A stretch of 64,000 nucleotides of DNA, taken from the NCBI GenBank assembly GCA_965213625.1, contig CBDBZU010000004.1, forward strand, positions 2,752,001 through 2,816,000, read 5' to 3'. Below, in pieces: positions 1-64,000 of the stretch. The stretch comes from a bacterium (GTDB lineage Bacteria > UBA8248). A program made the translations under genes and the position numbers. Under the pieces are notes generated by a model, which saw nothing but the letters and a program-made list of their open reading frames with translations, made no database searches and was not told where the DNA came from. The number at the start of each line of letters is the position of its first letter. Positions within the stretch are counted from its first letter, which is position 1.

Positions 1-490
1 CGCTGTTCCACACAGGCTGGAAGGTGTAGGCCAGCGGCGTGACGACGTAGGGGTAGTTCGCGTACTGACCGGCTTTTTTGATCACTCCCGCGAAATGTTT
101 GTTCCACTCGGCGCTGTCGAGCTTGTGGTACGCGCCGCGTTTATGAGCCGCAGCGAAGAAGCCGGGTGCGCTCACCACGTGAACGTCGACAGTGAACTTG
201 TTGGCCCGCATCTCCTGGCGAACCTGGGAGACGGTGGCGCCGGTGCCTTTACGCAGGTTGCGGAATTTGAAGCCGCTGCCGAGGCCATAATGCTTGGCGA
301 AAGCGGGGCCCATGCGCTTGGCCGTGCGGTCACTGAACAGGGGGTTGATGATCGTCACGGCGCCCTCTTTTTTCGCCGCGCGTACGAGCTCTTTCTGGTT
401 TTTCATCATCGCTTCGGATACGAGCGCGCCCGAGGCGAAGACGGCCACCGCCACGACAGCGGCGACAAAGAAATGGATACGGAATTTCAT
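1..490 (-). CDS. ABC transporter substrate-binding protein (3' end outside window)
   Basis: Not in ORF track (runs off edge). ATG at 490 with GAGGAG RBS; MKFRIHFFVAAVVAVAVFASGA signal peptide, then ELVRAAKKEGAVTII, typical of extracellular solute-binding proteins. Confidence 0.8.
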   Translation of the reverse strand, partial: MKFRIHFFVAAVVAVAVFASGALVSEAMMKNQKELVRAAKKEGAVTIINPLFSDRTAKRMGPAFAKHYGLGSGFKFRNLRKGTGATVSQVRQEMRANKFTVDVHVVSAPGFFAAAHKRGAYHKLDSAEWNKHFAGVIKKAGQYANYPYVVTPLAYTFQPVWNS

Positions 491-826
491 CGAGAATCTC
501 CTCATGCAGGAATAGAGTGGGGAACAAGGCCCCGGTTAAAAAGTATCGCTTATTTCGCTTTTACCAGAAAAACACCCAGACGATAGAAAACAACGTAACA
601 ATAGCTTGTTTTCTTTACTGTCTGTGGGTTTTTATGGTAGTGAAGATACCAGATTTTCGGTGTCTGTCAAATACCTTCTTTTCCGGCTGGCGAAAATCCG
701 GGCCGATGATTTTCTGTTCATCCTCGAGAATGGCGAGGGAAAGAAATGTCTCTCTCGCAGTGGACGAACGCAAGTTGACTCGACCGGTTCATTGAGGCCT
801 CGGCCCCGCGAGTTTTTCTCCACTGG

Positions 827-1681
827 ATGAAATTCTGGGAGAGGATTTTCTTGAACGTGAAATCGACCGGTTCGCAACTTATCCAGACCCACAGGCTGGA
901 AGCCCCAAAGGGTTCGTTCATGGAACATGTGGAGGTGATCCTCATCGGGGATGGGCCATTCATCCTTTTTGACGCAGGCTACCGCGAATGCATTCCCGAG
1001 ATGCTCCCCTGGGTGGAGGCGCGCGCCGGAGATAAGTTGGAAAAACTTGTCCTGACCCACCACCACTTCGATCATTCAGGAGGGGCCAATGCTGTATGCG
1101 AACTGTTCGGCGTATCGGCCTTCGCCCACCCCCTGGAGATGCGTTTTCTCGAAGAGGAGCAGCCGGGTCTACAAGTCTTACCGATCAGGGAAGGGGAATT
1201 CGTCGAGTTGGGAGAAATGCGCCTTGAAGCCATTCTCACGCCGGGCCATTCTCCCGGGCATCTTTCTTTCTGGTGGGAGGAGGAGAAAATTCTCCTGGGA
1301 GGCGATAACATTCTTCTTCCTTCGACCACGGCTCTGGTCGCGCCGAAGGGGAATCTGGGTGATTATCTCGAATCGCTGGTAATGGTGAAAAACCTCGCGC
1401 CTCGTCTCATCTATCCGGGACACGGCCCGGTGATCGAGGATCCGATTGGCCGGATTGACGAGCTCATCGAGCACCGGAAGATGCGCGGCGTGCAGTATCT
1501 CGAGGCGCTGGGCGCAGGCCACGATACGCCGGCGAAGATAGCGGACCTCGTTTATCACGAATTGCCCGAGCGTCAGAAAGAGCTTGGCGCGCGCGTGATA
1601 TCGCTGTACCTGGAGAGATTCGTGGAATCCGGAGAAGTCGCGAGCGCCGATGGGCGCTACTCATTGACGGGGCCGTTTTAG
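827..1681 (+). CDS. MBL-fold metallo-hydrolase (LACTB2-like)
   Basis: THHHFDHSGG, TPGHSPGH, GD and PGHG motifs; start codon uncertain. Confidence 0.9.
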   Translation: MKFWERIFLNVKSTGSQLIQTHRLEAPKGSFMEHVEVILIGDGPFILFDAGYRECIPEMLPWVEARAGDKLEKLVLTHHHFDHSGGANAVCELFGVSAFAHPLEMRFLEEEQPGLQVLPIREGEFVELGEMRLEAILTPGHSPGHLSFWWEEEKILLGGDNILLPSTTALVAPKGNLGDYLESLVMVKNLAPRLIYPGHGPVIEDPIGRIDELIEHRKMRGVQYLEALGAGHDTPAKIADLVYHELPERQKELGARVISLYLERFVESGEVASADGRYSLTGPF

Positions 1682-1694
1682 GGAGGCGAGGGTT

Positions 1695-2504
1695 TTGCTC
1701 ACGAACTGCCACACGCTGGTTTTGCGGGAACTGCTGGAGCGTCACCCCGAGATGCCCCACGCCGGGGAAGACGCTTACGTCTATAACGTAGCGCCCGATT
1801 CCCTACCCCTCTCCGGGGAATTCAAGGCGAGGGAAACCCACCGCTTCGCCCCGCCTGCAGGGATAATGGGTCGATTCCCGAAGCTCTTGTGGGTGAAATG
1901 CCATCTGGTGGTCGACAACATCTGTCATTATGGGAGCATCGCCAAGGTGGGGGGCGGGCTGTCTCCTTCCCAAAAGCGGGGCTACACCTACCTCAAGGGG
2001 GTCGAACTCATTCCCCTGATGCGTGAATTCACGAAAGAAATGGGCGTTTCGGCCGATGAGTCTACCCTTCACTACCTCGCGCACGTTCTGGTGGAAATCG
2101 CTGTAGATTACGCCATACATCTCGACGACGGGACTGTGGGGGAGCAACTCCGAGACGCCCAGAACGAGATGAGCGACGCGCAGAAACAGGAATACGCCGA
2201 GGGTCTCGGCGCTTTATATGGTTGTGCGCCTGAGAAAGTCGCGCGGGCTCGCGGCGCGCCACGCAAGTTTTATGGCGATATGCACGACGTCGACCAGCTC
2301 TTCGTGGGCGGACGAACGAAAATCGTGCTGCGGAAGCTGAGGTTGCCCTTCAACGAGGAGAACACGGAAAGGACGTGTCGCCTTATAGAAGAGGGAGCGC
2401 GGATGACGTGTGATTATATGGAATTCATTGACGAGTCCGTGGATGCGCTCTCGGACTGGGAGGCATGGGAAGGAGAAGTCGCCATAGACGGCGTTATTCC
2501 TTGA
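1695..2504 (+). CDS. Hypothetical protein, zinc-dependent phospholipase C / P1-nuclease-like fold candidate
   Basis: GGGAGG RBS; N-terminal His, APD, ETH, HLVVDNICH and HVLVEIAVD match the metal-ligand spacing of Zn_dep_PLPC-like proteins. Confidence 0.55.
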   Translation: MLTNCHTLVLRELLERHPEMPHAGEDAYVYNVAPDSLPLSGEFKARETHRFAPPAGIMGRFPKLLWVKCHLVVDNICHYGSIAKVGGGLSPSQKRGYTYLKGVELIPLMREFTKEMGVSADESTLHYLAHVLVEIAVDYAIHLDDGTVGEQLRDAQNEMSDAQKQEYAEGLGALYGCAPEKVARARGAPRKFYGDMHDVDQLFVGGRTKIVLRKLRLPFNEENTERTCRLIEEGARMTCDYMEFIDESVDALSDWEAWEGEVAIDGVIP

Positions 2505-2750
2505 TTCCGTTTTCTTACTCTGGAATGAATCGCTTCATCAAAAATATCGTTTCCGCTGGTAACCGAAAGCCCGCTACCCAATTATGCCTATTGGTTCGCA
2601 GAGACTATTTTGAGTCTTCGCACGGGCAAACCTATCCATACACTCGGTTGCCCCTGCATATTCCTTGGCCGACGGCGCAGGGCTATCCTGTGGAATAGAG
2701 GTTCTTTTCTACGTCGAGCCGGATTTCCCGGCCTTCGGGGGTTGCGAGTT

Positions 2751-3023
2751 CTAGTTCACGGAGGCCTTGAGGCCCGCTCCCGCCTTGAACTTCGGCACGC
2801 TGGCCGCCGCCACCATAATCTCCTCGCCCGTTCTCGGGTTGCGCGCCTTGCGGGCCGCTCGCTGAGAGACGCTGAAGGTGCCGAAGCCCGTGAGCGTTAC
2901 TTTATCTCCGCTCTGGAGCGCCGAGGTTACGGCGCCCACGAATGCGTCGACTACGCCCTGTGCACTCGACTTGGTCAGGTTCGCCTGCTCGGCGATGGCG
3001 TCTGCTAGTTCGCCTTTGTTCAT
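2751..3023 (-). CDS. hup: DNA-binding protein HU
   Basis: MNKGELADAIA...GFGTFSVSQRAARKARNPRTGE...PKFKAG; ATG at 3023 with AGGAG RBS. Confidence 0.97.
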   Translation of the reverse strand: MNKGELADAIAEQANLTKSSAQGVVDAFVGAVTSALQSGDKVTLTGFGTFSVSQRAARKARNPRTGEEIMVAAASVPKFKAGAGLKASVN

Positions 3024-3242
3024 TTTTCTTCTCCTCTTTCGCCCTGAGCGGCGCGCGGGCGGTGCGTGCGCGCTCATGCCTTCTCTGTTTGCTGAAACCA
3101 TGCTCAACAACAGAAATCAAAATATGTGTTAGGCGGAATTGAAATACGGGGCGGGTGTTCACGTTTCTAGAGATGAATTATAGCTATCGAGTCAGTTCCA
3201 CGCAAGCCCAAAACGCTTGTCAGTCAATGGATGGCGGTGAAG

Positions 3243-4487
3243 TCACCGTGCGGGGAAATTCCACATCGCATTGTTTCCAACCATCTGATCATAGGAGAAA
3301 AGCGCGACGCCGTCGGCTCCTGCCTCCCGGGCGGCGCGCCATTCACGCCATATTCCCGCCGCGTTTTTGGTGAACAGATATGCCCCGAGTCCGATGACGA
3401 CCCCGGGAGCTTGCGAATGGGGGGTTTTCGCCCTCTTGGCGGCGAGTGCGCTTCGGCTGATCTGAGCGGCCAGATGTTCATCGCGGGAATAGTTCATGAC
3501 CACGGCCTTATCCAGGAGCCCGCTGTTCAGCCAGCCGCGCCAGTCCTGAAACGCGGAGAGATAGGCGCGTTCCGCCCAGGGAAGAACAGCTGCAGAAACA
3601 ACCACTTGCTTTCTTAAACTTCTAGTTGTTTCATAAACGCCTCTGACCGCCGACGTGATTTGCGCGCGACGCCACTTATCCCAGGCCGCTGCGTCGGCAC
3701 GCTTCACGTTCACGCCTGCGCGCGGCGCGGTTTTCTTTGTTTCTTGCTTAAAACGGGCGACCGAAGCCTCGCTGTATCCGAAATCAAGGCGCGGGGAGAA
3801 GCGAGAACCCGGCGAAATAGGAAGCGCGTAGGGGTAGCGGATGAAATCGAGATGAATACCTGCAAGCCGCGGATAATTCTTCACGAGATGCGCCGCGACG
3901 TCGATGATGCGTTCCCGAACACCCGGATTGCCTGGGTCGAGAAAAATACCGGGCGTTCCGAGGCCGAAGCCTTTCGCCCATGTGGGTTTCCCTGAAAGTG
4001 GATATTCGAGCAGCGAACGCCCGTATTGATCCTTGAGTACGGCTTCTTTCCCGAGTTCACGGATGATGGGCGCTTTTTTGTTTCTTGCGAGAGCGAATGC
4101 GTTTATCCACGCATGAACCTTGATGGCGCAGCCGTGTTCCTTGCCTCGGGAGGCCAGATCGAGCAGCAAGGCCAATGGGTCCTGCCCCGCCCGCCTGGAA
4201 GGAGTGTCATCGGCCAGTTTGGTGGGAAACCACGCGCGGCCCGAGCGGTAGACCTGCGCGTAGATGTCCGTAACGCCTGCGGAGCATGCGCGCTTCACCA
4301 GCGCCTTGATTTTCTCCGCGCTGTCGAGGGTACGGTTTGCGCCTTCCGCCTGCACCCAAAGGCCGATTTCGAAGGATTTGGGCGCAAAAAGGCGAACGAG
4401 TAAATTTTCGTCAAACGAAGAACATCCATAAACCAGGAGCGCGATGAGCAAAAGGCAAAGCGCACCTGTACGCGGGAGTCGCTTCAT
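3243..4487 (-). CDS. GHL10 (glycosyl hydrolase-like 10) family lipoprotein
   Basis: Lipobox-like LVYGC; IYAQV, KVHAWIN, FLDPGNPGVR, GIHLDFIRYP, QDWRGWL and VMNY motifs. Confidence 0.85.
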   Translation of the reverse strand: MKRLPRTGALCLLLIALLVYGCSSFDENLLVRLFAPKSFEIGLWVQAEGANRTLDSAEKIKALVKRACSAGVTDIYAQVYRSGRAWFPTKLADDTPSRRAGQDPLALLLDLASRGKEHGCAIKVHAWINAFALARNKKAPIIRELGKEAVLKDQYGRSLLEYPLSGKPTWAKGFGLGTPGIFLDPGNPGVRERIIDVAAHLVKNYPRLAGIHLDFIRYPYALPISPGSRFSPRLDFGYSEASVARFKQETKKTAPRAGVNVKRADAAAWDKWRRAQITSAVRGVYETTRSLRKQVVVSAAVLPWAERAYLSAFQDWRGWLNSGLLDKAVVMNYSRDEHLAAQISRSALAAKRAKTPHSQAPGVVIGLGAYLFTKNAAGIWREWRAAREAGADGVALFSYDQMVGNNAMWNFPAR

Positions 4488-4623
4488 CCGTGTTTTCCGT
4501 GGGCGGGAGTTTATGCGCTCAAACTACACTTTGCTCCGAGTAGAGGTCAACGCAAAATGGAAGGATACGCGGAAAATAGAATAAATTCAGCACGAAAACG
4601 CGCTCTCGCCCAAGTACATTTCT

Positions 4624-5184
4624 CTACTCTGCACGTAAAGTATTTTTCGTCGCCGATGCGGCCTCGGCCAGCGCTTCTTCTTCCGCCACGGGCATGGCCT
4701 CACCCCTGATCTCTAGGTACGCCTCGATCACGTTTAGGGTAGATATCCCGCCCTCCAGCGCTTCCCAGCCAGCCAGGGCCGCACCCAGATGCGCCGCCTC
4801 TGGTGCTGCGGCGTGTATTGAGACGATGGCGTCTAGGTCCACCGAGGCGATGCGGAGTTCGTGGTTTTCGATGACGTTTTGTGTGTTCAGGACGAGAACG
4901 CCGGCGGGTTTTAAGGCGTTCCCCATCGGGGGGACGACGGCGAGAAGGGGGTCGCAGACGATTTCGAGGTCGTACTCCGCTGGTATGGCGAGGTCGGTGA
5001 GTTGAACCCGAGAAATTTTCACCACCGCCCTATCGGGTGAACCGGGTGGAGAAGGAAAGCCCGGCGTACGCACCTGGGCGGAGAACCCGGCCCGGTTGGC
5101 TGCGCCGGCGAAGATGCGCGCAGCATTCAGGAAAAGGTCCTCCCCGCCGATTTCGCGTCTTCCATGAAAACAAACAACGCGCAT
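4624..5184 (-). CDS. Divergent 2-oxoacid:acceptor oxidoreductase gamma-subunit-like protein
   Basis: MRVVCFHGRREIGG, AVVKISR, LKPAGVLVLNT and HLGAALA resemble the POR gamma domain, but are degenerate. Confidence 0.55.
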   Translation of the reverse strand: MRVVCFHGRREIGGEDLFLNAARIFAGAANRAGFSAQVRTPGFPSPPGSPDRAVVKISRVQLTDLAIPAEYDLEIVCDPLLAVVPPMGNALKPAGVLVLNTQNVIENHELRIASVDLDAIVSIHAAAPEAAHLGAALAGWEALEGGISTLNVIEAYLEIRGEAMPVAEEEALAEAASATKNTLRAE

Positions 5185-5268
5185 GGCATTATTTCCGCCC
5201 TGTATGAGAAATAATTGCAAACCCTTGACAGCTTTAACAAAATCGAAGGTTCTTTTCCATCTTTCAAG

Positions 5269-5297
5269 TTGACATCGAAAACGCGCCCTCGCAATAT
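5269..5297 (+). promoter_or_regulatory. Putative sigma70 promoter of miaB
   Basis: TTGACA-17 nt-CAATAT about 80 nt upstream of the miaB start. Confidence 0.45.
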
Positions 5298-5378
5298 GGC
5301 CCCAATGAATTCCCGGCAAGCCGAGTCGCCCAATAGTTTCGTTGCGTCGATGGCCGGGCGCAAAATGGAGAATGCGTT

Positions 5379-6773
5379 TTGAGCAAGAAGTTCAAAATAT
5401 TCACATACGGCTGCCAGATGAACCGCTACGATACCGAGACGATTACCGGGCATCTGGAGGCCGAAGGGTATGAGGAGACCGAATCGAACGAGGCGGCCGA
5501 CCTCATACTGCTGAACACCTGCTCGATACGCGACAAGGCGGAGCAGAAGGTTTATAGCCAGCTCGGGCGTCTCGACAAGCTCAAGAAAACGAATCCTGCT
5601 CTCAAAGTCGGCGTTTGCGGCTGTTTCGCAACGCGCGACGGGGAGGCGATTGCGAAGCGCGGCAAAGCGGTCGACCTCGTCTTCGGCACCCAGAACATCG
5701 CCAAGCTCCCGATGCTTCTCGAGGAGATGGAAGAGCACCGGGTTGTCGATACCGAGCCTATTGCGCCTGATTTCACCGAACTCGCCCCGATGGTGCGCGG
5801 AGGCGGGCTGAACGCCTTCGTGAGCATCGCGCGCGGGTGCGATAATTTCTGCACCTTCTGCGTCGTGCCCTACACGCGCGGACCCGAGTGGAGCAAGCCC
5901 AGCGAACTCATCGTGGACGAAGTCGAACGCGCGGTTTCCGAGGGTTTCCGGGAAGTCACGCTCCTCGGCCAGAACGTGAACTCCTACGGCTTCAAATCTC
6001 CTGGCGAACTCACCTTCGGCGGGCTGCTCAGGCGCCTGAACGAGGTGGACGGGCTCGAGCGCATCCGCTTCATGACGTCGCACCCGAAGGATTGCGATGA
6101 AGATATGGTCGCCGCGATGGGGGAATCCCCAAAAGTGTGCGAGCATCTTCATCTTCCTGTTCAGTCTGGTGCGGACGCGGTGCTGGCGCGCATGGAGCGT
6201 GGCTACACGGCGGAAGAATATCTCGAAAAAGTCTCTCTCTTCAGGGAGCGCGTGAAGGATGGGGTGCTGACTTCTGACGTCATCATCGGTTTTCCCGGCG
6301 AGCGGGATGAGGATTTCGAGGGGACGCTCCGCGTTTTGCGCGAGGCGCGCTACGACAACATCTACATGTTCAAGTACTCCCCCCGGCCCGGAACGCCCGC
6401 GTTCGATATGACGGACACCCTTCCCGAGGAGGTGCTCACCGAGCGCTTCGAGGAGGCGAGCCGTGTGCAGCGCGAGATGACGGAGAGTCTGCATGCGGAA
6501 CTCGTCGACAGCGTTCAGGAGGTGATGGTGGAAGGAGCCGTGAAGCCCAAGAGTGCGCCCGCAGGCTGCGCGGGGTGCTCTGATTTTGCGGATGAATCGG
6601 ATTCGAACTGGTTTGCGGGTCGCAGTCGAGGAAATCACAGGGTACAATTGTACGCGGAGGGTTTTACGCCCGAGCCGGGAGACGTAGTCGAGGTGAAAAT
6701 CATGAGGGGCGGCATTCACTCTCTGGCTGGAGTATCGCCGCCAAGCGCCGTGGCGATGGAGGAAGACGAATGA
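5379..6773 (+). CDS. miaB: tRNA-2-methylthio-N6-dimethylallyladenosine synthase
   Basis: TYGCQMNRYD, NTCSIRDKAE, radical-SAM CDNFCTFC, LLGQNVNSY, HLPVQSG, YSPRPGTPA; C-terminal TRAM domain. Confidence 0.96.
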   Translation: MSKKFKIFTYGCQMNRYDTETITGHLEAEGYEETESNEAADLILLNTCSIRDKAEQKVYSQLGRLDKLKKTNPALKVGVCGCFATRDGEAIAKRGKAVDLVFGTQNIAKLPMLLEEMEEHRVVDTEPIAPDFTELAPMVRGGGLNAFVSIARGCDNFCTFCVVPYTRGPEWSKPSELIVDEVERAVSEGFREVTLLGQNVNSYGFKSPGELTFGGLLRRLNEVDGLERIRFMTSHPKDCDEDMVAAMGESPKVCEHLHLPVQSGADAVLARMERGYTAEEYLEKVSLFRERVKDGVLTSDVIIGFPGERDEDFEGTLRVLREARYDNIYMFKYSPRPGTPAFDMTDTLPEEVLTERFEEASRVQREMTESLHAELVDSVQEVMVEGAVKPKSAPAGCAGCSDFADESDSNWFAGRSRGNHRVQLYAEGFTPEPGDVVEVKIMRGGIHSLAGVSPPSAVAMEEDE

Positions 6774-7333
6774 TGATCGAGATGAAAGTCAAGGGCCTCA
6801 CGCTCGATCCGCACACCAATGTGCCGATTGTGGTGCTGCGCGAGACCGAGGGGGAGCGAGCCCTGCCCATCTGGGTGGGCATTTTCGAGGCTCACGCCAT
6901 CGCGCGCGAAATTGAAAGCTTCGAGACGCCGCGTCCGATGACCCACGATCTGATCAAGAACATGATCAACGACTTGAAGGGCCAGGTCGATAAGATCCTC
7001 ATCAACGATCTGCGGGACAACACCTTTTTCGCCGAAATTCATCTTTCCGTGAACGGCTCGGAAATCGTCGTCGATTCGAGACCCTCCGACGCCATCGCCG
7101 TGGCCCTGCGAATGGGCAGCCCGATATTCGTGGAGGAGAAGGTGCTCGAGGAGGCGAAGAGCATCCAGTTCAACGAAGAGGAAGTGAAAGAGGGCGTCTC
7201 CGGGATGGAGCCGCCCTCGGGTGAAGACGCCCCCCCCGAGTCGGAAAAGCCGATCGAAGAAGAACCCGAAGACATCAAGGAATGGCTTAAAGACCTCAAG
7301 CCTGACGATTTTCTAAAAGAGGACAACAACTAA
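6770..7333 (+). CDS. Bifunctional nuclease family protein (DUF151)
   Basis: LPIWVGIFEA, PRPMTHDL, DSRPSDAIAVALR; ATGA overlap with the miaB stop. Confidence 0.93.
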   Translation: MMIEMKVKGLTLDPHTNVPIVVLRETEGERALPIWVGIFEAHAIAREIESFETPRPMTHDLIKNMINDLKGQVDKILINDLRDNTFFAEIHLSVNGSEIVVDSRPSDAIAVALRMGSPIFVEEKVLEEAKSIQFNEEEVKEGVSGMEPPSGEDAPPESEKPIEEEPEDIKEWLKDLKPDDFLKEDNN

Positions 7334-7368
7334 GGCGAGGCTCGCCCGGGCGTCGCCCCCACCGGAGT

Positions 7369-8025
7369 TTGACCGCTTTGCTTCTCTATCTTTTGCGACA
7401 CGGCGAGACGGACTGGAATGTCGAACAGCGCATTCAGGGCGTCTCCGATACCGCGCTCAACGAAGTGGGCGTCGCACAGGCCGAAGCGCTCGCATGCGCG
7501 TTGCGCGGACGCCCGATCGTTCGCGTCTATGCGAGTCCGCTGATGCGCGCGAGGCGCACTGCCGAAATTGTCGCGCACGCCCTCGACGCGCCCCTGCTCG
7601 AGGAGGCGGGCATCGCCGAGCTGAACCAGGGCGAACTCGAGGGAGAGCCCTTTCGCCGGCTTCCTGAGACGCACCCCGATTTCATGCACGTATGGCGGAA
7701 CTATCCTGCGCGTGCGCGCATGCCGGGCGGCGAGACGCTCGCGGAATTACAGGAGAGGGCCTGGGCCGCGATGGAGCGCTTCCTCTCAGCGCATGAAAAC
7801 GAGGTCATCGCCGCGGTGAGCCACAACTTGGCGATCATCATGATCCTTTGCCGGATTCTGGGCGTGGAACTCAACGGCTTCAGGCGGATACGTCAGCACA
7901 ACGCCGCGGTGAACATCATCGAGCATTCGCCAGAGCGGGGCTGGAGCGTCGTGACGATGAACTCCCTGGCGCACCTTCAGGACGCGCCCGTCTCGGAGCG
8001 GAATCCGTTTCAGCCCTATATCTGA
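7369..8025 (+). CDS. Histidine phosphatase (phosphoglycerate mutase family)
   Basis: LLRHGETDWN, SPLMRARRTA, PGGE and VSH motifs. Confidence 0.92.
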   Translation: MTALLLYLLRHGETDWNVEQRIQGVSDTALNEVGVAQAEALACALRGRPIVRVYASPLMRARRTAEIVAHALDAPLLEEAGIAELNQGELEGEPFRRLPETHPDFMHVWRNYPARARMPGGETLAELQERAWAAMERFLSAHENEVIAAVSHNLAIIMILCRILGVELNGFRRIRQHNAAVNIIEHSPERGWSVVTMNSLAHLQDAPVSERNPFQPYI

Positions 8026-8052
8026 GAATGGATTGCGGGGTGAGCGCGCGGC

Positions 8053-8244
8053 TCAGTCGTAGTCCTTGCCTTCGGGGTCGGAGACGTTTCGGTAGTAATC
8101 GTGAATGTCTTCGACGAGGTGGTCGACCTCGGTTTTCGGTTTTTTCCGCTTGGACGCCATGTAGCGGTACAGCAGATAAAAGGCGATGAATCCCAGGAAA
8201 AAGCCCAGGGCCATCCCGTCGAGGAATGTCTGGTATTCGCCCAT
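8053..8244 (-). CDS. Small single-TM membrane protein
   Basis: GGAG RBS; hydrophobic GMALGFFLGFIAFYLLY followed by a basic cluster; 63 aa. Confidence 0.65.
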   Translation of the reverse strand: MGEYQTFLDGMALGFFLGFIAFYLLYRYMASKRKKPKTEVDHLVEDIHDYYRNVSDPEGKDYD

Positions 8245-8434
8245 CTGAACGCTCCGGCCTGTGATTTCGTGTATGGATTCACCTTATCTTCGGGGGCGTT
8301 TGCCTGTCAACCGAATGGACAGTTGGGCCGATTCGCCGAGAAGCGTTAAGGTGCGGATATGAATGACGAGGGCGCTTCATCTGCGCGTTGTTGTACGAGG
8401 GCTGCATGTTTGACCCACACCAGAGATTATTAAA

Positions 8435-10570
8435 ATGAGTGCGAGAGAGCACAGGACGTATACGATCAAGCGGCCCGCGCCTTCTCCCGCGCGGCGCAAG
8501 GCGTATGAAGAGAAGCTCAACCCCCAGCAACTGGAGGTCGTGATGGCGGGCGGGGGCCCGCTTCTCGTCATCGCGGGGGCGGGCAGCGGCAAGACGCACA
8601 CCATCACCTACCGCCTCGCGCGTCTCGTGGAAGACGGCGTCGCGCCCGAATCCATCCTACTCGTCACATTTACGAACAAGGCGGCGCGCGAGATGCTCCA
8701 CCGGGCCGCCTCCCTCATCCAGACGGACGCGCGGCGCGTGTGGGGCGGCACGTTCCACCACGTGGGGAATCTGATACTGAGGCGTTACGGGAGCCTCATG
8801 GGGTATGAGCCGAATTTCACCATCCTGGATCGCGAGGACGCAGCCGATCTGGTGACGGAGTGCATCCGCCTCGCGGGGTTTGACCCGAAGGAGAAGTATT
8901 TCCCGAGAGGCCGCGTGCTGGAGTCGATTTTCGCCCTCGCCGCCGATACCGACCGCAGCGTTTCTGAAACTGTTCTGGGCCGGTATTCTTACCTGGCGGA
9001 CCGCCTGGGCGAAATAGAGAAAATCGCCGACCATTACGAGAAGCGCAAGAAAGAGATTCAGGCGGTTGATTTCTCGGGCCTCCTCTCCCTTACGCGGAAC
9101 CTGCTCGCAGAGCACGAGGAGGTGCGCAGGGAGCTCCAGGCGCGCTTCCGCTATATCCTCGTGGATGAGTACCAGGACACGAACAAGGTGCAGGCCGACC
9201 TGGTGGACCACCTCGCCGGAGAGCAGAAAAACGTCACCGTGGTGGGAGATGACGCGCAGAGCATCTACAGCTTCAGAGGCGCTCATTTCGAGAACATCAT
9301 CACATTTCCAGAGCGATACCCCGACGCCAGGCTATTCCGCCTGGAGGAGAACTACAGGAGTACGGCTTCCATCCTCGCGCTCGCCAACGTCTCCATCTCC
9401 CACAACAAGCGCCAGTTCAAGAAAAACCTGAAATCCACGCGCGGCGAGGGGATGAAGCCCGCCCTCGTGGCCGCGCGCGACGCCATGCAGCAGGCGGACT
9501 TCGTGGTCGACCGCACGCTGGCGCTGCGCGATGAGGAGGACGTGCCGCTCTCCCAGATCGCGGTGCTCTACCGGGCGCACTACCACTCGATGGAACTCCA
9601 GATGGAGCTCACACGCCGGGGCATTCCCTTCGAGATCAGAAGCGGGCTGCGCTTTTTCGAGCAGCGCCACATCAAGGACGTCACGGCGTTTCTCCGGCTG
9701 GTGAGCTCCCCGTCGGACGAGTTGGCCTGGAAGCGCGCGCTCAAGCTCCTGCCCGGCGTGGGGGACGTGACGGCGCACCGGGTGTGGGAGCAGGTAAAAA
9801 TGTATGAGGAGCCCTTCTCTTTTCTCGAGAGCGGCGAAGTGGGTTCCGTCCCCGGGAAAGCGCGCAAAGGTTTTGATGTTTTCAGTAAGCTGGTCTTCGA
9901 ACTCACAGGCGCGCCGCGCGCGGTCAAGGGCGTTGAGCAGTCCGCCCTCCCGCCGACGGAGATGATAAACCTCGTGCTGGATCGGTTTTATCAGGAATAC
10001 GTCGAGAACACCTTTGAAGATGCCGAAGCGCGCATCGAGGATGTGCGCCAGCTCGCGGAATACGCGGTGCAGTACGATGAGGCGACGGCGTTTCTCTCCG
10101 AACTCGCGCTCATGGGAACGGCCGCCGCGGCAGGTCCCGCGACCCCGGACGATCAAGACGAGCCGGATGAGTCGATGGTCCTGACATCGGTTCATCAGGC
10201 GAAGGGGCTGGAGTGGAAGGTGGTGTTCCTCCTCTGGCTCACCGATACCCGTTTTCCCTCGACGCGGTCGCTGGCGGACCCCGAAGGAGAGGAGGAGGAG
10301 CGGCGGCTTTTCTACGTCGCCCTCACGCGGGCGAAGGACGAACTCTACATGTGCCAGCCCATGCTCGAGAGCGAGGCGTGGAAGATGGGGGCGTTCTCCA
10401 GGCTTTCAAGATACGTGGAAGAACTGCCCGAAGAACTGTATGAGCGCTGGCTGCTGGAAGAGGAGGCGATAGAGACCCCGCAGGATGAAGAGGCCCCGGA
10501 GCCTGCATCTCGTCTCGCCGACCCTGATGAGCCCGACGGCCTGCGATATGAATATGACGAGGACGCATGA
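8435..10570 (+). CDS. UvrD/PcrA/Rep family ATP-dependent DNA helicase
   Basis: AGAGSGKT, TFTNKAAREM, DEYQDTN, VGDDAQSIYSFRGA, NYRS, HQAKGLEW, EERRLFYVALTRAK. Confidence 0.96.
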   Translation: MSAREHRTYTIKRPAPSPARRKAYEEKLNPQQLEVVMAGGGPLLVIAGAGSGKTHTITYRLARLVEDGVAPESILLVTFTNKAAREMLHRAASLIQTDARRVWGGTFHHVGNLILRRYGSLMGYEPNFTILDREDAADLVTECIRLAGFDPKEKYFPRGRVLESIFALAADTDRSVSETVLGRYSYLADRLGEIEKIADHYEKRKKEIQAVDFSGLLSLTRNLLAEHEEVRRELQARFRYILVDEYQDTNKVQADLVDHLAGEQKNVTVVGDDAQSIYSFRGAHFENIITFPERYPDARLFRLEENYRSTASILALANVSISHNKRQFKKNLKSTRGEGMKPALVAARDAMQQADFVVDRTLALRDEEDVPLSQIAVLYRAHYHSMELQMELTRRGIPFEIRSGLRFFEQRHIKDVTAFLRLVSSPSDELAWKRALKLLPGVGDVTAHRVWEQVKMYEEPFSFLESGEVGSVPGKARKGFDVFSKLVFELTGAPRAVKGVEQSALPPTEMINLVLDRFYQEYVENTFEDAEARIEDVRQLAEYAVQYDEATAFLSELALMGTAAAAGPATPDDQDEPDESMVLTSVHQAKGLEWKVVFLLWLTDTRFPSTRSLADPEGEEEERRLFYVALTRAKDELYMCQPMLESEAWKMGAFSRLSRYVEELPEELYERWLLEEEAIETPQDEEAPEPASRLADPDEPDGLRYEYDEDA

Positions 10571-10743
10571 GCGCTTGTTCGCCGCCGCCCCTTCGCGCTA
10601 TGATTTTCGCCCGATTCCCAGAGGGAATGAGTAGTTTTCGAGCGGCCTTTCTCGTTAGGCTTCATACCGGGTCGTTGTTCGTCATCATAGGCCAAGGAAT
10701 AAAATTCGTGTCATTCGCAGTTATAAATGGAGGATTGAAGTTC

Positions 10744-11550
10744 GTGTCCGAGGATAAGAAATACGCACCGGGGAGTTTCTGCTGGGCCGATCTGGTGGCG
10801 AAGGAGGTGGGCGTCGCCAAGGATTTCTATACGTCCCTGTTCGGCTGGACGTATGAGGATCGGCCCGTGATGGACGAGGCGGTTTACACCATGTTTTCAA
10901 AAGACGGAAAACAGACCTGCGCCATGTTCGAGATGTTTCCAGGAATGCTGGAGAGCGGCCATCCCTCTTTCTGGCAGAGCTACGTGTCGGTGGAAAACGC
11001 CGATGAGACGGTGAAGAAGGCGGTGGAACTCGGCGGCCAAGCCGCCCAGGAGCCGTGCGACGTGCTCGACGTGGGCCGCATGGCGATGATTCGCGACCCG
11101 GGGGAGGCGTTCCTGTGTATTTGGCAGCCGAAGGCGCACAAGGGCGCGGATATCATGAACGAGCCGGGCGCGCTCAACTGGAATGAACTACTTACGAAAG
11201 ACGTAGAACGCGCCGGTTCGTTTTACGCCGAACTGTTCGGCTGGACGAGCACAGTGATGCCCGACCCCGCGGGCGGGGACTACACGGTGTTCATGAGCGG
11301 CGAGGAGCCGCGCGCCGGGATGATCGAACTCCAGCCCGAGATGGGCGAGATGCCCCCGCACTGGGGGGTATATTTTCAGGTGGAAAATTTTGACGCCGCG
11401 CTCGAAAAGGCAATCAGCCTGGGCGGGCAGGGCACTTTCCCCCCGATCGATGTTCCCGACGTGGGGAGAATCGGCGGAATCATGGACCCGCAGGGAGCGT
11501 GCTTCACGGCGATGGAATCTGCGATGGCGTCGGCGGATTCATGCCAGTGA
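10744..11550 (+). CDS. VOC/glyoxalase family protein (two domains)
   Basis: PGSFCWADL and PGALNWNEL repeats, FYxxLFGW twice; GTG start with GGAGG RBS. Confidence 0.9.
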   Translation: MSEDKKYAPGSFCWADLVAKEVGVAKDFYTSLFGWTYEDRPVMDEAVYTMFSKDGKQTCAMFEMFPGMLESGHPSFWQSYVSVENADETVKKAVELGGQAAQEPCDVLDVGRMAMIRDPGEAFLCIWQPKAHKGADIMNEPGALNWNELLTKDVERAGSFYAELFGWTSTVMPDPAGGDYTVFMSGEEPRAGMIELQPEMGEMPPHWGVYFQVENFDAALEKAISLGGQGTFPPIDVPDVGRIGGIMDPQGACFTAMESAMASADSCQ

Positions 11551-11633
11551 TTTTTATGGCCATAAATACGCTCGCCATCGACTGCGCGCGAGGGCGTGCT
11601 CATCGGCTTACAACTACAGGAGTATGAAAACGT

Positions 11634-12278
11634 ATGAACTATAAAACCATCGACCCCGCCGACAACCACTGGCGGCAGAACTACCGCCTGCTCGTCGGCT
11701 CCGTCGTGCCGAGGCCCATCGCCTGGGTGAGCACCATCAGCGTGGACGGCCACGCGAACCTGGCGCCCTTCAGCTTCTTCACCTGCGTGGGCCACGACCC
11801 GCCCCTGCTCTCGATATCGGTGGGCGTGCGCGAGAGTTCCTACAAGGATACGGCGCGCAACATCATGGAGACGCAGGGCTACGTCATCCACACTGTGGTG
11901 GACGGCCTCGAGGAGCAGATGAACATCTGCGCGGACGACTATCCCTTCGAGGTGAACGAGTTCGAGGAAGCGGGCTTGACGCCGCTCGATTCCGATCTCG
12001 TAAAGGCGCCGCGCATCGCCGAAGCCCCCGTGGCGATGGAGTGCCAGTTCCGCCACCTCATCACGAACGGGCGCGAGCACCTGACGAACGTCATCATCGG
12101 CGAGGTGGTGCGCTGGCACGTGCGCGAGGACGTGATGATAGAGGAGGGGAAATACATCGACCCCGTGCTGCTCCGGCCCGTTGGCAGGCTCGCGGGGAAC
12201 GGATACTGCCGCTCGCACGATGTGTTCGACATGCAGCGGCCCGACAGGAAAACGACGCAGTTCAGCCCCAAGGGCTGA
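11634..12278 (+). CDS. Flavin reductase family protein
   Basis: VVPRPIAWVST, NLAPFSFF, KDTARNI, PVGRLAG. Confidence 0.92.
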   Translation: MNYKTIDPADNHWRQNYRLLVGSVVPRPIAWVSTISVDGHANLAPFSFFTCVGHDPPLLSISVGVRESSYKDTARNIMETQGYVIHTVVDGLEEQMNICADDYPFEVNEFEEAGLTPLDSDLVKAPRIAEAPVAMECQFRHLITNGREHLTNVIIGEVVRWHVREDVMIEEGKYIDPVLLRPVGRLAGNGYCRSHDVFDMQRPDRKTTQFSPKG

Positions 12279-12329
12279 GCCGGAATCATATCCATAATAA
12301 AATCCTCTTAAGCGAAGGAGGGGAGTGAG

Positions 12330-13400
12330 ATGAGCGATATCCCGGAAACCATGAAGGCCGCCGTCACGCATGACGCGCACGAGGTGCGCATCGAGCAGAT
12401 TCCCGTTCCCGATTACGAACCCGACCAGGTGCTGGTGAAGGTCGCCGCCTGCGGCATCTGCGGCACGGACATCCATATCTATGAGGGGCACATGCGCCCC
12501 ATGTGGCCGCCCTTTTATCCCTTCATCCAGGGCCACGAGTGGGCCGGGGAAGTAGCCGCCATCGGAAGCAGTGCGAAGACCTCTCTCCAGGTGGGCGACC
12601 GCGTCATCATGGAGCCGACGGTCGGCTGCGGTACATGCGTCACTTGCATCCGGGGCGACTACCACATCTGCGAGAACGCCGCGAAGCCCGACGGCGGCTA
12701 CAAGCTGCTGGGCCATACGGCGAACGGCGCTTTCAGCGAATACGGCCTGGCGCCGCCGAACAACCTCCACAAGATGCCCGAATCCATGAAGTGGGAGGAC
12801 GCGGTGATCGTGAACCAGGTGGTCATCGCGCTCCACGCCATCGATCGCGCGGGCATCGAACCGGCCGATACCGTGGCGATTCTGGGCCCCGGCCTGCTGG
12901 GCCTCGCCGTGCTCCAGCTCGTGAAGATGATGGGCGCTTCCAAAACCTTCATCACCGGGCGCGGCTACCGGCTGGGAATCGCGGAGGAACTGGGGGCCGA
13001 CCGCACCATCGACATCACGAAAGAAGACCCCGTAGAGGTCGTGAAGCAGGAGACCGACGGACGCGGGGTGGACCTCGTCATCGAGTGCGCCGGCCCGCCC
13101 GAGACGATGCGCCAGGCGGTGGATATGGCCCGGCGCGGCGGACGCGTGGTTTTAGAGGGCATCAACGGCGGCCAGGAGGTGTCCTTGAACACCGACCGCA
13201 TCGTGCTCGACGAGATAGCCATATTCGGCGGGCGCGGCTCACCCAACTGCTACCCGAGGGCCATCCAGATCATCGCCGACGGCCACATCGCCACTGACAA
13301 GATGCTCACGCACTCGTTCGCGCTCGATGAGTTCAACGAAGCGATGCGCATGTTCAAGGCGCGAGAAGACGGCGTGATGCGCGTGATGCTGACGCCCTAA
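12330..13400 (+). CDS. Zinc-dependent alcohol dehydrogenase (MDR family)
   Basis: CGICGTD, GHEWAG, CGTCVTC...C, GPGLLG. Confidence 0.93.
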   Translation: MSDIPETMKAAVTHDAHEVRIEQIPVPDYEPDQVLVKVAACGICGTDIHIYEGHMRPMWPPFYPFIQGHEWAGEVAAIGSSAKTSLQVGDRVIMEPTVGCGTCVTCIRGDYHICENAAKPDGGYKLLGHTANGAFSEYGLAPPNNLHKMPESMKWEDAVIVNQVVIALHAIDRAGIEPADTVAILGPGLLGLAVLQLVKMMGASKTFITGRGYRLGIAEELGADRTIDITKEDPVEVVKQETDGRGVDLVIECAGPPETMRQAVDMARRGGRVVLEGINGGQEVSLNTDRIVLDEIAIFGGRGSPNCYPRAIQIIADGHIATDKMLTHSFALDEFNEAMRMFKAREDGVMRVMLTP

Positions 13401-13489
13401 GATTTTATCGAGAGGATTGCGCCGCCGCGCAGCGGTGCTTGAGACGCCTGGAGCCGGATTCGGCTTCGGCCACATGAGGGGAGAAATCC

Positions 13490-14539
13490 ATGCCTGAGAA
13501 ACTCCTGCCCACCACCGTCGTGGGCAGCTACACACAGCCGGACTGGCTCATCGACCGCGAGAATCTCAACACGCGCCTTCCTCCGCGCGTGCGAGTGCAG
13601 GAATTGTGGCGCATACCGCCCGAGTATTTAGAGGCCGCGCAGGATGACGCCACCCTCCTCGCGATCCGCGACATGGAACGCGCGGGAATCGACATCATCT
13701 CCGACGGCGAGGCGCGCCGCGAGAGCTATTCGAACCGCGTCTCCACGGCCCTGGGCGGCATCGATACCGAGAACCACGGCTATGCGAAAGACCGCTCGGG
13801 CCGGGACAATCCCGTCCCCCGCGTGATAGGCAAGATCCACCGCGCAAGGCCCATCGAGGTGAGCGACGTGGAGTTTTTGCGCGCCAATACGGACCGGCAA
13901 ATCAAGATCACGCTGCCGGGCCCCTTCACCATGACGCAGCAGGCGCAGGATGACTACTACGGAGGCGACCAGCGCGCGATGGCGCTCGACTACGCCCGCG
14001 CTGTGAACGAGGAGGTGAAGGACATGTTCGCCGCAGGCGCCGACGTGGTGCAGTTAGACGAGCCCTACATGCAGGCGCGCGCGGAGATTGCCAGGGAATT
14101 CGCCCTGGAAGTGCTCGGCGAGGCGTTAAAGGGCGTGGAAGGAACCACGGCTCTCCACATGTGTTTCGGCTACGCGGCCATCCACGCCTGGCAGGGACTG
14201 GGCAAGCCCGACGCATATTCCTTCCTCCCGGAACTCAACGAGAGCGACATCGACCAGATATCCATCGAGGCGGCCCAGCCGGGCATCGACCTCGCCGTGC
14301 TGGAGAAGCTGCCGGACAAGACCATCATCCTGGGCGTCATCGACAACGACGACCCCGGGATCGAAACGCCTGAAACCGTGGCCGCGCGCATCCGGGCGGC
14401 GCTCGATCACATATCGCCCGAGCGTCTCATCCTCGCGCCCGATTGCGGCATGAAATACATGGCCCGCGACGTCGCCTTCGGCAAGCTCAAGTCCATGGCG
14501 GAGGGCGCCGCCATCGTGCGTGAGGAGATCGGGGGGTAG
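13490..14539 (+). CDS. Cobalamin-independent methionine synthase-like protein (single catalytic domain)
   Basis: TTVVGSY, SDGEARR, QLDEP, Zn ligands HMC...E...PDCG. Confidence 0.88.
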   Translation: MPEKLLPTTVVGSYTQPDWLIDRENLNTRLPPRVRVQELWRIPPEYLEAAQDDATLLAIRDMERAGIDIISDGEARRESYSNRVSTALGGIDTENHGYAKDRSGRDNPVPRVIGKIHRARPIEVSDVEFLRANTDRQIKITLPGPFTMTQQAQDDYYGGDQRAMALDYARAVNEEVKDMFAAGADVVQLDEPYMQARAEIAREFALEVLGEALKGVEGTTALHMCFGYAAIHAWQGLGKPDAYSFLPELNESDIDQISIEAAQPGIDLAVLEKLPDKTIILGVIDNDDPGIETPETVAARIRAALDHISPERLILAPDCGMKYMARDVAFGKLKSMAEGAAIVREEIGG

Positions 14540-14620
14540 GGGGAGGTTCCGATGGCTCAGTCTCCCGGTTATGGTATGGTGTTCTCATCATCCGCCCACC
14601 GAAGCGATTCGGATACCCAC

Positions 14621-15484
14621 ATGGCAACAAGAACGAAAGCGCGCGCTCGCAAAGCGAAAAATACCGTCGCCGATGAGAGGCCCGGTCCCCCTCTCAAGTG
14701 GGCGGGTGGCAAGCGGTGGCTCGTCCCGCACATCCGGGCGTATTGGGAAAAGCACAGTGGGCGCCGCCTCGTGGAACCTTTCTGCGGCGGGCTTGCGGTC
14801 GCGCTCGGCCTCGCTCCCGAGAGGGCGCTCCTGAACGACATCAACGCCCCGCTCATGAATTTCTACACCTGGCTCAAGAAGGGTCTTTCTCGAACACGTA
14901 TTGGAATGCGAAACGACGCGGATGTCTACTACGCCCACAGGGAGCGGTTCAATGGGCTGCTCATGAGCGGGAAGGGTAGGCACAAGGAGGCGGCGGAGCT
15001 TTTCTACTATCTCAATCGCACGGGTTATAACGGGCTTTGCCGCTTCAACAGCAAGGGCGAGTTCAACGTCCCCTTCGGGCGATACAAGACGATAAACTAC
15101 ACAAAAAATTTCGGGGCCTACCGCGAGATATTCGAGGGCTGGGGGTTTTGCTGCCAGGATTTCGAGACGCTACCCATCGCGCCCGATGATTTCATCTACG
15201 CGGATCCACCTTATGACGTCGAGTTCACAAAATACTCTAAAGATGATTTCTCCTGGGAGGATCAGGTGCGGCTGGCGGAATTTCTGAGCGCGCACGAAGG
15301 CCCGATCGTCCTCTCGAACCAGGCGACGGAGAGAATCGTGGCGCTTTATGAGAAAAACGGTTTCACCCTCTCGTTCCTCGAAGGTCCGCGCCGTATCAGT
15401 TGCACGGGCGACCGCTCCCCCGCGCGTGAGGTGCTTGCGGTGCGGGGGGTGGAGAATCAGCGCGGGGTAAGTTGCGCCGCGTGA
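14621..15484 (+). CDS. dam: Dam-family (D12 class) N6-adenine DNA methyltransferase
   Basis: LKWAGGK, EPFCGG, YLNRTGYNGLCRFN, FNVPFG, DPPY. Target specificity not proven. Confidence 0.9.
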   Translation: MATRTKARARKAKNTVADERPGPPLKWAGGKRWLVPHIRAYWEKHSGRRLVEPFCGGLAVALGLAPERALLNDINAPLMNFYTWLKKGLSRTRIGMRNDADVYYAHRERFNGLLMSGKGRHKEAAELFYYLNRTGYNGLCRFNSKGEFNVPFGRYKTINYTKNFGAYREIFEGWGFCCQDFETLPIAPDDFIYADPPYDVEFTKYSKDDFSWEDQVRLAEFLSAHEGPIVLSNQATERIVALYEKNGFTLSFLEGPRRISCTGDRSPAREVLAVRGVENQRGVSCAA

Positions 15485-15492
15485 GGGGAACT

Positions 15493-15672
15493 ATGAGACA
15501 AGTCGTCATCAAGCCCGGAGAGGATGGCTTCTGGGTCGCCGAGTGTCCGAGCCTGCCCGGCTGCATCAGCCAGGGCCAATCCAAAAAAGAAGCGATGGAA
15601 AATATTCGGGAAGCGATTGATGGCTATATCGAAGTTTTGGAGGAAGAGGGCGATCCGATACCTCGGGCATAG
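15493..15672 (+). CDS. HicB-family antitoxin (short, no adjacent HicA)
   Basis: EDGFWVAECPSLPGCISQGQSKKEAMENIREAI; GAGG RBS. Confidence 0.85.
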   Translation: MRQVVIKPGEDGFWVAECPSLPGCISQGQSKKEAMENIREAIDGYIEVLEEEGDPIPRA

Positions 15673-15710
15673 TTCTCCCTAGTTGAGCAGGGGCGCTTTG
15701 CAGACCCATG

Positions 15711-15899
15711 AGCGCCCTGTGATGCAAACGCTCCTTTCTCAGTCGCGTTTGACCTTCGGCGGCTACTCAGGGTGAGGAAGATATGGCGGCTGTTCAGGGT
15801 GAGGGCGATACAGCAGCGAGGCGAGGCGAGGGGGCATCCTTCGATACACGGCTTCGCCGCTACTCAGGATGAGGCGGAGAGGGGTTTATCAATAACCCC
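15711..15899. repeat. Palindromic repeat element (CCTCA[C/T]CCTGAGTAG...TCGAAGG family), copy 1
   Basis: 15711-15777 matches the reverse complement of 51181-51247 (63/67 by eye); second related unit at 15835-15874; TIR-like end at 15881-15899. Confidence 0.8.
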
Positions 15900-15942
15900 A
15901 TATACGCCCCCAGCAATCCTTTTCAATTGGATGTGTTTCCCC

Positions 15943-16605
15943 CTACTCACCACCCTCCTGAAACGCGATGCGCTCGCCGGGGGGTTCCACGACGAGGTGT
16001 AAGGCCTCGGCCACGCGGCCCGTCAGGTTCCAGAGACCGCATATGAGGGTCAGCGAGACGAGTTGTTCGGTGGAGAAATGTTTCTGCATGGCCTCGAACG
16101 CCGCGTCGTTATTCTTGGCCGTCAGGTTCGTGACTTCCTCCGCCCAGTCGATGGCGGCTTTTTCCTTCTCGCTAAAGAGGTCGCTGTCCCGCCAGCCGTC
16201 GCCCTCCAGTAAATTGATTTTCTCCTGTTCGATGCCATGAGCCCGACCGAGCTCGACGTTGTGCCCGAGTCAGTTGTTGCACTCGGTCAGGATGGCCGTC
16301 TTGATGATGACGAGCTGGGCCATGTGGATGTATTCGGGGTCGGAGTCGCGGTGCTGGACGCGGAGTTTTCCGTCCATAATCTGCCAGCCCTCGACGAAGC
16401 CGGGCGCCCAGCCGAGCAGGCGCAAAAAGCGCGACACTTTGCCCCAGCGCTTCACGCCGCGCTCATATAGGGGCGCGAGTTCTTCGGCCAGGTGTTCGGG
16501 GATGTTGTCCGGATCGATCATAGGCACGCGGGGGAGGGGGCAGGCCATCATCTCCTCGGTGACGCCCATATCCTGAGAGAGGCCGGTGGCTTCGTTTATC
16601 GGCAT
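15943..16605 (-). CDS. AhpD/carboxymuconolactone decarboxylase-like selenoprotein (CxxU, U112)
   Basis: In-frame TGA at 16272-16270 in TECNN*LGH; the frame continues 108 codons (FSEKEKAAIDWAEEVT...HFSTEQLVSLTL...NLTGRVAEAL) to TAG; SECIS-like hairpin follows the TGA. Confidence 0.85.
16234..16257 (-). promoter_or_regulatory. Putative bacterial SECIS hairpin of the AhpD-like gene
   Basis: GUC-GAGCUC-[GGUC]-GGGCUC-AU-GGC; the loop G is nt 22 after UGA. Confidence 0.7.
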
Positions 16606-16679
16606 AGCGGAATCCCTTTCTGGTGATGCGTGAACGGATGAGAGTGAGGGCGCATTCTCGCGTACTGAGAGGGTTAGGA

Positions 16680-17087
16680 TCAATTCTCTTTATTGTACTC
16701 CATGCCTTCCAAGCGCCGCCGAACTTCTTCAAGCAATGCTTCCACGCGCTTTACAGCAACCTCTCGATCAAGCGGCATTGCGGAAATGTCGCTTGCACCG
16801 TAGCGAAATTGAACGGCGTAGGAGGTATATTCCACAAATTCTTCGAGACGTGCGGCCTCTATGTCTTCTTTTTTCATCATATTCATCAGTCGCGCTAAGT
16901 CATGCGTGGCGGGATATGTTCGTCCAAGAATAGCTAGTAATGCCTTGAGTAATTTCTCCACCGCCTGTTGCACATGAAAGCCGAATATTTCGTCGGCGAA
17001 AATCGTTGTGTCTTCCATGCCGCGGAGGGCGGAATAATCCCGCTCCGCCGCCTCAAGAAGCACGCGAGCCTGCTTAATGTCGCTCAT
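16680..17087 (-). CDS. HEPN domain protein
   Basis: FHVQQAVEKLLKA, THDLARL, QFRY; ATG at 17087 overlaps the 3' end of the MNT gene. Confidence 0.88.
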   Translation of the reverse strand: MSDIKQARVLLEAAERDYSALRGMEDTTIFADEIFGFHVQQAVEKLLKALLAILGRTYPATHDLARLMNMMKKEDIEAARLEEFVEYTSYAVQFRYGASDISAMPLDREVAVKRVEALLEEVRRRLEGMEYNKEN

Positions 17088-17409
17088 AGAGCACTTCGCC
17101 TTCGCGCAGGGCGCGCGCCAGGACATGGTTGAGGGAATCACGCCAGTATTCCACCTCGTCGCGGCTGAAGAGCAGAATGTCCTTGGAAACGTCAAAATCC
17201 GCCAGCGCGCGCCATAGGCGAGTGGTTTCGGCGCGCCTGTCCCGGTTTTTCCCGAAAGGCGCCGCTTCCACAACCACGAAATCCACGTCGGAGTCCGCCG
17301 CCGCATCGCCACGCGCGCGAGAGCCGAAGAGGATCACCTGCTCGGGATCGACTTCGTCCACGATGGTATTCACCATCTTTTTGAGTAGCGCGTCGTCGAC
17401 TTGCGTCAT
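17074..17409 (-). CDS. Minimal nucleotidyltransferase (MNT), partner of HEPN
   Basis: VILFGSRARGDAAADSDVDFVVV; AGGAG RBS. Confidence 0.92.
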   Translation of the reverse strand: MTQVDDALLKKMVNTIVDEVDPEQVILFGSRARGDAAADSDVDFVVVEAAPFGKNRDRRAETTRLWRALADFDVSKDILLFSRDEVEYWRDSLNHVLARALREGEVLYERH

Positions 17410-17539
17410 GGTTCGGGACTCCTTTCATGCCAACTGGCCGCAAACTTACATTGCGTCATTATAAGCGCGGGTGGAAGCCGCGTCATCATGTCATGGTTGC
17501 AGTTGGAATAACCCGGATACCAGAATAAAGTTGTCGACC

Positions 17540-17658
17540 GTAGGGGCGAACCCAAGTGTCCGCCCACATTGGGGTAACCATGAAGTCTGAGGACGAATAC
17601 AGGTGGGTGTGGCCTTTACGTTTGTGGTCTCTGGGCGAACACACAGGTTCGCCCCTAC
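17540..17658. repeat. Inverted pair of GTAG-type REP palindromes (REPIN-like)
   Basis: GTAGGGGCGAACCCAAGTGTCCGCCC (17540-17565) and GGGCGAACACACAGGTTCGCCCCTAC (17633-17658). Confidence 0.85.
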
Positions 17659-17683
17659 AAGTGCGTTATCCTTTCACGCCTGC

Positions 17684-18025
17684 TCAACCGTCCTTCGCTT
17701 CGCTCACGCTCCTTGCGTAGGGGAGGTAGTGGCAGGAGAGGCAGCCGTCGGCGTTCGAGGACTGAATGCGCTTGATATGCTTTGACATCATCCCCCGTTT
17801 GCGTAGGTAGTCTTTCCAGGTCAGCTCCGGCCTGCCGACAACATCGAGAGAGTTGAAGCTCGCCGTGAGGGTCTTGTGACGGAGCGTCGCTAAATCTTGA
17901 TTCGTCAACCTATTGGCCTGCGCCTCGCCGATAGCGGTCATGGCGCCATCAGCGGCCGGGAAGAGGGATCCGGATGCAAGCCATGTAAGGATGAGGAAGC
18001 TTCCGAGGAGAAAGAGTTTTTTCAT
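17684..18025 (-). CDS. Small secreted protein with C-terminal CxxCH
   Basis: GGAGG RBS; signal peptide MKKLFLLGSFLILTWLASG; GCLSCHY near the C-terminus. Confidence 0.6.
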   Translation of the reverse strand: MKKLFLLGSFLILTWLASGSLFPAADGAMTAIGEAQANRLTNQDLATLRHKTLTASFNSLDVVGRPELTWKDYLRKRGMMSKHIKRIQSSNADGCLSCHYLPYARSVSEAKDG

Positions 18026-18312
18026 GGCGTGTCCTCCGCATCAGCGGCCGTCTACGCCATGTCTCGTCAGCGGCCAGGAGTAAACGACCGCCTATGTGAT
18101 TCAATATGGTTCCCGCCGCTAAGTCGCGCAAGTGGGATTGACGAATCTCTCTCATGAGGACAGGTCGCGGCCTCGAACAGGCACGGGGGCCTTTCCGCTA
18201 CGCCCTTCTCGCAAATTTTCTTGGTCGCTCTTGGGGCGGTTCGTGAACTGTAGACGGACGTGCAAGTGTAGGCTTACACCCTGTAGGATGCGTACGAGGA
18301 GGCGACGATAGA

Positions 18313-18786
18313 ATGCCCGAATTCATCATCGCGCAGAGCGAAGAAAATTACCGGGAGGCTGCGGTGTTGCTGCGCGAGTATGAGGCCGATCTCGGAATCG
18401 ACCTGTGCTTTCAGGGGTTTCCCGAAGAACTCGAAAGTCTCGAACGCATGTATGGCCCGCCGGGCGGGCGATTTCTCTTGCTCCGCGTGGAGGAAGGGAC
18501 CGCCGGTTGCGTCGCCCTCGTGGATTCGGGCGGCAATACCTGCGAGATGAAGCGTCTCTACGTACGCCCCGCTTTCAGGGGACGGGGGCTGGGGAGAAGG
18601 TGTGCGGAGCAAATCGTCCTCGCGGCGCGGGAGATAGGTTACGCCTCGGTGCGTCTCCATACACTACCAGCCATGCGCGAGGCCATTGCCTTGTACCGCT
18701 CCATGGGATTCAGGGAAATCACCCCTTACGACGAAACTCCCGTGGAGGGTGTGGTGTTCATGGAGTTGGGATTGGGACCGAAATGA
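18313..18786 (+). CDS. GNAT family N-acetyltransferase
   Basis: CEMKRLYVRPAFRGRGLGR, AIALYRSMGF. Confidence 0.92.
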   Translation: MPEFIIAQSEENYREAAVLLREYEADLGIDLCFQGFPEELESLERMYGPPGGRFLLLRVEEGTAGCVALVDSGGNTCEMKRLYVRPAFRGRGLGRRCAEQIVLAAREIGYASVRLHTLPAMREAIALYRSMGFREITPYDETPVEGVVFMELGLGPK

Positions 18787-18804
18787 CAGGGTTATTCAGA
18801 GGTT

Positions 18805-18888
18805 GTAGGTCGGACATATATGTCCGACATATATGCGACTCGTGGGGTAGCTGCCGAAAAAGCAGGGAGGCATATATGCCTCCCCTAC
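18805..18888. repeat. Inverted pair of GTAG-type REP palindromes
   Basis: GTAG-GTCGGA-CATATATG-TCCGAC (18805-18828) and GGGAGG-CATATATG-CCTCCC-CTAC (18865-18888). Confidence 0.8.
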
Positions 18889-18981
18889 AATAGGCGTATT
18901 TCTCCTCTATCCGGTCAGGATCAATACAGTTATTACGGCGCATTCCGGATTCCAGAAATTTTGTCTAAGCCGGAATACCCG

Positions 18982-19392
18982 TTACGCCCCCAACGCTTTC
19001 TTGGCCCTGCGCTGGTCCTTGGGATTCACCCATAGGATGGCGCCGTAGCGCTTCCTGCCCGCGGCGATGGCCGTGATGGCGGTGATGTTGATGTCTGCTT
19101 CGGCGAGTTTGGTGAAAACCGGCACGAGCGCCCCGGTGCGGTCCGTGCCCTCGACGAGAAAGGCCTTTTTCCGGGGGCTGAGCTTGAGCTTCGCCTTTCG
19201 CGCGAAGGAGGTGAATGCCCGCGCGTCCTCGGGAACGAAATCGACCTGGACCCGCCTGCGCGAGGGGAAGGCGTGCATCGCCAGCAGGCTGACGCCCGCG
19301 TCCTTGAAAAGCTCGGCGAGGGCGGCGCCCTCTCCCGGCTTATTGGAAGCGGTGATGTAATAGTAAGTGACTTCCCGAACTGTCTCGGCCAT
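18982..19392 (-). CDS. ACT-domain-like protein
   Basis: NKPGEGAAL...AGVSL and DRTGALV...LAEADINI, a tandem ACT-like pattern. Confidence 0.7.
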   Translation of the reverse strand: MAETVREVTYYYITASNKPGEGAALAELFKDAGVSLLAMHAFPSRRRVQVDFVPEDARAFTSFARKAKLKLSPRKKAFLVEGTDRTGALVPVFTKLAEADINITAITAIAAGRKRYGAILWVNPKDQRRAKKALGA

Positions 19393-19630
19393 GGCTTGTC
19401 TCCTGGATTGAAGCGGCATTTCCGGGGCGGGAATATTTCCTAGTTGCGGCCCACGCCCGAAAGGCGCGGGTCAATGAAAATAATCATACAACATGAAGCG
19501 GGGTGAGGTAAACGGAGTGAATCCCGGCTGATGAGAGAGGGATGGGTGGGCCCAGAAAGGTGACAGTATCTGCTCTCTATTTTTGTGAAAGCGAGAACAC
19601 CCGACCATCATTCAAAGCGATTTTCATTTA

Positions 19631-19783
19631 CTCAGCTCACGCCTCCGAATGTTCGCGGGTTCTCTCGTCCACCGTCCGCCGGCGCATGGAAATTTGGTCG
19701 AAGCGAATCTCATGTGCTCAGTCCGCGCCTCCGAATGTTCACGAATTTTTTCGTCCACCGACCCGTCGGCGCATGCGCATTTG
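19631..19783. repeat. Imperfect direct repeat, 86-nt period
   Basis: CTCAG..CGCCTCCGAATGTTC..TCGTCCACCG..CGGCGCATG..ATTTG at 19631-19696 and 19717-19783. Confidence 0.8.
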
Positions 19784-19984
19784 CCCGCAATTGCCGCTGT
19801 CGGTTTTCGTCGGGATGGGTGAGAATCCCGCGCGCGAACGTGAGAGTTCTCCAGGATGAGCGTAGGGGAGAAAATGGAAAGAGCGGTTCAGATTCGGATC
19901 GGAACTGCAGCTACTTTTCAGCCAGGAGGTGCTTCCTCTCCACGGATGGGTGAGCCCAAATCGAGCCCGGGACGGGTCGTCAGG

Positions 19985-20045
19985 GAATTCCTGAAAAATA
20001 CGATAAATATAGATAAATTCACGGGGTTTTCCGGCAAATAAACGA
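19985..20045 (+). repeat. 61-nt AT-rich non-coding motif, copy A
   Basis: 50/61 ungapped identity to the reverse complement of 38282-38342; identical core TAGATAAATTCACGGGGTTTT. Confidence 0.8.
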
Positions 20046-20102
20046 AAATATAAACTGGTTGAATAAACCGTTGTAAGATACAGAAATAAAAAGGATTGTC
20101 GA

Positions 20103-21365
20103 TTATGCGGGCATCACCTTGGGATGCTCGAGCATCTCCTTGAGCGTGGCGAGGAACTCGGCCGCCGGCGCGCCGTCCACCACGCGGTGGTCGGCGTTGA
20201 TGCCGACGAAGGCCGTCGTCCGGGCCACGACCTCGCCGTTTCGCACGACGGCGCGCTCTCGCGCCGCACCCACCGAGAGAATGGCGGATTCGGGGTGGTT
20301 GATGATGGCGCTGAAATGGTCGACTCCGTAGGCGCCCAGATTCGAGACAGTGAAGGTGCCGCCCTCGAGCATATCAAGCCCCAGGGCGCCATTGCGGGCC
20401 GCTTCGGCCAGTGCTCGCGACTCGCGCGAGATGGCGTCGATGGATTTCTGGTCGGCGCCCCGGATGACGGGCACCATCAGGCCATGCTCGACGGCGACTG
20501 CCACGCCGATGTTCACGTCTTGCAATTGTTCCAGGGTGTTTTCAGTGAGGCGGACGTTCACGGCCGGGCATCGGCGCACGGCGCGGGCGGTGTAGAAGAG
20601 GATGAGATCGTTGATAGACACTTTGACACCGAGGTCGTTTTCCCACGCCTGGCGGCTGGCTTCGCGCACGGCAAGGAGGTTCGTGAGGTCCACCTCGGCC
20701 TGCATGGTGATGCGCGGCACCTGGGACCAACTCGAGAGCATGCGTTCGGCAATGATTTTGCGCATCCCGGCCAGGGGTGTTGAACCCGCCACGGCCGCAG
20801 GGCCGCTCGCAGCGGCGGCCGGTGCAGCGGGAAGGCCCGATGCCGCTGCCGCTCTTACGTCAGCCTGCACGATTCTCCCGCCTGGGCCTGAGCCTTTGAG
20901 TGCGCGGTAATCGATTCCGAGTTCGCGTGCCACGCGCCTGGCGGCCGGACTGGCGAAAATTCGGCCCGTGGGCGAAGTCTGTACCGGCGCGGGAACCGCG
21001 GGTGCAGGGGCAGGAGCCGGGGAGGGCGGAGGCGTCGGGGAAGCTTGCACAGCTTCGGGTGCAGCTTCTGGTTTTGCCTCCGCCGGGGGCCTGGGAGACG
21101 AGCTCCCAAAACTGCTGATGTCTTCTCCCGATTCGCCTATTACGGCGATGTCCGTGCCGCAGGGAACGACGTCGCCTTCTCCCGCCAGTGTTTTAAGCAG
21201 GAGGCCGCCGTCCGGCGATTCGACTTCGTATTCGACCTTGTCGGTCTGGATGTCGAGGATGATCTCACCCTTTTCGACCGTTTCACCCTCGCCCTTTCGC
21301 CATTTGAGGATGGTGCCTTCTTCCATGGTGAGGCCGAGTTTAGGCATCGGGAGAGGTGTGGCCAT
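20103..21365 (-). CDS. Dihydrolipoamide acetyltransferase (E2)
   Basis: Lipoyl domain TDKVEYEV, Pro/Ala linker, FASPAARR...GSGPGGRI, catalytic DHRVVDG. Confidence 0.95.
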   Translation of the reverse strand: MATPLPMPKLGLTMEEGTILKWRKGEGETVEKGEIILDIQTDKVEYEVESPDGGLLLKTLAGEGDVVPCGTDIAVIGESGEDISSFGSSSPRPPAEAKPEAAPEAVQASPTPPPSPAPAPAPAVPAPVQTSPTGRIFASPAARRVARELGIDYRALKGSGPGGRIVQADVRAAAASGLPAAPAAAASGPAAVAGSTPLAGMRKIIAERMLSSWSQVPRITMQAEVDLTNLLAVREASRQAWENDLGVKVSINDLILFYTARAVRRCPAVNVRLTENTLEQLQDVNIGVAVAVEHGLMVPVIRGADQKSIDAISRESRALAEAARNGALGLDMLEGGTFTVSNLGAYGVDHFSAIINHPESAILSVGAARERAVVRNGEVVARTTAFVGINADHRVVDGAPAAEFLATLKEMLEHPKVMPA

Positions 21366-21377
21366 GAATCTTTGCTC

Positions 21378-22382
21378 CTAATTATTGGATGAGTTCTGAA
21401 ATGAAACAGTTTCTAACATACCACGAACCCCGGCTATAACATCATCTTTGTCGGGAATGACATAGGATTCTAGTTTAGGCGAAAAGGGCACCGGTGTTTC
21501 CTTAGCGCAGACACGTTCAATGGGTGCGTCCAAGTAATCAAAAGCGTCTTTTGCTGCTATGGCTGCGATTTCTGCTCCCCAACCACAACGTTGCACCGCC
21601 TCATGGGTGATGAGGAGCCGGCCTGTTTTGCGTACAGAAGCGAGAATCGTCTCTGTGTCCAATGGGAAGAGCGTTCTGGGGTCGATGACCTCGCAGCTTA
21701 CTCCTTCTTTTGCAAGTTCCTCCGCCGCGACGAGCGATTTTCCGACCATGGAAGAGGTTGCAATAATCGTGAGGTCACTTCCCTCTCTTTTCACCTCCGC
21801 GACGCCTATGGGTATCACTTCTTCTTCCTCGGGAACGGCGCCTCTTTCCAGATATAGGAGTTTGTGTTCGATGAAAAATACCGGGTCATCATCCCTGATG
21901 GCAGCTTTCAAGAGGCCTTTTGCGTCACGCGAGTTGGAAGGCATTACCACCTTGAGGCCTGGCACGTGAACGAACCATGCCTCCAGGCTTTGCGCATGCT
22001 GCGCGGCGGAACTTCGTCCCGCACCGCCCTGGGTTCTGATGACGAGCGAGGTATTCGCTTTCCCACCAAACATGTAACGAACCTTGGCGACCTGGTTGAC
22101 GATTTGATCCATTGCAACAGCGGAAAAGTCGATATACATCAATTCCGCCACGGGGCGCATGCCTACGAGCGCCGCCCCAAGGGTCGCGCCGATGATACCT
22201 TGTTCGGAGATAGGTGTGTTTCTCACCCGGTCAGCGCCATATTTCTCAAAAAGTCCTACGGTCGTTTTGTATGAGCCGCCGAACTCTGCGATGTCCTCTC
22301 CGAGCAGAAAAACCGAGTCATCATTTGTCATTTCCTCATCCAGAGCCTCGATGATCGCTTCTCGGTATAAAATCTCGCGCAT
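21378..22382 (-). CDS. Acetoin/pyruvate dehydrogenase E1 beta subunit
   Basis: LLGEDI, NTPISE, AAQHAQSLEAW, DPVFFIEHK. Confidence 0.93.
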   Translation of the reverse strand: MREILYREAIIEALDEEMTNDDSVFLLGEDIAEFGGSYKTTVGLFEKYGADRVRNTPISEQGIIGATLGAALVGMRPVAELMYIDFSAVAMDQIVNQVAKVRYMFGGKANTSLVIRTQGGAGRSSAAQHAQSLEAWFVHVPGLKVVMPSNSRDAKGLLKAAIRDDDPVFFIEHKLLYLERGAVPEEEEVIPIGVAEVKREGSDLTIIATSSMVGKSLVAAEELAKEGVSCEVIDPRTLFPLDTETILASVRKTGRLLITHEAVQRCGWGAEIAAIAAKDAFDYLDAPIERVCAKETPVPFSPKLESYVIPDKDDVIAGVRGMLETVSFQNSSNN

Positions 22383-22393
22383 TTACCTTTCCC

Positions 22394-23365
22394 CTAATCG
22401 ACCGCGTAGATGTCGGTCATAGCGTCATCAAGTTCGGGTTCCGGGCTTTTCCGGGCGAATTCGATGGCTTCTTCCATCTCTTTGTTCACGTTCGCATAGA
22501 TGGCTTCGATACTTTTTTTGCTCAGCCATTTTTTCTGCTTGAGTGTTTCGGCAAATGCAATGAGCGGATCACGCTTGAGCCACTTGCCTACCTCTTTGTC
22601 GTGTCCGTAAGCAGTACCGGGGTCGCCTACGTAATGGCCCAAAAAGCGCATTGTTTTCGCTTCAATCAATGTGGGCCCTCGCCCTTTGCGCGCGCGCGCA
22701 ATCGCTTCGCCGGCCACTTCGTATACGGCTTGAGGGTCCATACCATCGACAACGATACCGGGCATACCGTAAGCCTTTGCTCGATCCGCAATGTCCTGAA
22801 CCGCCTGGTGGGTGGCGCGAGGCGTACTTTCGGCAAATCCGTTGTTCTCGCACACAAATACGGCAGGTAGCTTCCAGGTGGCTGCGATGTTGATACCCTC
22901 ATGGAAAGCACCCTCATTGCTGGCCCCGTCGCCAAAAAAACTGACGGCGACATGTTTTTCACCCTTCAACTGAAGTCCCAAAGCGGCGCCGGCGGCGATT
23001 GGGATACCCCCGCCTACGATGCCATTCGCCCCCAGAGCGCCCAAGTCCTGATCGGCGATGTGCATGGAGCCCCCTTTACCTTTGCAATAGCCAGTCGCAC
23101 GCGCGTACAACTCGGCGAACATACCATTGTAGTGGAGCCCCTTAGCGATCATGTGTCCATGGCCGCGGTGAGTTGATGTGATTTGGTCTTTCGGGGTTAA
23201 GTGAGCGCAAACACCGGAGGCGACGGCTTCTTCGCCGATGTAGGCGTGGAGAAAACCAGGCAGTTCCCCCGCTTGGAATAGCTCAATGGAACGCTCTTCG
23301 AACCTTCGAATGCGGATCATCGTTTCGTATATCCACATGGCTTTGGCCTTTGTCAATCGAATCAT
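22394..23365 (-). CDS. Acetoin/pyruvate dehydrogenase E1 alpha subunit
   Basis: GFLHAYIGEEA, STHRGHGH, GKGGSMH, TPP motif GDGA...ENN. Confidence 0.93.
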   Translation of the reverse strand: MIRLTKAKAMWIYETMIRIRRFEERSIELFQAGELPGFLHAYIGEEAVASGVCAHLTPKDQITSTHRGHGHMIAKGLHYNGMFAELYARATGYCKGKGGSMHIADQDLGALGANGIVGGGIPIAAGAALGLQLKGEKHVAVSFFGDGASNEGAFHEGINIAATWKLPAVFVCENNGFAESTPRATHQAVQDIADRAKAYGMPGIVVDGMDPQAVYEVAGEAIARARKGRGPTLIEAKTMRFLGHYVGDPGTAYGHDKEVGKWLKRDPLIAFAETLKQKKWLSKKSIEAIYANVNKEMEEAIEFARKSPEPELDDAMTDIYAVD

Positions 23366-23628
23366 GGATTTGCCTCTTCACGGATGACTAAGTCTCAACC
23401 AGGGGGCGACTCAATCTTTGGGCAAGGATTCCCTCGGTGTTCCTTCGAGATAAACGCAAAGCTAATTCACTGTTCGTTTTATTTTTAAGACATTTCATCC
23501 GTTTAATTCGGCAGAATTTAACATGCCCCATTTCTTCGGGCAAGAATTAGCCGTGTATTACAATGAAGTATTTACACTTGCGCTTTGCTTTAAGGGCGAT
23601 TAAAGTATTGTAGATTTTGACTGTTGAG

Positions 23629-23660
23629 TAAGTGGGTCAATTGATGGCCCATTTTTTTAT
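23629..23660 (+). promoter_or_regulatory. rimP leader hairpin
   Basis: AAGTGGGTCA-ATTGA-TGGCCCATTTTTTT just upstream of rimP, resembling the conserved GTGGG...CCCA leader. Confidence 0.6.
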
Positions 23661-23680
23661 TCACACTCAGAATTGAGTTT

Positions 23681-24178
23681 ATGGTGAAAATTGATGTTGA
23701 TAATCAAATCTGGACCATTACCCAAAACGTAGTTTCTGAACTTGGGCTTGAATTGGTTGATATTGAACTGACCGGTAACCGTAGCCGGCAGATAATACGT
23801 GTATATATTGAGAAACCAGGAGGTATTCTTCTCTCTGATTGTGCAGTTGTCAGCCGAAAGCTTGGGGAACATCTCGATGAGGAAGACGTCATTGAAAATT
23901 CTTATCGTCTTGAAGTATCAAGCCCTGGCATTGAAAGGCCACTACGAAAAATCCAGGATTATGAACGTTATGTCGGTCATCGGGTGCGGATACGACTTAA
24001 AGGAAGGCAGAAGGGGAAGAGAAAAATTGTAGGTCAGTTGGTTGAGGTTGAGGAAAATATAGTCCATTTACTTTTCAAGAGTGGGGAGAAGGTATCATTT
24101 CCCCTGGAAGATGTTGCAAAAGCGAATTTGGATGTGGATTGGGGTAAGGAATTTCAAAGTTTCAGGAGCTCAAGATAG
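23681..24178 (+). CDS. rimP: Ribosome maturation factor RimP
   Basis: LELVDIE, RVYIEKPGGI, YRLEVSSPGIERPL; position upstream of nusA. Confidence 0.95.
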   Translation: MVKIDVDNQIWTITQNVVSELGLELVDIELTGNRSRQIIRVYIEKPGGILLSDCAVVSRKLGEHLDEEDVIENSYRLEVSSPGIERPLRKIQDYERYVGHRVRIRLKGRQKGKRKIVGQLVEVEENIVHLLFKSGEKVSFPLEDVAKANLDVDWGKEFQSFRSSR

Positions 24179-24211
24179 AGTCAACTCAATCCATCTTAGA
24201 GGAGTAGTTTT

Positions 24212-25564
24212 GTGAGTCAAGAATTGATTGCTGTCCTGACACAATTGGAACGTGAGCGGGGAGTCTCAAAAGATGTGCTACTCGACACACTAAAAGTCGC
24301 GATGGCGTCAGCTGCGAAGAAGCAATACGGTTTGGGCAAAAATGTGGATGTATCTTTCGATGAGCAAACCGGAGAAATTGACGTCAAAGCGGCGAAAGAA
24401 GTCGTCAGGATTATTCAAAACCCCCAGAGTGAGATTCATTTAGATGAAGCACGCAAGGAAAATCCGGAAATTCAAGTAGGGGATTTTCTTTCACAAGGTG
24501 TCGAAACCGAGGGTTTGGGCAGAATAGCCGCACAAATTGCAAAACAAGTGATATTGCAGCGAGTAAGAGAGGCAGAACGGGCGAATATTTTCCAGGAATT
24601 CAAAGAACGTGAAGGCGATTTGATCACCGGGTCTGTCTCCCAAGTTGAGCGCGGGAATATCTATGTAGATATTGGGCGAACAGAGGCGATCCTCCCTCGT
24701 CGGGAACAAATATTCAGAGAGGTTTATAAGCGTGGAGATCGCATCCGCGCCTATATAATGGAAGTACGCGAAATAACGAAAGGTCCTCAAATTGTTCTCA
24801 GTAGGACACACCCTGGATTATTGATTCGTCTGTTTGAAATGGAAGTGCCAGAAATCTATGACGGCATCGTGGCTATAAAAGGTTGTGTCCGAGAGCCAAG
24901 CGGAAGATCCAAAGTATCTGTTGTAAGTCATGAGCGAGATATAGATCCCGTTGGTGCATGCGTAGGGACACGGGGAAGCCGCGTGCAATCGATCGTTCAA
25001 GAACTCAGAGGGGAGAAGATCGATATAATTTCCTGGAGTGACGACATACGCACTTATGCGGCAAATGCACTCAGTCCTGCGAAAATACAGCACATTACTT
25101 TATTTGAAGATGAAGGTCGTATGGAGGTGTTGGTACCTGACGATCAGCTCTCTCTGGCAATTGGGAAAGGCGGTCAAAATGTTCGCTTAGCGGCAAAACT
25201 CTTGGGCTGGAAAATTGATCTGAAAGGTGAGGGCGAGTATCGGCGCATTATCGCCGAACAGGCATTTTCGAGCGATGAGCGTGAAGAGAACGGTGTTGGT
25301 AGTGAAGATAAGCAAGACGAGAGCAACCAGACAACAGAAACTGATGTAGACTCTTCCAGTGAATTGATAGAACTAGAACTGGTCGGTGAGAAAATGGCGC
25401 GGCTCCTAGCCGACAACGGTTATACTACAATTACCGCGATTGGTGCGGCATCGACGGATGAATTATGTGAGGTTCCAGGGATTGGGCCGAAGAGGGCCAC
25501 GTTGCTGATTGAAACTGCTCGAACTCATGAAAAATCCGCTGGCTCGGAGTCCAATGAGGACTGA
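24212..25564 (+). CDS. nusA: Transcription termination factor NusA
   Basis: GRIAAQIAKQVI, LSRTHP, DPVGACVG, LSLAIGKGGQNVRLAAKL. Confidence 0.97.
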   Translation: MSQELIAVLTQLERERGVSKDVLLDTLKVAMASAAKKQYGLGKNVDVSFDEQTGEIDVKAAKEVVRIIQNPQSEIHLDEARKENPEIQVGDFLSQGVETEGLGRIAAQIAKQVILQRVREAERANIFQEFKEREGDLITGSVSQVERGNIYVDIGRTEAILPRREQIFREVYKRGDRIRAYIMEVREITKGPQIVLSRTHPGLLIRLFEMEVPEIYDGIVAIKGCVREPSGRSKVSVVSHERDIDPVGACVGTRGSRVQSIVQELRGEKIDIISWSDDIRTYAANALSPAKIQHITLFEDEGRMEVLVPDDQLSLAIGKGGQNVRLAAKLLGWKIDLKGEGEYRRIIAEQAFSSDEREENGVGSEDKQDESNQTTETDVDSSSELIELELVGEKMARLLADNGYTTITAIGAASTDELCEVPGIGPKRATLLIETARTHEKSAGSESNED

Positions 25565-25579
25565 TGAAGGGATGAATGT

Positions 25580-26143
25580 TTGCCAGATAGATCATGTATA
25601 GCTTGTCGGAACAAAGGAAATGCAAACATTTTTTTTAGAATGGTTATCGCCCCAGTTGGAGGTATCATTTGTGAACTTGGAAGAAAATTGCCGGGAAGAG
25701 GGGCGCATTGTTGTATTGACATGAATTGCATTTCAAAGCTTGTCTCGTCGGATCGCTTGGAAATTGCACTGAAAAGCAGGAATTTCAGGATCGATTCAGA
25801 CGAATTGGTTCAAAATGTGACAATGCTTCTTAGGCGAAATATCGAGGGGATGTTGATTGCTTCCAAAAGAAAAGGCGTACTCACTATTGGGAGAGACGCG
25901 GTTTTCAAAAAGATTAAGTTCTCGAAAATAGGAAAACCGTTTGTTTCCAAAGATATATCAAGAAATAGTTTGATGAACTTGAAACGCATGTCGGAAGAAC
26001 TTTATATTCTGCCTTTTACGATGAATGAACTTGGCGAATTTTTCAGTCGAAAACCGTTTGGCGTGTTATTTATCGATGAACCACTGCTTGTGGATAGTAT
26101 TTGCTTACGTTTGGTGCAGGAAAGGGCAATCTGCAGCAATTGA
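25580..26143 (+). CDS. YlxR (DUF448) fused to an L7Ae/YlxQ-like domain
   Basis: PDRSCIACR...GRGAHCC...C N-terminus; ASKRKGVLTIGRDAV...SKDIS...ELGEFF C-terminus; lies between nusA and infB. Confidence 0.75.
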   Translation: MPDRSCIACRNKGNANIFFRMVIAPVGGIICELGRKLPGRGAHCCIDMNCISKLVSSDRLEIALKSRNFRIDSDELVQNVTMLLRRNIEGMLIASKRKGVLTIGRDAVFKKIKFSKIGKPFVSKDISRNSLMNLKRMSEELYILPFTMNELGEFFSRKPFGVLFIDEPLLVDSICLRLVQERAICSN

Positions 26144-26222
26144 AGCAAGACAAGTATCGGGATTCACTAAAAAATAACTGTTGATTTGATAATGGATTCA
26201 AATAATCTGCAGTGGAGGTTTT

Positions 26223-28481
26223 ATGGCGAGCGTACGCGTATACCAACTGGCTAAAAATCTTGGATATGACAGCCGGACTTTTGTTGAAGAATTAGCCAGG
26301 GAAGGAATCGTAGTTAAAAGCCATATGAGCACTGTGGATGATGAAACTGCGGAACTGGTAATGGCTCTTTTTTCTCAAGATTCAGCACAAGAGAAGGAAG
26401 TGGCTCAAGAAAGCAAGGCTGAAAAAAAGATTTCACCGAAAACGAAAGTTGATAAACCCCAAGAACCAAGTGAGCCTGCCTCGGTAGATGTGGAATCCAA
26501 AGAAGAATCAACTGTCTCTCCTACCACTCAAGAAGCTGTTGTTCAAACAAAAGTCAAACCAGAAAAAGCCGCTGTTGACGAAAAGCTAATCGCGGAAACT
26601 ATCGAGACTAGTGCAGAAGAACAAACAGTTTTAGACCCCAAAACTCCGTTGCCTGAAGACAAAGTCCTTGCATCAACGCCAAGCCCGAAAGTTGTTCGGG
26701 ATGACAGCAGAGAAAAACCTACTCGTCGGCATGGAGGGCGCGTACGTATTGCAGAGACGATTACGGTGAAAGAACTTGCTGAAAAAATTAACGTAAAGGC
26801 GACGGAAGTTATCAAGGAGTTGATGAAAAAGGGCCAGATGACGACTATCAATCAAATGATAGATCATAATACGGCTACAAATATATCTGAAACCTTCGGC
26901 TATGAAGTTGAAATATCCAAAGACAACATTGAAGATCTGCTGATTCAGGAAGAGGATAGGGTAGAAGATCTTCAGCCCAGATCTCCTGTCATAACGATTA
27001 TGGGTCATGTTGATCATGGGAAAACGAGACTTCTCGATGCAATCCGCAAAGCCAATGTGATGGAAGGCGAAGCAGGTGGAATCACGCAACATATTGGCGC
27101 CTATCGAGTCACTACGGATAAAGGGACAGCTGTCTTCTTGGATACCCCTGGACACGAAGCCTTTACAGCAATGAGGGCGCGGGGGGCGCAAGTGACAGAT
27201 TTAGCCATCATCGTAGTTGCTGCGAATGAAGGCGTCATGCCCCAGACTCGAGAGGCGATTGATCATGCAAAAGCCGCTGGAGTCCCGATTATGGTGGCGA
27301 TGAATAAAATGGACTTGGCAGACGCTAACCCCGACAGAGTAAAACAGCAACTTTCGACATTGGACTTAATCCCAGAAGATTGGGGTGGAGACACGGTTTA
27401 TTCAGAAATTTCCGCAAAAGAGAATATCGGAATTGATGATCTTTTAGACCTCGCCATTCTGCAGGCCGAACTCATGGAATTGAAGGCCAACCCGAGCCGT
27501 CTCGCTAATGGTGTTGTCGTGGAAGCAAAACTGGACAGGGGACGTGGTCCGGTAGCTACTGTTTTGGTTCAACGAGGCACATTGAATGTGAGTGATAACT
27601 TCGTGGCCGGTAAATGGAATGGCAAAGTTCGCGCATTATTGGATGACCAAGGGCGGAAGTTGAAGTTAGCAGGGCCCTCTACTCCAGTAGAAATTTTGGG
27701 ATTCGCCGGTGTACCTGAGGCTGGTGATACATTTACGGTTTTAGCAGATGAGAAAATGACGAGAGAGATAAGCGCAAGACGTCAACAACGTGAACGTATG
27801 GCGGCGCTTATGGCTTCTGCTCGTGTTTCTTTGGAAAGTTTCATGGAAAGCGTAGAAGAAGGCCAGGTGAAAGAACTGAGTTTAATCTTAAAAGCGGATG
27901 TGCAGGGTAGCATAGAAGCTTTGAAAGAATCCTTGGGGAAACTGGGGAATGAGGAAGTAGGTGTTAAGGTCCTACATAGCGCGGTGGGTGGGATTACAGA
28001 AACCGACGTGATGCTTGCAGCTGCCTCGGCAGCCGTGATCGTAGGTTTTAACGTTCGTCCGACGCCAGGAGCCAGAGAAGTCGCGAAGCATGAAAAAGTA
28101 GACATTCGATTATATTCGGTTATCTATGACGCTATCGATGAAATAAAATCGGCTCTTGAGGGAATACTCGAACCCGTGAAGAGAGAAGTAGTTCGTGGAC
28201 ACGCGGAAATCCGGGAGTTATTCCATGTTCCCAATGTGGGTAACATAGCGGGTTGTTATGTCACCGATGGAAACATCAACAGAAATTCGAACGTGCGCCT
28301 CATCCGGGATAATGTGGTCATTTATACGGGCACTATTTCGTCTTTGAGGCGATTCAAGGATGATGTGAACGAGGTTCAATCTGGTTATGAGTGTGGAATC
28401 GGAATTGAGAATTATAATGACATCAAGCAAGGCGATATCATAGAACCGTATGTTACGGAAGAAGTTTCGCGGACGCTTTAG
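26223..28481 (+). CDS. infB: Translation initiation factor IF-2
   Basis: [37 protein letters not shown]. Confidence 0.98.
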
Positions 28482-28517
28482 CTTGATTTGTATCACCTAT
28501 TTTGAACTCACCACTCC

Positions 28518-28802
28518 ATGCCTGTCGTAGGTCTATTGAATATCGATATTCAGATTCCTGAATGCCGTTCGCTCAAGGCGAAGCGTAAGATAGTTCAGTC
28601 AATCACAACACGCCTGCGTCAAAAGTTTAATGTGTCTGTCGCTGAAGTCGATTTCCAAGATAAGTGGCAAAGATGTCGTATCGGCGTATGTGTCGTAAGC
28701 AATGACAGTCGGTTTGTAGATAGCCAGCTTAGAAAAGTGCTGAATTACCTTGAGGGAATGGGTTTGATGATTGTCCTGGATTTTGATATCGAGATTTTAT
28801 GA
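28518..28802 (+). CDS. DUF503 (YlxP) family protein
   Basis: SLKAKRKIV...KFNVSVAEVDFQDKWQ; position after infB. Confidence 0.92.
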   Translation: MPVVGLLNIDIQIPECRSLKAKRKIVQSITTRLRQKFNVSVAEVDFQDKWQRCRIGVCVVSNDSRFVDSQLRKVLNYLEGMGLMIVLDFDIEIL

Positions 28803-28826
28803 AATTTATGGAGAGAGATTTATAGC

Positions 28827-29180
28827 ATGAGCAATTCTCGTATGCTGCGCGTAGCGGAACTCATTCAATCCGAACTCGCGAATATGGTTATGAGGGATGT
28901 AAAAGATCCGCGTGTGCAACATGTTGTAATTACTCGAGTGGAAGTGTCCCCTGATTTGAGAGTTGCGAAGGTCTACTTTAGCCGATACGGTGAAAATCAA
29001 GGGAATGTGGAAGAGATGGAAGAAGGTTTGAAGGGACTCGAACGCGCCAGTGGATTCTTACAGATGAAACTTGCCGAGCGTTTGAAATTGAAAAGTACAC
29101 CCAAGCTGAAATTCTTCGTCGACCACAGTTTGGCATATAGCGCCGAAATTGAACGGGTATTATCGGATTTAAAGAGGTAA
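28827..29180 (+). CDS. rbfA: Ribosome-binding factor A
   Basis: RVAELIQ, KDPRV, VSPDLRVAKVY, TPKLKF. Confidence 0.95.
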   Translation: MSNSRMLRVAELIQSELANMVMRDVKDPRVQHVVITRVEVSPDLRVAKVYFSRYGENQGNVEEMEEGLKGLERASGFLQMKLAERLKLKSTPKLKFFVDHSLAYSAEIERVLSDLKR

Positions 29181-29201
29181 GTTCAAAAAAAGGGTTAGAT
29201 T

Positions 29202-30128
29202 TTGGAACTCTCGGGTGTTTTGAATCTGAAGAAAATGCATGGTCCTACTTCACACGATATGGTTGAAGAAGTGAGAAAACTTCTTCCCAGAAAAACAAAA
29301 GTGGGGCATGCAGGTACACTTGACCCTATGGCCGAAGGGGTATTGCCAATTTGCATTGGCCCCTCGACGAAATTATTCTCATATTTTTTAGAGTGCAAGA
29401 AAACGTATCGGGCTGTCATGTTGTTTGGTCGAGTCACAGATACCCAGGATATTACGGGAAAATTGTTGGCCGAATCTGAGCCAGGGGAGATTACAATAGC
29501 TCGAGCCCAGGAACTACTGAATTCGATGCATGGCAAGACAGAGCAGATGCCTCCAATGTATTCCGCTTTGAAATCCAATGGAAAGCGATTACACGAATTA
29601 GCGCGTTCTGGCAAGGAAATTGAAAGAGACAAGCGGCCCATAGAAGTGTTCAAGATCAAGACAATTGGCATAGTAGGTCCCCAACTTACCTTTGATGTCA
29701 CCTGCTCTCGGGGAACATACATTCGCTCGATATGTCATGATGTCGGGGCCAGCCAAGGGGCCGGCGGATGTTTGCAAGCGCTCACGCGAACCGCTTTGGG
29801 CCCGTTTGAAATCGCGGATTCTTTTTCTCTTGAAGATGTTCAACGCTATTCGAGAGAAAGTCGCCTTAATGATATTCTTATCAGTCCTGCACAGGCTCTC
29901 GCGCATTTACCTGCCATCCATGTACACCCGAGAGCGGAGGTGCGGGTGCTGAATGGCGCTATGATCAGGTTTGAAGATGTTCGGGAAGCTGTTGATTTGC
30001 CAGTAGATACTCGTGTCCGTATGCTGAATGAACCGGGAGAGTTATTGGCGGTCGGGAAGATGGTCCATGAAAATGCACGAAAACGAAACCAGGGGTTTGT
30101 GGCGCCTGAAAAAGTGTTTGTCACCTAG
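29202..30128 (+). CDS. truB: tRNA pseudouridine(55) synthase
   Basis: KVGHAGTLDPMAEGVL, PPMYSALK, CSRGTYIRS. Confidence 0.96.
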   Translation: MELSGVLNLKKMHGPTSHDMVEEVRKLLPRKTKVGHAGTLDPMAEGVLPICIGPSTKLFSYFLECKKTYRAVMLFGRVTDTQDITGKLLAESEPGEITIARAQELLNSMHGKTEQMPPMYSALKSNGKRLHELARSGKEIERDKRPIEVFKIKTIGIVGPQLTFDVTCSRGTYIRSICHDVGASQGAGGCLQALTRTALGPFEIADSFSLEDVQRYSRESRLNDILISPAQALAHLPAIHVHPRAEVRVLNGAMIRFEDVREAVDLPVDTRVRMLNEPGELLAVGKMVHENARKRNQGFVAPEKVFVT

Positions 30129-30152
30129 ATTCAAGAGAAAATACGTTCTGTA

Positions 30153-30181
30153 TTTACATTGATGGAAAAGTTGTATAGAAT
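30153..30181 (+). promoter_or_regulatory. Putative sigma70 promoter of rpsO-pnp
   Basis: TTTACA-17 nt-TAGAAT. Confidence 0.6.
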
Positions 30182-30262
30182 CCGCCCGTTTTCAAGAAGT
30201 TACACCAATGTGGCTCGGCAGTATCGAGAGCGACGATATAAGCAGTGGAGGAAGTGACAGAA

Positions 30263-30532
30263 ATGCCCCTAGCAAAGGAGCGAAAATCGGAAGTTATTGA
30301 AAAATTTCGCACACATGACACCGATACCGGTTCACCAGAAGTGCAGGTAGCTATCCTAACCGAGCGTATTACCTACCTCACAGACCATTTCAAGACCCAC
30401 AAGAAAGATCATCATTCCCGAAGAGGGTTATTGAAACTCGTGGGTCAGCGGCGTCGCCTCCTTGATTATTTGAAAGAGAAAGACATCAACCGCTACCGCA
30501 CGATCATTCAAGATCTTGGCCTGCGTCGCTAG
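30263..30532 (+). CDS. rpsO: 30S ribosomal protein S15
   Basis: [33 protein letters not shown]. Confidence 0.98.
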
Positions 30533-30564
30533 ATGCGGGTCTTGCCTCAGAGGGAAGCTATCTA

Positions 30565-32700
30565 ATGTCACCGTATCGTAAAGACATATCTATCAATGGT
30601 TATACTCTTGCTTTTGAAACAGGTGAGATAGCCAAGCAAGCCGGTGGCGCCGTAATGATGCATTATGGTGAAACCAGTGTGCTGTGTACGGCTTGCGCCT
30701 CGCACTCAACTCGTGAAGGGATAGATTTTTTCCCGCTTACGGTTGACTACCGAGAATTTTTCTACGCAGCAGGAATTATTCCCGGCAACTTTTTTCGGCG
30801 CGAAGCAAGGCCTGGCGAGAGGGAAACATTAACTTGTCGATTAATCGATAGGCCAATCCGTCCTCTTTTCCCTAAGGAATTTCGTTGTGAGACGATGATT
30901 CAAGTCATGGTCATGTCTTACGATAAGTTGAATGATTCCGACATTTTGGCAATCAATGGCACATCCGCCGCCCTTCACATTTCAGATATCCCTTTCGCCG
31001 GTCCTATCGGTGCAGTTCGCGTTGGACGAATTGATGGCGAAATTATTGTCAATCCGACAGTCGAACAACAAATTGACAGCGATCTGAATTGTGTAATGGC
31101 CGGCACATCGGACGCGATAGTCATGGTGGAAGCCGGCAGCTTTGAAGTTTCCGAAGACGTATATATGGAAGTGTTTGAGCAAGGGCATGCGGTAATAAAA
31201 GAATTATGTGCATTGCAGGATGCACTCAGGGCCGAATGCGGGAAACAAAAACGCGTCATCGAAACTGAGGAAGAAAATACGGAACTTTTGGAGAAGGTTC
31301 GTGAAATTGTTGCACCAAAATTAAATGCAGCTGCCGAAATTCACGATAAGGCAGGACAATATGACGCAATAGATGAGGCGAAAGCTGCTGTAGTCGACTC
31401 TCTTTGTACAGACGAGGATGGGGCTCCTGATAAAGGCGATGTCTCTGAATGTTTTGGGAAAATCGAAAAAGAAGTATTCCGTGGTTTGATTTTGGATGAG
31501 GGGAAACGTTCAGACGGTCGGGGGCTTCGTGACGTCAGGCCGATTACCATCAGAATGTCGCCCCTTGCCAGGCCCCATGGCAGCTCATTGTTTACACGGG
31601 GCGAGACCCAGGCGTTGGTGACTGTAACGTTGGGTACCGCCTCCGAAGCGCAATTGATAGACACCCTGGATGGCAAAGCCGACAGAACTTTTCTCCTGCA
31701 CTATAATTTTCCCGGATTTAGCGTTGGGGAAGCGAAGCCGAACCGCGGCCCTGGTCGTCGCGAGATAGGACACGGCGCACTTGCTTCTCGCGCCGTGCAG
31801 GCGATTTTGCCTGAGCAGGAAGATTTCCCCTATACAATCCGGGTAGTTTCAGACATCACGGAGAGCAACGGCAGTTCATCCATGGCGAGTATCTGTGGCG
31901 CCAGTCTGGCCCTGATGAGTGCGGGCGTACCGATAACATCACCAGTAGCCGGCATTGCCATGGGTTTGATCAGTGAAGAATCCACAGGAAGAACGGCAAT
32001 ACTCACGGATATCCTTGGTCTGGAAGATCATTTAGGGGATATGGATTTCAAGGTTGGTGGTACGCGCCATGGCATTACTGCCCTTCAAATGGATATCAAA
32101 ATCAAAGGCCTGCAATTGAGTCTCGTGAAAGATGCATTGTCACAGGCCAACGATGCGAGAATGCATGTACTTGATCAGATGGATAAAGTGATTTCTCAGC
32201 CAAGCGAAGAGATTTCCCCTTACGCGCCGAGGATTATGACGATTCAGGTCTCGAAAGATCGCGTGAGAGATGTGATTGGACCAGGCGGAAAAGTCATTCG
32301 TGGAATTGTCGAGGAAACGGGGGCGGATGTCGATATTGAAGATGACGGAACCATCTTCATTTCCTCCACAGATGAGGCGGCTGCTCTCAGGGCGATTGAA
32401 ATCATTCGTGAACTGACTCAGGAAGCCGAGAAAGGCACGATTTACCATGGGACAGTCAGAAAAATCATGGATTTTGGAGCATTCGTCGAAATTTTCCCGG
32501 GAACGGATGGCCTTTGTCATATCAGCATGATTGCCAAGAAGAGAATTGGTTCAGTGAGTGATGTCTTGAAAGAAGGCCAGAAGGTTTTGGTGAAATGCAT
32601 TGAAGTGGAAGGGAATGGGAGAATCCGTCTCTCCATGAAAGATGTGACAGAAGAAGAGTTGCCCGAAGAATGGAAGCAATTCTATGCACCCGTGACTTGA
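30565..32700 (+). CDS. pnp: Polyribonucleotide nucleotidyltransferase
   Basis: [49 protein letters not shown]; KH and S1 domains. Confidence 0.98.
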
Positions 32701-32723
32701 TGCTCCCAGGTTTTGATGTGTGC

Positions 32724-32751
32724 ACCGGTCTCCCAGGAGGCCGGTTTTTTT
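32724..32751 (+). terminator. Rho-independent terminator after pnp
   Basis: ACCGGTCTC-CCAG-GAGGCCGGT followed by a T-run. Confidence 0.85.
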
Positions 32752-32837
32752 CATCTGCTCTTACAAGAAAGAGAAACAGGTCATTACTTGATTCGGTATC
32801 TGTCTAGACAACTTTTCAAGGAAATTCAGAGGGTAAA

Positions 32838-33926
32838 ATGGACAAAAAAGCATTAGGTGTGGGTGTTGTAGGTTCTGGCAGAATAGGGACCTTGAGAGCA
32901 AATCTTGTCTCGCATCATCCGTCTCTTGAATTTTTGGCGGTATCGGACATCGATCAGGAGCGGGCGAAGGAATTGGGGGGCAAGGTAGGCGCCCAACTCG
33001 CTACTGGTAAAAATGAAGAAGTAATTGAACACCCGGACGTCACGACCGTCATCGTATCCACGCCTGAGCATGATCACGCCGATTCCATCATCCATGCCCT
33101 GGAATTGGGCAAGCCTGTGTTGGTGGAAAAACCGATTTCCCTGACCTTGGAAGATGCAGACCGCATACTCTCGGTTGCCGAGAGGACAGGAACTGAACTC
33201 AGGGTAGGTTATGCCCAAAGGTTCAAACGTCGGTACCAGATGGCGAAAGAACAAATTATTCAAGGAAGGCTTGGAGAAATCCTCGCAGGCACGGGTCGAA
33301 CCTGTAACACCCGCGCACAGGGATTACAGATACTGAAGCGCTCCCCGCACGCAACGCCTGTGCTCGACGTGCTCACGTATTGGGTGGATATGGCCTGCTG
33401 GTTCATGGAAGGTCATCGCCCGGTGGAAGTAGTCGCTCGTGGAAACGGCAAAATATATAAAGAACACGGCTATTCGGCGAACGACGTCACCTGGTCTATC
33501 GTCACCTTTGACAATGGGGCTGTAATGAATTTGGGCGTTTTTTACGCCCTGCCCGCGAAATACCCGGCACTCGGCCAAAGCGTGAGGATGGAGATTTACG
33601 GTACGGACGGCGTCTTGATGCTTGATGAAGACCATAAGGATGAGATGCTGTACACCGATAAGGGAATTCCGCACACTTATATACCGGATCATCACATCAA
33701 CACGGCATTTTTAAGCAGTACGACACCTGGTGACTGGGCGGCGGGTGATTATTGGGGTCCTCTGGGTGATGAAACAAGGAGTTGGCTGGATCATGTCATC
33801 AACGGAAGGCCGACAACCCACGCCACTGCCGAGGATGCGCGCCAAACCCTGGAAGTGACGATAGCGATGGAATTGTCTTCTCAAACCGGAGAAGCCGTGC
33901 AATTGCCATTGGGTGAAGGGCATTAA
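32838..33926 (+). CDS. Gfo/Idh/MocA family oxidoreductase
   Basis: VGSGRIG, STPEHDH, VLVEKP. Confidence 0.92.
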   Translation: MDKKALGVGVVGSGRIGTLRANLVSHHPSLEFLAVSDIDQERAKELGGKVGAQLATGKNEEVIEHPDVTTVIVSTPEHDHADSIIHALELGKPVLVEKPISLTLEDADRILSVAERTGTELRVGYAQRFKRRYQMAKEQIIQGRLGEILAGTGRTCNTRAQGLQILKRSPHATPVLDVLTYWVDMACWFMEGHRPVEVVARGNGKIYKEHGYSANDVTWSIVTFDNGAVMNLGVFYALPAKYPALGQSVRMEIYGTDGVLMLDEDHKDEMLYTDKGIPHTYIPDHHINTAFLSSTTPGDWAAGDYWGPLGDETRSWLDHVINGRPTTHATAEDARQTLEVTIAMELSSQTGEAVQLPLGEGH

Positions 33927-34053
33927 AGGCAGAACAATACAAACGGGGCGCACCCCTCGTCAGGATAATATGCCCCTAACTATTTGATTTGTTTCCTGTT
34001 TTGCATCCTCGCAAAATACACATTTAATCGTAATCGTGGTCCTGCTATTTCAT

Positions 34054-35055
34054 CTAGGCGTTTGCTTTGATCTCGGAATAATCCTTCGTGTAGTTGGGGG
34101 TCGGGGTTGCTCCTTGTCCTTGAATAATGTGAATTTTCCCTTCGGTGCGGTCGGCATTGCGGAATCCGCGCTGGACACCGGTGGGCACCCAGCAGGCATC
34201 CCATGGATCGAGAACGGCCTGATGGGTTTCCCCGCGCTCGTCAGCCCAATAGACGACCCATCTGCCCTCTAAAGCGATAAAAAGTTCCTCACACGGGTGG
34301 TCATGAAGCGGTGCGCCGCGGCCATTGCCGCATTCCACCATCGCGTATCCAATCTCTCCTTCGGATAGAGATGGCGGTGGGCCCTCTTCCGTATCCCCCG
34401 ATACGCCACCGATATAACGTCTCAGAGAACGTACTCCCTCCGGGAGTTTCGCTTCGTGATAAACGCTCCAGTTGCGAGGACATTCATCAAAACGGACGAA
34501 CTGGGTGGCCGGGTCATAGGCGGGTTTTTTGACGTATGCTTCGGTACGAGCGCCATCCGGCAAACCTTCTTGCAGCGAGTCTGGGTAGACGGGATATTGG
34601 TAGTCACCTTGGCCGTGTATGAAATGAATGAAACCATCTTCTTTCCCGACGTTTCTGAACCCGCGCATGATACCTGAGGGCACGCGGATAAGATCGTATT
34701 TGCCCAGAGTGACGCTTTTGGGAGCATTGGTTTCGAATTCCTCCCAAAATATCTCGAATTCACCTTCCCAGACCATGAAAATCTCTTCATCCGGGTGATC
34801 GTGAAGCGGTGCGCCGTTTTGGGGTGGAGCCATGGCGATTCCGCAGGTGAATTCCCAGCCGGGAAGGGGAGAGCGAAGATTTTGTCCCGAAATACCTCCA
34901 ATGTATCGGTAAATCGCCCGGTGATTCCCCTCCATATTTGATTCATGATATTCCCCCCAATCGGGTATCATTTCACCAAAGCGTATCACTGTAACCGGCG
35001 CAACGGTTGTTTTGGGTCGTGGAGCTTGCTGATTTGAATTATTGGAAGTATTCAT
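34054..35055 (-). CDS. Bicupin protein
   Basis: Two repeats of GAPLHDHPxEExF...VPxGxxRGFRN. Confidence 0.88.
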   Translation of the reverse strand: MNTSNNSNQQAPRPKTTVAPVTVIRFGEMIPDWGEYHESNMEGNHRAIYRYIGGISGQNLRSPLPGWEFTCGIAMAPPQNGAPLHDHPDEEIFMVWEGEFEIFWEEFETNAPKSVTLGKYDLIRVPSGIMRGFRNVGKEDGFIHFIHGQGDYQYPVYPDSLQEGLPDGARTEAYVKKPAYDPATQFVRFDECPRNWSVYHEAKLPEGVRSLRRYIGGVSGDTEEGPPPSLSEGEIGYAMVECGNGRGAPLHDHPCEELFIALEGRWVVYWADERGETHQAVLDPWDACWVPTGVQRGFRNADRTEGKIHIIQGQGATPTPNYTKDYSEIKANA

Positions 35056-35214
35056 TTTTGGTCCCCCTCAATGGTGAGAATTACCACATCTCCAACCACG
35101 CATTTGCTGTAAGTGGTGATTCGGGCGAATATGTTATCACCATCGCAGGAGTATTTCTATCCTGGATTTTCGGGTGATTTGTGAAGAAAAGTTTTATAAA
35201 TCAGAGGGCATCGA

Positions 35215-36891
35215 ATGATTCTAAACATTAGAATATTTGCCATAATTTTCGTGGTTTTGGGGGTTCTCCCAACTTCCGCCATTGGACAATCTGCAGATAT
35301 CGCCCTGGTGAACGGGAAAGTGTTGACGGTCGACGCGAATTTCTCCACTCAACAGGCGGTGGCCATCCAGGGCGACCGAATTGTGTCTGTGGGGGGTGAT
35401 TCCCAGGTAAAGCAACTTATTGAATCCAATACGAAAGTGATTGATCTTCAAAGCAAAACGATGATCCCGGGTCTGATTGACAACCATGTTCATTTTATCC
35501 GTCATGCGTTGCGCTGGGAGCACGAAGCAAGAATCGATGGGGTAACTTCGCGTCAAAAAGCGCTAGACATCATATCCGCCAAGGCGAAGTCGCTGAAACG
35601 TGGTGAGTGGGTGCTCATCATCGGTGGCTGGAGCCCGGATCAATTTCGCGATAAGACGGGGTTGTTTACGAAAGCGGAGTTGGATAGAGCCGCCCCGAAC
35701 AATCCGGTATTCATCCAGCAGTCATACAGACTCATGATCCTGAACAGCTTGGCTCTCAAGAAGGCGGGCATCGATGAGAATTTTGATGCTCCGAGAGGCT
35801 GGCGGATAGCCAGAACGGCATCCGGCGTTCCCACGGGCGTTATTCGTGGTCGTCGGGCCATCTTCCGGTTCTGGCGTCGTGAACTGCCGAAAATTACAGA
35901 CGACAAAACCATATCAGGCCTGAAAAAACTGATGGCGGACTTTAACCGTACTGGCGTGACGAGCGTTTTCGAACTGGGCGGCGGCGGGGTTCGGGACACG
36001 ACTTACAAGATGATCAAGCAAAGACTGGCTGATAACGACGGCCTCACGCTGAGGATATTTCACACACCTCGCTTTCGGGCTCGAACACCTGAGAAAAACA
36101 AGAGAGTTATTCAGAGAATTCGAAACACGCGTCCTGAGAAATCTGCGAAGATGATGGGTAATATTGCGCTTGGCGAGCATATGTATGCACGAATTCACGA
36201 TTCTGCATTCAGGCCGTCTCGATACCCGGATGAGGATTATGCTGAATTTGCAAAGGTTTCCCGGGCGGCGGCGGATGGGGGATGGACGATTCACGAACAT
36301 GCTTTTCGCGATACCACGATTACGCGGTATCTGGATATTTTCGAGAAAATCAATCAGAAAAAGAACATAACGAATCTGCGCTGGTCGATTCATCACGCGG
36401 ATTTCATCTCGAAAAGAAATATCGAGCGCGTGAAAGCGCTCGGGATGACTCTGGCGCTGCACAGCAAGATGACGATTCTGGGCTCCGCACTGAGGCGAAG
36501 GTTGGGGGACCGCGCGCTCTCGCTGCCGCCACTTAGGACAGTTCAGAATAGCGGGGTCATATGGGGACTCGGCACGGACGCCGGCGTCGTGGCCCCTTAT
36601 CCGCCGATGCTTTCCCTGTGGTGGGCCGTGACGGGCATGGATTTGGGCGGGGAGAGGGCGCTTTCGGAGGCCGAAACCGTTTCCAGGAAAAACGCGCTCA
36701 TCGCCCACACGCGTTCGAACGCGTACCTGTTTTTCAAGGAAAATGAACTGGGCTCCATCGAAAAGGGCAAACTCGCGGACCTCGTCGTGCTTGACCGCGA
36801 TTACATGAATATACCTGCAGATCAAATCAAGGACATCAAGCCCTTGCTCACGATGGTCGGGGGAAGGTTGGTGTTCCGGTCGGAAATATGA
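35215..36891 (+). CDS. Secreted amidohydrolase (YtcJ/NfdA-like, Amidohydro_3)
   Basis: Signal peptide; PGLIDNHVH, GTDA, GSIEKGKLADLVVLD. Confidence 0.88.
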   Translation: MILNIRIFAIIFVVLGVLPTSAIGQSADIALVNGKVLTVDANFSTQQAVAIQGDRIVSVGGDSQVKQLIESNTKVIDLQSKTMIPGLIDNHVHFIRHALRWEHEARIDGVTSRQKALDIISAKAKSLKRGEWVLIIGGWSPDQFRDKTGLFTKAELDRAAPNNPVFIQQSYRLMILNSLALKKAGIDENFDAPRGWRIARTASGVPTGVIRGRRAIFRFWRRELPKITDDKTISGLKKLMADFNRTGVTSVFELGGGGVRDTTYKMIKQRLADNDGLTLRIFHTPRFRARTPEKNKRVIQRIRNTRPEKSAKMMGNIALGEHMYARIHDSAFRPSRYPDEDYAEFAKVSRAAADGGWTIHEHAFRDTTITRYLDIFEKINQKKNITNLRWSIHHADFISKRNIERVKALGMTLALHSKMTILGSALRRRLGDRALSLPPLRTVQNSGVIWGLGTDAGVVAPYPPMLSLWWAVTGMDLGGERALSEAETVSRKNALIAHTRSNAYLFFKENELGSIEKGKLADLVVLDRDYMNIPADQIKDIKPLLTMVGGRLVFRSEI

Positions 36892-37055
36892 GTTTTGGGC
36901 TACCTTTGTATCTATTAGATATATCAGAAGTTAAACTCTTTCCTCACGGCATCGAGTAATTGAATTTGACGGCAAGAATCGGATAGAAGACTCCCGGCGT
37001 GGCGATTACATTGTGGTGAATATGTAATGGCTCATACCTTATGGGAGGCGAGGAA

Positions 37056-38099
37056 ATGAACGCGAACGCTCAGTGGGAAGCGATTCTCAATCGGGACGTG
37101 AATGCTGATGGCCGCTTCGTATACGCCGTTCGCACCACCGGAATCTATTGCCGTCCTTCATGCGCAAGCCGGAAGCCAAATAAAAACAATGTGTTAATCT
37201 TCAAATTCCCGGAAATGGCCGAAGGGCGCGGGTTCAGGCCATGTCTGCGGTGCGTACCGCAGGATGCGGGCTACGATCCGCGACTCGGGAAGGTGAGAGA
37301 TGCCGTTCGCTACATCGAGGAACACGCGGATGAAAACCCGACGCTTGAGGTGTTGGGGCGGGTTGTGGGTGCCAGTCCACATCATCTGCAACGCACCTTC
37401 AAGCGGGCCCTGGGCGTGAGCCCCCGGCAGTATCTCGAATCCCTTAAAGCGCAGAATTACAAGAATTTACTGAAAAACGGACGCGACATCGCAGGCGCAG
37501 GCTATGAGGCAGGGTACGGCTCTAGCAGGGGGGTGTATGAGGGCGCCTCTCGTTATATGGGGATGACGCCGGCCACCTATAAAACGGGTGGAGCAGGCCT
37601 TTCGATACGCTATGGAACCACCAAATGCCGCCTGGGGACTTTGCTGGTGGCGGCTACGGACAGGGGAGTCTGCCGTGTGAGTATCGGGGATACTACCGGC
37701 GAACTCGTATCCGATCTTGAGAACGAATATCCCCATGCGAATCTGAACCGTAGCGATGATGAATTAAAGGAATACTTGATATCTGTCGCGAGCCTCGCCA
37801 AAGGTGATGAACTCTCTGGATCCTTGCCGCTCGATGTGCGAGCCAGCGCGTTTCAGTGCCGCGTGTGGGAGCGGCTTAAATCCATTCCCCTTGGAAATAC
37901 AATGACATACAAGGAGATAGCCGAAGACTTAGGGAATCCCAAAGGCGCGCGGGCGGTAGGGAGCGCATGCGCGCAGAATCCGGTGGCGCTGCTCGTTCCC
38001 TGCCACCGCGTGGTCCGGGGAGACGGCGGTCTCGCGGGCTACCGCTGGGGTGTGGAGCGCAAGAGAAGGCTCCTGGATATGGAGAAGAAACAGAGGTAA
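37056..38099 (+). CDS. ada: Bifunctional transcriptional activator / O6-methylguanine-DNA methyltransferase Ada
   Basis: TTGIYCRPSC, FRPCLRC, AraC HTH, PCHRV. Confidence 0.95.
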   Translation: MNANAQWEAILNRDVNADGRFVYAVRTTGIYCRPSCASRKPNKNNVLIFKFPEMAEGRGFRPCLRCVPQDAGYDPRLGKVRDAVRYIEEHADENPTLEVLGRVVGASPHHLQRTFKRALGVSPRQYLESLKAQNYKNLLKNGRDIAGAGYEAGYGSSRGVYEGASRYMGMTPATYKTGGAGLSIRYGTTKCRLGTLLVAATDRGVCRVSIGDTTGELVSDLENEYPHANLNRSDDELKEYLISVASLAKGDELSGSLPLDVRASAFQCRVWERLKSIPLGNTMTYKEIAEDLGNPKGARAVGSACAQNPVALLVPCHRVVRGDGGLAGYRWGVERKRRLLDMEKKQR

Positions 38100-38281
38100 T
38101 ATCAATTATTTAGGTGGTATATCCTGATTTTCGTTTTACCCGGAATCCCGCCGGTTTTGCGGACGCAATTCCCCGCATTTGCCTTTGCGCAAAGGCCTCC
38201 CGGGCCGTAGTATATTCACGCTGTTTCTGCGGGTGGAGGATTATCGCCCGCGCACTACCCCGCAACTTCCCGCATTTCCCC

Positions 38282-38342
38282 TCGGTAATTTATCGAAAAA
38301 CCCCGTGAATTTATCTAATTTTATCGATATTTTCAGAAATTC
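38282..38342 (-). repeat. 61-nt AT-rich non-coding motif, copy B (inverted relative to A)
   Basis: Reverse complement matches 19985-20045 at 50/61. Confidence 0.8.
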
Positions 38343-38497
38343 AGGTGGCAATTTCGAGCCTGCTGCTCACTCGAAATTTGAACCGGACGCACCACGAATA
38401 CAGGTCTCGTTCGGGAGATTTTTCAGGAACTGGATGCAGGCTGCTTGTAGCGCGACCTGTCCTTAGAAATGAGAACCACGGAATCCATCACGAGGGC

Positions 38498-38616
38498 GGG
38501 CGGACACGAGGGACCGCCCCTGCGAAACCATCGCGCACCCTGCCTCCGCCCGCTGAATGGGCAATCCCCCGTGGTTGTCCCTATTCAGGAGGACAGGCGC
38601 AGGGGCCTGTCCCTGC
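38498..38616. repeat. Cluster of three degenerate GTAG/GCAG-type REP palindromes
   Basis: GGGCGGACACGAGGGACCGCCCCTGC (38498-38523), GGGCAATCCCCCGTGGTTGTCCC (38559-38581), GGACAGGCGCAGGGGCCTGTCCCTGC (38591-38616). Confidence 0.7.
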
Positions 38617-38675
38617 ATGCCTGATACGGATTGCGCCCGATGATGGAAATTCCGCCGTGTGATGCAAGCGCCGCC

Positions 38676-40028
38676 TCACCCCCCTGGACGCGTCACGGTG
38701 TTGCCATACCCCGCTCTTCCGGTCACCTCGCCGTCTTCCATCACGACTTCGCCGCGCACGAGCGTCATCACGGGCGCGCCCTTCACGGTCCAGCCGTCGA
38801 ACGGCGTCCACTTGCATTTCGAGACGATGTCGGCATCGCGCAGCGTTTCTTCTTGTTCCATGTCCACGACGATGAAGTCCGCATCCGCGCCCACCTGGAT
38901 GCACCCCTTTCTGGGATAGATGTTGAAGACACGCGCGGGCTGCTCGCAGCAGACGCGCACCATCTGGTTGAGCGTCAGCACACCCTCGCTCACGGCGTTC
39001 AGCATCAGGCGCACCGTCGTCTCCACACCCGGTATCCCGAAAGGCGCATCGTGAATGTTCTCGAGCCCGTCGACTTTCCGCTGGCGGGGGAAGGGGCAGT
39101 GGTCGGTGCCGATGGTGTCCACCATGCCGCGCCCAAGGGCCACGCGCATTCCGTCGCGCGTCTCGGGCGAGCGGATGACCGGCGTGAACTTGACGAACGG
39201 CCCCAGCTCTTCCAGATGCGAATGGTCCAGATAGAAATACTGGGGACAGCTTTCGGCAAAAATCCTGGCTCCGCGCCCGCGCGCTGCCTGAATGGCCTCT
39301 AGCAGTACGGGCTGGCTCACGTGCGCCACCAGCACGGTGCAGCCTGTGAGTTCGGCCAGGGCCACGGCGTCCAGCGTCGCCACGTATTCACTCTCGGGGT
39401 TTCGCCAGTCGCTGATGCACATGTAGTCCGTCCGGTTATCGGCGTCGATTTTCTCTTTTGATTTATTGAGGATGGAATCGCTCTCGCAGTGGAGCATCAC
39501 CGTGGCGCCGAAGGATTTCGCTTCGCGCATGATGTTCAAAAGGACGCCTTCGGACAGGTCGGGCACGCCGTGCAACTCGCACATGAACCCTTTGAAGCCC
39601 AGTGCGCCGCCCTCCCACATGGGGCGCAAGTGCGCGAGGTTGTCGACGTCGAGGCCGCCCAGTTGCCCGAAATCCACCACCGAGCGCGAGTCGATGTAAG
39701 CCGTCTTGTCTTCGAGAATCTCCCGCGTGTAGACGAGCGGCTCGCTCCTGTGGTGGTCGATCACCGTGGTGATGCCGCCCCTTGCCGCCGCCTCGGTGCC
39801 CGTTGTCCAGTCTTCCCGGTCCGTGAAGCCCGGGTCCATCATGTGCACGTGCTCATCCACCATGCCCGGCAGGAGATGGCGGCCCGCTGCGTCGATTTCG
39901 CGCGCGGCGCTGGATTCTGCTTTTTGCGTGATGGCGGAAATCCGCCCCCCCTCCACGTAGACGCAGCCCTCGTAGGTGTCGACCGGCGTCACGATTTTTG
40001 CGTTCTTGATCAAAAGGTCGGCGCTCAT
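38676..40028 (-). CDS. Cyclic amidohydrolase (allantoinase/dihydroorotase family)
   Basis: PGMVDEHVH, AAARGGITT, GFK, HCE, GTDHCP, GADAD. Confidence 0.9.
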   Translation of the reverse strand: MSADLLIKNAKIVTPVDTYEGCVYVEGGRISAITQKAESSAAREIDAAGRHLLPGMVDEHVHMMDPGFTDREDWTTGTEAAARGGITTVIDHHRSEPLVYTREILEDKTAYIDSRSVVDFGQLGGLDVDNLAHLRPMWEGGALGFKGFMCELHGVPDLSEGVLLNIMREAKSFGATVMLHCESDSILNKSKEKIDADNRTDYMCISDWRNPESEYVATLDAVALAELTGCTVLVAHVSQPVLLEAIQAARGRGARIFAESCPQYFYLDHSHLEELGPFVKFTPVIRSPETRDGMRVALGRGMVDTIGTDHCPFPRQRKVDGLENIHDAPFGIPGVETTVRLMLNAVSEGVLTLNQMVRVCCEQPARVFNIYPRKGCIQVGADADFIVVDMEQEETLRDADIVSKCKWTPFDGWTVKGAPVMTLVRGEVVMEDGEVTGRAGYGNTVTRPGG

Positions 40029-40109
40029 GCAATTGCCCTCTCAAGATTTGTCGTTTTTCTGTGAAACTGCGCGTGCTTCGAGAATGGCGGCATTATGACG
40101 CATAAGGGT

Positions 40110-40146
40110 GTAGGGGTGAAACCCGACTGAAGAAGGAGGGTTGCTC
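40110..40146 (+). repeat. GTAG-led palindrome carrying the GACTGARRAAGGA loop
   Basis: GTAG-GGGTGA-AACCC-[GACTGAAGAAGGA]-GGGTT-GCTC. Confidence 0.6.
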
Positions 40147-40191
40147 GACATAATAAGACGCAATCGCTCCTTGATCAGTCGCGATCGACCC

Positions 40192-41088
40192 TTAATTCAC
40201 ACCTTTCGCTTTCGGCGCCAGCCCCAGCGCCCGTCTTTTCCGGATGACGCCCGAGAGGCGGTACCATGCCGCGCGGCCGGGGTCGACCCGTGAGCCACGC
40301 TCGATGAGGCGCGAGGCATAGTCCAGCTCCTTGTTCAGGTAGACGAGCAGGGAGGCGAGGTTCAGGAGCACGCCCGTGTCCTTGGGCGATAATTCCTCGG
40401 CCGCCTTGAGTATCTTTTCCGCCTCTTCGTAGCGGTACTGGGAGACCAGGTACTTGGCGTACCTGTTCGAGACGACCGGGTTCTCGGGGTCGAGTCCGCG
40501 GGCTTTGCGATATGCGGCGAGCGTTTCTTCGAGATCACCCGCATCGTCCATCATCTTCGCCAGGGCGAGCCAGGCGTCCACGTTTCCCGGGTTGATTTTC
40601 AGATCATCGCGAATGAGCTTGAGAGCAGCCTCGTCATTTTTTTTCTCAAGGAGTCCTAAGGCGCGCTCGTAATGCGCGCTCGTCGTTTTCTGTAAAATCG
40701 AAAATCCCTCCTCCGACTCGATGATTCTCGACGTCGCCCCGAGTTTCAAATCCTGAACCTCGGCCCGGACGCCGACGCTGAATTCAGAAGGCTCCGCATT
40801 TCGGATGGCTATGGCTTTATCCTTGAACTCGAGGGCCACCTGGCGGAAGGGGATTCCGAGAATGGCGGTCTTGTCATACGCCTCTTTCGCCAGGTCGTAA
40901 GTGGGAAGCGTCAGGACGCGGAAAAAGTGCGGGTCTTCCGCTTTTTTCTCAGGCTTTGGTTTTGGCTGGAGTACGGTCTCCTTCTTCTCTTTGGGAAGAA
41001 AGAGAGCGCGGAAGTTCGCACAGCCCGTCAGCAGCAGAAATGCCGCCGGCGCGACGAAGATTATCCCCAGCCGCCTGTCTCCTCGCAT
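40192..41088 (-). CDS. TPR-repeat lipoprotein with a degenerate parvulin-like segment
   Basis: Lipobox LTGC; LKLGATSRIIESEEGFSIL; TPR-like repeats (INPGNVDAW, LDPENPV, LSPKDT). Confidence 0.75.
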   Translation of the reverse strand: MRGDRRLGIIFVAPAAFLLLTGCANFRALFLPKEKKETVLQPKPKPEKKAEDPHFFRVLTLPTYDLAKEAYDKTAILGIPFRQVALEFKDKAIAIRNAEPSEFSVGVRAEVQDLKLGATSRIIESEEGFSILQKTTSAHYERALGLLEKKNDEAALKLIRDDLKINPGNVDAWLALAKMMDDAGDLEETLAAYRKARGLDPENPVVSNRYAKYLVSQYRYEEAEKILKAAEELSPKDTGVLLNLASLLVYLNKELDYASRLIERGSRVDPGRAAWYRLSGVIRKRRALGLAPKAKGVN

Positions 41089-41095
41089 AACTGTG

Positions 41096-41728
41096 TCAGG
41101 CGTCCGCGGTTTCCGCCACGGCGCGCTCGAAAGTTTTCATGAAAACCTCCATCGGCTGAGCGCCCGTGATTCTGTAGTTGTTCGCAAAATCGACCGTGGG
41201 CGTGGACTGTATCCCTGAGTTCAGCGCCTCGACGTGATCCGCAAAAACGCGCTTTTCCATCTCCGGGTCGGCCATGACCTCGCGCATTATCGCGGGCTCC
41301 GCCCCCAGCCGCTCGGCGGCGGCCACAAGCACGTCGGTGTCGTCGATGTTCCGGCACTCGACCAGATGCGTTCGTTCCACGGCTTCAAGGTACTCGCCCT
41401 CGCGCTCGGGGAGTTGGGTGGCGAAGGCCTTGATGGCGATCGCCCCGGGGGTGGAATGGGGATAGGGGAAATCGCGGCGCGCCATGAGTTCGGGGTTGAT
41501 CGCCTCGCCCCCGGGATGGCCCTTCGCCATCGCCCAGTGTCCCATGATGGCTTCTTTGCGGGTCGGGCGATGGTCCGGCTCGGGCGAGAGGAGAAATGCG
41601 CGATATCGGATGGCCAAGCGGCCGTCTGTCAGCTCCGTCAGTTTTCGCAACCGCACGGTTGCGATCAGGCACCAGGCTCAGTGTACGCAGTAGGTGTAAG
41701 TGGCTTCTACGACATGTTCGTTTGGCAA
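41096..41728 (-). CDS. DsbA/FrnE-like thioredoxin-fold selenoprotein (C14-x-x-U17-x-x-C20)
   Basis: TTG at 41728 with GAGGA RBS gives MPNEHVVEATYTYCVH*AWCLIA, in frame with ORF 41096-41656 (YRAFLL, PHS, cis-Pro loop GIQSTPT, ITGAQP); TGA at 41680-41678. Confidence 0.85.
41645..41664 (-). promoter_or_regulatory. Putative bacterial SECIS hairpin of the DsbA-like gene
   Basis: Perfect 8-bp stem UCGCAACC-[GUGC]-GGUUGCGA; the loop G is nt 22 after UGA. Confidence 0.75.
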
Positions 41729-41807
41729 TGCGAGTTCCTCAACGTTCGTCGGAATTGACAGGCAATCCTTTCATCTTGAGCAATTCGGCGCAATCGCCGG
41801 ACGCGAA

Positions 41808-42488
41808 TCAGCGCAGATATTCCCGCGTATGCCGTGCGGGCGAGGCGTTTCGGGAGAGGCGGCCTTCCAGGGCATCCAAATCGTCCGCCTCGTCGACGTC
41901 GCGCCATTCCGGGAGGAGGGAAGTCCCGATGCCGAGCGCGCGCGCCTTCTCCATCGTGCGCGTTAGCACCTCGCTCGTACTCCAGGGGATGCCGGTGAAA
42001 ATTTCAGGCGCGAACCGGTTCATCCCGACGAGGTAATAGCCCCCGTCCGCCGCGGGCCCGAGCGTGATCTTGGCGTCATCCACGCAATCCAGGTTCTCAA
42101 AAGCATCGAGCAGAACTTCATGCGGCAAGTCCGGAAAATCCGTGCCGATGAGCACCGCCCGCCTCCCGCCCATCAGGCACCGTCCCAGAGCCGCCGCCAT
42201 GCGCGCGCCAAGGTCCGCGCCCGTTTGCGCGCGGTGAAAAAATGCGCCGGGCAGCCAGTCGGCGAGCGGGAATTCATCGAGCGATTCTCCGCGTTCCAGC
42301 GCCCATTCGCAGACGAGGGCGACGCCCGGCCTCGCTTCGGTGAGCGCGCGTGCCGTCTCGGCGGAGTCCAGCAAAAAACACTTGTAAAGTCCCGCTGCGC
42401 CCTCATACCCGAAACTTTGGGCGAGGCGCGTCTTTACCCGGCCGGCGAGGGGTGGTTTGGCGAAAAGGATGAGAGATTCGGCCGCCAT
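41808..42488 (-). CDS. DUF2064 / TIGR04282-family glycosyltransferase-like protein
   Basis: FAKPPLAGRVKTRL, QTGADLGARM, IGTDFPDL, LGPAADGGYYLVG, IPWST, DVD. Confidence 0.9.
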   Translation of the reverse strand: MAAESLILFAKPPLAGRVKTRLAQSFGYEGAAGLYKCFLLDSAETARALTEARPGVALVCEWALERGESLDEFPLADWLPGAFFHRAQTGADLGARMAAALGRCLMGGRRAVLIGTDFPDLPHEVLLDAFENLDCVDDAKITLGPAADGGYYLVGMNRFAPEIFTGIPWSTSEVLTRTMEKARALGIGTSLLPEWRDVDEADDLDALEGRLSRNASPARHTREYLR

Positions 42489-42598
42489 CGTGATTCCCGT
42501 GAAACAAGGGTCTGTGGAGTAATACGCGTCGTCTTGCTAGAATCATACCTTCGTTTGATTACCATTTCGCGTCACACCGAGCAAAAAGGATACACAAC

Positions 42599-43042
42599 AT
42601 GGAATTTAACCAGGAGATTACGGTCGCCGCCCCCCGGGAGAAGGTGTGGGATTTCATCTGGCAGGTCGAGGAGTTCGCCGCCTGCGTACCCGGCGTGAAG
42701 GACGTTGAGAAAATAGACGACGCGACCTACGGCGTTCGGGTCGAGCAGAAGGTCAGTTTCCTGAAGGCGAGCTTTCAGCTTCAGATCAACATCGAGGAAG
42801 TCCGCGCGCCCGAGTACATCCGCACGGTGGGCGAGGGGAAGGATTCGAAATTAGCGGCGAGCCTCAAGCAGAAAAACGAGGTGACGCTCGAGGCCGTCTC
42901 CGAGAACGAAACAATAGTGCGCATTGACTCGAGCGTCGACGTTTTCGGAAAACTCGGCTCGCTCGGCTTCACCGTCATCAAGAACCAGGCGAACAAGATT
43001 TTCTCCGAATTCGCAAAGAACGTGAAAGCGAAGGTGGAATAA
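42599..43042 (+). CDS. CoxG/SRPBCC family protein
   Basis: VAAPREKVWDF, ACVPG, GKLGSLG. Confidence 0.88.
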   Translation: MEFNQEITVAAPREKVWDFIWQVEEFAACVPGVKDVEKIDDATYGVRVEQKVSFLKASFQLQINIEEVRAPEYIRTVGEGKDSKLAASLKQKNEVTLEAVSENETIVRIDSSVDVFGKLGSLGFTVIKNQANKIFSEFAKNVKAKVE

Positions 43043-43164
43043 TCTTCCCCCGCGCCGCTCCGTCCGGGGAGTTGTGAGCTTCGCGCGCTCCTCGGATCGT
43101 CGGCAAACTACGCCTCTTCCGGTCCAATTTTGCCGCATTACCCCCGATCCAAAGTGGCCAGTTT

Positions 43165-43319
43165 CGTCATTCCGGCGAAAGCCGGAATCCATTTTCCCTC
43201 GGCCACCGCCGAGGGTTCCTGATGGAGAGTGCCTGGGAAAGGCTGCTCACGGCGAAAAAAGGAGCCACGTGCGAGTGGACGAAAAGGCATAATGGATTCC
43301 GGCTTTCGCCGGAATGACG
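43165..43319. repeat. CGTC-type REP inverted pair (REPIN-like), upstream of GIY-YIG
   Basis: CGTCATTCCGGCGAAAGCCGGAATCCATT at 43165-43193 and its exact reverse complement at 43291-43319. Confidence 0.92.
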
Positions 43320-43344
43320 GTGAAAGACCAAGAAAGTAGGAACA

Positions 43345-43632
43345 ATGAAGCAGCCCTGCGTCTACATTCTCGCCAACAAGTCTCGCGGCACGCTCTATAT
43401 CGGCGTTACGTCCGACCTTCTCCGTAGGATCTGGCAACATAAGAATGGTACAGCGAAAAGTTTCACGAAGCGTTACGGCACCCAAACGCTGGTCTGGTAT
43501 GAGAGCCACGAAACGATGGAGAGCGCAATTGCGCGTGAGAAGAGCATTAAAAACTGGCGGCGTATATGGAAACTCGAACTGATCGAAGAGGACAATCCGA
43601 CGTGGCGTGATTTGTATGAAGATATTATCTGA
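43345..43632 (+). CDS. Stand-alone GIY-YIG nuclease
   Basis: CVYILAN...TLYIGVTSDLLRRIWQHK...AIAREKSIKNW...NPTWRDL; 95 aa. Confidence 0.93.
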   Translation: MKQPCVYILANKSRGTLYIGVTSDLLRRIWQHKNGTAKSFTKRYGTQTLVWYESHETMESAIAREKSIKNWRRIWKLELIEEDNPTWRDLYEDII

Positions 43633-43680
43633 AATACCTTCCGGCTTTTCGCGCTACCCCGACCTTGGTTTTGCCTTGCT

Positions 43681-43791
43681 CGTCATTCCGGTGTCAGTCC
43701 CGACTGAGGAAGGAGGGGCTGCGGAATCCATTTTCCCTTGGCCACCGGCGAGGACTTCTGATGAGGTGTCCCTGTAAAGGCTGCGCGTGGC
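43681..43791 (+). repeat. CGTC REP with a 31-nt loop insertion plus a duplicated spacer
   Basis: CGTCATTCCG-[31 nt]-CGGAATCCATTTTCCC followed by sequence homologous to 43194-43253. Confidence 0.8.
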
Positions 43792-43851
43792 ATGTTTTTC
43801 GGAACTTCAGGATTTGTTGAAAACTCCTCTTCGCTCGAAAGTGATCACTGC

Positions 43852-43989
43852 CGTCATTCCGGCGAAAGCCGGAATCCATTTGCGGGCGCGGGTGTATGAA
43901 CAGCGGCGTTTCATTCCCCACCGATGCGCGGGAACCCTGACGAAAGGCAAAAGGCGTAACAATGGATTCCGGCTTTCGCCGGAATGACG
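43852..43989. repeat. Second CGTC-type REP inverted pair
   Basis: Identical 29-mer at 43852-43880 and its reverse complement at 43961-43989. Confidence 0.92.
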
Positions 43990-44047
43990 TTGGCACTTTC
44001 GATGGGGGTCAATAATCCATTTGAAGGGCTCTTTCACCAACCCCCCC

Positions 44048-44524
44048 TCAGGGTCGCTTGACGATCCACTCCTCCACCAGTTCACAGCCGCTCTCGCGGT
44101 AGAGCGCGGATATCGGGCAGCGCCCGTGATGCTGGCGTTTTAATTCTTCCACCCGCTCGTCGGACTCATCGGTGGTCAAGTGAATCTTCGCCTCCACGTA
44201 ATCGAAGTTGGGGCTGATGCCGTTGTCCGGGTCCTTGGCGCCCCGGGGGTCGGCCGTGCCTCGAACCTCCACCTCCTGGGCGATGACGTTGAAATCAAGA
44301 CCCTCGGCCACCTTGTTCGTAATGACCGTGATGCAGGCGGAAAGCGCGCCGAGCGCCAGTTCACGCGGCGTGGGGCCGGTGTCGGTTCCGCCGCCCTGGG
44401 CGGGTTCATCGGCGACGAAGTCGTGCTTGCGCGCTTTTAACTCGACCCGGCAGCCCTCCGAGCGCCTGGCTCTCACGCGGCGCTCCTGCTTGGCCATCAC
44501 TTCCTTGTCTACGGATTCCACCAT
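44048..44524 (-). CDS. OsmC/Ohr family protein
   Basis: ADEPAQGGGTDTGPTP, ALSAC, RCPIS. Confidence 0.9.
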   Translation of the reverse strand: MVESVDKEVMAKQERRVRARRSEGCRVELKARKHDFVADEPAQGGGTDTGPTPRELALGALSACITVITNKVAEGLDFNVIAQEVEVRGTADPRGAKDPDNGISPNFDYVEAKIHLTTDESDERVEELKRQHHGRCPISALYRESGCELVEEWIVKRP

Positions 44525-44574
44525 CGGTATTTCTCCTTATCGAATGAAGGCGAATGCGTCTTCGCGTTAGAAAC

Positions 44575-45636
44575 CTAATCAAACACCACCGCGGCTCTTC
44601 CCGTCACCCGGTTCTCGATGAGCGCCTGGAATGCGGTTTCCGTTTCTTCGAGCGGGAAGGTCTCGGTGACGATGGGTTTTATCTTCCCCTGTTGAACCAG
44701 CGTGAGCGATTGTCCGAGTTCCTCCATCGAGCAATAGCGCGAGCCGTGAATCTCCTGCGCGTAGGTGAGGAGCTGGAGGGGGTCGACGGTGAAGTTGGGC
44801 GATACGTTGTTGTACGCCGCCGCCGGGCGGTAGCCCACGATCACCAGCTTGCCCCCGCGCGCCAGACTGGCCACGCCCGCCTCGAGCGTCTCGCGCGAGG
44901 CCACGTAGTCGATGTAGGCGTCCACGCCGCGCCCGTCGGTCAGCGAGAGGATTTCCTCCACCGTGTCGGTTTGTGCCGGGTTCAGCGTGGCGAAGGCGCC
45001 GAGCCCGGAGACGGTCTCCAGCTTTTTCTCCGACACGTCGATACCGATCACGTGGCCGCCGCACACCTGGGCCATCTGCACGGCGTGAATCGCCACGCCT
45101 CCGCCCGCGCCCACTACCGCCACCACGTCGCCGGGCTTTATCTGCGCCTCGGCCACGCAGTTGTGGTAGGGCGTGCAGATGGCGTCCGCCGCCACGCAGG
45201 CGTCGAGCGAACTCACGCCTTCTGGAATCTTGCACAGGTTCACAGCGGGGACGGTCGTGTATTCGGCATAGCCCCCGTCCATCACGAGGCCGAAATATCC
45301 CCGGAAATTCTCGCAAAGCGTCTCGCGACCGCTGCGGCAGAAGCGGCAGTTGTGGCAGGTGAGGTAGAAGTGGCAGGTCACGTGATCGCCCACGCCCACG
45401 TTCGTGACGTGGGAGCCGGTCTCGACGACCTCGCCCGCGATTTCGTGCCCCAGTATCCTCGGGTACGCATCCACCAGGCCCGGCGTGCTGCGCATGATGA
45501 CCAGCGTGAGGCCCACGCCCGTGGCCTTGAGTCGCACCAGCGCGTCGTTCGGTCCCGGCTGGGGAATCGGAACCTCCTCGAGCTGAAACGAGCCGCCCAG
45601 CTCATGAAGCCGCATTGCTTTCATCGTGGATGCCAT
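44575..45636 (-). CDS. Zinc-binding alcohol dehydrogenase (MDR) with atypical catalytic site
   Basis: GHEIAG, CHNCRFC...C, GAGGGVA; TGVGLTL in place of the usual CGxCxxD. ATG at 45636 with GGAGG RBS. Confidence 0.85.
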   Translation of the reverse strand: MASTMKAMRLHELGGSFQLEEVPIPQPGPNDALVRLKATGVGLTLVIMRSTPGLVDAYPRILGHEIAGEVVETGSHVTNVGVGDHVTCHFYLTCHNCRFCRSGRETLCENFRGYFGLVMDGGYAEYTTVPAVNLCKIPEGVSSLDACVAADAICTPYHNCVAEAQIKPGDVVAVVGAGGGVAIHAVQMAQVCGGHVIGIDVSEKKLETVSGLGAFATLNPAQTDTVEEILSLTDGRGVDAYIDYVASRETLEAGVASLARGGKLVIVGYRPAAAYNNVSPNFTVDPLQLLTYAQEIHGSRYCSMEELGQSLTLVQQGKIKPIVTETFPLEETETAFQALIENRVTGRAAVVFD

Positions 45637-45869
45637 GTCGTAGCCTCCTTCGGTCGCATCGAGTGCGCCAGCCGCATCGAGTGGATGTATGAAATGCGTC
45701 ATAGGACTTTAAGGTTTTTCACCCGCCATGGAAAGAGGCAGGCGCGTTCTGCGCACCTGGTTTTTAATGTCGCCTCATACTTTTTCTCTACTCTGCACTA
45801 CTCCTCAATATATCCATCCCGCGCAGACTCATGCTAAAATCAATCAACACGCTGCCAAGGAGAGGAATT

Positions 45870-46262
45870 TTGATCTTCAAACTGTTCTTGCTGTTCACGC
45901 TCATCCCCATCGTAGAATTGATGATTCTCATCGATCTGGGGACCTCCATCGGCCTGGCCCCCACGCTGGGGGTGGTCATCCTCACCGGCGCGCTCGGCGC
46001 ATGGGCGGCGAGAACACAAGGGTTCTACGTGGTCTCGCGCATCCAGTCGGAAATGGCGGATGGGCGACTTCCAGGGGCCGAGATGGTCGAGGGCGCGATG
46101 GTGCTGGTGGGCGGCGTGCTGCTCCTGACGCCTGGCCTTCTGACGGACGCCGCCGGTTTCGCACTGATGGTGCCCGCCGTGCGGGCCGTCGCGCGGGGCT
46201 GGCTGATGAAAAAATTCGAAAAAATGATTGATGAGGGAAATGTGCATGTCTACCGCGGCTAG
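45870..46262 (+). CDS. fxsA: FxsA family membrane protein
   Basis: IPIVELMILI, GVLLLTPGLLTDAAG; TTG start with GGAGAGG RBS. Confidence 0.88.
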   Translation: MIFKLFLLFTLIPIVELMILIDLGTSIGLAPTLGVVILTGALGAWAARTQGFYVVSRIQSEMADGRLPGAEMVEGAMVLVGGVLLLTPGLLTDAAGFALMVPAVRAVARGWLMKKFEKMIDEGNVHVYRG

Positions 46263-47193
46263 AGTGGAGCCCGTCGAACCTCGACACCGCCATGCGCTGG
46301 CCGCCCTGGCCGCGGAGGCTTTCGGGCTTTCGCGCGAAGAAGTGGAAGGCGGTTTCGGCGCGCCGGGTACGAAGGTCTGGCTGGCGTGGCCGCCGGAGGG
46401 CGACGACGATGCCCCGGCGGGATATTGCCGCATGGTGGTGAACAGGGAGACGAGAGCGCGGGACAGGGCCTGTATCGATGCCCTTTTCGTTCGGCCAGAC
46501 AGCAGGAAGGCGGGCTACGCGCGGCACCTGCTGGAGGCGGCCCTCGCCGACGCCCGGGAAAACGGCCTGGGCGGTATCTGGGCGTATCTGCCCGTATCGC
46601 TACCGGGACGTTTCATATATCTGAGCGGTGGCCGCAAGGTTCACGATCTCCGCTTCCTGAAGCGCGGTGCGCTCGAGGAATTGGGGGAGCCCCGCCTGCC
46701 TGCGGGCTACGGGGTTCGCGAGGCGGCGCTGCCCGGCGATGCGGAATGTCTCGCGGATCTGTTCAACGCAATTTTCAGGAACATGTGGAATTTCATGAGC
46801 CACACGCCCGAGACAATCACCGCCTGGTACGATGCGCCGGACACGCGCCCGGAAAATTCGTTCATCCTCGAATTCTTTAATGGCGAATCGGGAGACCCCG
46901 AGGGAGCGGGGATGGCGATAATGGCCGTCGATCCGAGCCGGCTGGCCTCGGGCGATAAATCCGCCTACATTCCCGAGATCGGCGTCAACAGTGGGCACCG
47001 CAGAAGAGGGTTGGGCCGCTTTCTGGTTCAGGCGTCCGCCCGGAGGGCGCTTGCATGCGGCGCGGAGTCGCTCGAACTCATCGTCTCGGCCGACGATCAG
47101 GACGTTCGCGCATTTTATCAAGCTCTGGGTTTTGATGAAGTGGGGGTCATCAGCGTCTATGAATGGCTCTGCAGTGATATAGAATCTACTTGA
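46246..47193 (+). CDS. Tandem-domain GNAT N-acetyltransferase
   Basis: LFVRPDSRKAGYA and IGVNSGHRRRGLGR acetyl-CoA motifs; FYQALGF. Confidence 0.85.
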   Translation: MSTAARVEPVEPRHRHALAALAAEAFGLSREEVEGGFGAPGTKVWLAWPPEGDDDAPAGYCRMVVNRETRARDRACIDALFVRPDSRKAGYARHLLEAALADARENGLGGIWAYLPVSLPGRFIYLSGGRKVHDLRFLKRGALEELGEPRLPAGYGVREAALPGDAECLADLFNAIFRNMWNFMSHTPETITAWYDAPDTRPENSFILEFFNGESGDPEGAGMAIMAVDPSRLASGDKSAYIPEIGVNSGHRRRGLGRFLVQASARRALACGAESLELIVSADDQDVRAFYQALGFDEVGVISVYEWLCSDIEST

Positions 47194-47222
47194 ATAACAC
47201 CTTGCAACCATCTGTTATTAAA

Positions 47223-48485
47223 TCATAAGTATCCTTTAATATAACCCGATATTTCCTCTCGCCGCACTTCGGTCTGGCGGCTTTCCGCCATGTGGCGGAC
47301 GCTCACCACCCCTTTGGCCGCCTCGTCATCGCCCAGCAGGAGCACGAACGCTGCGCCCGAGCGATCGGCGCGCTTCATCTGACTTTTCATGCTGCCCCCG
47401 CCGAAGGAGCGTTCCGTCCGGATCCCCTGCGCGCGCAATTCGGAGGCGAGTTCGAAGACTTCGGCCTGCGCGGCGTCGCCGAACGCGACGATGTAGACTT
47501 GCGCTTCTTCTTTTAAGGCCGGGGCTTTTTCACCTGCCAGTTGCAAGAGCCGCTCGACGCCGATGGCGAAGCCGATCCCCGGCGTGGGTGGGCCGCCCAA
47601 TTCCTCCACGAGGCCGTCATAACGCCCCCCGCCGCACACCGCGTTTTGCGCCCCCAGGCTCTCGCTCGTCACTTCGAACACGGTGAGGCAGTAGTAGTCG
47701 AGCCCGCGAACGAGCCTCGGGTTAATCTCGTAATGAACGCCCGCGCTTTCCAAAAACCGGCATACGCTCTCCAGGTGTTCCCGGCACGACTCGTTCCAGT
47801 ATTCGTCTATTCTAGGCGCGCGCGCGATGATCTCCTGGTGATCCGGGTTCTTGCTGTCCAGAAAGCGAAGCGGGTTGCGCTCGATGCGCTCGGCGATTTC
47901 GGTGCCCAGATGCTTCGTCTCTTTCCTTAAATATTCCTGGAGGGAGGCGGCGTAGGCCGGGCGGCATTCCTTGTCGCCCAGGTTGTTGATCTGGAGCGCG
48001 AGGCCTCCGATCCCCATGGCGTCCAGATATTCCATGAGCATCACGATGAGTTCGGCGTCGACCGCCGGGTCCTCCGTGCCGAAAACCTCGGCGTCTATCT
48101 GGTGAAACTGCCGCAGGCGGCCCGCCTGGGGACGCTCGTAGCGGAACATGGGGCCGATGCAGAAGAGCTTCGAGACGCTCGCGCGGTTGTGGAGGCCGTT
48201 TTGCACGTAGGCGCGGCAGATCGAGGCGGTCGCCTCGGGGCGCAGGGTGATGGAGTCGCCCCCCTTGTCCTTGAAGGTATACATCTCCTTGGAGACGATA
48301 TCGGTTTCCTCGCCGATGCCGCGCGAGAAGAGTTCGGTGCGCTCGAACACGGGCACTCTTATCTCCCCGTAGCCGTAGCGCGCGAAAATCTCGCGCGCCA
48401 GGCGTTCGGCTCCCTGCCAGCTAGAAGATTCCTCCGGCAGAATGTCTTTCACCCCGCGCACCGCCGTGAGCTTGGGCCGCGCCAT
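47223..48485 (-). CDS. hisS: Histidine--tRNA ligase
   Basis: RGVKDILP, LRPEATA, FRYERPQAGRLRQFHQ, LVRGLDYY, GGGRYD; ATG at 48485 with GGAGG RBS. Confidence 0.97.
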   Translation of the reverse strand: MARPKLTAVRGVKDILPEESSSWQGAERLAREIFARYGYGEIRVPVFERTELFSRGIGEETDIVSKEMYTFKDKGGDSITLRPEATASICRAYVQNGLHNRASVSKLFCIGPMFRYERPQAGRLRQFHQIDAEVFGTEDPAVDAELIVMLMEYLDAMGIGGLALQINNLGDKECRPAYAASLQEYLRKETKHLGTEIAERIERNPLRFLDSKNPDHQEIIARAPRIDEYWNESCREHLESVCRFLESAGVHYEINPRLVRGLDYYCLTVFEVTSESLGAQNAVCGGGRYDGLVEELGGPPTPGIGFAIGVERLLQLAGEKAPALKEEAQVYIVAFGDAAQAEVFELASELRAQGIRTERSFGGGSMKSQMKRADRSGAAFVLLLGDDEAAKGVVSVRHMAESRQTEVRREEISGYIKGYL

Positions 48486-48487
48486 CG

Positions 48488-49249
48488 CTATCCTCCAAAA
48501 GCCGCTTCGAGCAGGCGGGGAAGGGCGACGCCCGAGGGCTCTTGCACCGCCTCGCTCATGTATGGGCTGATATCCGTCGGCTCGGGATTGACCTCGAGCA
48601 CGAACGCGCCGCCTCGCGAGGCCGTCATGGGCATGGAGGCGGCCGGCTGCACCACGGCGGACGTGCCCGCCACGATCAGGTAATCGCAATCATCCACCGC
48701 AACAAGCGACCGGCGCAACTGCTCGGGGTCGAGCATCTCGCCGAACCACACCACGTGGGGGCGCAGTAGGTTCTCGCACGCCTCACATTTCGGGGGCAGG
48801 GGGTCGACCGGAACGTCTCTGTTCTCCCACGCGAGCGTGTAGCGCTCACAGCCCGGGTTCGTGCAGCGAACGCGCCAGATGTTGCCGTGCAGCTCCACGA
48901 TTTCCCTCGTTCCGGCGACGCGGTGGAGGTTGTCGATGTTTTGCGTGATGAGGGTGAAGCGCGGAAAGCGCTCCTCCAGCGAGGCGATGGCGTAATGCCC
49001 CGGATTGGGCGCCAGAGGCGCGAGCACCTCGCGGCGGTAGTTGTAGAACTCCCAGACGAGCTTTGGGTCGGCGCGAAAGGCCTCAGGACTAGCCAGCGAG
49101 GTGGCGCTGTACTCACGCCATAGGCCGCCCGCTCCCCGGAAGGTGGGCACGCCGCTCTCCGCACTCACGCCCGCTCCGGTGAGGACGACCACCGATTCCG
49201 CTTCGTTGAGTGCGTCAATCGCGCGTTGGCTGAACATCGATCTCTCCAT
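48488..49249 (-). CDS. cobB: NAD-dependent deacylase (sirtuin)
   Basis: TGAGVSAESGVPTFRG, TQNIDNLH, LHGN, LRPHVVWFGE, GTSAVVQPAA; start approximate. Confidence 0.93.
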   Translation of the reverse strand: MERSMFSQRAIDALNEAESVVVLTGAGVSAESGVPTFRGAGGLWREYSATSLASPEAFRADPKLVWEFYNYRREVLAPLAPNPGHYAIASLEERFPRFTLITQNIDNLHRVAGTREIVELHGNIWRVRCTNPGCERYTLAWENRDVPVDPLPPKCEACENLLRPHVVWFGEMLDPEQLRRSLVAVDDCDYLIVAGTSAVVQPAASMPMTASRGGAFVLEVNPEPTDISPYMSEAVQEPSGVALPRLLEAAFGG

Positions 49250-49325
49250 CGTCATGCGCCTCGGCTTCGACCAATTGGCGAGAAAGTAGACTATTCGCCC
49301 CTCCGCGCGCAAACGGGGATGGAAG

Positions 49326-49354
49326 TTGACACGCGCGCGGATGCCGCCTAGCTT
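49326..49354 (+). promoter_or_regulatory. Putative sigma70 promoter of the TPP enzyme gene
   Basis: TTGACA-17 nt-TAGCTT. Confidence 0.5.
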
Positions 49355-49396
49355 TGGCGGGCTTCGTTTTTTCGAGGGTTCCGGAGGAGTTATTTG

Positions 49397-51100
49397 ATGG
49401 CGCGTAACGGATCGCAGGTCCTGCTGGATGCGCTTCAGGCGAACGGCGCGGAGTACATTTTCGGCATTCCGGGCACGCTCACGCTGCCGGTCTACGACGC
49501 GATGATCGACGGCGCGGGCGCCATGCCTATCGTCACGCGCCACGAGCAGGGAGCGGGCTTCGCGGCGGACGGCTACGCCAAGGTGTCCGGCAAGACGGGC
49601 GTGGTTTTTACGGTGCCGGGTCCCGGCGGTACGAACGTCGCCACCGCGCTTCGCTCGGCTTATGAGGACGCGGTTCCCGTCGTCGCGGTAACGGCCACGC
49701 TCGCCGACAACATGCGCGACCGAAGCGCCATCCACGACGTGGACATGGAAAAAGCGCTCGCGGGCTGCGTCAAAAAAGCGTTCACGCCCGATTCGGTAGC
49801 GGGTATCGCGCCCGCCGTGGAGGCCGCGTTCCGCTGCGCGGCGGCGGGAAGGCCCGGCCCGACGCAGGTGGTGATGAAGGCGAACCTGTTCCAGGCCGAA
49901 GAGGAGCGGGTCATCTTAGCGCCCGAGTTCGAGGGGCCGCCGCCCCCACCGCCCGTCGATGAGCGCGCGCTCGATGAAATCGCAGAATCCCTCCTGTCCG
50001 CAAAACGCCCGGTGATATATGCCGGAAACGGCGTGGTGACCGCCCGTTGCGAGAGGGGGGTGCAGCTTCTCGCTTCCAGGCTGGGCGCGCCCGTCGTCAC
50101 CTCCGTGAAGGGGCGGGGGATTCTATCGGAAGCCGATCCTCTTTCTTTCGGCCTTGTGCATTTCCTGGGTTGTCAGGAGATGCTCGAAGAGGCGGATTTG
50201 TGTCTGGCGCTGGGTACGGGTTTCGGGCAGTTCGCCACCTTTTACTTCAAGGCGCCAATGCCGAAGAACCTCGTGCAGATAGACATCGACCCCGAGCGCA
50301 TCGGACGGAATTACCCGGCATCCAAAGGCCTGGTGAGTGACTTGGAACTAGCGTTGGAGGGCCTGCTCAAAAGAATTTCGGATGCGAAGGATGTCGCGCT
50401 CACAGAAGGCCACATCCGCGTGCGCGAGGGGAAAAGGCGTTATGAGGAAAGGCTGCAATCGTTTTCGACTGAATCGGCCGAGCCTCCCTTCCACGGTCTT
50501 TTCGTGATGAAGACGCTGCGCGAGAATTTTTCGCCCGATACGATTTTCGTCTCCGATTCCTCCGCGACCCAGAGCTGGCTCATGGAGCAGGCGTTCGTGA
50601 TTCACCGCCCCCGGAGCATCCTGCTCTCGGAAGCCTATCAGTCGATGGGCTACGCCATCGGCGCCGCTATCGGGGCGAAACTCGGCGCGCCCGAAAGGCC
50701 GGTGTGCGCGGTCGTGGGAGACGGCAGCTTCACGATGGTCTGCGGGGAGTTGGCCACGGCGACGGCGCTCGGTTTGTCGATTACCTACCTCATATTCAAT
50801 GACGGGGAATACAACGCGCTCAGGCATTCGCAAAAACACGTTTTCAATGAGCGCTACATCGCCACTTCGCTGAATAACCCCGATTTCCCGGCACTGGCGC
50901 GCGCATTCGGCGCGCATGGTCACCGCGTGGAGACGGCGGAGGCGTTGGGAAGCGCCATCCGCGACGCTCAGGCGGGGGGCGGCGTTCACGTCATCGACTG
51001 TCCGATCGACCGCGAGGTGCTCTCATCGAGATGGACGCGGACGGTGAAATCCTTCCGGGGTGGAGCCGCCACCGCGCCGCCGCCCGATGCGAATTCTTGA
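49397..51100 (+). CDS. Thiamine pyrophosphate-binding enzyme (acetolactate synthase-like)
   Basis: IFGIPG, RHEQGAGFAADGY, PGPG, GDGSF...FND. Confidence 0.92.
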   Translation: MARNGSQVLLDALQANGAEYIFGIPGTLTLPVYDAMIDGAGAMPIVTRHEQGAGFAADGYAKVSGKTGVVFTVPGPGGTNVATALRSAYEDAVPVVAVTATLADNMRDRSAIHDVDMEKALAGCVKKAFTPDSVAGIAPAVEAAFRCAAAGRPGPTQVVMKANLFQAEEERVILAPEFEGPPPPPPVDERALDEIAESLLSAKRPVIYAGNGVVTARCERGVQLLASRLGAPVVTSVKGRGILSEADPLSFGLVHFLGCQEMLEEADLCLALGTGFGQFATFYFKAPMPKNLVQIDIDPERIGRNYPASKGLVSDLELALEGLLKRISDAKDVALTEGHIRVREGKRRYEERLQSFSTESAEPPFHGLFVMKTLRENFSPDTIFVSDSSATQSWLMEQAFVIHRPRSILLSEAYQSMGYAIGAAIGAKLGAPERPVCAVVGDGSFTMVCGELATATALGLSITYLIFNDGEYNALRHSQKHVFNERYIATSLNNPDFPALARAFGAHGHRVETAEALGSAIRDAQAGGGVHVIDCPIDREVLSSRWTRTVKSFRGGAATAPPPDANS

Positions 51101-51114
51101 TTTGAGACCCATCC

Positions 51115-51362
51115 GGAGTTGTTGAAAAACTCGGCATTTGAACAAACGCGTTCTCCTCGCCTTGCATGTCTCCGTATCTGCCTCACCCTGAGTAGCCGCC
51201 GAAGGTTAAACGCGACTGAGAAAGGAGCGTTTGTATCGAAGGGCGCTCTCCCTCGATACGGCGCGCAAGCGCGCCTACTCGGGATGAAGATGGTATTTTG
51301 GGCAAGTGTGACGAATGTGCTCCAGGCAGTTTCCCTTTTGGGATGGGTTTTTCAATAGCGCC
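51115..51362. mobile_element. MITE-like element: imperfect TIRs enclosing two palindromic repeat units
   Basis: GGAGTTGTTGAAAAACTC (51115-51132) versus GGGTTTTTCAATAGCGCC (51345-51362), 14/18 complementary; internal units 51181-51247 and 51250-51289 are related to the 15.7-kb element. Confidence 0.55.
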
Positions 51363-51380
51363 CTACCTCGCGGGTTTGGT

Positions 51381-53906
51381 TCACCGCGTGTGGGTTGTCC
51401 GTTGATTCCCCACTTCACGGCTTGAATATTCGGACGCGAGGCTCCTTTGAAACGCGCTCCACCCGGCCGCACCGCTCCTGGGCCAGGCTTCGGCTGCGCG
51501 GAAACGCTCGACGGAAAAGTGCGCCGCATCCGCCTCGCCGCCCGCTTCAACGCGGAGCATCCCGCCGCGCCAGGGGCGATAGACCCCCAGCCTTCTCTGC
51601 CGCCTTCTCGTTTCCCGCCAAAGGTCTGTCCGCATCCATTTCACTCTTTGGGGGGTGGCCAGGACCGCGCGGGGCGGACGCGCTTCGAGCCAGTCGAGCA
51701 CTTCCCGTTTTCTGAGCAGGCTTTCGGGCAGGCGCACGAGGTCGTATCTTTTCCCGCGAAACCATTTTGGATTGAACGCCGGGAATTTCGAAGGCAGCAT
51801 GAGCAGCCAGCGGGAACCCGGGTTTTGAACCTCGAAACCCATCGCGCCTCCTCTCCACGAATGAAGCGAAACCCGCGCTCCGCCTCCGGTTGTGCGCCAG
51901 ACGATGCGGCGGGAATTGCGGCGCTTCCTGAAACGGGAGCGATTTAATGCGGAAGCGCGGAGGTCGTTGATGCGAAGCAGGTTTTCGATCCGTATGCCGG
52001 TGGCGAATTCGTTCACGGCGAGTTTTTCTTTGGGATACCTGGAGAGGCTGAGCATCGTGCGCCAGTTCAATTCATTCTCCCGGCGCATCAGGGGAGCGAG
52101 CACGTTTCCCCAGGCGTTGAAGCCTCCCGCCTTGCCGCCCGAGGCGTCGACGGCCAGGCCCTTTCCGTCAGGTAGACGCAGGAAAAAGGCGTCCACCTTC
52201 CCAGCGTCGGGCAGAAGCAGCGTGGTGCGCTTCGGCCCCGCTGCCTGTGTAGTGGCGCTGGGGAGAAGGAGGAAAAAAATCAGGGAACACACGCCCGCCC
52301 AGGCGATTCTCCGCCACTGAGCGCGTCTCGACTGTAATGCGAGCGTCATGAGGGCGTATATCGAGGCGATGAGCCAGATTTCGGGACTCGGCGTGATGAT
52401 GCTGGCCCAGGGAATTTGAGAGGAATAGGTCGATACGAGAATCATGAAATCCGCCATAGCGCCGGTGAGCCACGTGGCGGGGAGCAGGAGTGCGGCCGCA
52501 GCCGCCGGGAAGACGGCGGCGAGAGCGCTCGCTACGAAAGAGAGAGGCACGAGCAGCGAGGCGAGCGGAATGAGCAGAAAATTTACGAGCAGGCCGATGG
52601 GATGCGCCTCGTGAAAATGCAGCGCCGTGAGCGGCGTGATCGCCGCGGTGACGACCAACTGGATGATGGCGAGTTGATGCGCGCGCGCGAACCACCACTC
52701 CTTCTCCCAGATTCTTAAGTTCGCTTCGGGTCGCGGGAGCCTGTCCGCCGCCAGGATGATGGCGCTCACCGCCACGAAGGAGAGTTGAAATCCCACGTCC
52801 CGGATGAAGTCGGGCTCCACCAGAAGGATGAGCAGGGCGGCGAGCAGGACGGAATGAATCGCGCTTCCTGGCCGCTCCAGCAGCCGGGTGATGAGATAGA
52901 CGACGATCATGATCGTGGCGCGCACCGTGGATATTCGCGCGCCGCTCAGCAGCGCGAAGAGAATCACAAGTGGAATGACGCCGAGCGATGCGAGCTTGGA
53001 CGGCGTGAGCACGAACGGGCGCAGGGGAAAAAATTTGGGCGGTAGCCTGCGGAGAAGCCCCTGGAGGGAAAAGAAGAAAAATGCGGCGATGAAGCCCACG
53101 TGCAGGCCGCTGATGGCGAGCAGGTGCGCCGCCCCCGATTTCCTGAAGGCGTCCTTGAGTTCCCGGTCGATTCCTTCGCGCAAGCCGATGGTCATCGCCG
53201 CGATAAGCTTGGCGGCGCGCTCGGGATAGACGGCGTTCATGTGTGCGTTCATTCGATCCCGGAAGCGGAACAATAGCCGCCGCCAGCCCCATTTCTCTTT
53301 TTTTTCAAGCTGGTGAAGGTTCTTCACCCCGCTGTAGCCGACGGCGTGGACGCCTCTTAAGCGCAGGAATTCCCGGTAGTCGAACGCGCCCGGGTTCTTG
53401 AAGCGCTCGGGGGGCTTTAGGCGCGCGCGCTGGATGAGCAGCCTGTCGCCTACTTCGGGGGTTGTTTCGAGCTTGGAAGCCAGCGTGACGCGCGCGACGC
53501 CGGTCATGGGAACCTCGACCCCGCGGATGAGGGCGCGTTCCACGTCGATGTATATGCGCGGTCTGGGCGATGCGCCGTCGTTTCGCTCCACGGGCCGGGA
53601 GAGGTGACCCGAGACGTTCATGCGCCCATAGGGCATCTGGCGCAGCATGTGGTGCGCCGGCGTCAAGCTGCGATGGAGTGCGGGAACGGCGAAAGATGCG
53701 ATGAGTCCCGTGAGCACGAGGAGCGCCGAGAAGAAGCCTTGCCTTTTCCCCCGAATGCGGCGGCTCATGGCGAGCAGGACGGATAAGGTCAAGATGAGCG
53801 CGGCGGCGAGGGTGGAGAAGCCGTCACCCCGCTCGAAGTCGAGGGAAAACTCACCCATCAACAAACCCGCTATGTACCCGATCGCCAGCAGATGCAGGGG
53901 GTGCAC
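51381..53906 (-). CDS. comEC: ComEC/Rec2 competence membrane protein
   Basis: NPGAFDY, SGAAHLLAISGLHVG, RATIM, GFQLSF; C-terminal MBL domain degenerate. Confidence 0.9.
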   Translation of the reverse strand: MHPLHLLAIGYIAGLLMGEFSLDFERGDGFSTLAAALILTLSVLLAMSRRIRGKRQGFFSALLVLTGLIASFAVPALHRSLTPAHHMLRQMPYGRMNVSGHLSRPVERNDGASPRPRIYIDVERALIRGVEVPMTGVARVTLASKLETTPEVGDRLLIQRARLKPPERFKNPGAFDYREFLRLRGVHAVGYSGVKNLHQLEKKEKWGWRRLLFRFRDRMNAHMNAVYPERAAKLIAAMTIGLREGIDRELKDAFRKSGAAHLLAISGLHVGFIAAFFFFSLQGLLRRLPPKFFPLRPFVLTPSKLASLGVIPLVILFALLSGARISTVRATIMIVVYLITRLLERPGSAIHSVLLAALLILLVEPDFIRDVGFQLSFVAVSAIILAADRLPRPEANLRIWEKEWWFARAHQLAIIQLVVTAAITPLTALHFHEAHPIGLLVNFLLIPLASLLVPLSFVASALAAVFPAAAAALLLPATWLTGAMADFMILVSTYSSQIPWASIITPSPEIWLIASIYALMTLALQSRRAQWRRIAWAGVCSLIFFLLLPSATTQAAGPKRTTLLLPDAGKVDAFFLRLPDGKGLAVDASGGKAGGFNAWGNVLAPLMRRENELNWRTMLSLSRYPKEKLAVNEFATGIRIENLLRINDLRASALNRSRFRKRRNSRRIVWRTTGGGARVSLHSWRGGAMGFEVQNPGSRWLLMLPSKFPAFNPKWFRGKRYDLVRLPESLLRKREVLDWLEARPPRAVLATPQRVKWMRTDLWRETRRRQRRLGVYRPWRGGMLRVEAGGEADAAHFSVERFRAAEAWPRSGAAGWSAFQRSLASEYSSREVGNQRTTHTR

Positions 53907-54037
53907 GTTCTCTCCATTGATAGGGAATCGTCCATGTTACACCAAATTGCGCAGGGCGTGCATTCTCCTTCGACTTCACGCCCGCTCGTGGTAGGCTTCG
54001 CCCCGGATTATGGGATGAATTTTTATTGAGGATGGCG

Positions 54038-55036
54038 ATGCGCATGCGCCCATTAGGGAATACGGGCATCTCGGTATCTGAAATAGGTTTTGGCACGGGC
54101 GGCATCAGCCGCCTCATGGTGGGTGATGACCACGAGGCGCAACTCCGCGCGGTTCGTAGCGCCCTGGACGGGGGCGTGAATTTTTTCGATACGGCGATGG
54201 GCTACGGGAGCGGCAAGTCGGAAGCCAACCTGGGCGCTGCGCTCAACCGGCTGGGGGCGAAGGTCGTCCTCACGACGAAGATCCGTCTCACCGCCCAGGA
54301 GCGCGAAGCGCCGCAAGAAGCGGTGATCGCCTCGGTGGAGAAGAGTCTCGAGCGGCTGGGCCGACCCGAGGTCGACCTGATCCAGATTCACAACTACGTG
54401 GCGCCCGGGAGGGACTGGTCGGTCGGGGAGGTGGCGTTCGATCTCTCCGATATTTTCGGCGCAGGCGGCGTGCTCGATGGTTTCAAGAAATTGCGCGATC
54501 GAGGTCTCGTGCGCTTTTTCGGATTCACCGGTATCGGGCATCCCGCCTCGCTGGCCGAGATGGTCGACAGCGGCGAGTTCCATACGGTGCAGGCATATTT
54601 CAATTTACTCAACCCGAGCGCGGCCTATCCCGTGCCCGAGGGTTTCCGCGCGGTGGATTACGGCCTGCTCATCGGGCGCGCCGCGAAACTCGGAATGGGG
54701 GTGCTGGCGATTCGAGCCTTGGCGCTTGGCGCGCTCACCGCGGAGCCGAACCTGTTGGGTTTTCTGGACGAACGCCCGCCGGTCCTCTCGTTGGGTTCTG
54801 AGTACGACGAGGACGTGGCGCGCGCGGAGAAACTCGCGTTCCTCATCCGGGATGGATGCACCTTGGCGCAGGCTGCGCTTCGTTTCGTCTTGATGCATGA
54901 AGAGGTTTCGTGCGCACTGGTGGGTTTCTCGGGCGAGGAACAACTCAAAGAGACGTTCTCTAGCGTCGGCGCCGGGCCACTCCGGGGAGATGATATACAC
55001 CGCCTCAAGAAAATTTGGCAAAACGATTTCGCCTAG
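54038..55036 (+). CDS. Aldo/keto reductase
   Basis: LGNTGISVSEIGFG, FFDTAMGYG, SLERL...DLIQIH. Confidence 0.93.
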   Translation: MRMRPLGNTGISVSEIGFGTGGISRLMVGDDHEAQLRAVRSALDGGVNFFDTAMGYGSGKSEANLGAALNRLGAKVVLTTKIRLTAQEREAPQEAVIASVEKSLERLGRPEVDLIQIHNYVAPGRDWSVGEVAFDLSDIFGAGGVLDGFKKLRDRGLVRFFGFTGIGHPASLAEMVDSGEFHTVQAYFNLLNPSAAYPVPEGFRAVDYGLLIGRAAKLGMGVLAIRALALGALTAEPNLLGFLDERPPVLSLGSEYDEDVARAEKLAFLIRDGCTLAQAALRFVLMHEEVSCALVGFSGEEQLKETFSSVGAGPLRGDDIHRLKKIWQNDFA

Positions 55037-55062
55037 ACACGAGTTGACCGATCGCTGAATTC

Positions 55063-56310
55063 ATGGACACGTCTCGCAATGCGCGCATGAGCCGACACGC
55101 CCTGTGGGTGCTCAGTTTCTCCCAGCTTCCCATCATGCTGGTCTACGCCAATTACCCGACCGCCATCCCGATCCTGAAGGCGGAATGGTCCCTCAGCAAT
55201 GCGGATGCCGGTTTCATCTATTTCATGTTTTACGTGGGCTACGTGGTCGCCTCCGCCGTACTCACCGGGGCGACGGATTATTTCAGCGCGAGAACCATCT
55301 TTCTCTTCTCGGCCGCCTGGCTCGGCTTCACGAACCTCATGTTCCCATTCTTCGCCGAGGGTTTGTGGACGGCCGCTCTTCTCCGGGGCGCCTGCGGGGT
55401 GGGGCTTGCAGGCGTCTTCGGGCCGGGTCTGCGTATCGTGGCCGAACACGCCACAGCGGCTTTACGGGCGAAGATGGTGTCGGGCTACGCCTTTTTCTTC
55501 ACCTTCAGCGTATCGGTCTCGATGTTCCTGACGGGTTATCTGCTGCCTGACTTCGGCTGGCGCTTCACCTTCGCAGCGGGTTCGCTCGGCCCCGTCGTCG
55601 GCATCTTGATGGTGCTGATCTGGGTGCCCGACCCCGGCAGGGAGGAATCGGGAAGCGGGGAGAAATTCGCCTTTCCGCGCCTGCCGCTCAGGTGCTGGGT
55701 GCTCATCGGCTCCTACGTCATGCACCGCTGGGAGATGTTCGCCTTCAGGGGATGGGGCGTCACGTTCCTGGCTTCGGCTTTCGTGGCGCACGGCCTGCCG
55801 AGAGGGGACGCCGTGGATAACGCCGCAACGGGGCTGGCGTTCATGATCGCGATATCCGCTTTTTCGAATTTCATCGGCGCGTGGTCGGCCGACAGGTTCG
55901 GGCGGCTCCCGAGCATCGGGTGGAGCTTGCTTCTAAGCGGCGCGATGACGTACGGAATCGGTTCTCTATTCCACGCGCCGATTCCAATCCTGCTTATCGT
56001 TTTGCTGGTCTGGGGGGTGATCATGGCCGTCGATGCGTCCGTTTTCCTGGTCGTGATGAGCGAAATCGCGCCCAAGCGCCATCTGGGCACGGCGCTGGGC
56101 TGCCTCGCCGGGTTCGGCTTTTTGTTCGGAGCGCTTTCCTCGATCGAAGTGGGCTATATTCTGGACATCACCAACCCCGGTTCCCGCGGCGAGGTTCTGC
56201 CCACGGAGTGGACGGCGGCCTGGGCGTCGGTGGGCGTGTCCGTCTGGATCGGCCTGGGAGGAATCGGCTGGCTTTCCCGTATAATGAAGAGGCGAGTGCA
56301 GGATGCTTGA
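55063..56310 (+). CDS. MFS transporter
   Basis: About 12 hydrophobic segments; GAWSADRFGR motif A. Confidence 0.9.
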   Translation: MDTSRNARMSRHALWVLSFSQLPIMLVYANYPTAIPILKAEWSLSNADAGFIYFMFYVGYVVASAVLTGATDYFSARTIFLFSAAWLGFTNLMFPFFAEGLWTAALLRGACGVGLAGVFGPGLRIVAEHATAALRAKMVSGYAFFFTFSVSVSMFLTGYLLPDFGWRFTFAAGSLGPVVGILMVLIWVPDPGREESGSGEKFAFPRLPLRCWVLIGSYVMHRWEMFAFRGWGVTFLASAFVAHGLPRGDAVDNAATGLAFMIAISAFSNFIGAWSADRFGRLPSIGWSLLLSGAMTYGIGSLFHAPIPILLIVLLVWGVIMAVDASVFLVVMSEIAPKRHLGTALGCLAGFGFLFGALSSIEVGYILDITNPGSRGEVLPTEWTAAWASVGVSVWIGLGGIGWLSRIMKRRVQDA

Positions 56311-56375
56311 ATTCCTGATGCGAAGCCGATAGGCTCCCGCGCCAGTGATGCGGATTCGCAAATTCAAGCGCGGGC

Positions 56376-58181
56376 ATGAATGAAGGAAAAAGGATATTGA
56401 GCGAGCTTCTGGAAACAGGAAGAACACACGACTGCGGGGCGCTTCGCGCCGCCGACATCGGCAGCGAAGTTGTCCTCATGGGCTGGGCGGGGTCGAATCG
56501 CGATCACGGCGGGTTGATTTTCATCGACCTGCGCGACCGTTACGGCGTCACCCAGGTGGTGGCCGATCCCTCTTATGACGAGGCGTCCCATGCCCTCGCC
56601 GAGCGGGTGCGCGGCGAATGGGTGCTCGCCGTACAGGGGGTGGTCATCGCACGTCCCGAGGGGATGGCGAACACCAATCTCGACACCGGCGAAATCGAGG
56701 TACGGATTACGAAGCTCGAGGTTCTGAGCCAGGCGAAAACGCCGCCCTTCGAGATTGAGGATGATTCCGACGCCGGCGAAGCGCTTCGCTTCCAGTACCG
56801 CTATCTCGACCTGAGGCGATCCGCCTTGCGGGAGAATTTTATCAGGCGTCATCAGGCGACCCAGGTGATTCGCAATTTCCTCACGGATAACCACTTCGTC
56901 GACGTAGAAACCCCCGTGCTCACCAGGAGCACCCCCGAAGGGGCGAGGGACTATCTGGTGCCGAGCCGCCTCGCGCGCGGAAGTTTCTTTGCGCTTCCCC
57001 AGAGTCCCCAGATGTTCAAGCAGATTCTCATGGTCGCGGGTTTCGATCGCTATTACCAGATAGTGAAATGCTTCCGGGACGAGGACTTGCGCGCCGACAG
57101 GCAGCCCGAGTTCACGCAGATCGACATCGAATGTTCCTTCCTGAACCGCGATACCTTTTTCGGCCTCATGGAAGGTCTGGTGGCCAGGATATGGAAAGAG
57201 GTGGGCGGTGTCGAAATCGAGACGCCTTTCGAGCGGGTTCCTTATTCGGAGGCGATAACGCAGTACGGGACCGACCGGCCGGACAGGCGCTTCGGCATGA
57301 AGCTCGCCACCTTCACCGATGTGGCGCAGGCGAGCGAGTTCAAGGTGTTCAAGGGTGCGGTGGAAAAAGGAGGCGTGGCGCGCGCCATGGCGGGGCCGGG
57401 CATGGCGTCGGCATCGCGTAAAGAAATTGACGACATCATCGCGCGCGCGCAGGAGTTGGGCGCGGGTGGTCTCGCCTGGGCGAAGCGAACGGAAAACGGG
57501 TATGAGTCGAACATCACCAAGTTCTTTCTCGACGGTCAGTTGGAGGAGATTGGCGCGCGAGCGGGCGTGGAGGTCGGCGATCTGCTGATGATGGTGGCCG
57601 ATAAGCCGGCTGTGAGCGCCTCGGTTCTGGGGCATTTGCGCGATGAACTCGGCGCGCGTCTGGGTCTCGTTTCACGTGACGATCAGAAATTCGATTTTTG
57701 CTGGGTCGTGGATTTTCCGCTCCTCGAATATGATGAGGCGGAGCAGAGATTTCATGCGCTCCATCACCCTTTCACGGCGCCCGTACCCGAGGACGCCACG
57801 CTGTTCGATTCCGACCCCGGCGCCATCCGCTCCCAGGCTTACGACATGGTGGTGAACGGGAGTGAAATCGGCGGCGGCAGCCAGAGAATCCACCTGCGCG
57901 AGGTGCAGCAGAAAATGTTCGCCGCTCTGGATATGGATGAAGAAGAGGCGCAGCGCCGCTTCGGCTTCTTCATGGAAGCGCTCGAGTTCGGCACGCCGCC
58001 TCACGGGGGAATCGCGTTCGGCCTGGACCGCATCATGATGCTGTTGACGGGCGCTCCCTCCATCCGAGACGTCATTGCTTTTCCCAAGACCCAGAAAGCC
58101 ACCTGCCTGATGACCGGCGCGCCGGCTTCGGTCGAGCGCCTTCAGCTCCGGGAGTTGGGCATCGACGGGGCGATTCGGTAG
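56376..58181 (+). CDS. aspS: Aspartate--tRNA ligase (non-discriminating-type signature)
   Basis: RDHGGLIFIDLRD, EGARDYLVP, LPQSPQ, FRDEDLRADRQPEF, PPHGGIAFGLDR. Confidence 0.97.
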   Translation: MNEGKRILSELLETGRTHDCGALRAADIGSEVVLMGWAGSNRDHGGLIFIDLRDRYGVTQVVADPSYDEASHALAERVRGEWVLAVQGVVIARPEGMANTNLDTGEIEVRITKLEVLSQAKTPPFEIEDDSDAGEALRFQYRYLDLRRSALRENFIRRHQATQVIRNFLTDNHFVDVETPVLTRSTPEGARDYLVPSRLARGSFFALPQSPQMFKQILMVAGFDRYYQIVKCFRDEDLRADRQPEFTQIDIECSFLNRDTFFGLMEGLVARIWKEVGGVEIETPFERVPYSEAITQYGTDRPDRRFGMKLATFTDVAQASEFKVFKGAVEKGGVARAMAGPGMASASRKEIDDIIARAQELGAGGLAWAKRTENGYESNITKFFLDGQLEEIGARAGVEVGDLLMMVADKPAVSASVLGHLRDELGARLGLVSRDDQKFDFCWVVDFPLLEYDEAEQRFHALHHPFTAPVPEDATLFDSDPGAIRSQAYDMVVNGSEIGGGSQRIHLREVQQKMFAALDMDEEEAQRRFGFFMEALEFGTPPHGGIAFGLDRIMMLLTGAPSIRDVIAFPKTQKATCLMTGAPASVERLQLRELGIDGAIR

Positions 58182-58190
58182 GGCGTTCGG

Positions 58191-59180
58191 GTGCCTCGAA
58201 GGAAGCGGTCGCCTCGAATTAAGGGCGACGTGCGCACGCTCGATCTCGAAAAAATCCTGAGAAGTGGCGACGACCGCCAGGAGACGCCCGAGGGGTTTCG
58301 CTCAGGCTTCATCGCCATCATCGGACGCCCGAACGTCGGCAAATCCACCCTGCTCAACCGTATCCTCGGGGAAAAACTCGCCATCGTCACCCGAAAGCCC
58401 GGGACCACGCGGCGCAGGCTTCTCGGCGTGTTGAACACCGAAGACACGCAGGCGGCATTTTTCGATACGCCGGGTCTCGAGCGTCCCGCCTCGAAGCTCG
58501 GGCGTTTTTTGCTCGAAGAGGTGAAGGCCGCCTGTTCCGGGGCCGACCTCGCCCTGTTCATGACGGATGACGCCGAAGGGGAGGTGGACGAAAACGCGCT
58601 CGCTTTGATCGAGGATGCGGGCGTGCCCGCGTTTTTGGTCATCAACAAGGTGGACAAGATGAAAGACAAGGAGAAGCTCCTGCCCGTTCTGGCGAAATAC
58701 GCGGAAGACGACGGGTTCAAGAGCGTATATCCCATCTCGGCGCTCAAGGGAGACAACGTGGAGCCGTTGGTGGAAGACATCATCAAGGCGCTTCCCGAGG
58801 GTCCGAGATATTTTTCACCCGATATGACGACGGACGTGAGCGAAGCGCTCCTGATCGAAGAATTCGTTCGCGAGCAGGTGTACAGCTTGCTGCACAAAGA
58901 GATTCCCTACGCCGTGGCGGTGAAGGTGCGGGAGATGGAACGCGCCGATCATTCCGGCCTACTGCACGTGGAGGCGGAAGTCTATGTCGAGAAAAAGAGC
59001 CAGCGGGGTATTCTGGTAGGGAAGGGAGGTAACCAGATCAAGAAGATCGGAGAATTATCGAGAAAGGAGATCGAACGGCGCCTTGGCGAGCAGATATATC
59101 TCGGCCTCAAGGTGCGCATTAAACCGAATTGGCGGCAAAAGGATGCCGCGCTTTCCGAACTCGGCTATGAGAATGTTTAG
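58191..59180 (+). CDS. era: GTPase Era
   Basis: GRPNVGKST, DTPG, NKVD, EIPY, KH domain VGKGG; start uncertain. Confidence 0.95.
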   Translation: MPRRKRSPRIKGDVRTLDLEKILRSGDDRQETPEGFRSGFIAIIGRPNVGKSTLLNRILGEKLAIVTRKPGTTRRRLLGVLNTEDTQAAFFDTPGLERPASKLGRFLLEEVKAACSGADLALFMTDDAEGEVDENALALIEDAGVPAFLVINKVDKMKDKEKLLPVLAKYAEDDGFKSVYPISALKGDNVEPLVEDIIKALPEGPRYFSPDMTTDVSEALLIEEFVREQVYSLLHKEIPYAVAVKVREMERADHSGLLHVEAEVYVEKKSQRGILVGKGGNQIKKIGELSRKEIERRLGEQIYLGLKVRIKPNWRQKDAALSELGYENV

Positions 59181-59182
59181 GC

Positions 59183-59371
59183 TTAGCGGTTCTGGGCGCG
59201 CATGCGCTTTTTGTGCGCGGCGAGTATCTTTCTTTTGCGCTTTACACTGGGCTTCTCGTAGTACTCGCGCTTTTTGATTTCTGTGAGAATACCTGATTTT
59301 TCGCATTGTTTCTTGAATTGCTTCAAAGCCTTGTCGATGGATTCACCCTCGTGTACTTTTACTCCTGGCAT
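59183..59371 (-). CDS. rpsU: 30S ribosomal protein S21
   Basis: [42 protein letters not shown]; GGGAGG RBS. Confidence 0.95.
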
Positions 59372-59498
59372 ATTGGTTGTGTTCCTCCCGTTTGCGGTAT
59401 AAAGCAACTGAAAATAAATACTTTCCGGTCGCAAACTATCTCTTATCCGCCCGATTTCGTCAAGACCTAAAATTGGAAGACTTGTCGGAGGCGTTTTC

Positions 59499-60251
59499 TT
59501 GGCCATTCTGAGTGACGAAGCCATTGTCCTGGGCGCGCGGCCATTCTCGAACACGAGCATGATAGTGACGTTTTTGACCAACGAAAATGGAAAGGTGCGC
59601 CTGGTGGCCAAGGGCGTGCGCTCGGCGAAGTCGAAAGTAGGCGTGGGACTCGAACCGGCGAGCGAGAGTCATATCGAATGGAGCCGGCGCGGCGGATCGG
59701 ATTTGGGCACGATGCGAAATTGCGAGGCGACCCGGGTCTACCAAAGGCTCTGGAAAGACTATGAGGCCATGCGGGTAGCCACCCGCTTGTTGAAGATTCT
59801 CGATGCGGTGTTGAGTGTGGATGAGGGCGAGCGCGCGCACTATCTGCTGCTCAGGTCCTCGCTCGAAGCGCTGGAGAAGGGTGCGGGCGCGGCGGGCATG
59901 GAGGGTGTTTTTTTGTTGATGCTGCTCAATACGATGGGCCTCGGGCCGGGTCTCGACTATTGCGCGGCGTGCGAGAAAAAACCGGGAAGCGAGGCGGCGC
60001 GGTTTGATATCGCCACGGGTGAGCTTCGTTGTGCGAGGTGCCCGGAACCGGCAGAGCGGGAGATGCGCCTGCGCGCCGGCGCCGTCGCCGCGATGAGGGA
60101 GATACTTGGCCTGCCGCCCGATAAATGTTTTTCCATACGATACGCCGCGTCCCTGGGGCCTGAGATCATCGGGTGCGCGGAGGCGTTTCTGCAATTTCAT
60201 GGCGGGAAGACTTTGCCCCGGCGATCGGGGCGCACCTCCACTTCGCGTTGA
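59499..60251 (+). CDS. recO: DNA repair protein RecO
   Basis: EAIVL...[15 protein letters not shown] fold; CAAC...CARC zinc finger; GGAGG RBS. Confidence 0.92.
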
Positions 60252-60316
60252 CGGAATCCCGCGAGGGGAGTATTTGTTCCCTCGCTTTAGCGGGTGTTTT
60301 ATTTCATGAGGTTTCC

Positions 60317-61990
60317 GTGCTGAAAAATTTGGTAGTCCCCATTTTCGAGAACGCATTCGAACGCGCGCGCGCAGCGGGCGACTTGACTTCGGAAGAGAAG
60401 CCCGCGGTCGTCATAGAAACGCCGCCGAACGAGGCGTTCGGCGATTTCTCCTGTAACATCGCGATGACGCTGGCCAGGGCCGAGCGCAAGGCGCCCATGG
60501 TGATTGCAGAGCAAATCGTAAAACACTTCGAGACGCCCGAAGGGTTATTGAAAGAGGTTCGGATCGAAAAACCGGGCTTCATTAACCTGTATCTCGCTGG
60601 AGATTACCTGTCCGCAAAGCTTAAGGACATATTGTCTTCGCGGGATGATTTTGGAAAAAACGAATCGGGAGCGGGGAAATCCGTTTACCTGGAGTTCGTG
60701 AGCGCAAACCCAACGGGACCGCTTCACGTCGGCCACGGCAGGGGCGCCGCGCTGGGCGATGTGCTGGGGCGCGTCTTGGAGGCTTCGGGTTTTCGCGTGC
60801 ACCGGGAGTATTACATCAACGATGCGGGCAACCAGATAGAGACGCTGGCGAAATCGACCTACACGCGTTATTTGCAGGACGTGAAAGGAGAGGACGTCCC
60901 CTTTCCGGAAGACGCCTACCAGGGAGAATACATTCGCGAGATCGTCAAATCCGCCAGGTTCCGCGAGGGCATCGATACGCTGGAAGATGAAGAAGCGCTC
61001 CTCTCGCAAGCGGGCGTTATCGCCAAGGAATTGATACTGGAGAACATCGAAAAATCCCTCGCCGAATTCCGGGTCCGCTTCGATGAATGGTTCAGCGAGT
61101 CTTCTCTGTTCACGGATAACGGGAACAAGGTCGCGGAGGCGATAGCCGAGCTCGAAGCGAGGGAAAAACTCTACGAGAAAGACGGAGCCAAGTGGCTCGC
61201 TTCGAGCGCGTATGGCGATGAGAAGGACCGTGTCGTCGTGCGTGACGATGGCCGCCCGACCTATCTGGCGTCCGACATCGCCTATCACCACCTCAAGTAC
61301 GAGCGTGGCTTCGATCGCTACATCAACATCTGGGGTGCCGATCACCACGGGTATTTGCCGAGGGTGCGCGCGTCGATGGAGATGCTCGGCCATGACCCCG
61401 AGATGCTCGACGTTCTCTTCGTGCAATTCGTGAGCCTGCGCCGTGGCGGCGAGGCGGTTCAGATGAGCACGCGGTCGGGCGAGTTCGAGGAGTTGTCCGC
61501 CGTTGTGGATGAAGTGGGTGTGGATGCGGCCCGATTTTTCTTCTTGATGAGGAGCGCGGACACGGCGCTCGAATTCGATCTGGATTTAGCGAAAGAGCAA
61601 AGCAGCGAAAATCCGGTCTATTACGTGCAATACGCCCATGCGCGCGCTTGCAGCCTGTTCAGGCAGGCGGCGGAAGAAGGCGAGTCGCTCGATGGTCTCG
61701 ATGAGGCGCCTCCCGGCGTACTCGCCCTGGACGAGGAGCATCAGCTCATGAAGAATCTCCTCGAATGGCCCGACGTGGTGCGGACTGCGGCGGAGAGGTT
61801 CGAGCCTCATCACGTTACATTCGGCCTCATTGCTCTCGCCAAACAATTTCATGCCTACTATAATCGCAACCGTATATTGGGGCAGGGCGAGGAACTCACC
61901 CGCGCCCGCCTGTGTCTGGTAAAATGCGTGCGAGTCGTTTTGAAGAATGGACTGAATTTGCTGGGAGTCTCCGCTCCCGAAAAGATGTAG
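60317..61990 (+). CDS. argS: Arginine--tRNA ligase
   Basis: EFVSANPTGPLHVGHGR, WGADHHGY, MSTRSG, YYVQYAHAR, VSAPEKM; GTG start at 60317 preferred. Confidence 0.97.
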   Translation: MLKNLVVPIFENAFERARAAGDLTSEEKPAVVIETPPNEAFGDFSCNIAMTLARAERKAPMVIAEQIVKHFETPEGLLKEVRIEKPGFINLYLAGDYLSAKLKDILSSRDDFGKNESGAGKSVYLEFVSANPTGPLHVGHGRGAALGDVLGRVLEASGFRVHREYYINDAGNQIETLAKSTYTRYLQDVKGEDVPFPEDAYQGEYIREIVKSARFREGIDTLEDEEALLSQAGVIAKELILENIEKSLAEFRVRFDEWFSESSLFTDNGNKVAEAIAELEAREKLYEKDGAKWLASSAYGDEKDRVVVRDDGRPTYLASDIAYHHLKYERGFDRYINIWGADHHGYLPRVRASMEMLGHDPEMLDVLFVQFVSLRRGGEAVQMSTRSGEFEELSAVVDEVGVDAARFFFLMRSADTALEFDLDLAKEQSSENPVYYVQYAHARACSLFRQAAEEGESLDGLDEAPPGVLALDEEHQLMKNLLEWPDVVRTAAERFEPHHVTFGLIALAKQFHAYYNRNRILGQGEELTRARLCLVKCVRVVLKNGLNLLGVSAPEKM

Positions 61991-62019
61991 GCAACACCCG
62001 CCCACAACACGAGAAGTCC

Positions 62020-62811
62020 ATGAAGTCCCGGCAGCCAGCATCCGCGAAACGCTACAGGATTGTTTTCGGCAAAGCGCAGGCGGGAATTGTTGCGCTCATT
62101 CTCCTCGTGGGAATGGCGGGGTCCTTCGGTTTCGGCTACCTCTGGGGTGCAGGAGGCGCCTCGAACAAGACGAGCAAGACCGGGGTCGCGTCTGCGCCTG
62201 AGGCTCTTGAAAAGGATGTGGAGAAGAAGGCGGAGCGCAGCGCAGTCGTCGAACAGAAAAAAATGCCCGAACCGAAGAAAGAAACGCCAATCAAGACGGC
62301 GGATGCGATCAAACCAAAATTTTATCAGGATTTACTGAAAGAAAACCAGGAAAACGAGCAGCCCATCGAGCTGATCAAACTGCCGGTGGTGAAAAAAATA
62401 ATACCGCCGAAACCAGCGCCCCCGACAGAAGCAGTTGCGGCGGAGCCTCCCGAGAAGGAAAAACCCCTCGACAGGAAAGCTGAGGCGAAGGAAGAAAAAA
62501 CGAATGGGATTGGCGACGAACCCAGGAAGCGGGAAAAGCCGGGCGCGCGTACTTCGAAACCCTGGACGAGAGCGAGTGGTTATACCATTCAGGTGGTTTC
62601 CGTCAAGAAATTCGACGTAGCGCTGGGAGTCGTCCGGAAGCTGCGGAACGCGGGTTTTCAGCCCTTCATTAAGAATGCGGACCTCGGGTCCAGGGGCAAG
62701 TGGTACCGCGTCCGTGTGGGGCACTATCGAGACAAGGCGGAGGCGCAAAAGGCGCTCTCCGATATGCGGGTGAGGCTCAAGCTGCTAAAGGCTAAAATTG
62801 TAACTATGTAA
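62020..62811 (+). CDS. SPOR domain protein (FtsN-like)
   Basis: N-terminal TM, Pro/Lys/Glu linker, YTIQVVS...WYRVRVG; follows argS. Confidence 0.88.
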   Translation: MKSRQPASAKRYRIVFGKAQAGIVALILLVGMAGSFGFGYLWGAGGASNKTSKTGVASAPEALEKDVEKKAERSAVVEQKKMPEPKKETPIKTADAIKPKFYQDLLKENQENEQPIELIKLPVVKKIIPPKPAPPTEAVAAEPPEKEKPLDRKAEAKEEKTNGIGDEPRKREKPGARTSKPWTRASGYTIQVVSVKKFDVALGVVRKLRNAGFQPFIKNADLGSRGKWYRVRVGHYRDKAEAQKALSDMRVRLKLLKAKIVTM

Positions 62812-62863
62812 AGTATTTAGAATACAATGTTTTGTGGTTTGTTTGCTATAAACGACTTTAAGC

Positions 62864-62892
62864 TTGACACCCACGCTTTGCATTCCTAAGAT
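62864..62892 (+). promoter_or_regulatory. Putative sigma70 promoter of lipA
   Basis: TTGACA-17 nt-TAAGAT. Confidence 0.65.
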
Positions 62893-62927
62893 GCACCCTC
62901 CCGATAACCGGGAATGGAGGCAATTCG

Positions 62928-63911
62928 ATGGCTTCTAGACGCTTTCCGCCCTGGCTCGTAAAGCGGCTGCCGAACCCGAGCCGCTCGCACGAAGTCAAGG
63001 TGCTGATGCGAAACAAGCATCTGCACACGGTGTGCGAAGAAGCCCGCTGCCCGAACCTGTTCGAATGTTTTTCACGCAACACGGCGACCTTCATGATTGG
63101 CGGTGACGTCTGCACGAGAACTTGCGGCTATTGCGCCGTCACGAAGGGTGCGCCGGAAGCTTTGGACACACGTGAGCCGCTGCACGTGGCAGAGGCGGCG
63201 AAACACTTGGGATTAAAGCACGTGGTCGTCACAATGGTGAATCGCGATGATTTGCCCGATGGCGCAGCCAGCCATGTGGTGGCGACGATTGAGGCGATTC
63301 GCGAGTTGCTGCCCCAGACCACGGTGGAAGTATTGGTGAGTGATTTCATGGGCGACTTCGACGCAGTAGAACATGTGGTTCGCGCAAGGCCCGATGTTTT
63401 TAATCATAACATCGAGACGGTGAGGCGGCTGTTCAAGAGCACGCGTCCGAATGGCCATTACGAACGCTCGCTGCGCGTCATCGGCATGGCGCGAGAGATT
63501 GACCCGGCGATGGTGACGAAAAGCGGCGTTATGGTCGGCATGGGTGAAACCGAAGAGGACGTACTTTCCTTGATGGATGATTTGAGAGATGAAAGGGTTG
63601 ATTGTCAGATCATGACGATCGGCCAGTATCTCGCGCCCAGGAAGAAAGCGATTCCCGTTCGTGAATACATTCATCCAGACGTCTATGCGCGCTACCGGCT
63701 GGCGGGCGAGGCGAGGGGTTTCGCGCACGTGTTCGCCGGCCCTTTTGTGAGAAGCTCCTACAATGCGGAGGAGGCCTTGCACGCCTCCCAGGGTTTGAGG
63801 GAGGAGAATTTGCAAGGAGATCCTGAAGCCCGCGCCTTTATGACGACCGATGGTTCGGGGCGGAATGTCCCGGTCCCCTACGATCGCCTGATATCCTTGC
63901 CGGTAAGCTGA
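62928..63911 (+). CDS. lipA: Lipoyl synthase
   Basis: TVCEEARCPNLFEC, CTRTCGYC, NHNIETV, GQYL, VRSSY. Confidence 0.96.
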   Translation: MASRRFPPWLVKRLPNPSRSHEVKVLMRNKHLHTVCEEARCPNLFECFSRNTATFMIGGDVCTRTCGYCAVTKGAPEALDTREPLHVAEAAKHLGLKHVVVTMVNRDDLPDGAASHVVATIEAIRELLPQTTVEVLVSDFMGDFDAVEHVVRARPDVFNHNIETVRRLFKSTRPNGHYERSLRVIGMAREIDPAMVTKSGVMVGMGETEEDVLSLMDDLRDERVDCQIMTIGQYLAPRKKAIPVREYIHPDVYARYRLAGEARGFAHVFAGPFVRSSYNAEEALHASQGLREENLQGDPEARAFMTTDGSGRNVPVPYDRLISLPVS

Positions 63912-63923
63912 GGATTTTTGAAC

Positions 63924-64000
63924 ATGTATGAGTTCCAACGCATTACCCGTCTGCCGCCTTATGTCTTTGCGAGCGTCGACGAATTGAAGATCGAGGCCCG
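63924..64000 (+). CDS. Class I/II aminotransferase (AlaC/DapL-like), 5' fragment
   Basis: MYEFQRITRLPPYVFASVDELK; GAGGA RBS; truncated by the window edge. Confidence 0.7.
   Translation, partial: MYEFQRITRLPPYVFASVDELKIEA

Follow-up and report, generated by a model that had tools for sequence, protein, structure and literature searches.

Two predicted selenoprotein genes with equally spaced SECIS-type hairpins in a Nitrospinota-type chromosome

Results

Two genes with in-frame UGA codons

The DNA analysed was a 64,000-nt stretch of 57% G+C (the window). On its minus strand lie two genes that are each interrupted by an in-frame TGA (Table 1). Gene 1 encodes a CMD/AhpD-like protein; its reading frame begins with an ATG at 16605, continues across the TGA, and ends at a TAG (15945..15943). 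The motif around the presumptive selenocysteine (U) is C-N-N-U-L-G-H. In an alignment, this U matches the invariant catalytic Cys of full-length homologs, which have CNYC, CNNC, or SAYC in place of C-N-N-U. CMD-like/AhpD-like selenoproteins (PF02627 / TIGR01926) with a CxxU motif are tabulated as a known family in the portion of PMC13188914 available to us. Gene 1 resembles them in having CxxU followed by xxH and in the placement of U at the family's invariant Cys. The protein scored 21.0 bits against PF02627 (Pfam cutoff, 23), a domain that the full-length homologs do carry. One ortholog (L017) reached 24.4 bits, and three others (L001, L019, and L021) gave no Pfam match at E <=1e-4. Against the curated cutoffs of two further models, the scores were 22.5 versus 81.8 for TIGR01926 and 44.5 versus 310 for NF053654 (YciW-related (seleno)protein). 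Because the scores fall below the TIGR01926, NF053654 and, marginally, PF02627 cutoffs, we regard gene 1 as a distinct subfamily. Its close relatives in the databases are 111-aa N-terminal fragments that stop exactly at the TGA.

Gene 2, which begins with a TTG preceded by GAGGA 7 nt upstream, encodes a DsbA-like protein. Residues 15–198 matched PF01323 with 46.7 bits (Pfam cutoff, 25.6), and the sequence U17-A-W-C20 aligned to C-A/P-W-C in 10 full-length homologs, placing U17 on the first Cys of the CxxC motif. It thus agrees with DsbA-like form 1, a selenoprotein family tabulated with PF01323 and UxxC in the same portion of PMC13188914, but not with the (seleno)protein model NF041057 of NCBIfam (28.6 bits; cutoff, 190). 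All 21 of its database relatives begin downstream of the TGA. Mis-annotation is routine for bacterial selenoprotein genes, and every database entry seen for these two was either split or cut short. The first-pass annotation had described two unrelated UGA genes, and the alignments bear this out: each TGA is a Sec codon that lies in frame and aligns with Cys, and the two families are unrelated.

Table 1. Positions of the two genes, their Sec codons, and the associated hairpins
Feature	Position in window	Strand	Description
Gene 1, CMD/AhpD-like selenoprotein gene	15943..16605	−	220 codons plus TAG stop; Sec is codon 112
Sec-UGA of gene 1	16270..16272	−	TGA retained in 22/22 orthologous loci
SECIS apical hairpin, gene 1 (predicted)	16239..16254	−	GAGCUC / GGUC / GGGCUC; 6-bp stem; loop nt 25–28
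Possible 3-bp extension of gene 1 hairpin	16236..16258	−	C15-G37, G16.U36, U17-A35, bulged C18
Gene 2, DsbA-like selenoprotein gene	41096..41728	−	TTG start; 210 codons plus TGA stop; Sec is codon 17
Sec-UGA of gene 2	41678..41680	−	In-frame, Cys-aligned
SECIS apical hairpin, gene 2 (predicted)	41645..41664	−	UCGCAACC / GUGC / GGUUGCGA; 8 Watson-Crick pairs; loop nt 25–28

Hairpins downstream of the UGA codons

Nucleotides in the hairpins are numbered with the U of the UGA as 1. In both genes 21 nt separate the UGA from a 4-nt loop closed by a C-G pair (16269..16249 in gene 1; 41677..41657 in gene 2), so that the shared geometry and the coordinates reported in the first-pass annotation were confirmed. 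The gene 1 stem consists of the pairs G-C, A-U, G-C, C-G, U.G, and C-G. The GU dinucleotides of the two loops are offset by one nucleotide, lying at nt 26–27 in GGUC and at nt 25–26 in GUGC.

The gene 2 hairpin was the minimum-energy structure in all folds tried, with a free energy of −12.1 kcal/mol for the bare hairpin and also a value of −12.9 kcal/mol. We discarded an alternative register with an ACCG loop and four G.U pairs, its stability being lower than that of the 8-bp Watson-Crick stem. For gene 1, the minimum-energy folds at 40 and 60 nt contained another hairpin, one that takes in the UGA. The hairpin in Table 1 emerged in a 45-nt fold and when nt 1–12 were kept unpaired. Its free energy was −7.4 kcal/mol bare (−8.3 for the L019/L021 variant) and −10.1 kcal/mol with the lower extension, in both the 45-nt and the constrained folds; this extension is not kept in the orthologs, where alignment columns 35–36 vary. 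In the orthologs the competing hairpin leaves 12 of 170 cells unpaired, and on this ground it was rejected. Fold z-scores for the gene 1 and gene 2 sites were weak (−0.94 and −0.99, respectively, at 60 nt; −0.19 and −1.74 at 40 nt), and no Rfam family matched the window at gathering thresholds.

Conservation of the gene 1 hairpin

A three-sequence alignment was used to find 22 orthologous gene 1 loci in Nitrospinota genome contigs. The TGA, the reading frame, and the protein on both sides of the TGA were conserved in all 22, down to 62% amino-acid identity. Across the 23 sequences the 16-nt hairpin was invariant except for one G/A site, at which the U.G pair becomes U-A and pairing is kept; all 102 of the 102 cells were paired. 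By comparison, 183 of 198 third codon positions in the ortholog alignment were variable. Among 579 windows of 16 nt the hairpin was the only one with <=1 variable site, the mean being 9.1. Two-sided compensatory changes were absent from the stem, and five of the six pairs never vary; the structure is therefore backed by invariance, not by covariation. We conclude that strong constraint acts at the RNA level on the gene 1 hairpin in the 22 orthologs.

Specificity of the hairpin pattern

The first-pass annotation had proposed scanning for TGA-N20-CGNNCG with a flanking stem. The bare motif was not enriched in the window (17 matches; 18.71 expected). With a stem of at least 5 bp, 2 of the 2058 TGAs on both strands fit, and these were the Sec codons of the two genes. 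When at least 6 bp were specified, 300 dinucleotide shuffles gave a mean of 0.11 matches, and two of the 300 reached the observed two. In a comparison with genuine stops, also proposed there, the pattern with its stem was found at both Cys-aligned TGAs and at none of the 21 TGA stops of Pfam-supported genes in the window. When the window and the 22 loci were taken together, 26 of 13,824 TGAs fit, of which 24 belonged to the two genes and their orthologs and two were spurious. A simplified generic SECIS model flagged 110 of the 2058 window TGAs, compared with 2 for the strict pattern; it missed gene 1 because the bare hairpin, at −7.4 kcal/mol, falls just short of −7.5.

Comparison with known SECIS elements

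As given in the available portion of PMC13188914, the bacterial SECIS consensus (bSECISearch model, Zhang and Gladyshev 2005) has a loop of 3–9 nt, an upper stem of 4–16 bp, a spacing of 16–37 nt, a G among the first two loop nucleotides (as a rule G[G|U]), and a free energy no higher than −7.5 kcal/mol; of the loop patterns, G[G|U]NN occurs most often. Within what that portion describes, both window hairpins agree with the consensus in their 4-nt loops (GGUC and GUGC), their 6- and 8-bp stems, their 21-nt spacing, and their location inside the coding region directly 3' of an in-frame, Cys-aligned UGA. With respect to the energy limit given there, the bare gene 2 hairpin lies well within it, whereas that of gene 1 stops just short of it in the window sequence and comes within it in the L019/L021 variant or with the non-conserved extension.

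For comparison with Escherichia coli fdhF, its sequence was taken from NC_000913.3. The gene 1 loop, GGUC, is identical to the fdhF apical loop and is thus not lineage-specific. The loops begin at nt 25 in both window genes and at nt 22 in fdhF (21 versus 18 nt past the UGA), which makes the window spacing one codon longer; spacing in the E. coli SECIS elements is 18 or 19 nt. The window upper stems have 6 and 8 bp and close with C-G; that of fdhF has 3 bp and closes with A-U. Like fdhF (G15-C31, bulged U), gene 1 of the window can form a 3-bp lower part from nt 15, a bulge at nt 18, and an upper stem; however, its bulge is a C rather than a U and is absent from the part conserved in orthologs, and gene 2 has no bulge. 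The minimal fdhF SECIS is a 17-nt hairpin that begins 11 nt past the UGA, carries a bulged U, and has G23 and U24 in its loop (PMC8659212). The window elements differ from that type: the loop G is at nt 25, and in gene 2 a bulge-free stem begins 13 nt past the UGA. The fdhF, fdnG, and fdoG elements of E. coli share the G23 U24 register and are the textbook case of a register common to one organism (PMC8659212). They differ in predicted loop and closing pair, one type having a 4-nt GGUC closed by A-U and the other a 3-nt GUC.

Search for a third selenoprotein family

The window and the 22 loci (452,698 nt) were searched for a third family by a screen independent of SECIS structure. From 1998 in-frame TGAs, a filter based on G+C content by codon position kept 201, representing 169 unique coding-like contexts, which were compared with Pfam. 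A Pfam domain spanned the TGA in one of the 169, the gene 1 ortholog L017, and no third family was found among them. Because the composition filter wrongly discarded gene 2, and Pfam at E <=1e-4 missed gene 1 orthologs L001, L019, and L021, this screen can miss weak or N-terminal cases. A relaxed hairpin-first scan for a third family gave 360 matches, mainly off-frame noise, and a screen of gene boundaries gave 287 candidates, of which nine were inspected and all nine rejected. Candidates WM*IICSGG and WVN*WPI were rejected because they lie upstream of the infB start and of rimP, respectively, and VIC*TSC because it belongs to no family and has off-frame composition. Those at window positions 51098 and 5003 showed no sign of genes read through the TGA, and that at 11378 marks where a shadow ORF ends. 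No selA, selB, selD, or tRNA-Sec gene was found within the window or the 22 loci.

Discussion

The alignments, the hairpins, and the conservation of gene 1 together indicate that both hairpins are very probably functional bacterial SECIS elements, in two selenoprotein genes of known families on a Nitrospinota-type chromosome. In the mechanism that we propose, arrival of a ribosome at the UGA would be followed by refolding of the message immediately 3' of the entry channel into the apical hairpin. SelB-GTP-Sec-tRNA(Sec) would bind the loop, whose G at nt 25 precedes a G or U, and would compete with RF2 in delivering selenocysteine to the A site. The CMD/AhpD-like protein would thereby gain a CxxU active site, and the DsbA-like protein a UxxC one. 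We infer SelB binding and read-through from the features of the DNA; the equal spacing could likewise be something that the system requires and not a chance agreement of two genes, and in this mechanism it would most likely reflect a distance fixed by a single SelB-ribosome geometry, as in the three fdh genes of E. coli.

It is very improbable that the TGAs are instead real stops, pseudogene lesions, or Trp or Gly codons of an altered code, with the hairpins as by-products of coding. Automatic annotation takes both as stops, and W stands at the Sec position in one protein from the databases (P0034); against this, the TGA, frame, and flanking protein persist in all 22 gene 1 orthologs, the TGA falls exactly on the catalytic Cys, and the synonymous sites of the hairpin are frozen. 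In addition, 21 Pfam-supported window genes end in TGA, and TGA is therefore a normal stop codon here. We give about an even chance to the common geometry of the two hairpins being fortuitous, with both elements functional in a lineage that tolerates a range of spacings and loops. Just two cases are compared, C-G closing pairs are expected in DNA of this G+C content, and the published model, in the portion available, permits wide ranges of spacing and loop length with G[G|U]NN as its commonest loop. On the other hand, a joint match of spacing, loop length, closing pair, and last loop base would be unlikely if 22 spacings were freely available, and the E. coli register is functionally constrained (PMC8659212).

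The opposite reading, advanced in the first-pass annotation, is a strict lineage rule by which essentially all selenoprotein genes carry, 21 nt past the UGA, a C(GNNC)G tetraloop by which alone they could be mined; we consider it unlikely. The fit is exact for the two independent families of the window, and all 22 gene 1 orthologs keep the pattern at identities down to 62%. It yields very few false positives (the two spurious matches among 13,824 TGAs) and is far more selective than the simplified generic model (2 versus 110 of 2058), and E. coli shows that one organism can keep a fixed register. However, the features were picked after only two families had been seen, the orthologs are inherited copies rather than independent cases, and the GU is one nucleotide out of step between the loops. 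E. coli SECIS elements share a register but vary in loop size and closing pair, so a rule of this detail is absent in the best-studied lineage. Furthermore, 12.6% of BSepDB entries are without even a canonical SECIS, and the third family that could put the rule to the test was not found in the window and the 22 loci. With two families, with every element inside the general bacterial model, and with GGUC present also in fdhF, the claim of a strict lineage-specific rule is not supported. Our results thus support the first-pass annotation in part: the hairpins match the known bacterial SECIS model, and a new lineage rule is unproven. The window provides two clean SECIS examples and one strong case of constraint at the RNA level.

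Reviews describe bacterial SECIS elements as without strongly conserved features, and predictors therefore yield many false positives; tight models for individual lineages could help. It is conceivable, although we think it doubtful, that SelB of this Nitrospinota lineage reads a fixed-register tetraloop (C-G closure, G25, C28), one codon further from the UGA than in E. coli, obeyed by essentially all of its ~50 selenoprotein genes. If so, a pattern of six bases plus a stem would find them with almost no false positives, and the diversity of bacterial SECIS elements would come down mostly to a mix of tight rules, each specific to a lineage. The suggestion of a large, mis-annotated selenoproteome fared better as to mis-annotation, both genes being split or N-terminally truncated at the TGA, than as to novelty, since large Nitrospinota selenoproteomes are already in print: MAGs named Nitrospinota have 54, 50, and 48 selenoprotein genes (BSepDB Table 2). 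BSepDB and the supplementary tables of PMC13326102 may already list both genes with predicted SECIS elements.

A further likeness is to the fdhA gene of Moorella thermoacetica, whose SECIS element has a G+C-rich stem, C-G closure, and a loop containing GGUC, of which the G and U touch the winged-helix domain of SelB. We treat the resemblance of the window hairpins to it, in C-G closure and, for gene 1, GGUC in the loop, as no more than a lead.

Two genes with an in-frame UGA codon

Two genes on the minus strand of the window, a CMD/AhpD-like gene (gene 1) and a DsbA-like gene (gene 2), contain an in-frame UGA. Gene 1 matched the Pfam CMD model weakly (21.0 bits; cutoff 23) and scored far under the NCBIfam cutoffs for TIGR01926 and the YciW-related (seleno)protein model. 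Its full-length relatives of 40–50% identity contain PF02627, and Cys occupies the exact position of the window UGA in full-length relatives (CNYC, CNNC, SAYC). In the database its close relatives appear as fragments, either N-terminal ones of 111 residues that end in '...CNN' or C-terminal ones that begin with 'VGHNV'. Gene 2 matched Pfam DSBA at 46.7 bits (cutoff 25.6); in an alignment with ten full-length homologs its U takes the place of the first Cys of CxxC, and 21/21 close database relatives start downstream of the UGA. The suspicion of mis-annotation raised in the first-pass annotation was thus borne out for both genes, the relatives in current databases being split or starting after the UGA. 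One database protein related to gene 1 (P0034) has W in place of Sec ('RCNNWLGHN'); its gene was evidently called under a genetic code in which TGA means Trp. Gene 1 adjoins a variable islet of genes for defence and toxin-antitoxin systems.

Features of the window and of orthologous loci (L numbers) discussed in the text
Feature	Position	Strand	Remarks
Gene 1	15943..16605	-	ATG start, TAG stop; 220 residues, Sec at 112, motif C-N-N-U-L-G-H
Gene 1 loop GGUC	16248..16245	-	stem 6 bp including one U.G pair
Gene 2	41096..41728	-	TTG start behind GAGGA; 210 residues, Sec at 17, motif U-A-W-C
Gene 2 loop GUGC	41656..41653	-	stem 8 bp
Islet in window: D12 adenine methyltransferase, HEPN-domain protein	14552..15484, 16680..17312	+, -
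Islet in orthologous loci: BglII-like endonuclease with HicB-like antitoxin, BrnT/BrnA pair, nucleotidyltransferase	L011:10926-11576, L006:13120-13827, L005:1149-1562
Flavin-reductase-like gene	ends 12311	+	opposite shadow ORF
Zinc-type alcohol dehydrogenase	12330..13400	+	opposite shadow ORF
rimP-nusA-ylxR-infB-DUF503-rbfA-truB-rpsO-pnp cluster	23681..32700	+	conserved
OsmC-like gene	44048..44524	-	complete domain, no in-frame TGA

Geometry and stability of the hairpins

The minus strand reads UGA CUC GGG CAC AAC GUC GAG CUC GGU CGG GCU C from 16272 (gene 1) and UGA GCC UGG UGC CUG AUC GCA ACC GUG CGG UUG CGA from 41680 (gene 2). On re-reading this strand, the coordinates and arithmetic of the geometry first proposed were correct: each gene has a 21-nt spacer between its UGA and a 4-nt loop with a C-G closing pair. 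With the U of UGA numbered 1, the GU dinucleotide falls at nt 26–27 in gene 1 but at nt 25–26 in gene 2; truly common to both loops are only G25 and a following G or U. An alternative gene 2 hairpin in a shifted register (41649..41668, minus strand; loop ACCG 18 nt past the UGA; 8 pairs, four of them G.U) was rejected as less stable than the reported stem.

The free energy was −12.1 kcal/mol for the gene 2 hairpin and −7.4 kcal/mol for the bare gene 1 hairpin, which reached −10.1 kcal/mol only if a non-conserved 3-bp extension and a likewise non-conserved bulged C18 were included. Thermodynamic z-scores of the two elements were unremarkable (−0.94 and −0.99 at 60 nt; −0.19 and −1.74 at 40 nt).

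Conservation of the gene 1 hairpin

The minimum-energy fold of gene 1 at both 40 and 60 nt was a competing hairpin in which the UGA itself takes part. The two structures were compared, for gene 1 only, in 22 orthologous loci at 61–97% identity obtained by a genome scan, all of which (22/22) kept the TGA. Among the 23 sequences 333/594 nucleotide sites and 183/198 third codon positions varied; the 16-nt hairpin (16239..16254) contained one variable site, and it was the sole 16-nt segment of 579 with at most one (mean 9.1). The lone change, a G-to-A substitution present in L019 and L021, turns the U.G pair into U-A. Over 17 distinct rows of the alignment, 102/102 cells of this helix were paired, with no two-sided pair changes; the competing helix had 12/170 unpaired cells, and its pair 6-25, for example, was broken in 8/17 rows. 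We therefore conclude that the 6-bp hairpin with the GGUC loop is the constrained element of gene 1, on the basis of frozen synonymous sites rather than covariation.

Comparison with known SECIS elements

In the bacterial SECIS model given by a 2026 review (PMC13188914), the loop has 3–9 nt with a G among its first two nucleotides (mostly G[G|U]), the upper stem has 4–16 bp, the UGA and the loop lie 16–37 nt apart, and the free energy is at most −7.5 kcal/mol. Both hairpins agree with this model in loop, stem, G position, and spacing; gene 2 also passes the energy threshold, and the bare gene 1 hairpin falls just short of it. Among the selenoprotein families known from marine metagenomes, the same source names CxxU proteins of the AhpD-like and CMD-like types and UxxC proteins of DsbA-like form 1 (PF01323). 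Judged by sequence, both elements are predicted to be canonical SECIS hairpins of the bacterial type, each following a genuine Sec codon, in genes of two known selenoprotein families.

The E. coli K-12 fdhF, fdnG, and fdoG sequences were folded in the same way. The fdhF loop, GGUC, is identical to that of gene 1, and the loop sequence is not peculiar to the window's lineage. It lies at nt 22–25, 18 nt past the UGA, is A-U closed, and sits on an upper stem of 3 bp with a bulged U beneath it; the window elements differ in having three nt more spacing, longer stems, and a C-G closing pair. Both fdnG and fdoG have G23 U24, in the register of fdhF, and PMC8659212 describes a 17-nt hairpin 11 nt from the UGA, with SelB contacting U17 and G23. 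A common register across the selenoprotein genes of a single organism is therefore already the established picture.

Occurrence of the strict pattern

The bare motif TGA-N20-CGNNCG was not enriched in the window (17 matches; 18.71 expected). When a stem of at least 5 bp was added, only the 2 TGAs of genes 1 and 2 were left from the 2058 counted over the two strands. With at least 6 bp, dinucleotide-preserving shuffles (n = 300) averaged 0.11 hits, and the observed two were equalled in 2/300. The comparison with true stops suggested in the first-pass annotation favored the pattern, which occurred at 0/21 TGA stops of Pfam-supported genes. A simplified generic SECIS model accepted 110/2058 window TGAs and 1/21 true stops, and missed gene 1 because of its −7.4 kcal/mol.

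The window and the 22 loci together comprise 452,698 nt with 13,824 TGAs, of which 26 fit the strict pattern: the 23 gene 1 copies, gene 2, and two spurious ones (L013, minus strand, 11216; L017, plus strand, 16042), which lack a reading frame and have just 3 open codons upstream each. Specificity is therefore high. In the same DNA, no third selenoprotein family emerged from a hairpin-independent gene-boundary screen (287 candidates; nine cases inspected) or from a composition-filtered set of 169 TGAs compared with Pfam, whose filter dropped gene 2 and in which Pfam missed three gene 1 orthologs; a domain spanned the in-frame TGA only in L017, a gene 1 ortholog. Thus, the rule rests on two families and their inherited copies, and the claim to lineage specificity is weakened by this and by the GGUC loop of fdhF. 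The equal spacing, shown in two families only, plausibly reflects a true constraint imposed by SelB in this organism; the detailed rule, C(GNNC)G at +22, is a hypothesis that we consider unlikely to hold. The literature searched, which did not extend to BSepDB itself and its supplements, yielded no account of a SECIS rule particular to Nitrospinota.

A density of two selenoprotein genes per 64 kb accords with BSepDB (PMC13326102), whose Table 2 gives 54, 50, and 48 selenoprotein genes for three Nitrospinota-/Nitrospinae-named MAGs of GTDB phylum UBA8248; over all its entries, the share with a canonical SECIS is 87.4%.

An in-frame TGA that precedes the infB start by a few codons (minus strand; L006 1892, L008 434, L022 1062) was rejected as part of the leader and ribosome-binding region, outside any domain; it recurs in 5 loci in a UxxC-like context.

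Other genes of the window

The remaining window is ordinary chromosome, which also carries a pyruvate or 2-oxoacid dehydrogenase cluster and tRNA synthetases, and in which TGA is a normal stop. DUF503 and rbfA share one frame across a TGA stop, each gene having its own complete domain. The 486-codon ORF at 11376..12836 (minus strand) matched no family; it is a shadow ORF of the plus-strand genes, which are the real ones. The family of the OsmC-like gene has known Sec forms (UxxT), according to PMC13188914.

Follow-up and report, generated by a model that had tools for sequence, protein, structure and literature searches.

Can a DsbA-family reading frame that lacks the active-site motif of its family be explained by a stop codon that is decoded as selenocysteine (Sec)? 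The question is raised by a 186-aa ORF with a DSBA domain that lies on the minus strand (41096-41656) of the 64-kb stretch of bacterial DNA analyzed here (hereafter, the window) and that is without any CxxC. The initial annotation proposed that this ORF is the downstream portion of a hidden DsbA/FrnE-like selenoprotein, and every element of the reading frame on which that proposal was built could be located on the minus strand. A Shine-Dalgarno-like GAGGA (41736-41740) is followed, after a 7-nt spacer, by a TTG start codon (41726-41728), the first ATG, GTG, or TTG past the in-frame stop at 41773-41771. From the TTG, the frame reads P-N-E-H-V-V-E-A-T-Y-T-Y-C14-V-H16-TGA-A-W-C20 and runs uninterrupted into the 186-aa ORF, resulting in a CDS of 210 codons (41096-41728) that terminates with its own TGA at 41098-41096. 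The internal TGA (41678-41680) is codon 17, i.e., the candidate Sec17, and it occupies the nucleophilic position of a putative U-A-W-C active site in which Cys20 (41669-41671) would be the resolving cysteine. Two further residues in its immediate vicinity are Cys14 (TGC, 41687-41689) at position -3 relative to Sec and His16 (CAC, 41681-41683) at position -1. The truncated ORF without a CxxC is the product of gene callers halting at the UGA at 41680-41678 and restarting downstream, at a GTG that falls inside the loop of the hairpin described below. An intact frame of 209-211 codons is present in 16 close relatives (L001-L016), all of which (16/16) keep the TTG start and carry a purine-rich box (GAGGA, GAGGG, or similar) at the equivalent site.

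The read-through protein fits the family better than the truncated one. More specifically, the Pfam DSBA profile (PF01323; cut-off, 25.6 bits) scores 46.7 bits against the read-through product versus 33.4 bits against the truncated ORF, and with read-through the profile aligns over positions 8-188 instead of 19-188. AlphaFold2 modeled the read-through protein with a mean pLDDT of 96.3 and a pTM of 0.92. In this model, strand 7-13, loop 14-17, and helix 18-33 are followed by helices spanning residues 55-170 and strands 178-188, so that the C-V-H-U loop is flanked by strand 7-13 and helix 18-33. In the predicted structure, a helical domain is inserted into a thioredoxin fold, and the active site lies where the first helix begins. 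When the UGA is taken as Sec, U17-A-W-C20 aligns with the C-A-W-C and C-P-W-C motifs of homologues. The cis-proline loop position is also recognizable: Pro177 (Thr176-Pro177 codons, 41199-41204) is nearly invariant in our alignment A5, and the residue that precedes it is Thr, versus Val in relatives; the clade to which the window sequence belongs (see below) reads S-T-P-T here, versus A/G-V-P-T in its D-V-L-type relatives. Since strand 1 starts at residue 7, sequence and model seem to leave no room for a signal peptide, and the selenoprotein is therefore probably cytoplasmic.

In a structural comparison with the PDB, the top matches were 2in3 (TM 0.84), a putative protein disulfide isomerase of Nitrosomonas europaea, together with FrnE, YjbH, 3gl5, and DsbM, and sequence matches were to 3gl5 and FrnE. 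As a group, 2in3, YjbH (6gho), DsbM (5hfg), and SCO1869 (3gl5) match with TM 0.74-0.84 and are, according to their PDB descriptions, DsbA-like proteins without export signals; however, they are Cys proteins with 16-24% identity, and hence no function can be transferred from them. FrnE of Deinococcus radiodurans, a DsbA-family protein, acts in the cytoplasm as a disulfide reductase/isomerase. It resembles the window protein in its fold (PDB 5cnw, 5co3, 5e59, and 5xwh; Foldseek E ~1e-9, TM 0.72-0.76), in its sequence (E 7e-4), in the apparent lack of a signal peptide, and in a C-P-W/F-C-type motif at the same place. It differs in using Cys rather than Sec, in its identity of 18-19% over the fold alignment, and in an extra C-terminal CxxxxC tail. 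A tail of this kind is found in many FrnE proteins, including drFrnE, while some homologues are without it, and this further Cys pair has been proposed to regenerate the active site (PMC8945050). The window protein ends in ...FERAVAETADA, has no Cys past residue 125, and is accordingly devoid of the tail; nor does it have the FrnE-type Asp at -3, which is Cys in the window and 20 related loci.

We then asked whether the TGA behaves as a coding position across homologues. The related loci were collected with a search alignment of eight closer sequences. In the resulting set, 25 loci share the TGA of the window at this column, four related loci (L024-L027) have TGT or TGC instead, and full-length database homologues, e.g., P0029 and P0030 (FFHDVLCAWC), have Cys. 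In alignments A1 and A5, the first Cys of C-x-W-C stands opposite the TGA and a conserved Asp opposite Cys14, an outcome that bears out the alignment of TGA with Cys anticipated in the initial annotation. Rather than being unconserved upstream of the TGA, homologues retain the 16 upstream codons. Among the window and its 16 close relatives, 17/17 sequences agree at residues 11-14 and 16-19 and 16/17 at Val15 and Cys20, and the codons for T10, Y11, Y13, V15, H16, A18, and C20 show synonymous changes. This pattern points to in-frame purifying selection on the 16 codons upstream of the TGA. Internal start codons are not conserved: the GTG at which the truncated ORF of the window starts is GGG in relatives, and the database ORFs of relatives begin at varied places, with the N-terminus covered by none of 21 matches. 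Cys20, which is nearly invariant in A5, is kept in 20 of the 21 clade members, the exception being L002 with CGC (Arg); in L021 the C-terminal half falls out of frame, and some such copies may be decaying or mis-assembled. Retention of the TGA together with its upstream peptide across 25 other loci goes far beyond chance, and we consider the case that these comparisons make for a selenoprotein of 210 aa to be strong.

Decoding of UGA as Sec calls for a SECIS element, and the perfect 8-bp hairpin reported in the initial annotation is indeed present at 41664-41645 on the minus strand. It starts 13 nt downstream of the UGA, and its arms, UCGCAACC (41664-41657) and GGUUGCGA (41652-41645), pair perfectly around a GUGC loop (41656-41653). 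A published model of bacterial SECIS elements specifies a loop of 3-9 nt, a stem of 4-16 bp, and a G among the first two nucleotides of the loop, together with a UGA-to-loop distance of 16-37 nt and an energy of ≤ -7.5 kcal/mol (PMC13188914). The window hairpin has a 4-nt loop beginning with G-U, an 8-bp stem, a loop that begins 21 nt past the UGA, and, folded alone, a centroid energy of -12.9 kcal/mol, and therefore lies within all four of these constraints. A hairpin with G first in the loop occurs 17-21 nt after the UGA in representatives of every Sec-bearing group that we folded, whereas it was found in only one of the four Cys forms, and there as a different hairpin. In addition, synonymous variation over codons 22-28 (0.18) is reduced relative to the median (0.53), ranking eighth lowest among 203 codon windows. 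The folding energy in itself is unremarkable (-13.3 kcal/mol, z -1.49; 18 of 200 shuffles were at least as stable), as is that of the 101-nt context (z -0.17). Covariation gives the hairpin no support, with one double-changed pair and 88 of 500 shuffles reaching the observed score. In the relatives with a GGGC loop (L004, L018, and L021), the minimum-energy structure is an alternative fold that departs from the SECIS model. When the entire window was compared with Rfam under gathering cut-offs, nothing matched, a result that says little.

Whether the source genome decodes Sec was assessed from its genomic context. Neither SelA, SelB, nor SelD was detected in a Pfam scan of 48 ORFs of the 64-kb window, and no tRNA-Sec turned up when the window and the 30 loci were scanned for tRNAs. 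A second Sec/Cys pair did emerge when 24 candidate read-through ORFs outside known genes were subjected to a Pfam scan. It is an AhpD-like gene (15946-16605) with a CxxU motif that reads E-C-N-N-TGA-L-G-H; its TGA column is Cys in seven homologues, two close relatives end exactly at the TGA, and the loop of its hairpin likewise begins 21 nt downstream of the TGA. The same scan also matched RbfA/DUF503, S21, RecO, and HicB-like families, none of which we claim as selenoproteins. A cruder screen of the window for UGA codons in a redox context followed by a hairpin yielded 48 candidates, nearly all of them noise in DNA of 57% GC, and was discarded. Three MAGs that carry Nitrospinota or Nitrospinaceae names (GTDB UBA8248) rank within the ten selenoprotein-richest bacteria of BSepDB, with 48-54 selenoprotein genes each (PMC13326102). 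Given the second Sec/Cys pair and these selenoprotein-rich MAGs, the source genome probably decodes Sec.

Taken together, the TGA/Cys column, the conserved upstream codons, the hairpin, and the fold all agree with the hidden selenoprotein proposed at the outset. We assign a probability of roughly 80% to the overall reading, in which the locus would encode a 210-residue DsbA/FrnE-like selenoprotein, decoded through the SECIS-like hairpin and acting through Sec17 and Cys20, as a clade-specific variant of the family whose Cys14 may, at a guess, take part in the redox chemistry.

The selenoprotein as such belongs to a documented family, and here the initial annotation set the novelty too high. A 2005 paper on the Sargasso Sea metagenome was the first to report DsbA-like UxxC selenoproteins (COG2761; PMC1088965), and a "DsbA-like protein form 1" (PF01323/COG2761, UxxC) is listed in a 2026 review (PMC13188914). 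The window protein shares with that form the DSBA domain, Sec as the first residue of U-x-x-C, a hairpin past the UGA, and widespread Cys homologues. It is set apart from the published description, as far as given in these sources, by Cys at -3 and His at -1, and its clade is without the Cys99 of its closest relatives. The nearest relatives in sequence (29-42% identity) form a D-V-L-[C/U]-A-W-C subfamily (L020 and L022-L029; P0029, P0030, and P0034) in which Sec and Cys forms both occur. They have in common with the clade the A-W-C half-motif, H64-W65, F-x-Y-P-x-S-x-P, and H-L-x-E-C-x-N, and differ at four positions: Asp at -3, Leu at -1, Cys99 (A-C-K), and Val before the cis-proline, versus Cys, His, Ile/Val/Leu, and Thr, respectively, in the clade. 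To our knowledge, no member of this subfamily has been characterized.

Within the clade (the window and 20 loci), the C-x-x-U-x-x-C arrangement proved real, since Cys14, His16, and the TGA are each present in 21/21 members and Cys20, as noted above, in all except one. His16 is encoded by CAC or CAT, i.e., with synonymous variation within the clade. The same positions look different elsewhere in the family. Among 62 representatives (single-domain proteins of ≤300 aa with an N-terminal CxxC), the residue at -3 is Asp in 62/62, as it is in 9/9 D-V-L-type loci, in keeping with the earlier statement that an Asp usually stands three residues before the first Cys of FrnE-type proteins; His at -1 occurs in none of the 62, and relatives have Leu, Val, Ala, or Met there. 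At position 99, I, V, or L stands in all of the 10 clade rows that we inspected, whereas 9/9 D-V-L-type loci have Cys. No all-Cys C-x-x-C-x-x-C form was found among the 21 database matches or the 62 representatives, and every Cys at -3 that we observed accompanies Sec. In a quick tree, the clade forms one group (SH-aLRT 97) nested within the D-V-L-type sequences (98). As placed on this tree, the changes at positions 14, 16, 99, and 176 are a single evolutionary event on one branch rather than a repeated correlation. The string "CxxUxxC" had no occurrence in the literature searched, and the active-site variant with Cys for Asp at -3, His at -1, and loss of Cys99 looks undescribed.

Given these features, we postulate the following mechanism. 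The hairpin at 41664-41645 would recruit SelB with Sec-tRNA(Sec), leading to insertion of Sec at residue 17. By inference from the family, Sec17 at the N-terminus of helix 1 would attack a substrate disulfide, and Cys20 would resolve the mixed selenenylsulfide. The clade has rebuilt the surroundings of this active site by replacing Asp with Cys14, Leu with His16, and Val with Thr before the cis-proline, and by losing Cys99. Our best guess is that Cys14 acts as a third redox residue that forms an alternative bond with Sec17 or Cys20, and that this bond might protect the selenol or hand on the oxidized state for recycling, a role that could be likened to that of the extra C-terminal CxxxxC of Deinococcus FrnE. 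A bolder version, which we put forward tentatively and regard as somewhat unlikely, is that C-x-H-U-x-W-C constitutes a thioredoxin-fold active site of a novel type, with two cysteines and a histidine around the Sec. Here, Cys14 would stand in for the lost Asp14 and Cys99, and the motif would serve as a three-residue selenenylsulfide/disulfide relay or as a Cys-His-Sec-Cys holder of a soft metal or metalloid.

The most serious competitor to a redox role for Cys14 accepts the UxxC selenoprotein and holds that Cys14 has neither a redox nor a ligand role. The four substitutions would then reflect lineage-specific retuning or neutral fixation, and the protein would work like other DsbA-like UxxC selenoproteins. 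Because all four substitutions fall on one branch, there is no repeated independent association to set against this explanation; moreover, five other Sec-bearing loci have D-V-L-U-A-W-C, and the family motif as published consists of UxxC with nothing further (PMC1088965). However, the Cys displaces an Asp found in every one of the 62 representatives, it is retained by all 21 clade members down to an overall identity of 36-47% (L018 and L021), the adjacent His16 is equally conserved, and Cys at -3 appears only alongside Sec among the 21 matches and 62 representatives. We consider an inert Cys14 to be distinctly possible, albeit at less than even odds.

A second explanation, which the initial annotation raised alongside alternative selenenylsulfides, is that Cys14, His16, Sec17, and Cys20 bind a soft metal or trivalent metalloid (As(III), Hg, Cu, or Cd), either instead of or besides redox activity. 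In the model, a stretch of seven residues, made up of a loop and the start of a helix, would hold three chalcogen side chains and a His, and Deinococcus FrnE is reported to be cadmium-inducible (PMC8945050). The sole hint at arsenic comes from the gene neighborhood. The gene upstream on the same strand (41808-42488, 80 nt before the TTG) encodes a glycosyltransferase-like protein of TIGR04282 (NCBIfam, 174.8 bits versus a cut-off of 134; Pfam DUF2064), a family that NCBI names arsenosugar biosynthesis glycosyltransferase. Downstream lies a TPR-repeat protein gene (40192-41088, minus strand; Pfam TPR families) with a lipobox-like N-terminus, whose ATG is 8 nt past the selenoprotein stop and which is syntenic in L001-L017. 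No promoter-like or convincing terminator-like site was seen between the three minus-strand genes. Yet the TIGR04282 adjacency is confined to a single lineage, L001-L017, with L018, L019, and L021 carrying an arylsulfatase-like gene and HtrA in its place; the family name is an annotation rather than a test; and the 48 scanned ORFs of the window include no arsenic resistance or methylation genes. Since the TIGR04282/TPR/amidohydrolase order is found only in L001-L017 and other Sec-bearing loci differ, we rejected gene order as an independent functional clue, and a metal or metalloid site appears unlikely to us.

It could also be argued that the TGA is a genuine stop, followed by a CxxC-less DsbA-domain protein that starts downstream, or that the locus is a pseudogene, with the upstream similarity being a relic. 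In its favor, automated annotation gives truncated ORFs alone in every relative, the window shows no Sec machinery, and the energy of the hairpin does not exceed background. This view is nevertheless very improbable, as the upstream 16 codons are under in-frame purifying selection, the TGA is kept in 26 sequences of several lineages and aligned with Cys codons, no internal start codon is conserved, and the short protein would lack the active-site turn and the first strand of a structure modeled at a pLDDT of 96. Least credible of all is that a reassigned code or near-cognate suppression has UGA read as Trp, Gly, or Cys: any residue at the UGA would open the frame and no tRNA-Sec was found in the window or the 30 loci, but TGA terminates 24 of the 45 Pfam-supported genes of the window (the selenoprotein gene included) as well as several orthologues, and hence the codon is not reassigned genome-wide, while the Cys of homologues in this column is the classic Sec/Cys pattern, a hairpin that conforms to the SECIS model stands at the right distance, and the window holds a second Cys-aligned TGA with its hairpin loop also 21 nt downstream.

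Every database copy that we found is truncated, and this active site is consequently invisible to annotation-based studies of the selenoprotein-rich bacteria labeled as Nitrospinota. Should Cys14 prove inert, the locus would add one more member to a selenoprotein family on record since 2005. At -3, the DsbA/FrnE-like family has an effectively invariant Asp, and its natural replacement by Cys could reveal what this Asp does; likewise, the clade variant could show how an enzyme protects or recycles the selenol in its active site.

On the minus strand, a Shine-Dalgarno-like GAGGA (41740-41736) precedes, with a 7-nt spacer, a TTG at 41728 that is the earliest common start codon past the in-frame stop at 41773-41771. 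From this TTG the sequence reads P-N-E-H-V-V-E-A-T-Y-T-Y-C14-V-H16-TGA-A-W-C20-L-I-A-T-V-R-L, in frame with the tracked ORF (41096-41656), whose translation contains no CxxC; the in-frame TGA between H16 and A-W-C20 lies at 41680-41678. The TTG frame, the C14-V-H16-TGA-A-W-C20 motif, and the 8-bp hairpin, from which the initial annotation had proposed a hidden DsbA/FrnE-like selenoprotein (41096-41728), were all present as described when this strand was read.

With the TGA read through, the protein scores 46.7 bits against Pfam DSBA instead of 33.4, and the profile match starts at position 8 rather than 19. A word-indexed search against 5.8 billion proteins yielded 21 matches (66-99% identity), none of which covers the N-terminus (coverage of at most 89%); their annotated starts vary, as is usual for gene callers at an unrecognized Sec codon. 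HMMER, run exhaustively on 1.84 billion representatives, returned 758 matches at E <= 0.001, and alignment of the full-length ones placed the TGA at the first Cys of C-A-W-C/C-P-W-C and Cys14 at the conserved Asp. The proposed first-Cys position of the TGA was thus borne out, both by the Cys of these homologues and by 4 of the 30 related loci (L024-L027), which read D-V-L-TGT/TGC-A-W-C. Cys14 likewise proved to be conserved, as C-[V/I]-H-TGA-[A/S]-W-C is shared by the window and 20 of the 30 loci (L001-L019 and L021). Another five (L020, L022, L023, L028, and L029) carry D-V-L-TGA-A-W-C, and one (L030) lacks the N-terminus and is therefore unassignable to a motif class. The window and L001-L016, 17 sequences in all, each keep an intact frame of 209-211 codons. 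All 17 share residues 11-14 and 16-19, and Val15 and Cys20 are each retained in 16. Synonymous changes at T10, Y11, Y13, V15, H16, A18, and C20, together with the invariant residues 5' of the TGA, indicate purifying selection on the upstream peptide in this frame. Because relatives have GGG where the window has GTG (codon 25), an internal start is not conserved. Conservation extends to both sides of the TGA, through which the gene stays open and which occupies the position of the nucleophile.

The hairpin begins 13 nt 3' of the TGA and consists of a perfect 8-bp stem (41664-41657/41652-41645, minus strand) and a GUGC loop, inside which the tracked GTG start lies. As outlined in a review (PMC13188914), the bacterial SECIS model has a loop of 3-9 nt, a stem of 4-16 bp, a G in the first two loop positions, usually with G or U next, a UGA-to-loop distance of 16-37 nt, and an energy of -7.5 kcal/mol or lower. 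The window hairpin conforms to this model, with a 4-nt loop, an 8-bp stem, G-U at the loop start, 21 nt from UGA to loop, and -12.9 kcal/mol when folded alone. Relatives from every Sec-bearing group folded have a GG- or GU-first loop 17-21 nt after the UGA, namely CGCGACC-GGGC-GGUUGCG in the close clade, GCCUC-GGN-GAGGC in L020, L022, and L023, and a GUC loop in L028 and L029. Folding revealed no comparable hairpin in three of the four Cys-codon loci, and L027 has a different one. The hairpin energy is unexceptional for its composition (18 of 200 shuffles fold equally well or better), covariation amounts to a single double change with a score reached by 88 of 500 shuffles, and the minimum-energy structure of the GGGC-loop relatives is a competing fold outside the SECIS model. 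A sign independent of folding energy is the low synonymous variation of the hairpin-encoding codons 22-28 (0.18 bits, ranking 8th from the bottom among 203 windows whose median is 0.53), whose sole variable site is an A/G that pairs with U in both states.

Sec decoding by this genome is supported indirectly, by TGA usage, a second candidate selenoprotein, and the selenoprotein richness of Nitrospinota-named MAGs. The tRNA scan found no tRNA gene in the 64-kb window and no tRNA-Sec in the 30 related loci, and there was no SelA, SelB, or SelD among the 48 window ORFs scanned. TGA ends 24 of the 45 Pfam-supported window genes, including the DsbA-like gene, and several orthologues, so the codon is not reassigned genome-wide. 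The second candidate is an AhpD/CMD-like "alkylhydroperoxidase family" gene (15946-16605, minus strand) with a Cys-aligned TGA at 16272-16270, reading T-E-C-N-N-TGA-L-G-H-N (CxxU motif E-C-N-N-U-L-G-H). At the TGA column, seven full-length homologues (47-54% identity) carry Cys, and the annotation of two relatives (92-93% identical) stops exactly at ...TECNN. Its hairpin is GAGCUC-GGUC-GGGCUC, with a loop beginning 21 nt past the UGA, and the protein matches NCBIfam NF053654 (YciW-related (seleno)protein) at 2.1e-11, under the cut-off. The closest relatives of the DsbA-like gene are labeled Nitrospinota or Nitrospinaceae. According to its description, BSepDB covers Sec-pathway species only, and its ten most selenoprotein-rich entries include three Nitrospinota/Nitrospinaceae-named MAGs (GTDB UBA8248) with 48-54 genes each (PMC13326102); SelA and SelB are reported to co-occur in most sponge-symbiont bins of another study, a Nitrospinae bin included (PMC5649159).

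The surroundings of the AhpD-like candidate (14552-17312) hold genes of defense or mobile appearance: a D12-class adenine methyltransferase (14552-15481), a HicB-like antitoxin ORF that as listed requires TGA read-through (15400-15669), and a HEPN-domain protein (16683-17312).

Among 148 representative matches, 100 were of at most 300 aa, and 62 of these had an N-terminal CxxC. All 62 carry Asp three residues before the first Cys, in agreement with the family pattern cited in the initial annotation, and none has His at -1. Relative to the nearest relatives with this Asp (D-V-L type, D-V-L-[C/U]-A-W-C), the window's clade has Cys for Asp at position 14 (-3), His for Leu at position 16 (-1), Ile/Val/Leu for Cys (A-C-K) at position 99, and Thr for Val at position 176, before the cis-Pro; Cys125 (H-L-V-E-C) is common to both. 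In a quick maximum-likelihood tree of the 45 alignment rows, for which L021 was trimmed to 135 residues and L002-L004, L006-L008, L010-L013, and L019 were left out as redundant, the clade forms one group (SH-aLRT 97) nested in a 30-row D-V-L-type group (SH-aLRT 98), and therefore Cys14 is derived and of single origin; it was found together with Sec only. Position 20 is the resolving Cys in all clade members except L002, which has CGC (Arg; L002:10058-10060) and, close by, another T-to-C change (Leu to Pro at residue 30). L021 (9977-10651) has lost the frame in its C-terminal half, and both oddities may be assembly errors or decaying copies.

An AlphaFold2 model from the 45-row alignment (mean pLDDT 96.3, pTM 0.92) predicts a fold that is complete with read-through, comprising strand 7-13, loop C14-V-H-U17, helix 18-33, a helical insert at 55-170, and strands 178-188. 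Its best PDB match is 2in3, a putative disulfide isomerase (TM 0.84), with Deinococcus FrnE, YjbH, SCO1869 (3gl5), DsbM, and kappa-class GSTs among the further top matches; by sequence, the solved relatives are 3gl5 and FrnE only. Strand 1 begins as early as residue 7, which would leave no space for a signal peptide, and the protein is probably cytoplasmic, as are FrnE and DsbM. Many FrnE members are described as regenerating the active site through a C-terminal CxxxxC (PMC8945050), which the window protein lacks. Separately, HMMER matches of 440-1160 aa (e.g., P0031, P0037, and P0141) contain 2-5 stretches matching the DsbA-like query and look like tandem domain arrays.

Judging from the family, Sec17 would attack substrate disulfides and Cys20 would resolve the selenenylsulfide. 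More tentatively, Cys14, which lies where strand 1 ends, might serve as a third redox residue and His16 as a base; an alternative bond to Sec17 or Cys20 would protect or recycle the site, and the pair might stand in for the missing Asp and Cys99. A serious rival, which we consider possible rather than probable, is an ordinary UxxC enzyme in which Cys14 is inert, favored by the four substitutions being one evolutionary event. Metal or metalloid binding is a less likely idea with two grounds, the linear motif and the family name of the upstream neighbor (TIGR04282, 174.8 bits versus a cut-off of 134), but that adjacency is restricted to L001-L017, with no TIGR04282 gene at the distant C-V-H-U loci L018, L019, and L021.

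The upstream neighbor is instead arylsulfatase-like in L018 (7534-9879) and L019 (8227-9942), and L018 (10679-12559) and L021 (11819-13591) have a Do/HtrA-family protease on the downstream side, encoded by the opposite strand. In the window, no promoter-like site was found between the three same-strand genes, nor any convincing terminator-like site. An OsmC-like gene (44051-44524, minus strand) scored 55.2 bits against NCBIfam NF041052 (OsmC-related (seleno)protein), short of the cut-off of 95; lacking an in-frame TGA, it presumably is a Cys form. Between the CoxG-like and OsmC-like genes (~42850-44100), overlapping ORFs on both strands contain the recurring peptides …SGFRRNDE…, …IPAFAGMT…, …SGESRNPL…, and …FRRKPESI…, which suggests copies of a short repeated intergenic DNA element. 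A small ORF at 43345-43632 (plus strand) begins MKQPCVYILANKSRGTLYIGVTSDL… and presumably resembles GIY-YIG-type nuclease-domain proteins.

DsbA-like UxxC selenoproteins are already known as a kind, having been reported in 2005 (COG2761, 9 sequences; PMC1088965) and entered as "DsbA-like protein form 1" in a 2026 review (PMC13188914), and genomes of this lineage have probably been mined by BSepDB. The string C-x-x-U-x-x-C was not described in the Creative Commons PMC papers and bioRxiv preprints searched (main texts), and what appears to be new here is this variant within the known group. In addition, the N-terminal CxxC is absent from 38 of the 100 representatives of at most 300 aa (P0027, P0041, P0063, P0102, P0120, P0159, P0169, and others), and many of the 38 start right after the active-site position (e.g., "VWCF…" and "MRL…"). 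This hints at many further unannotated Sec forms among DsbA-like genes.
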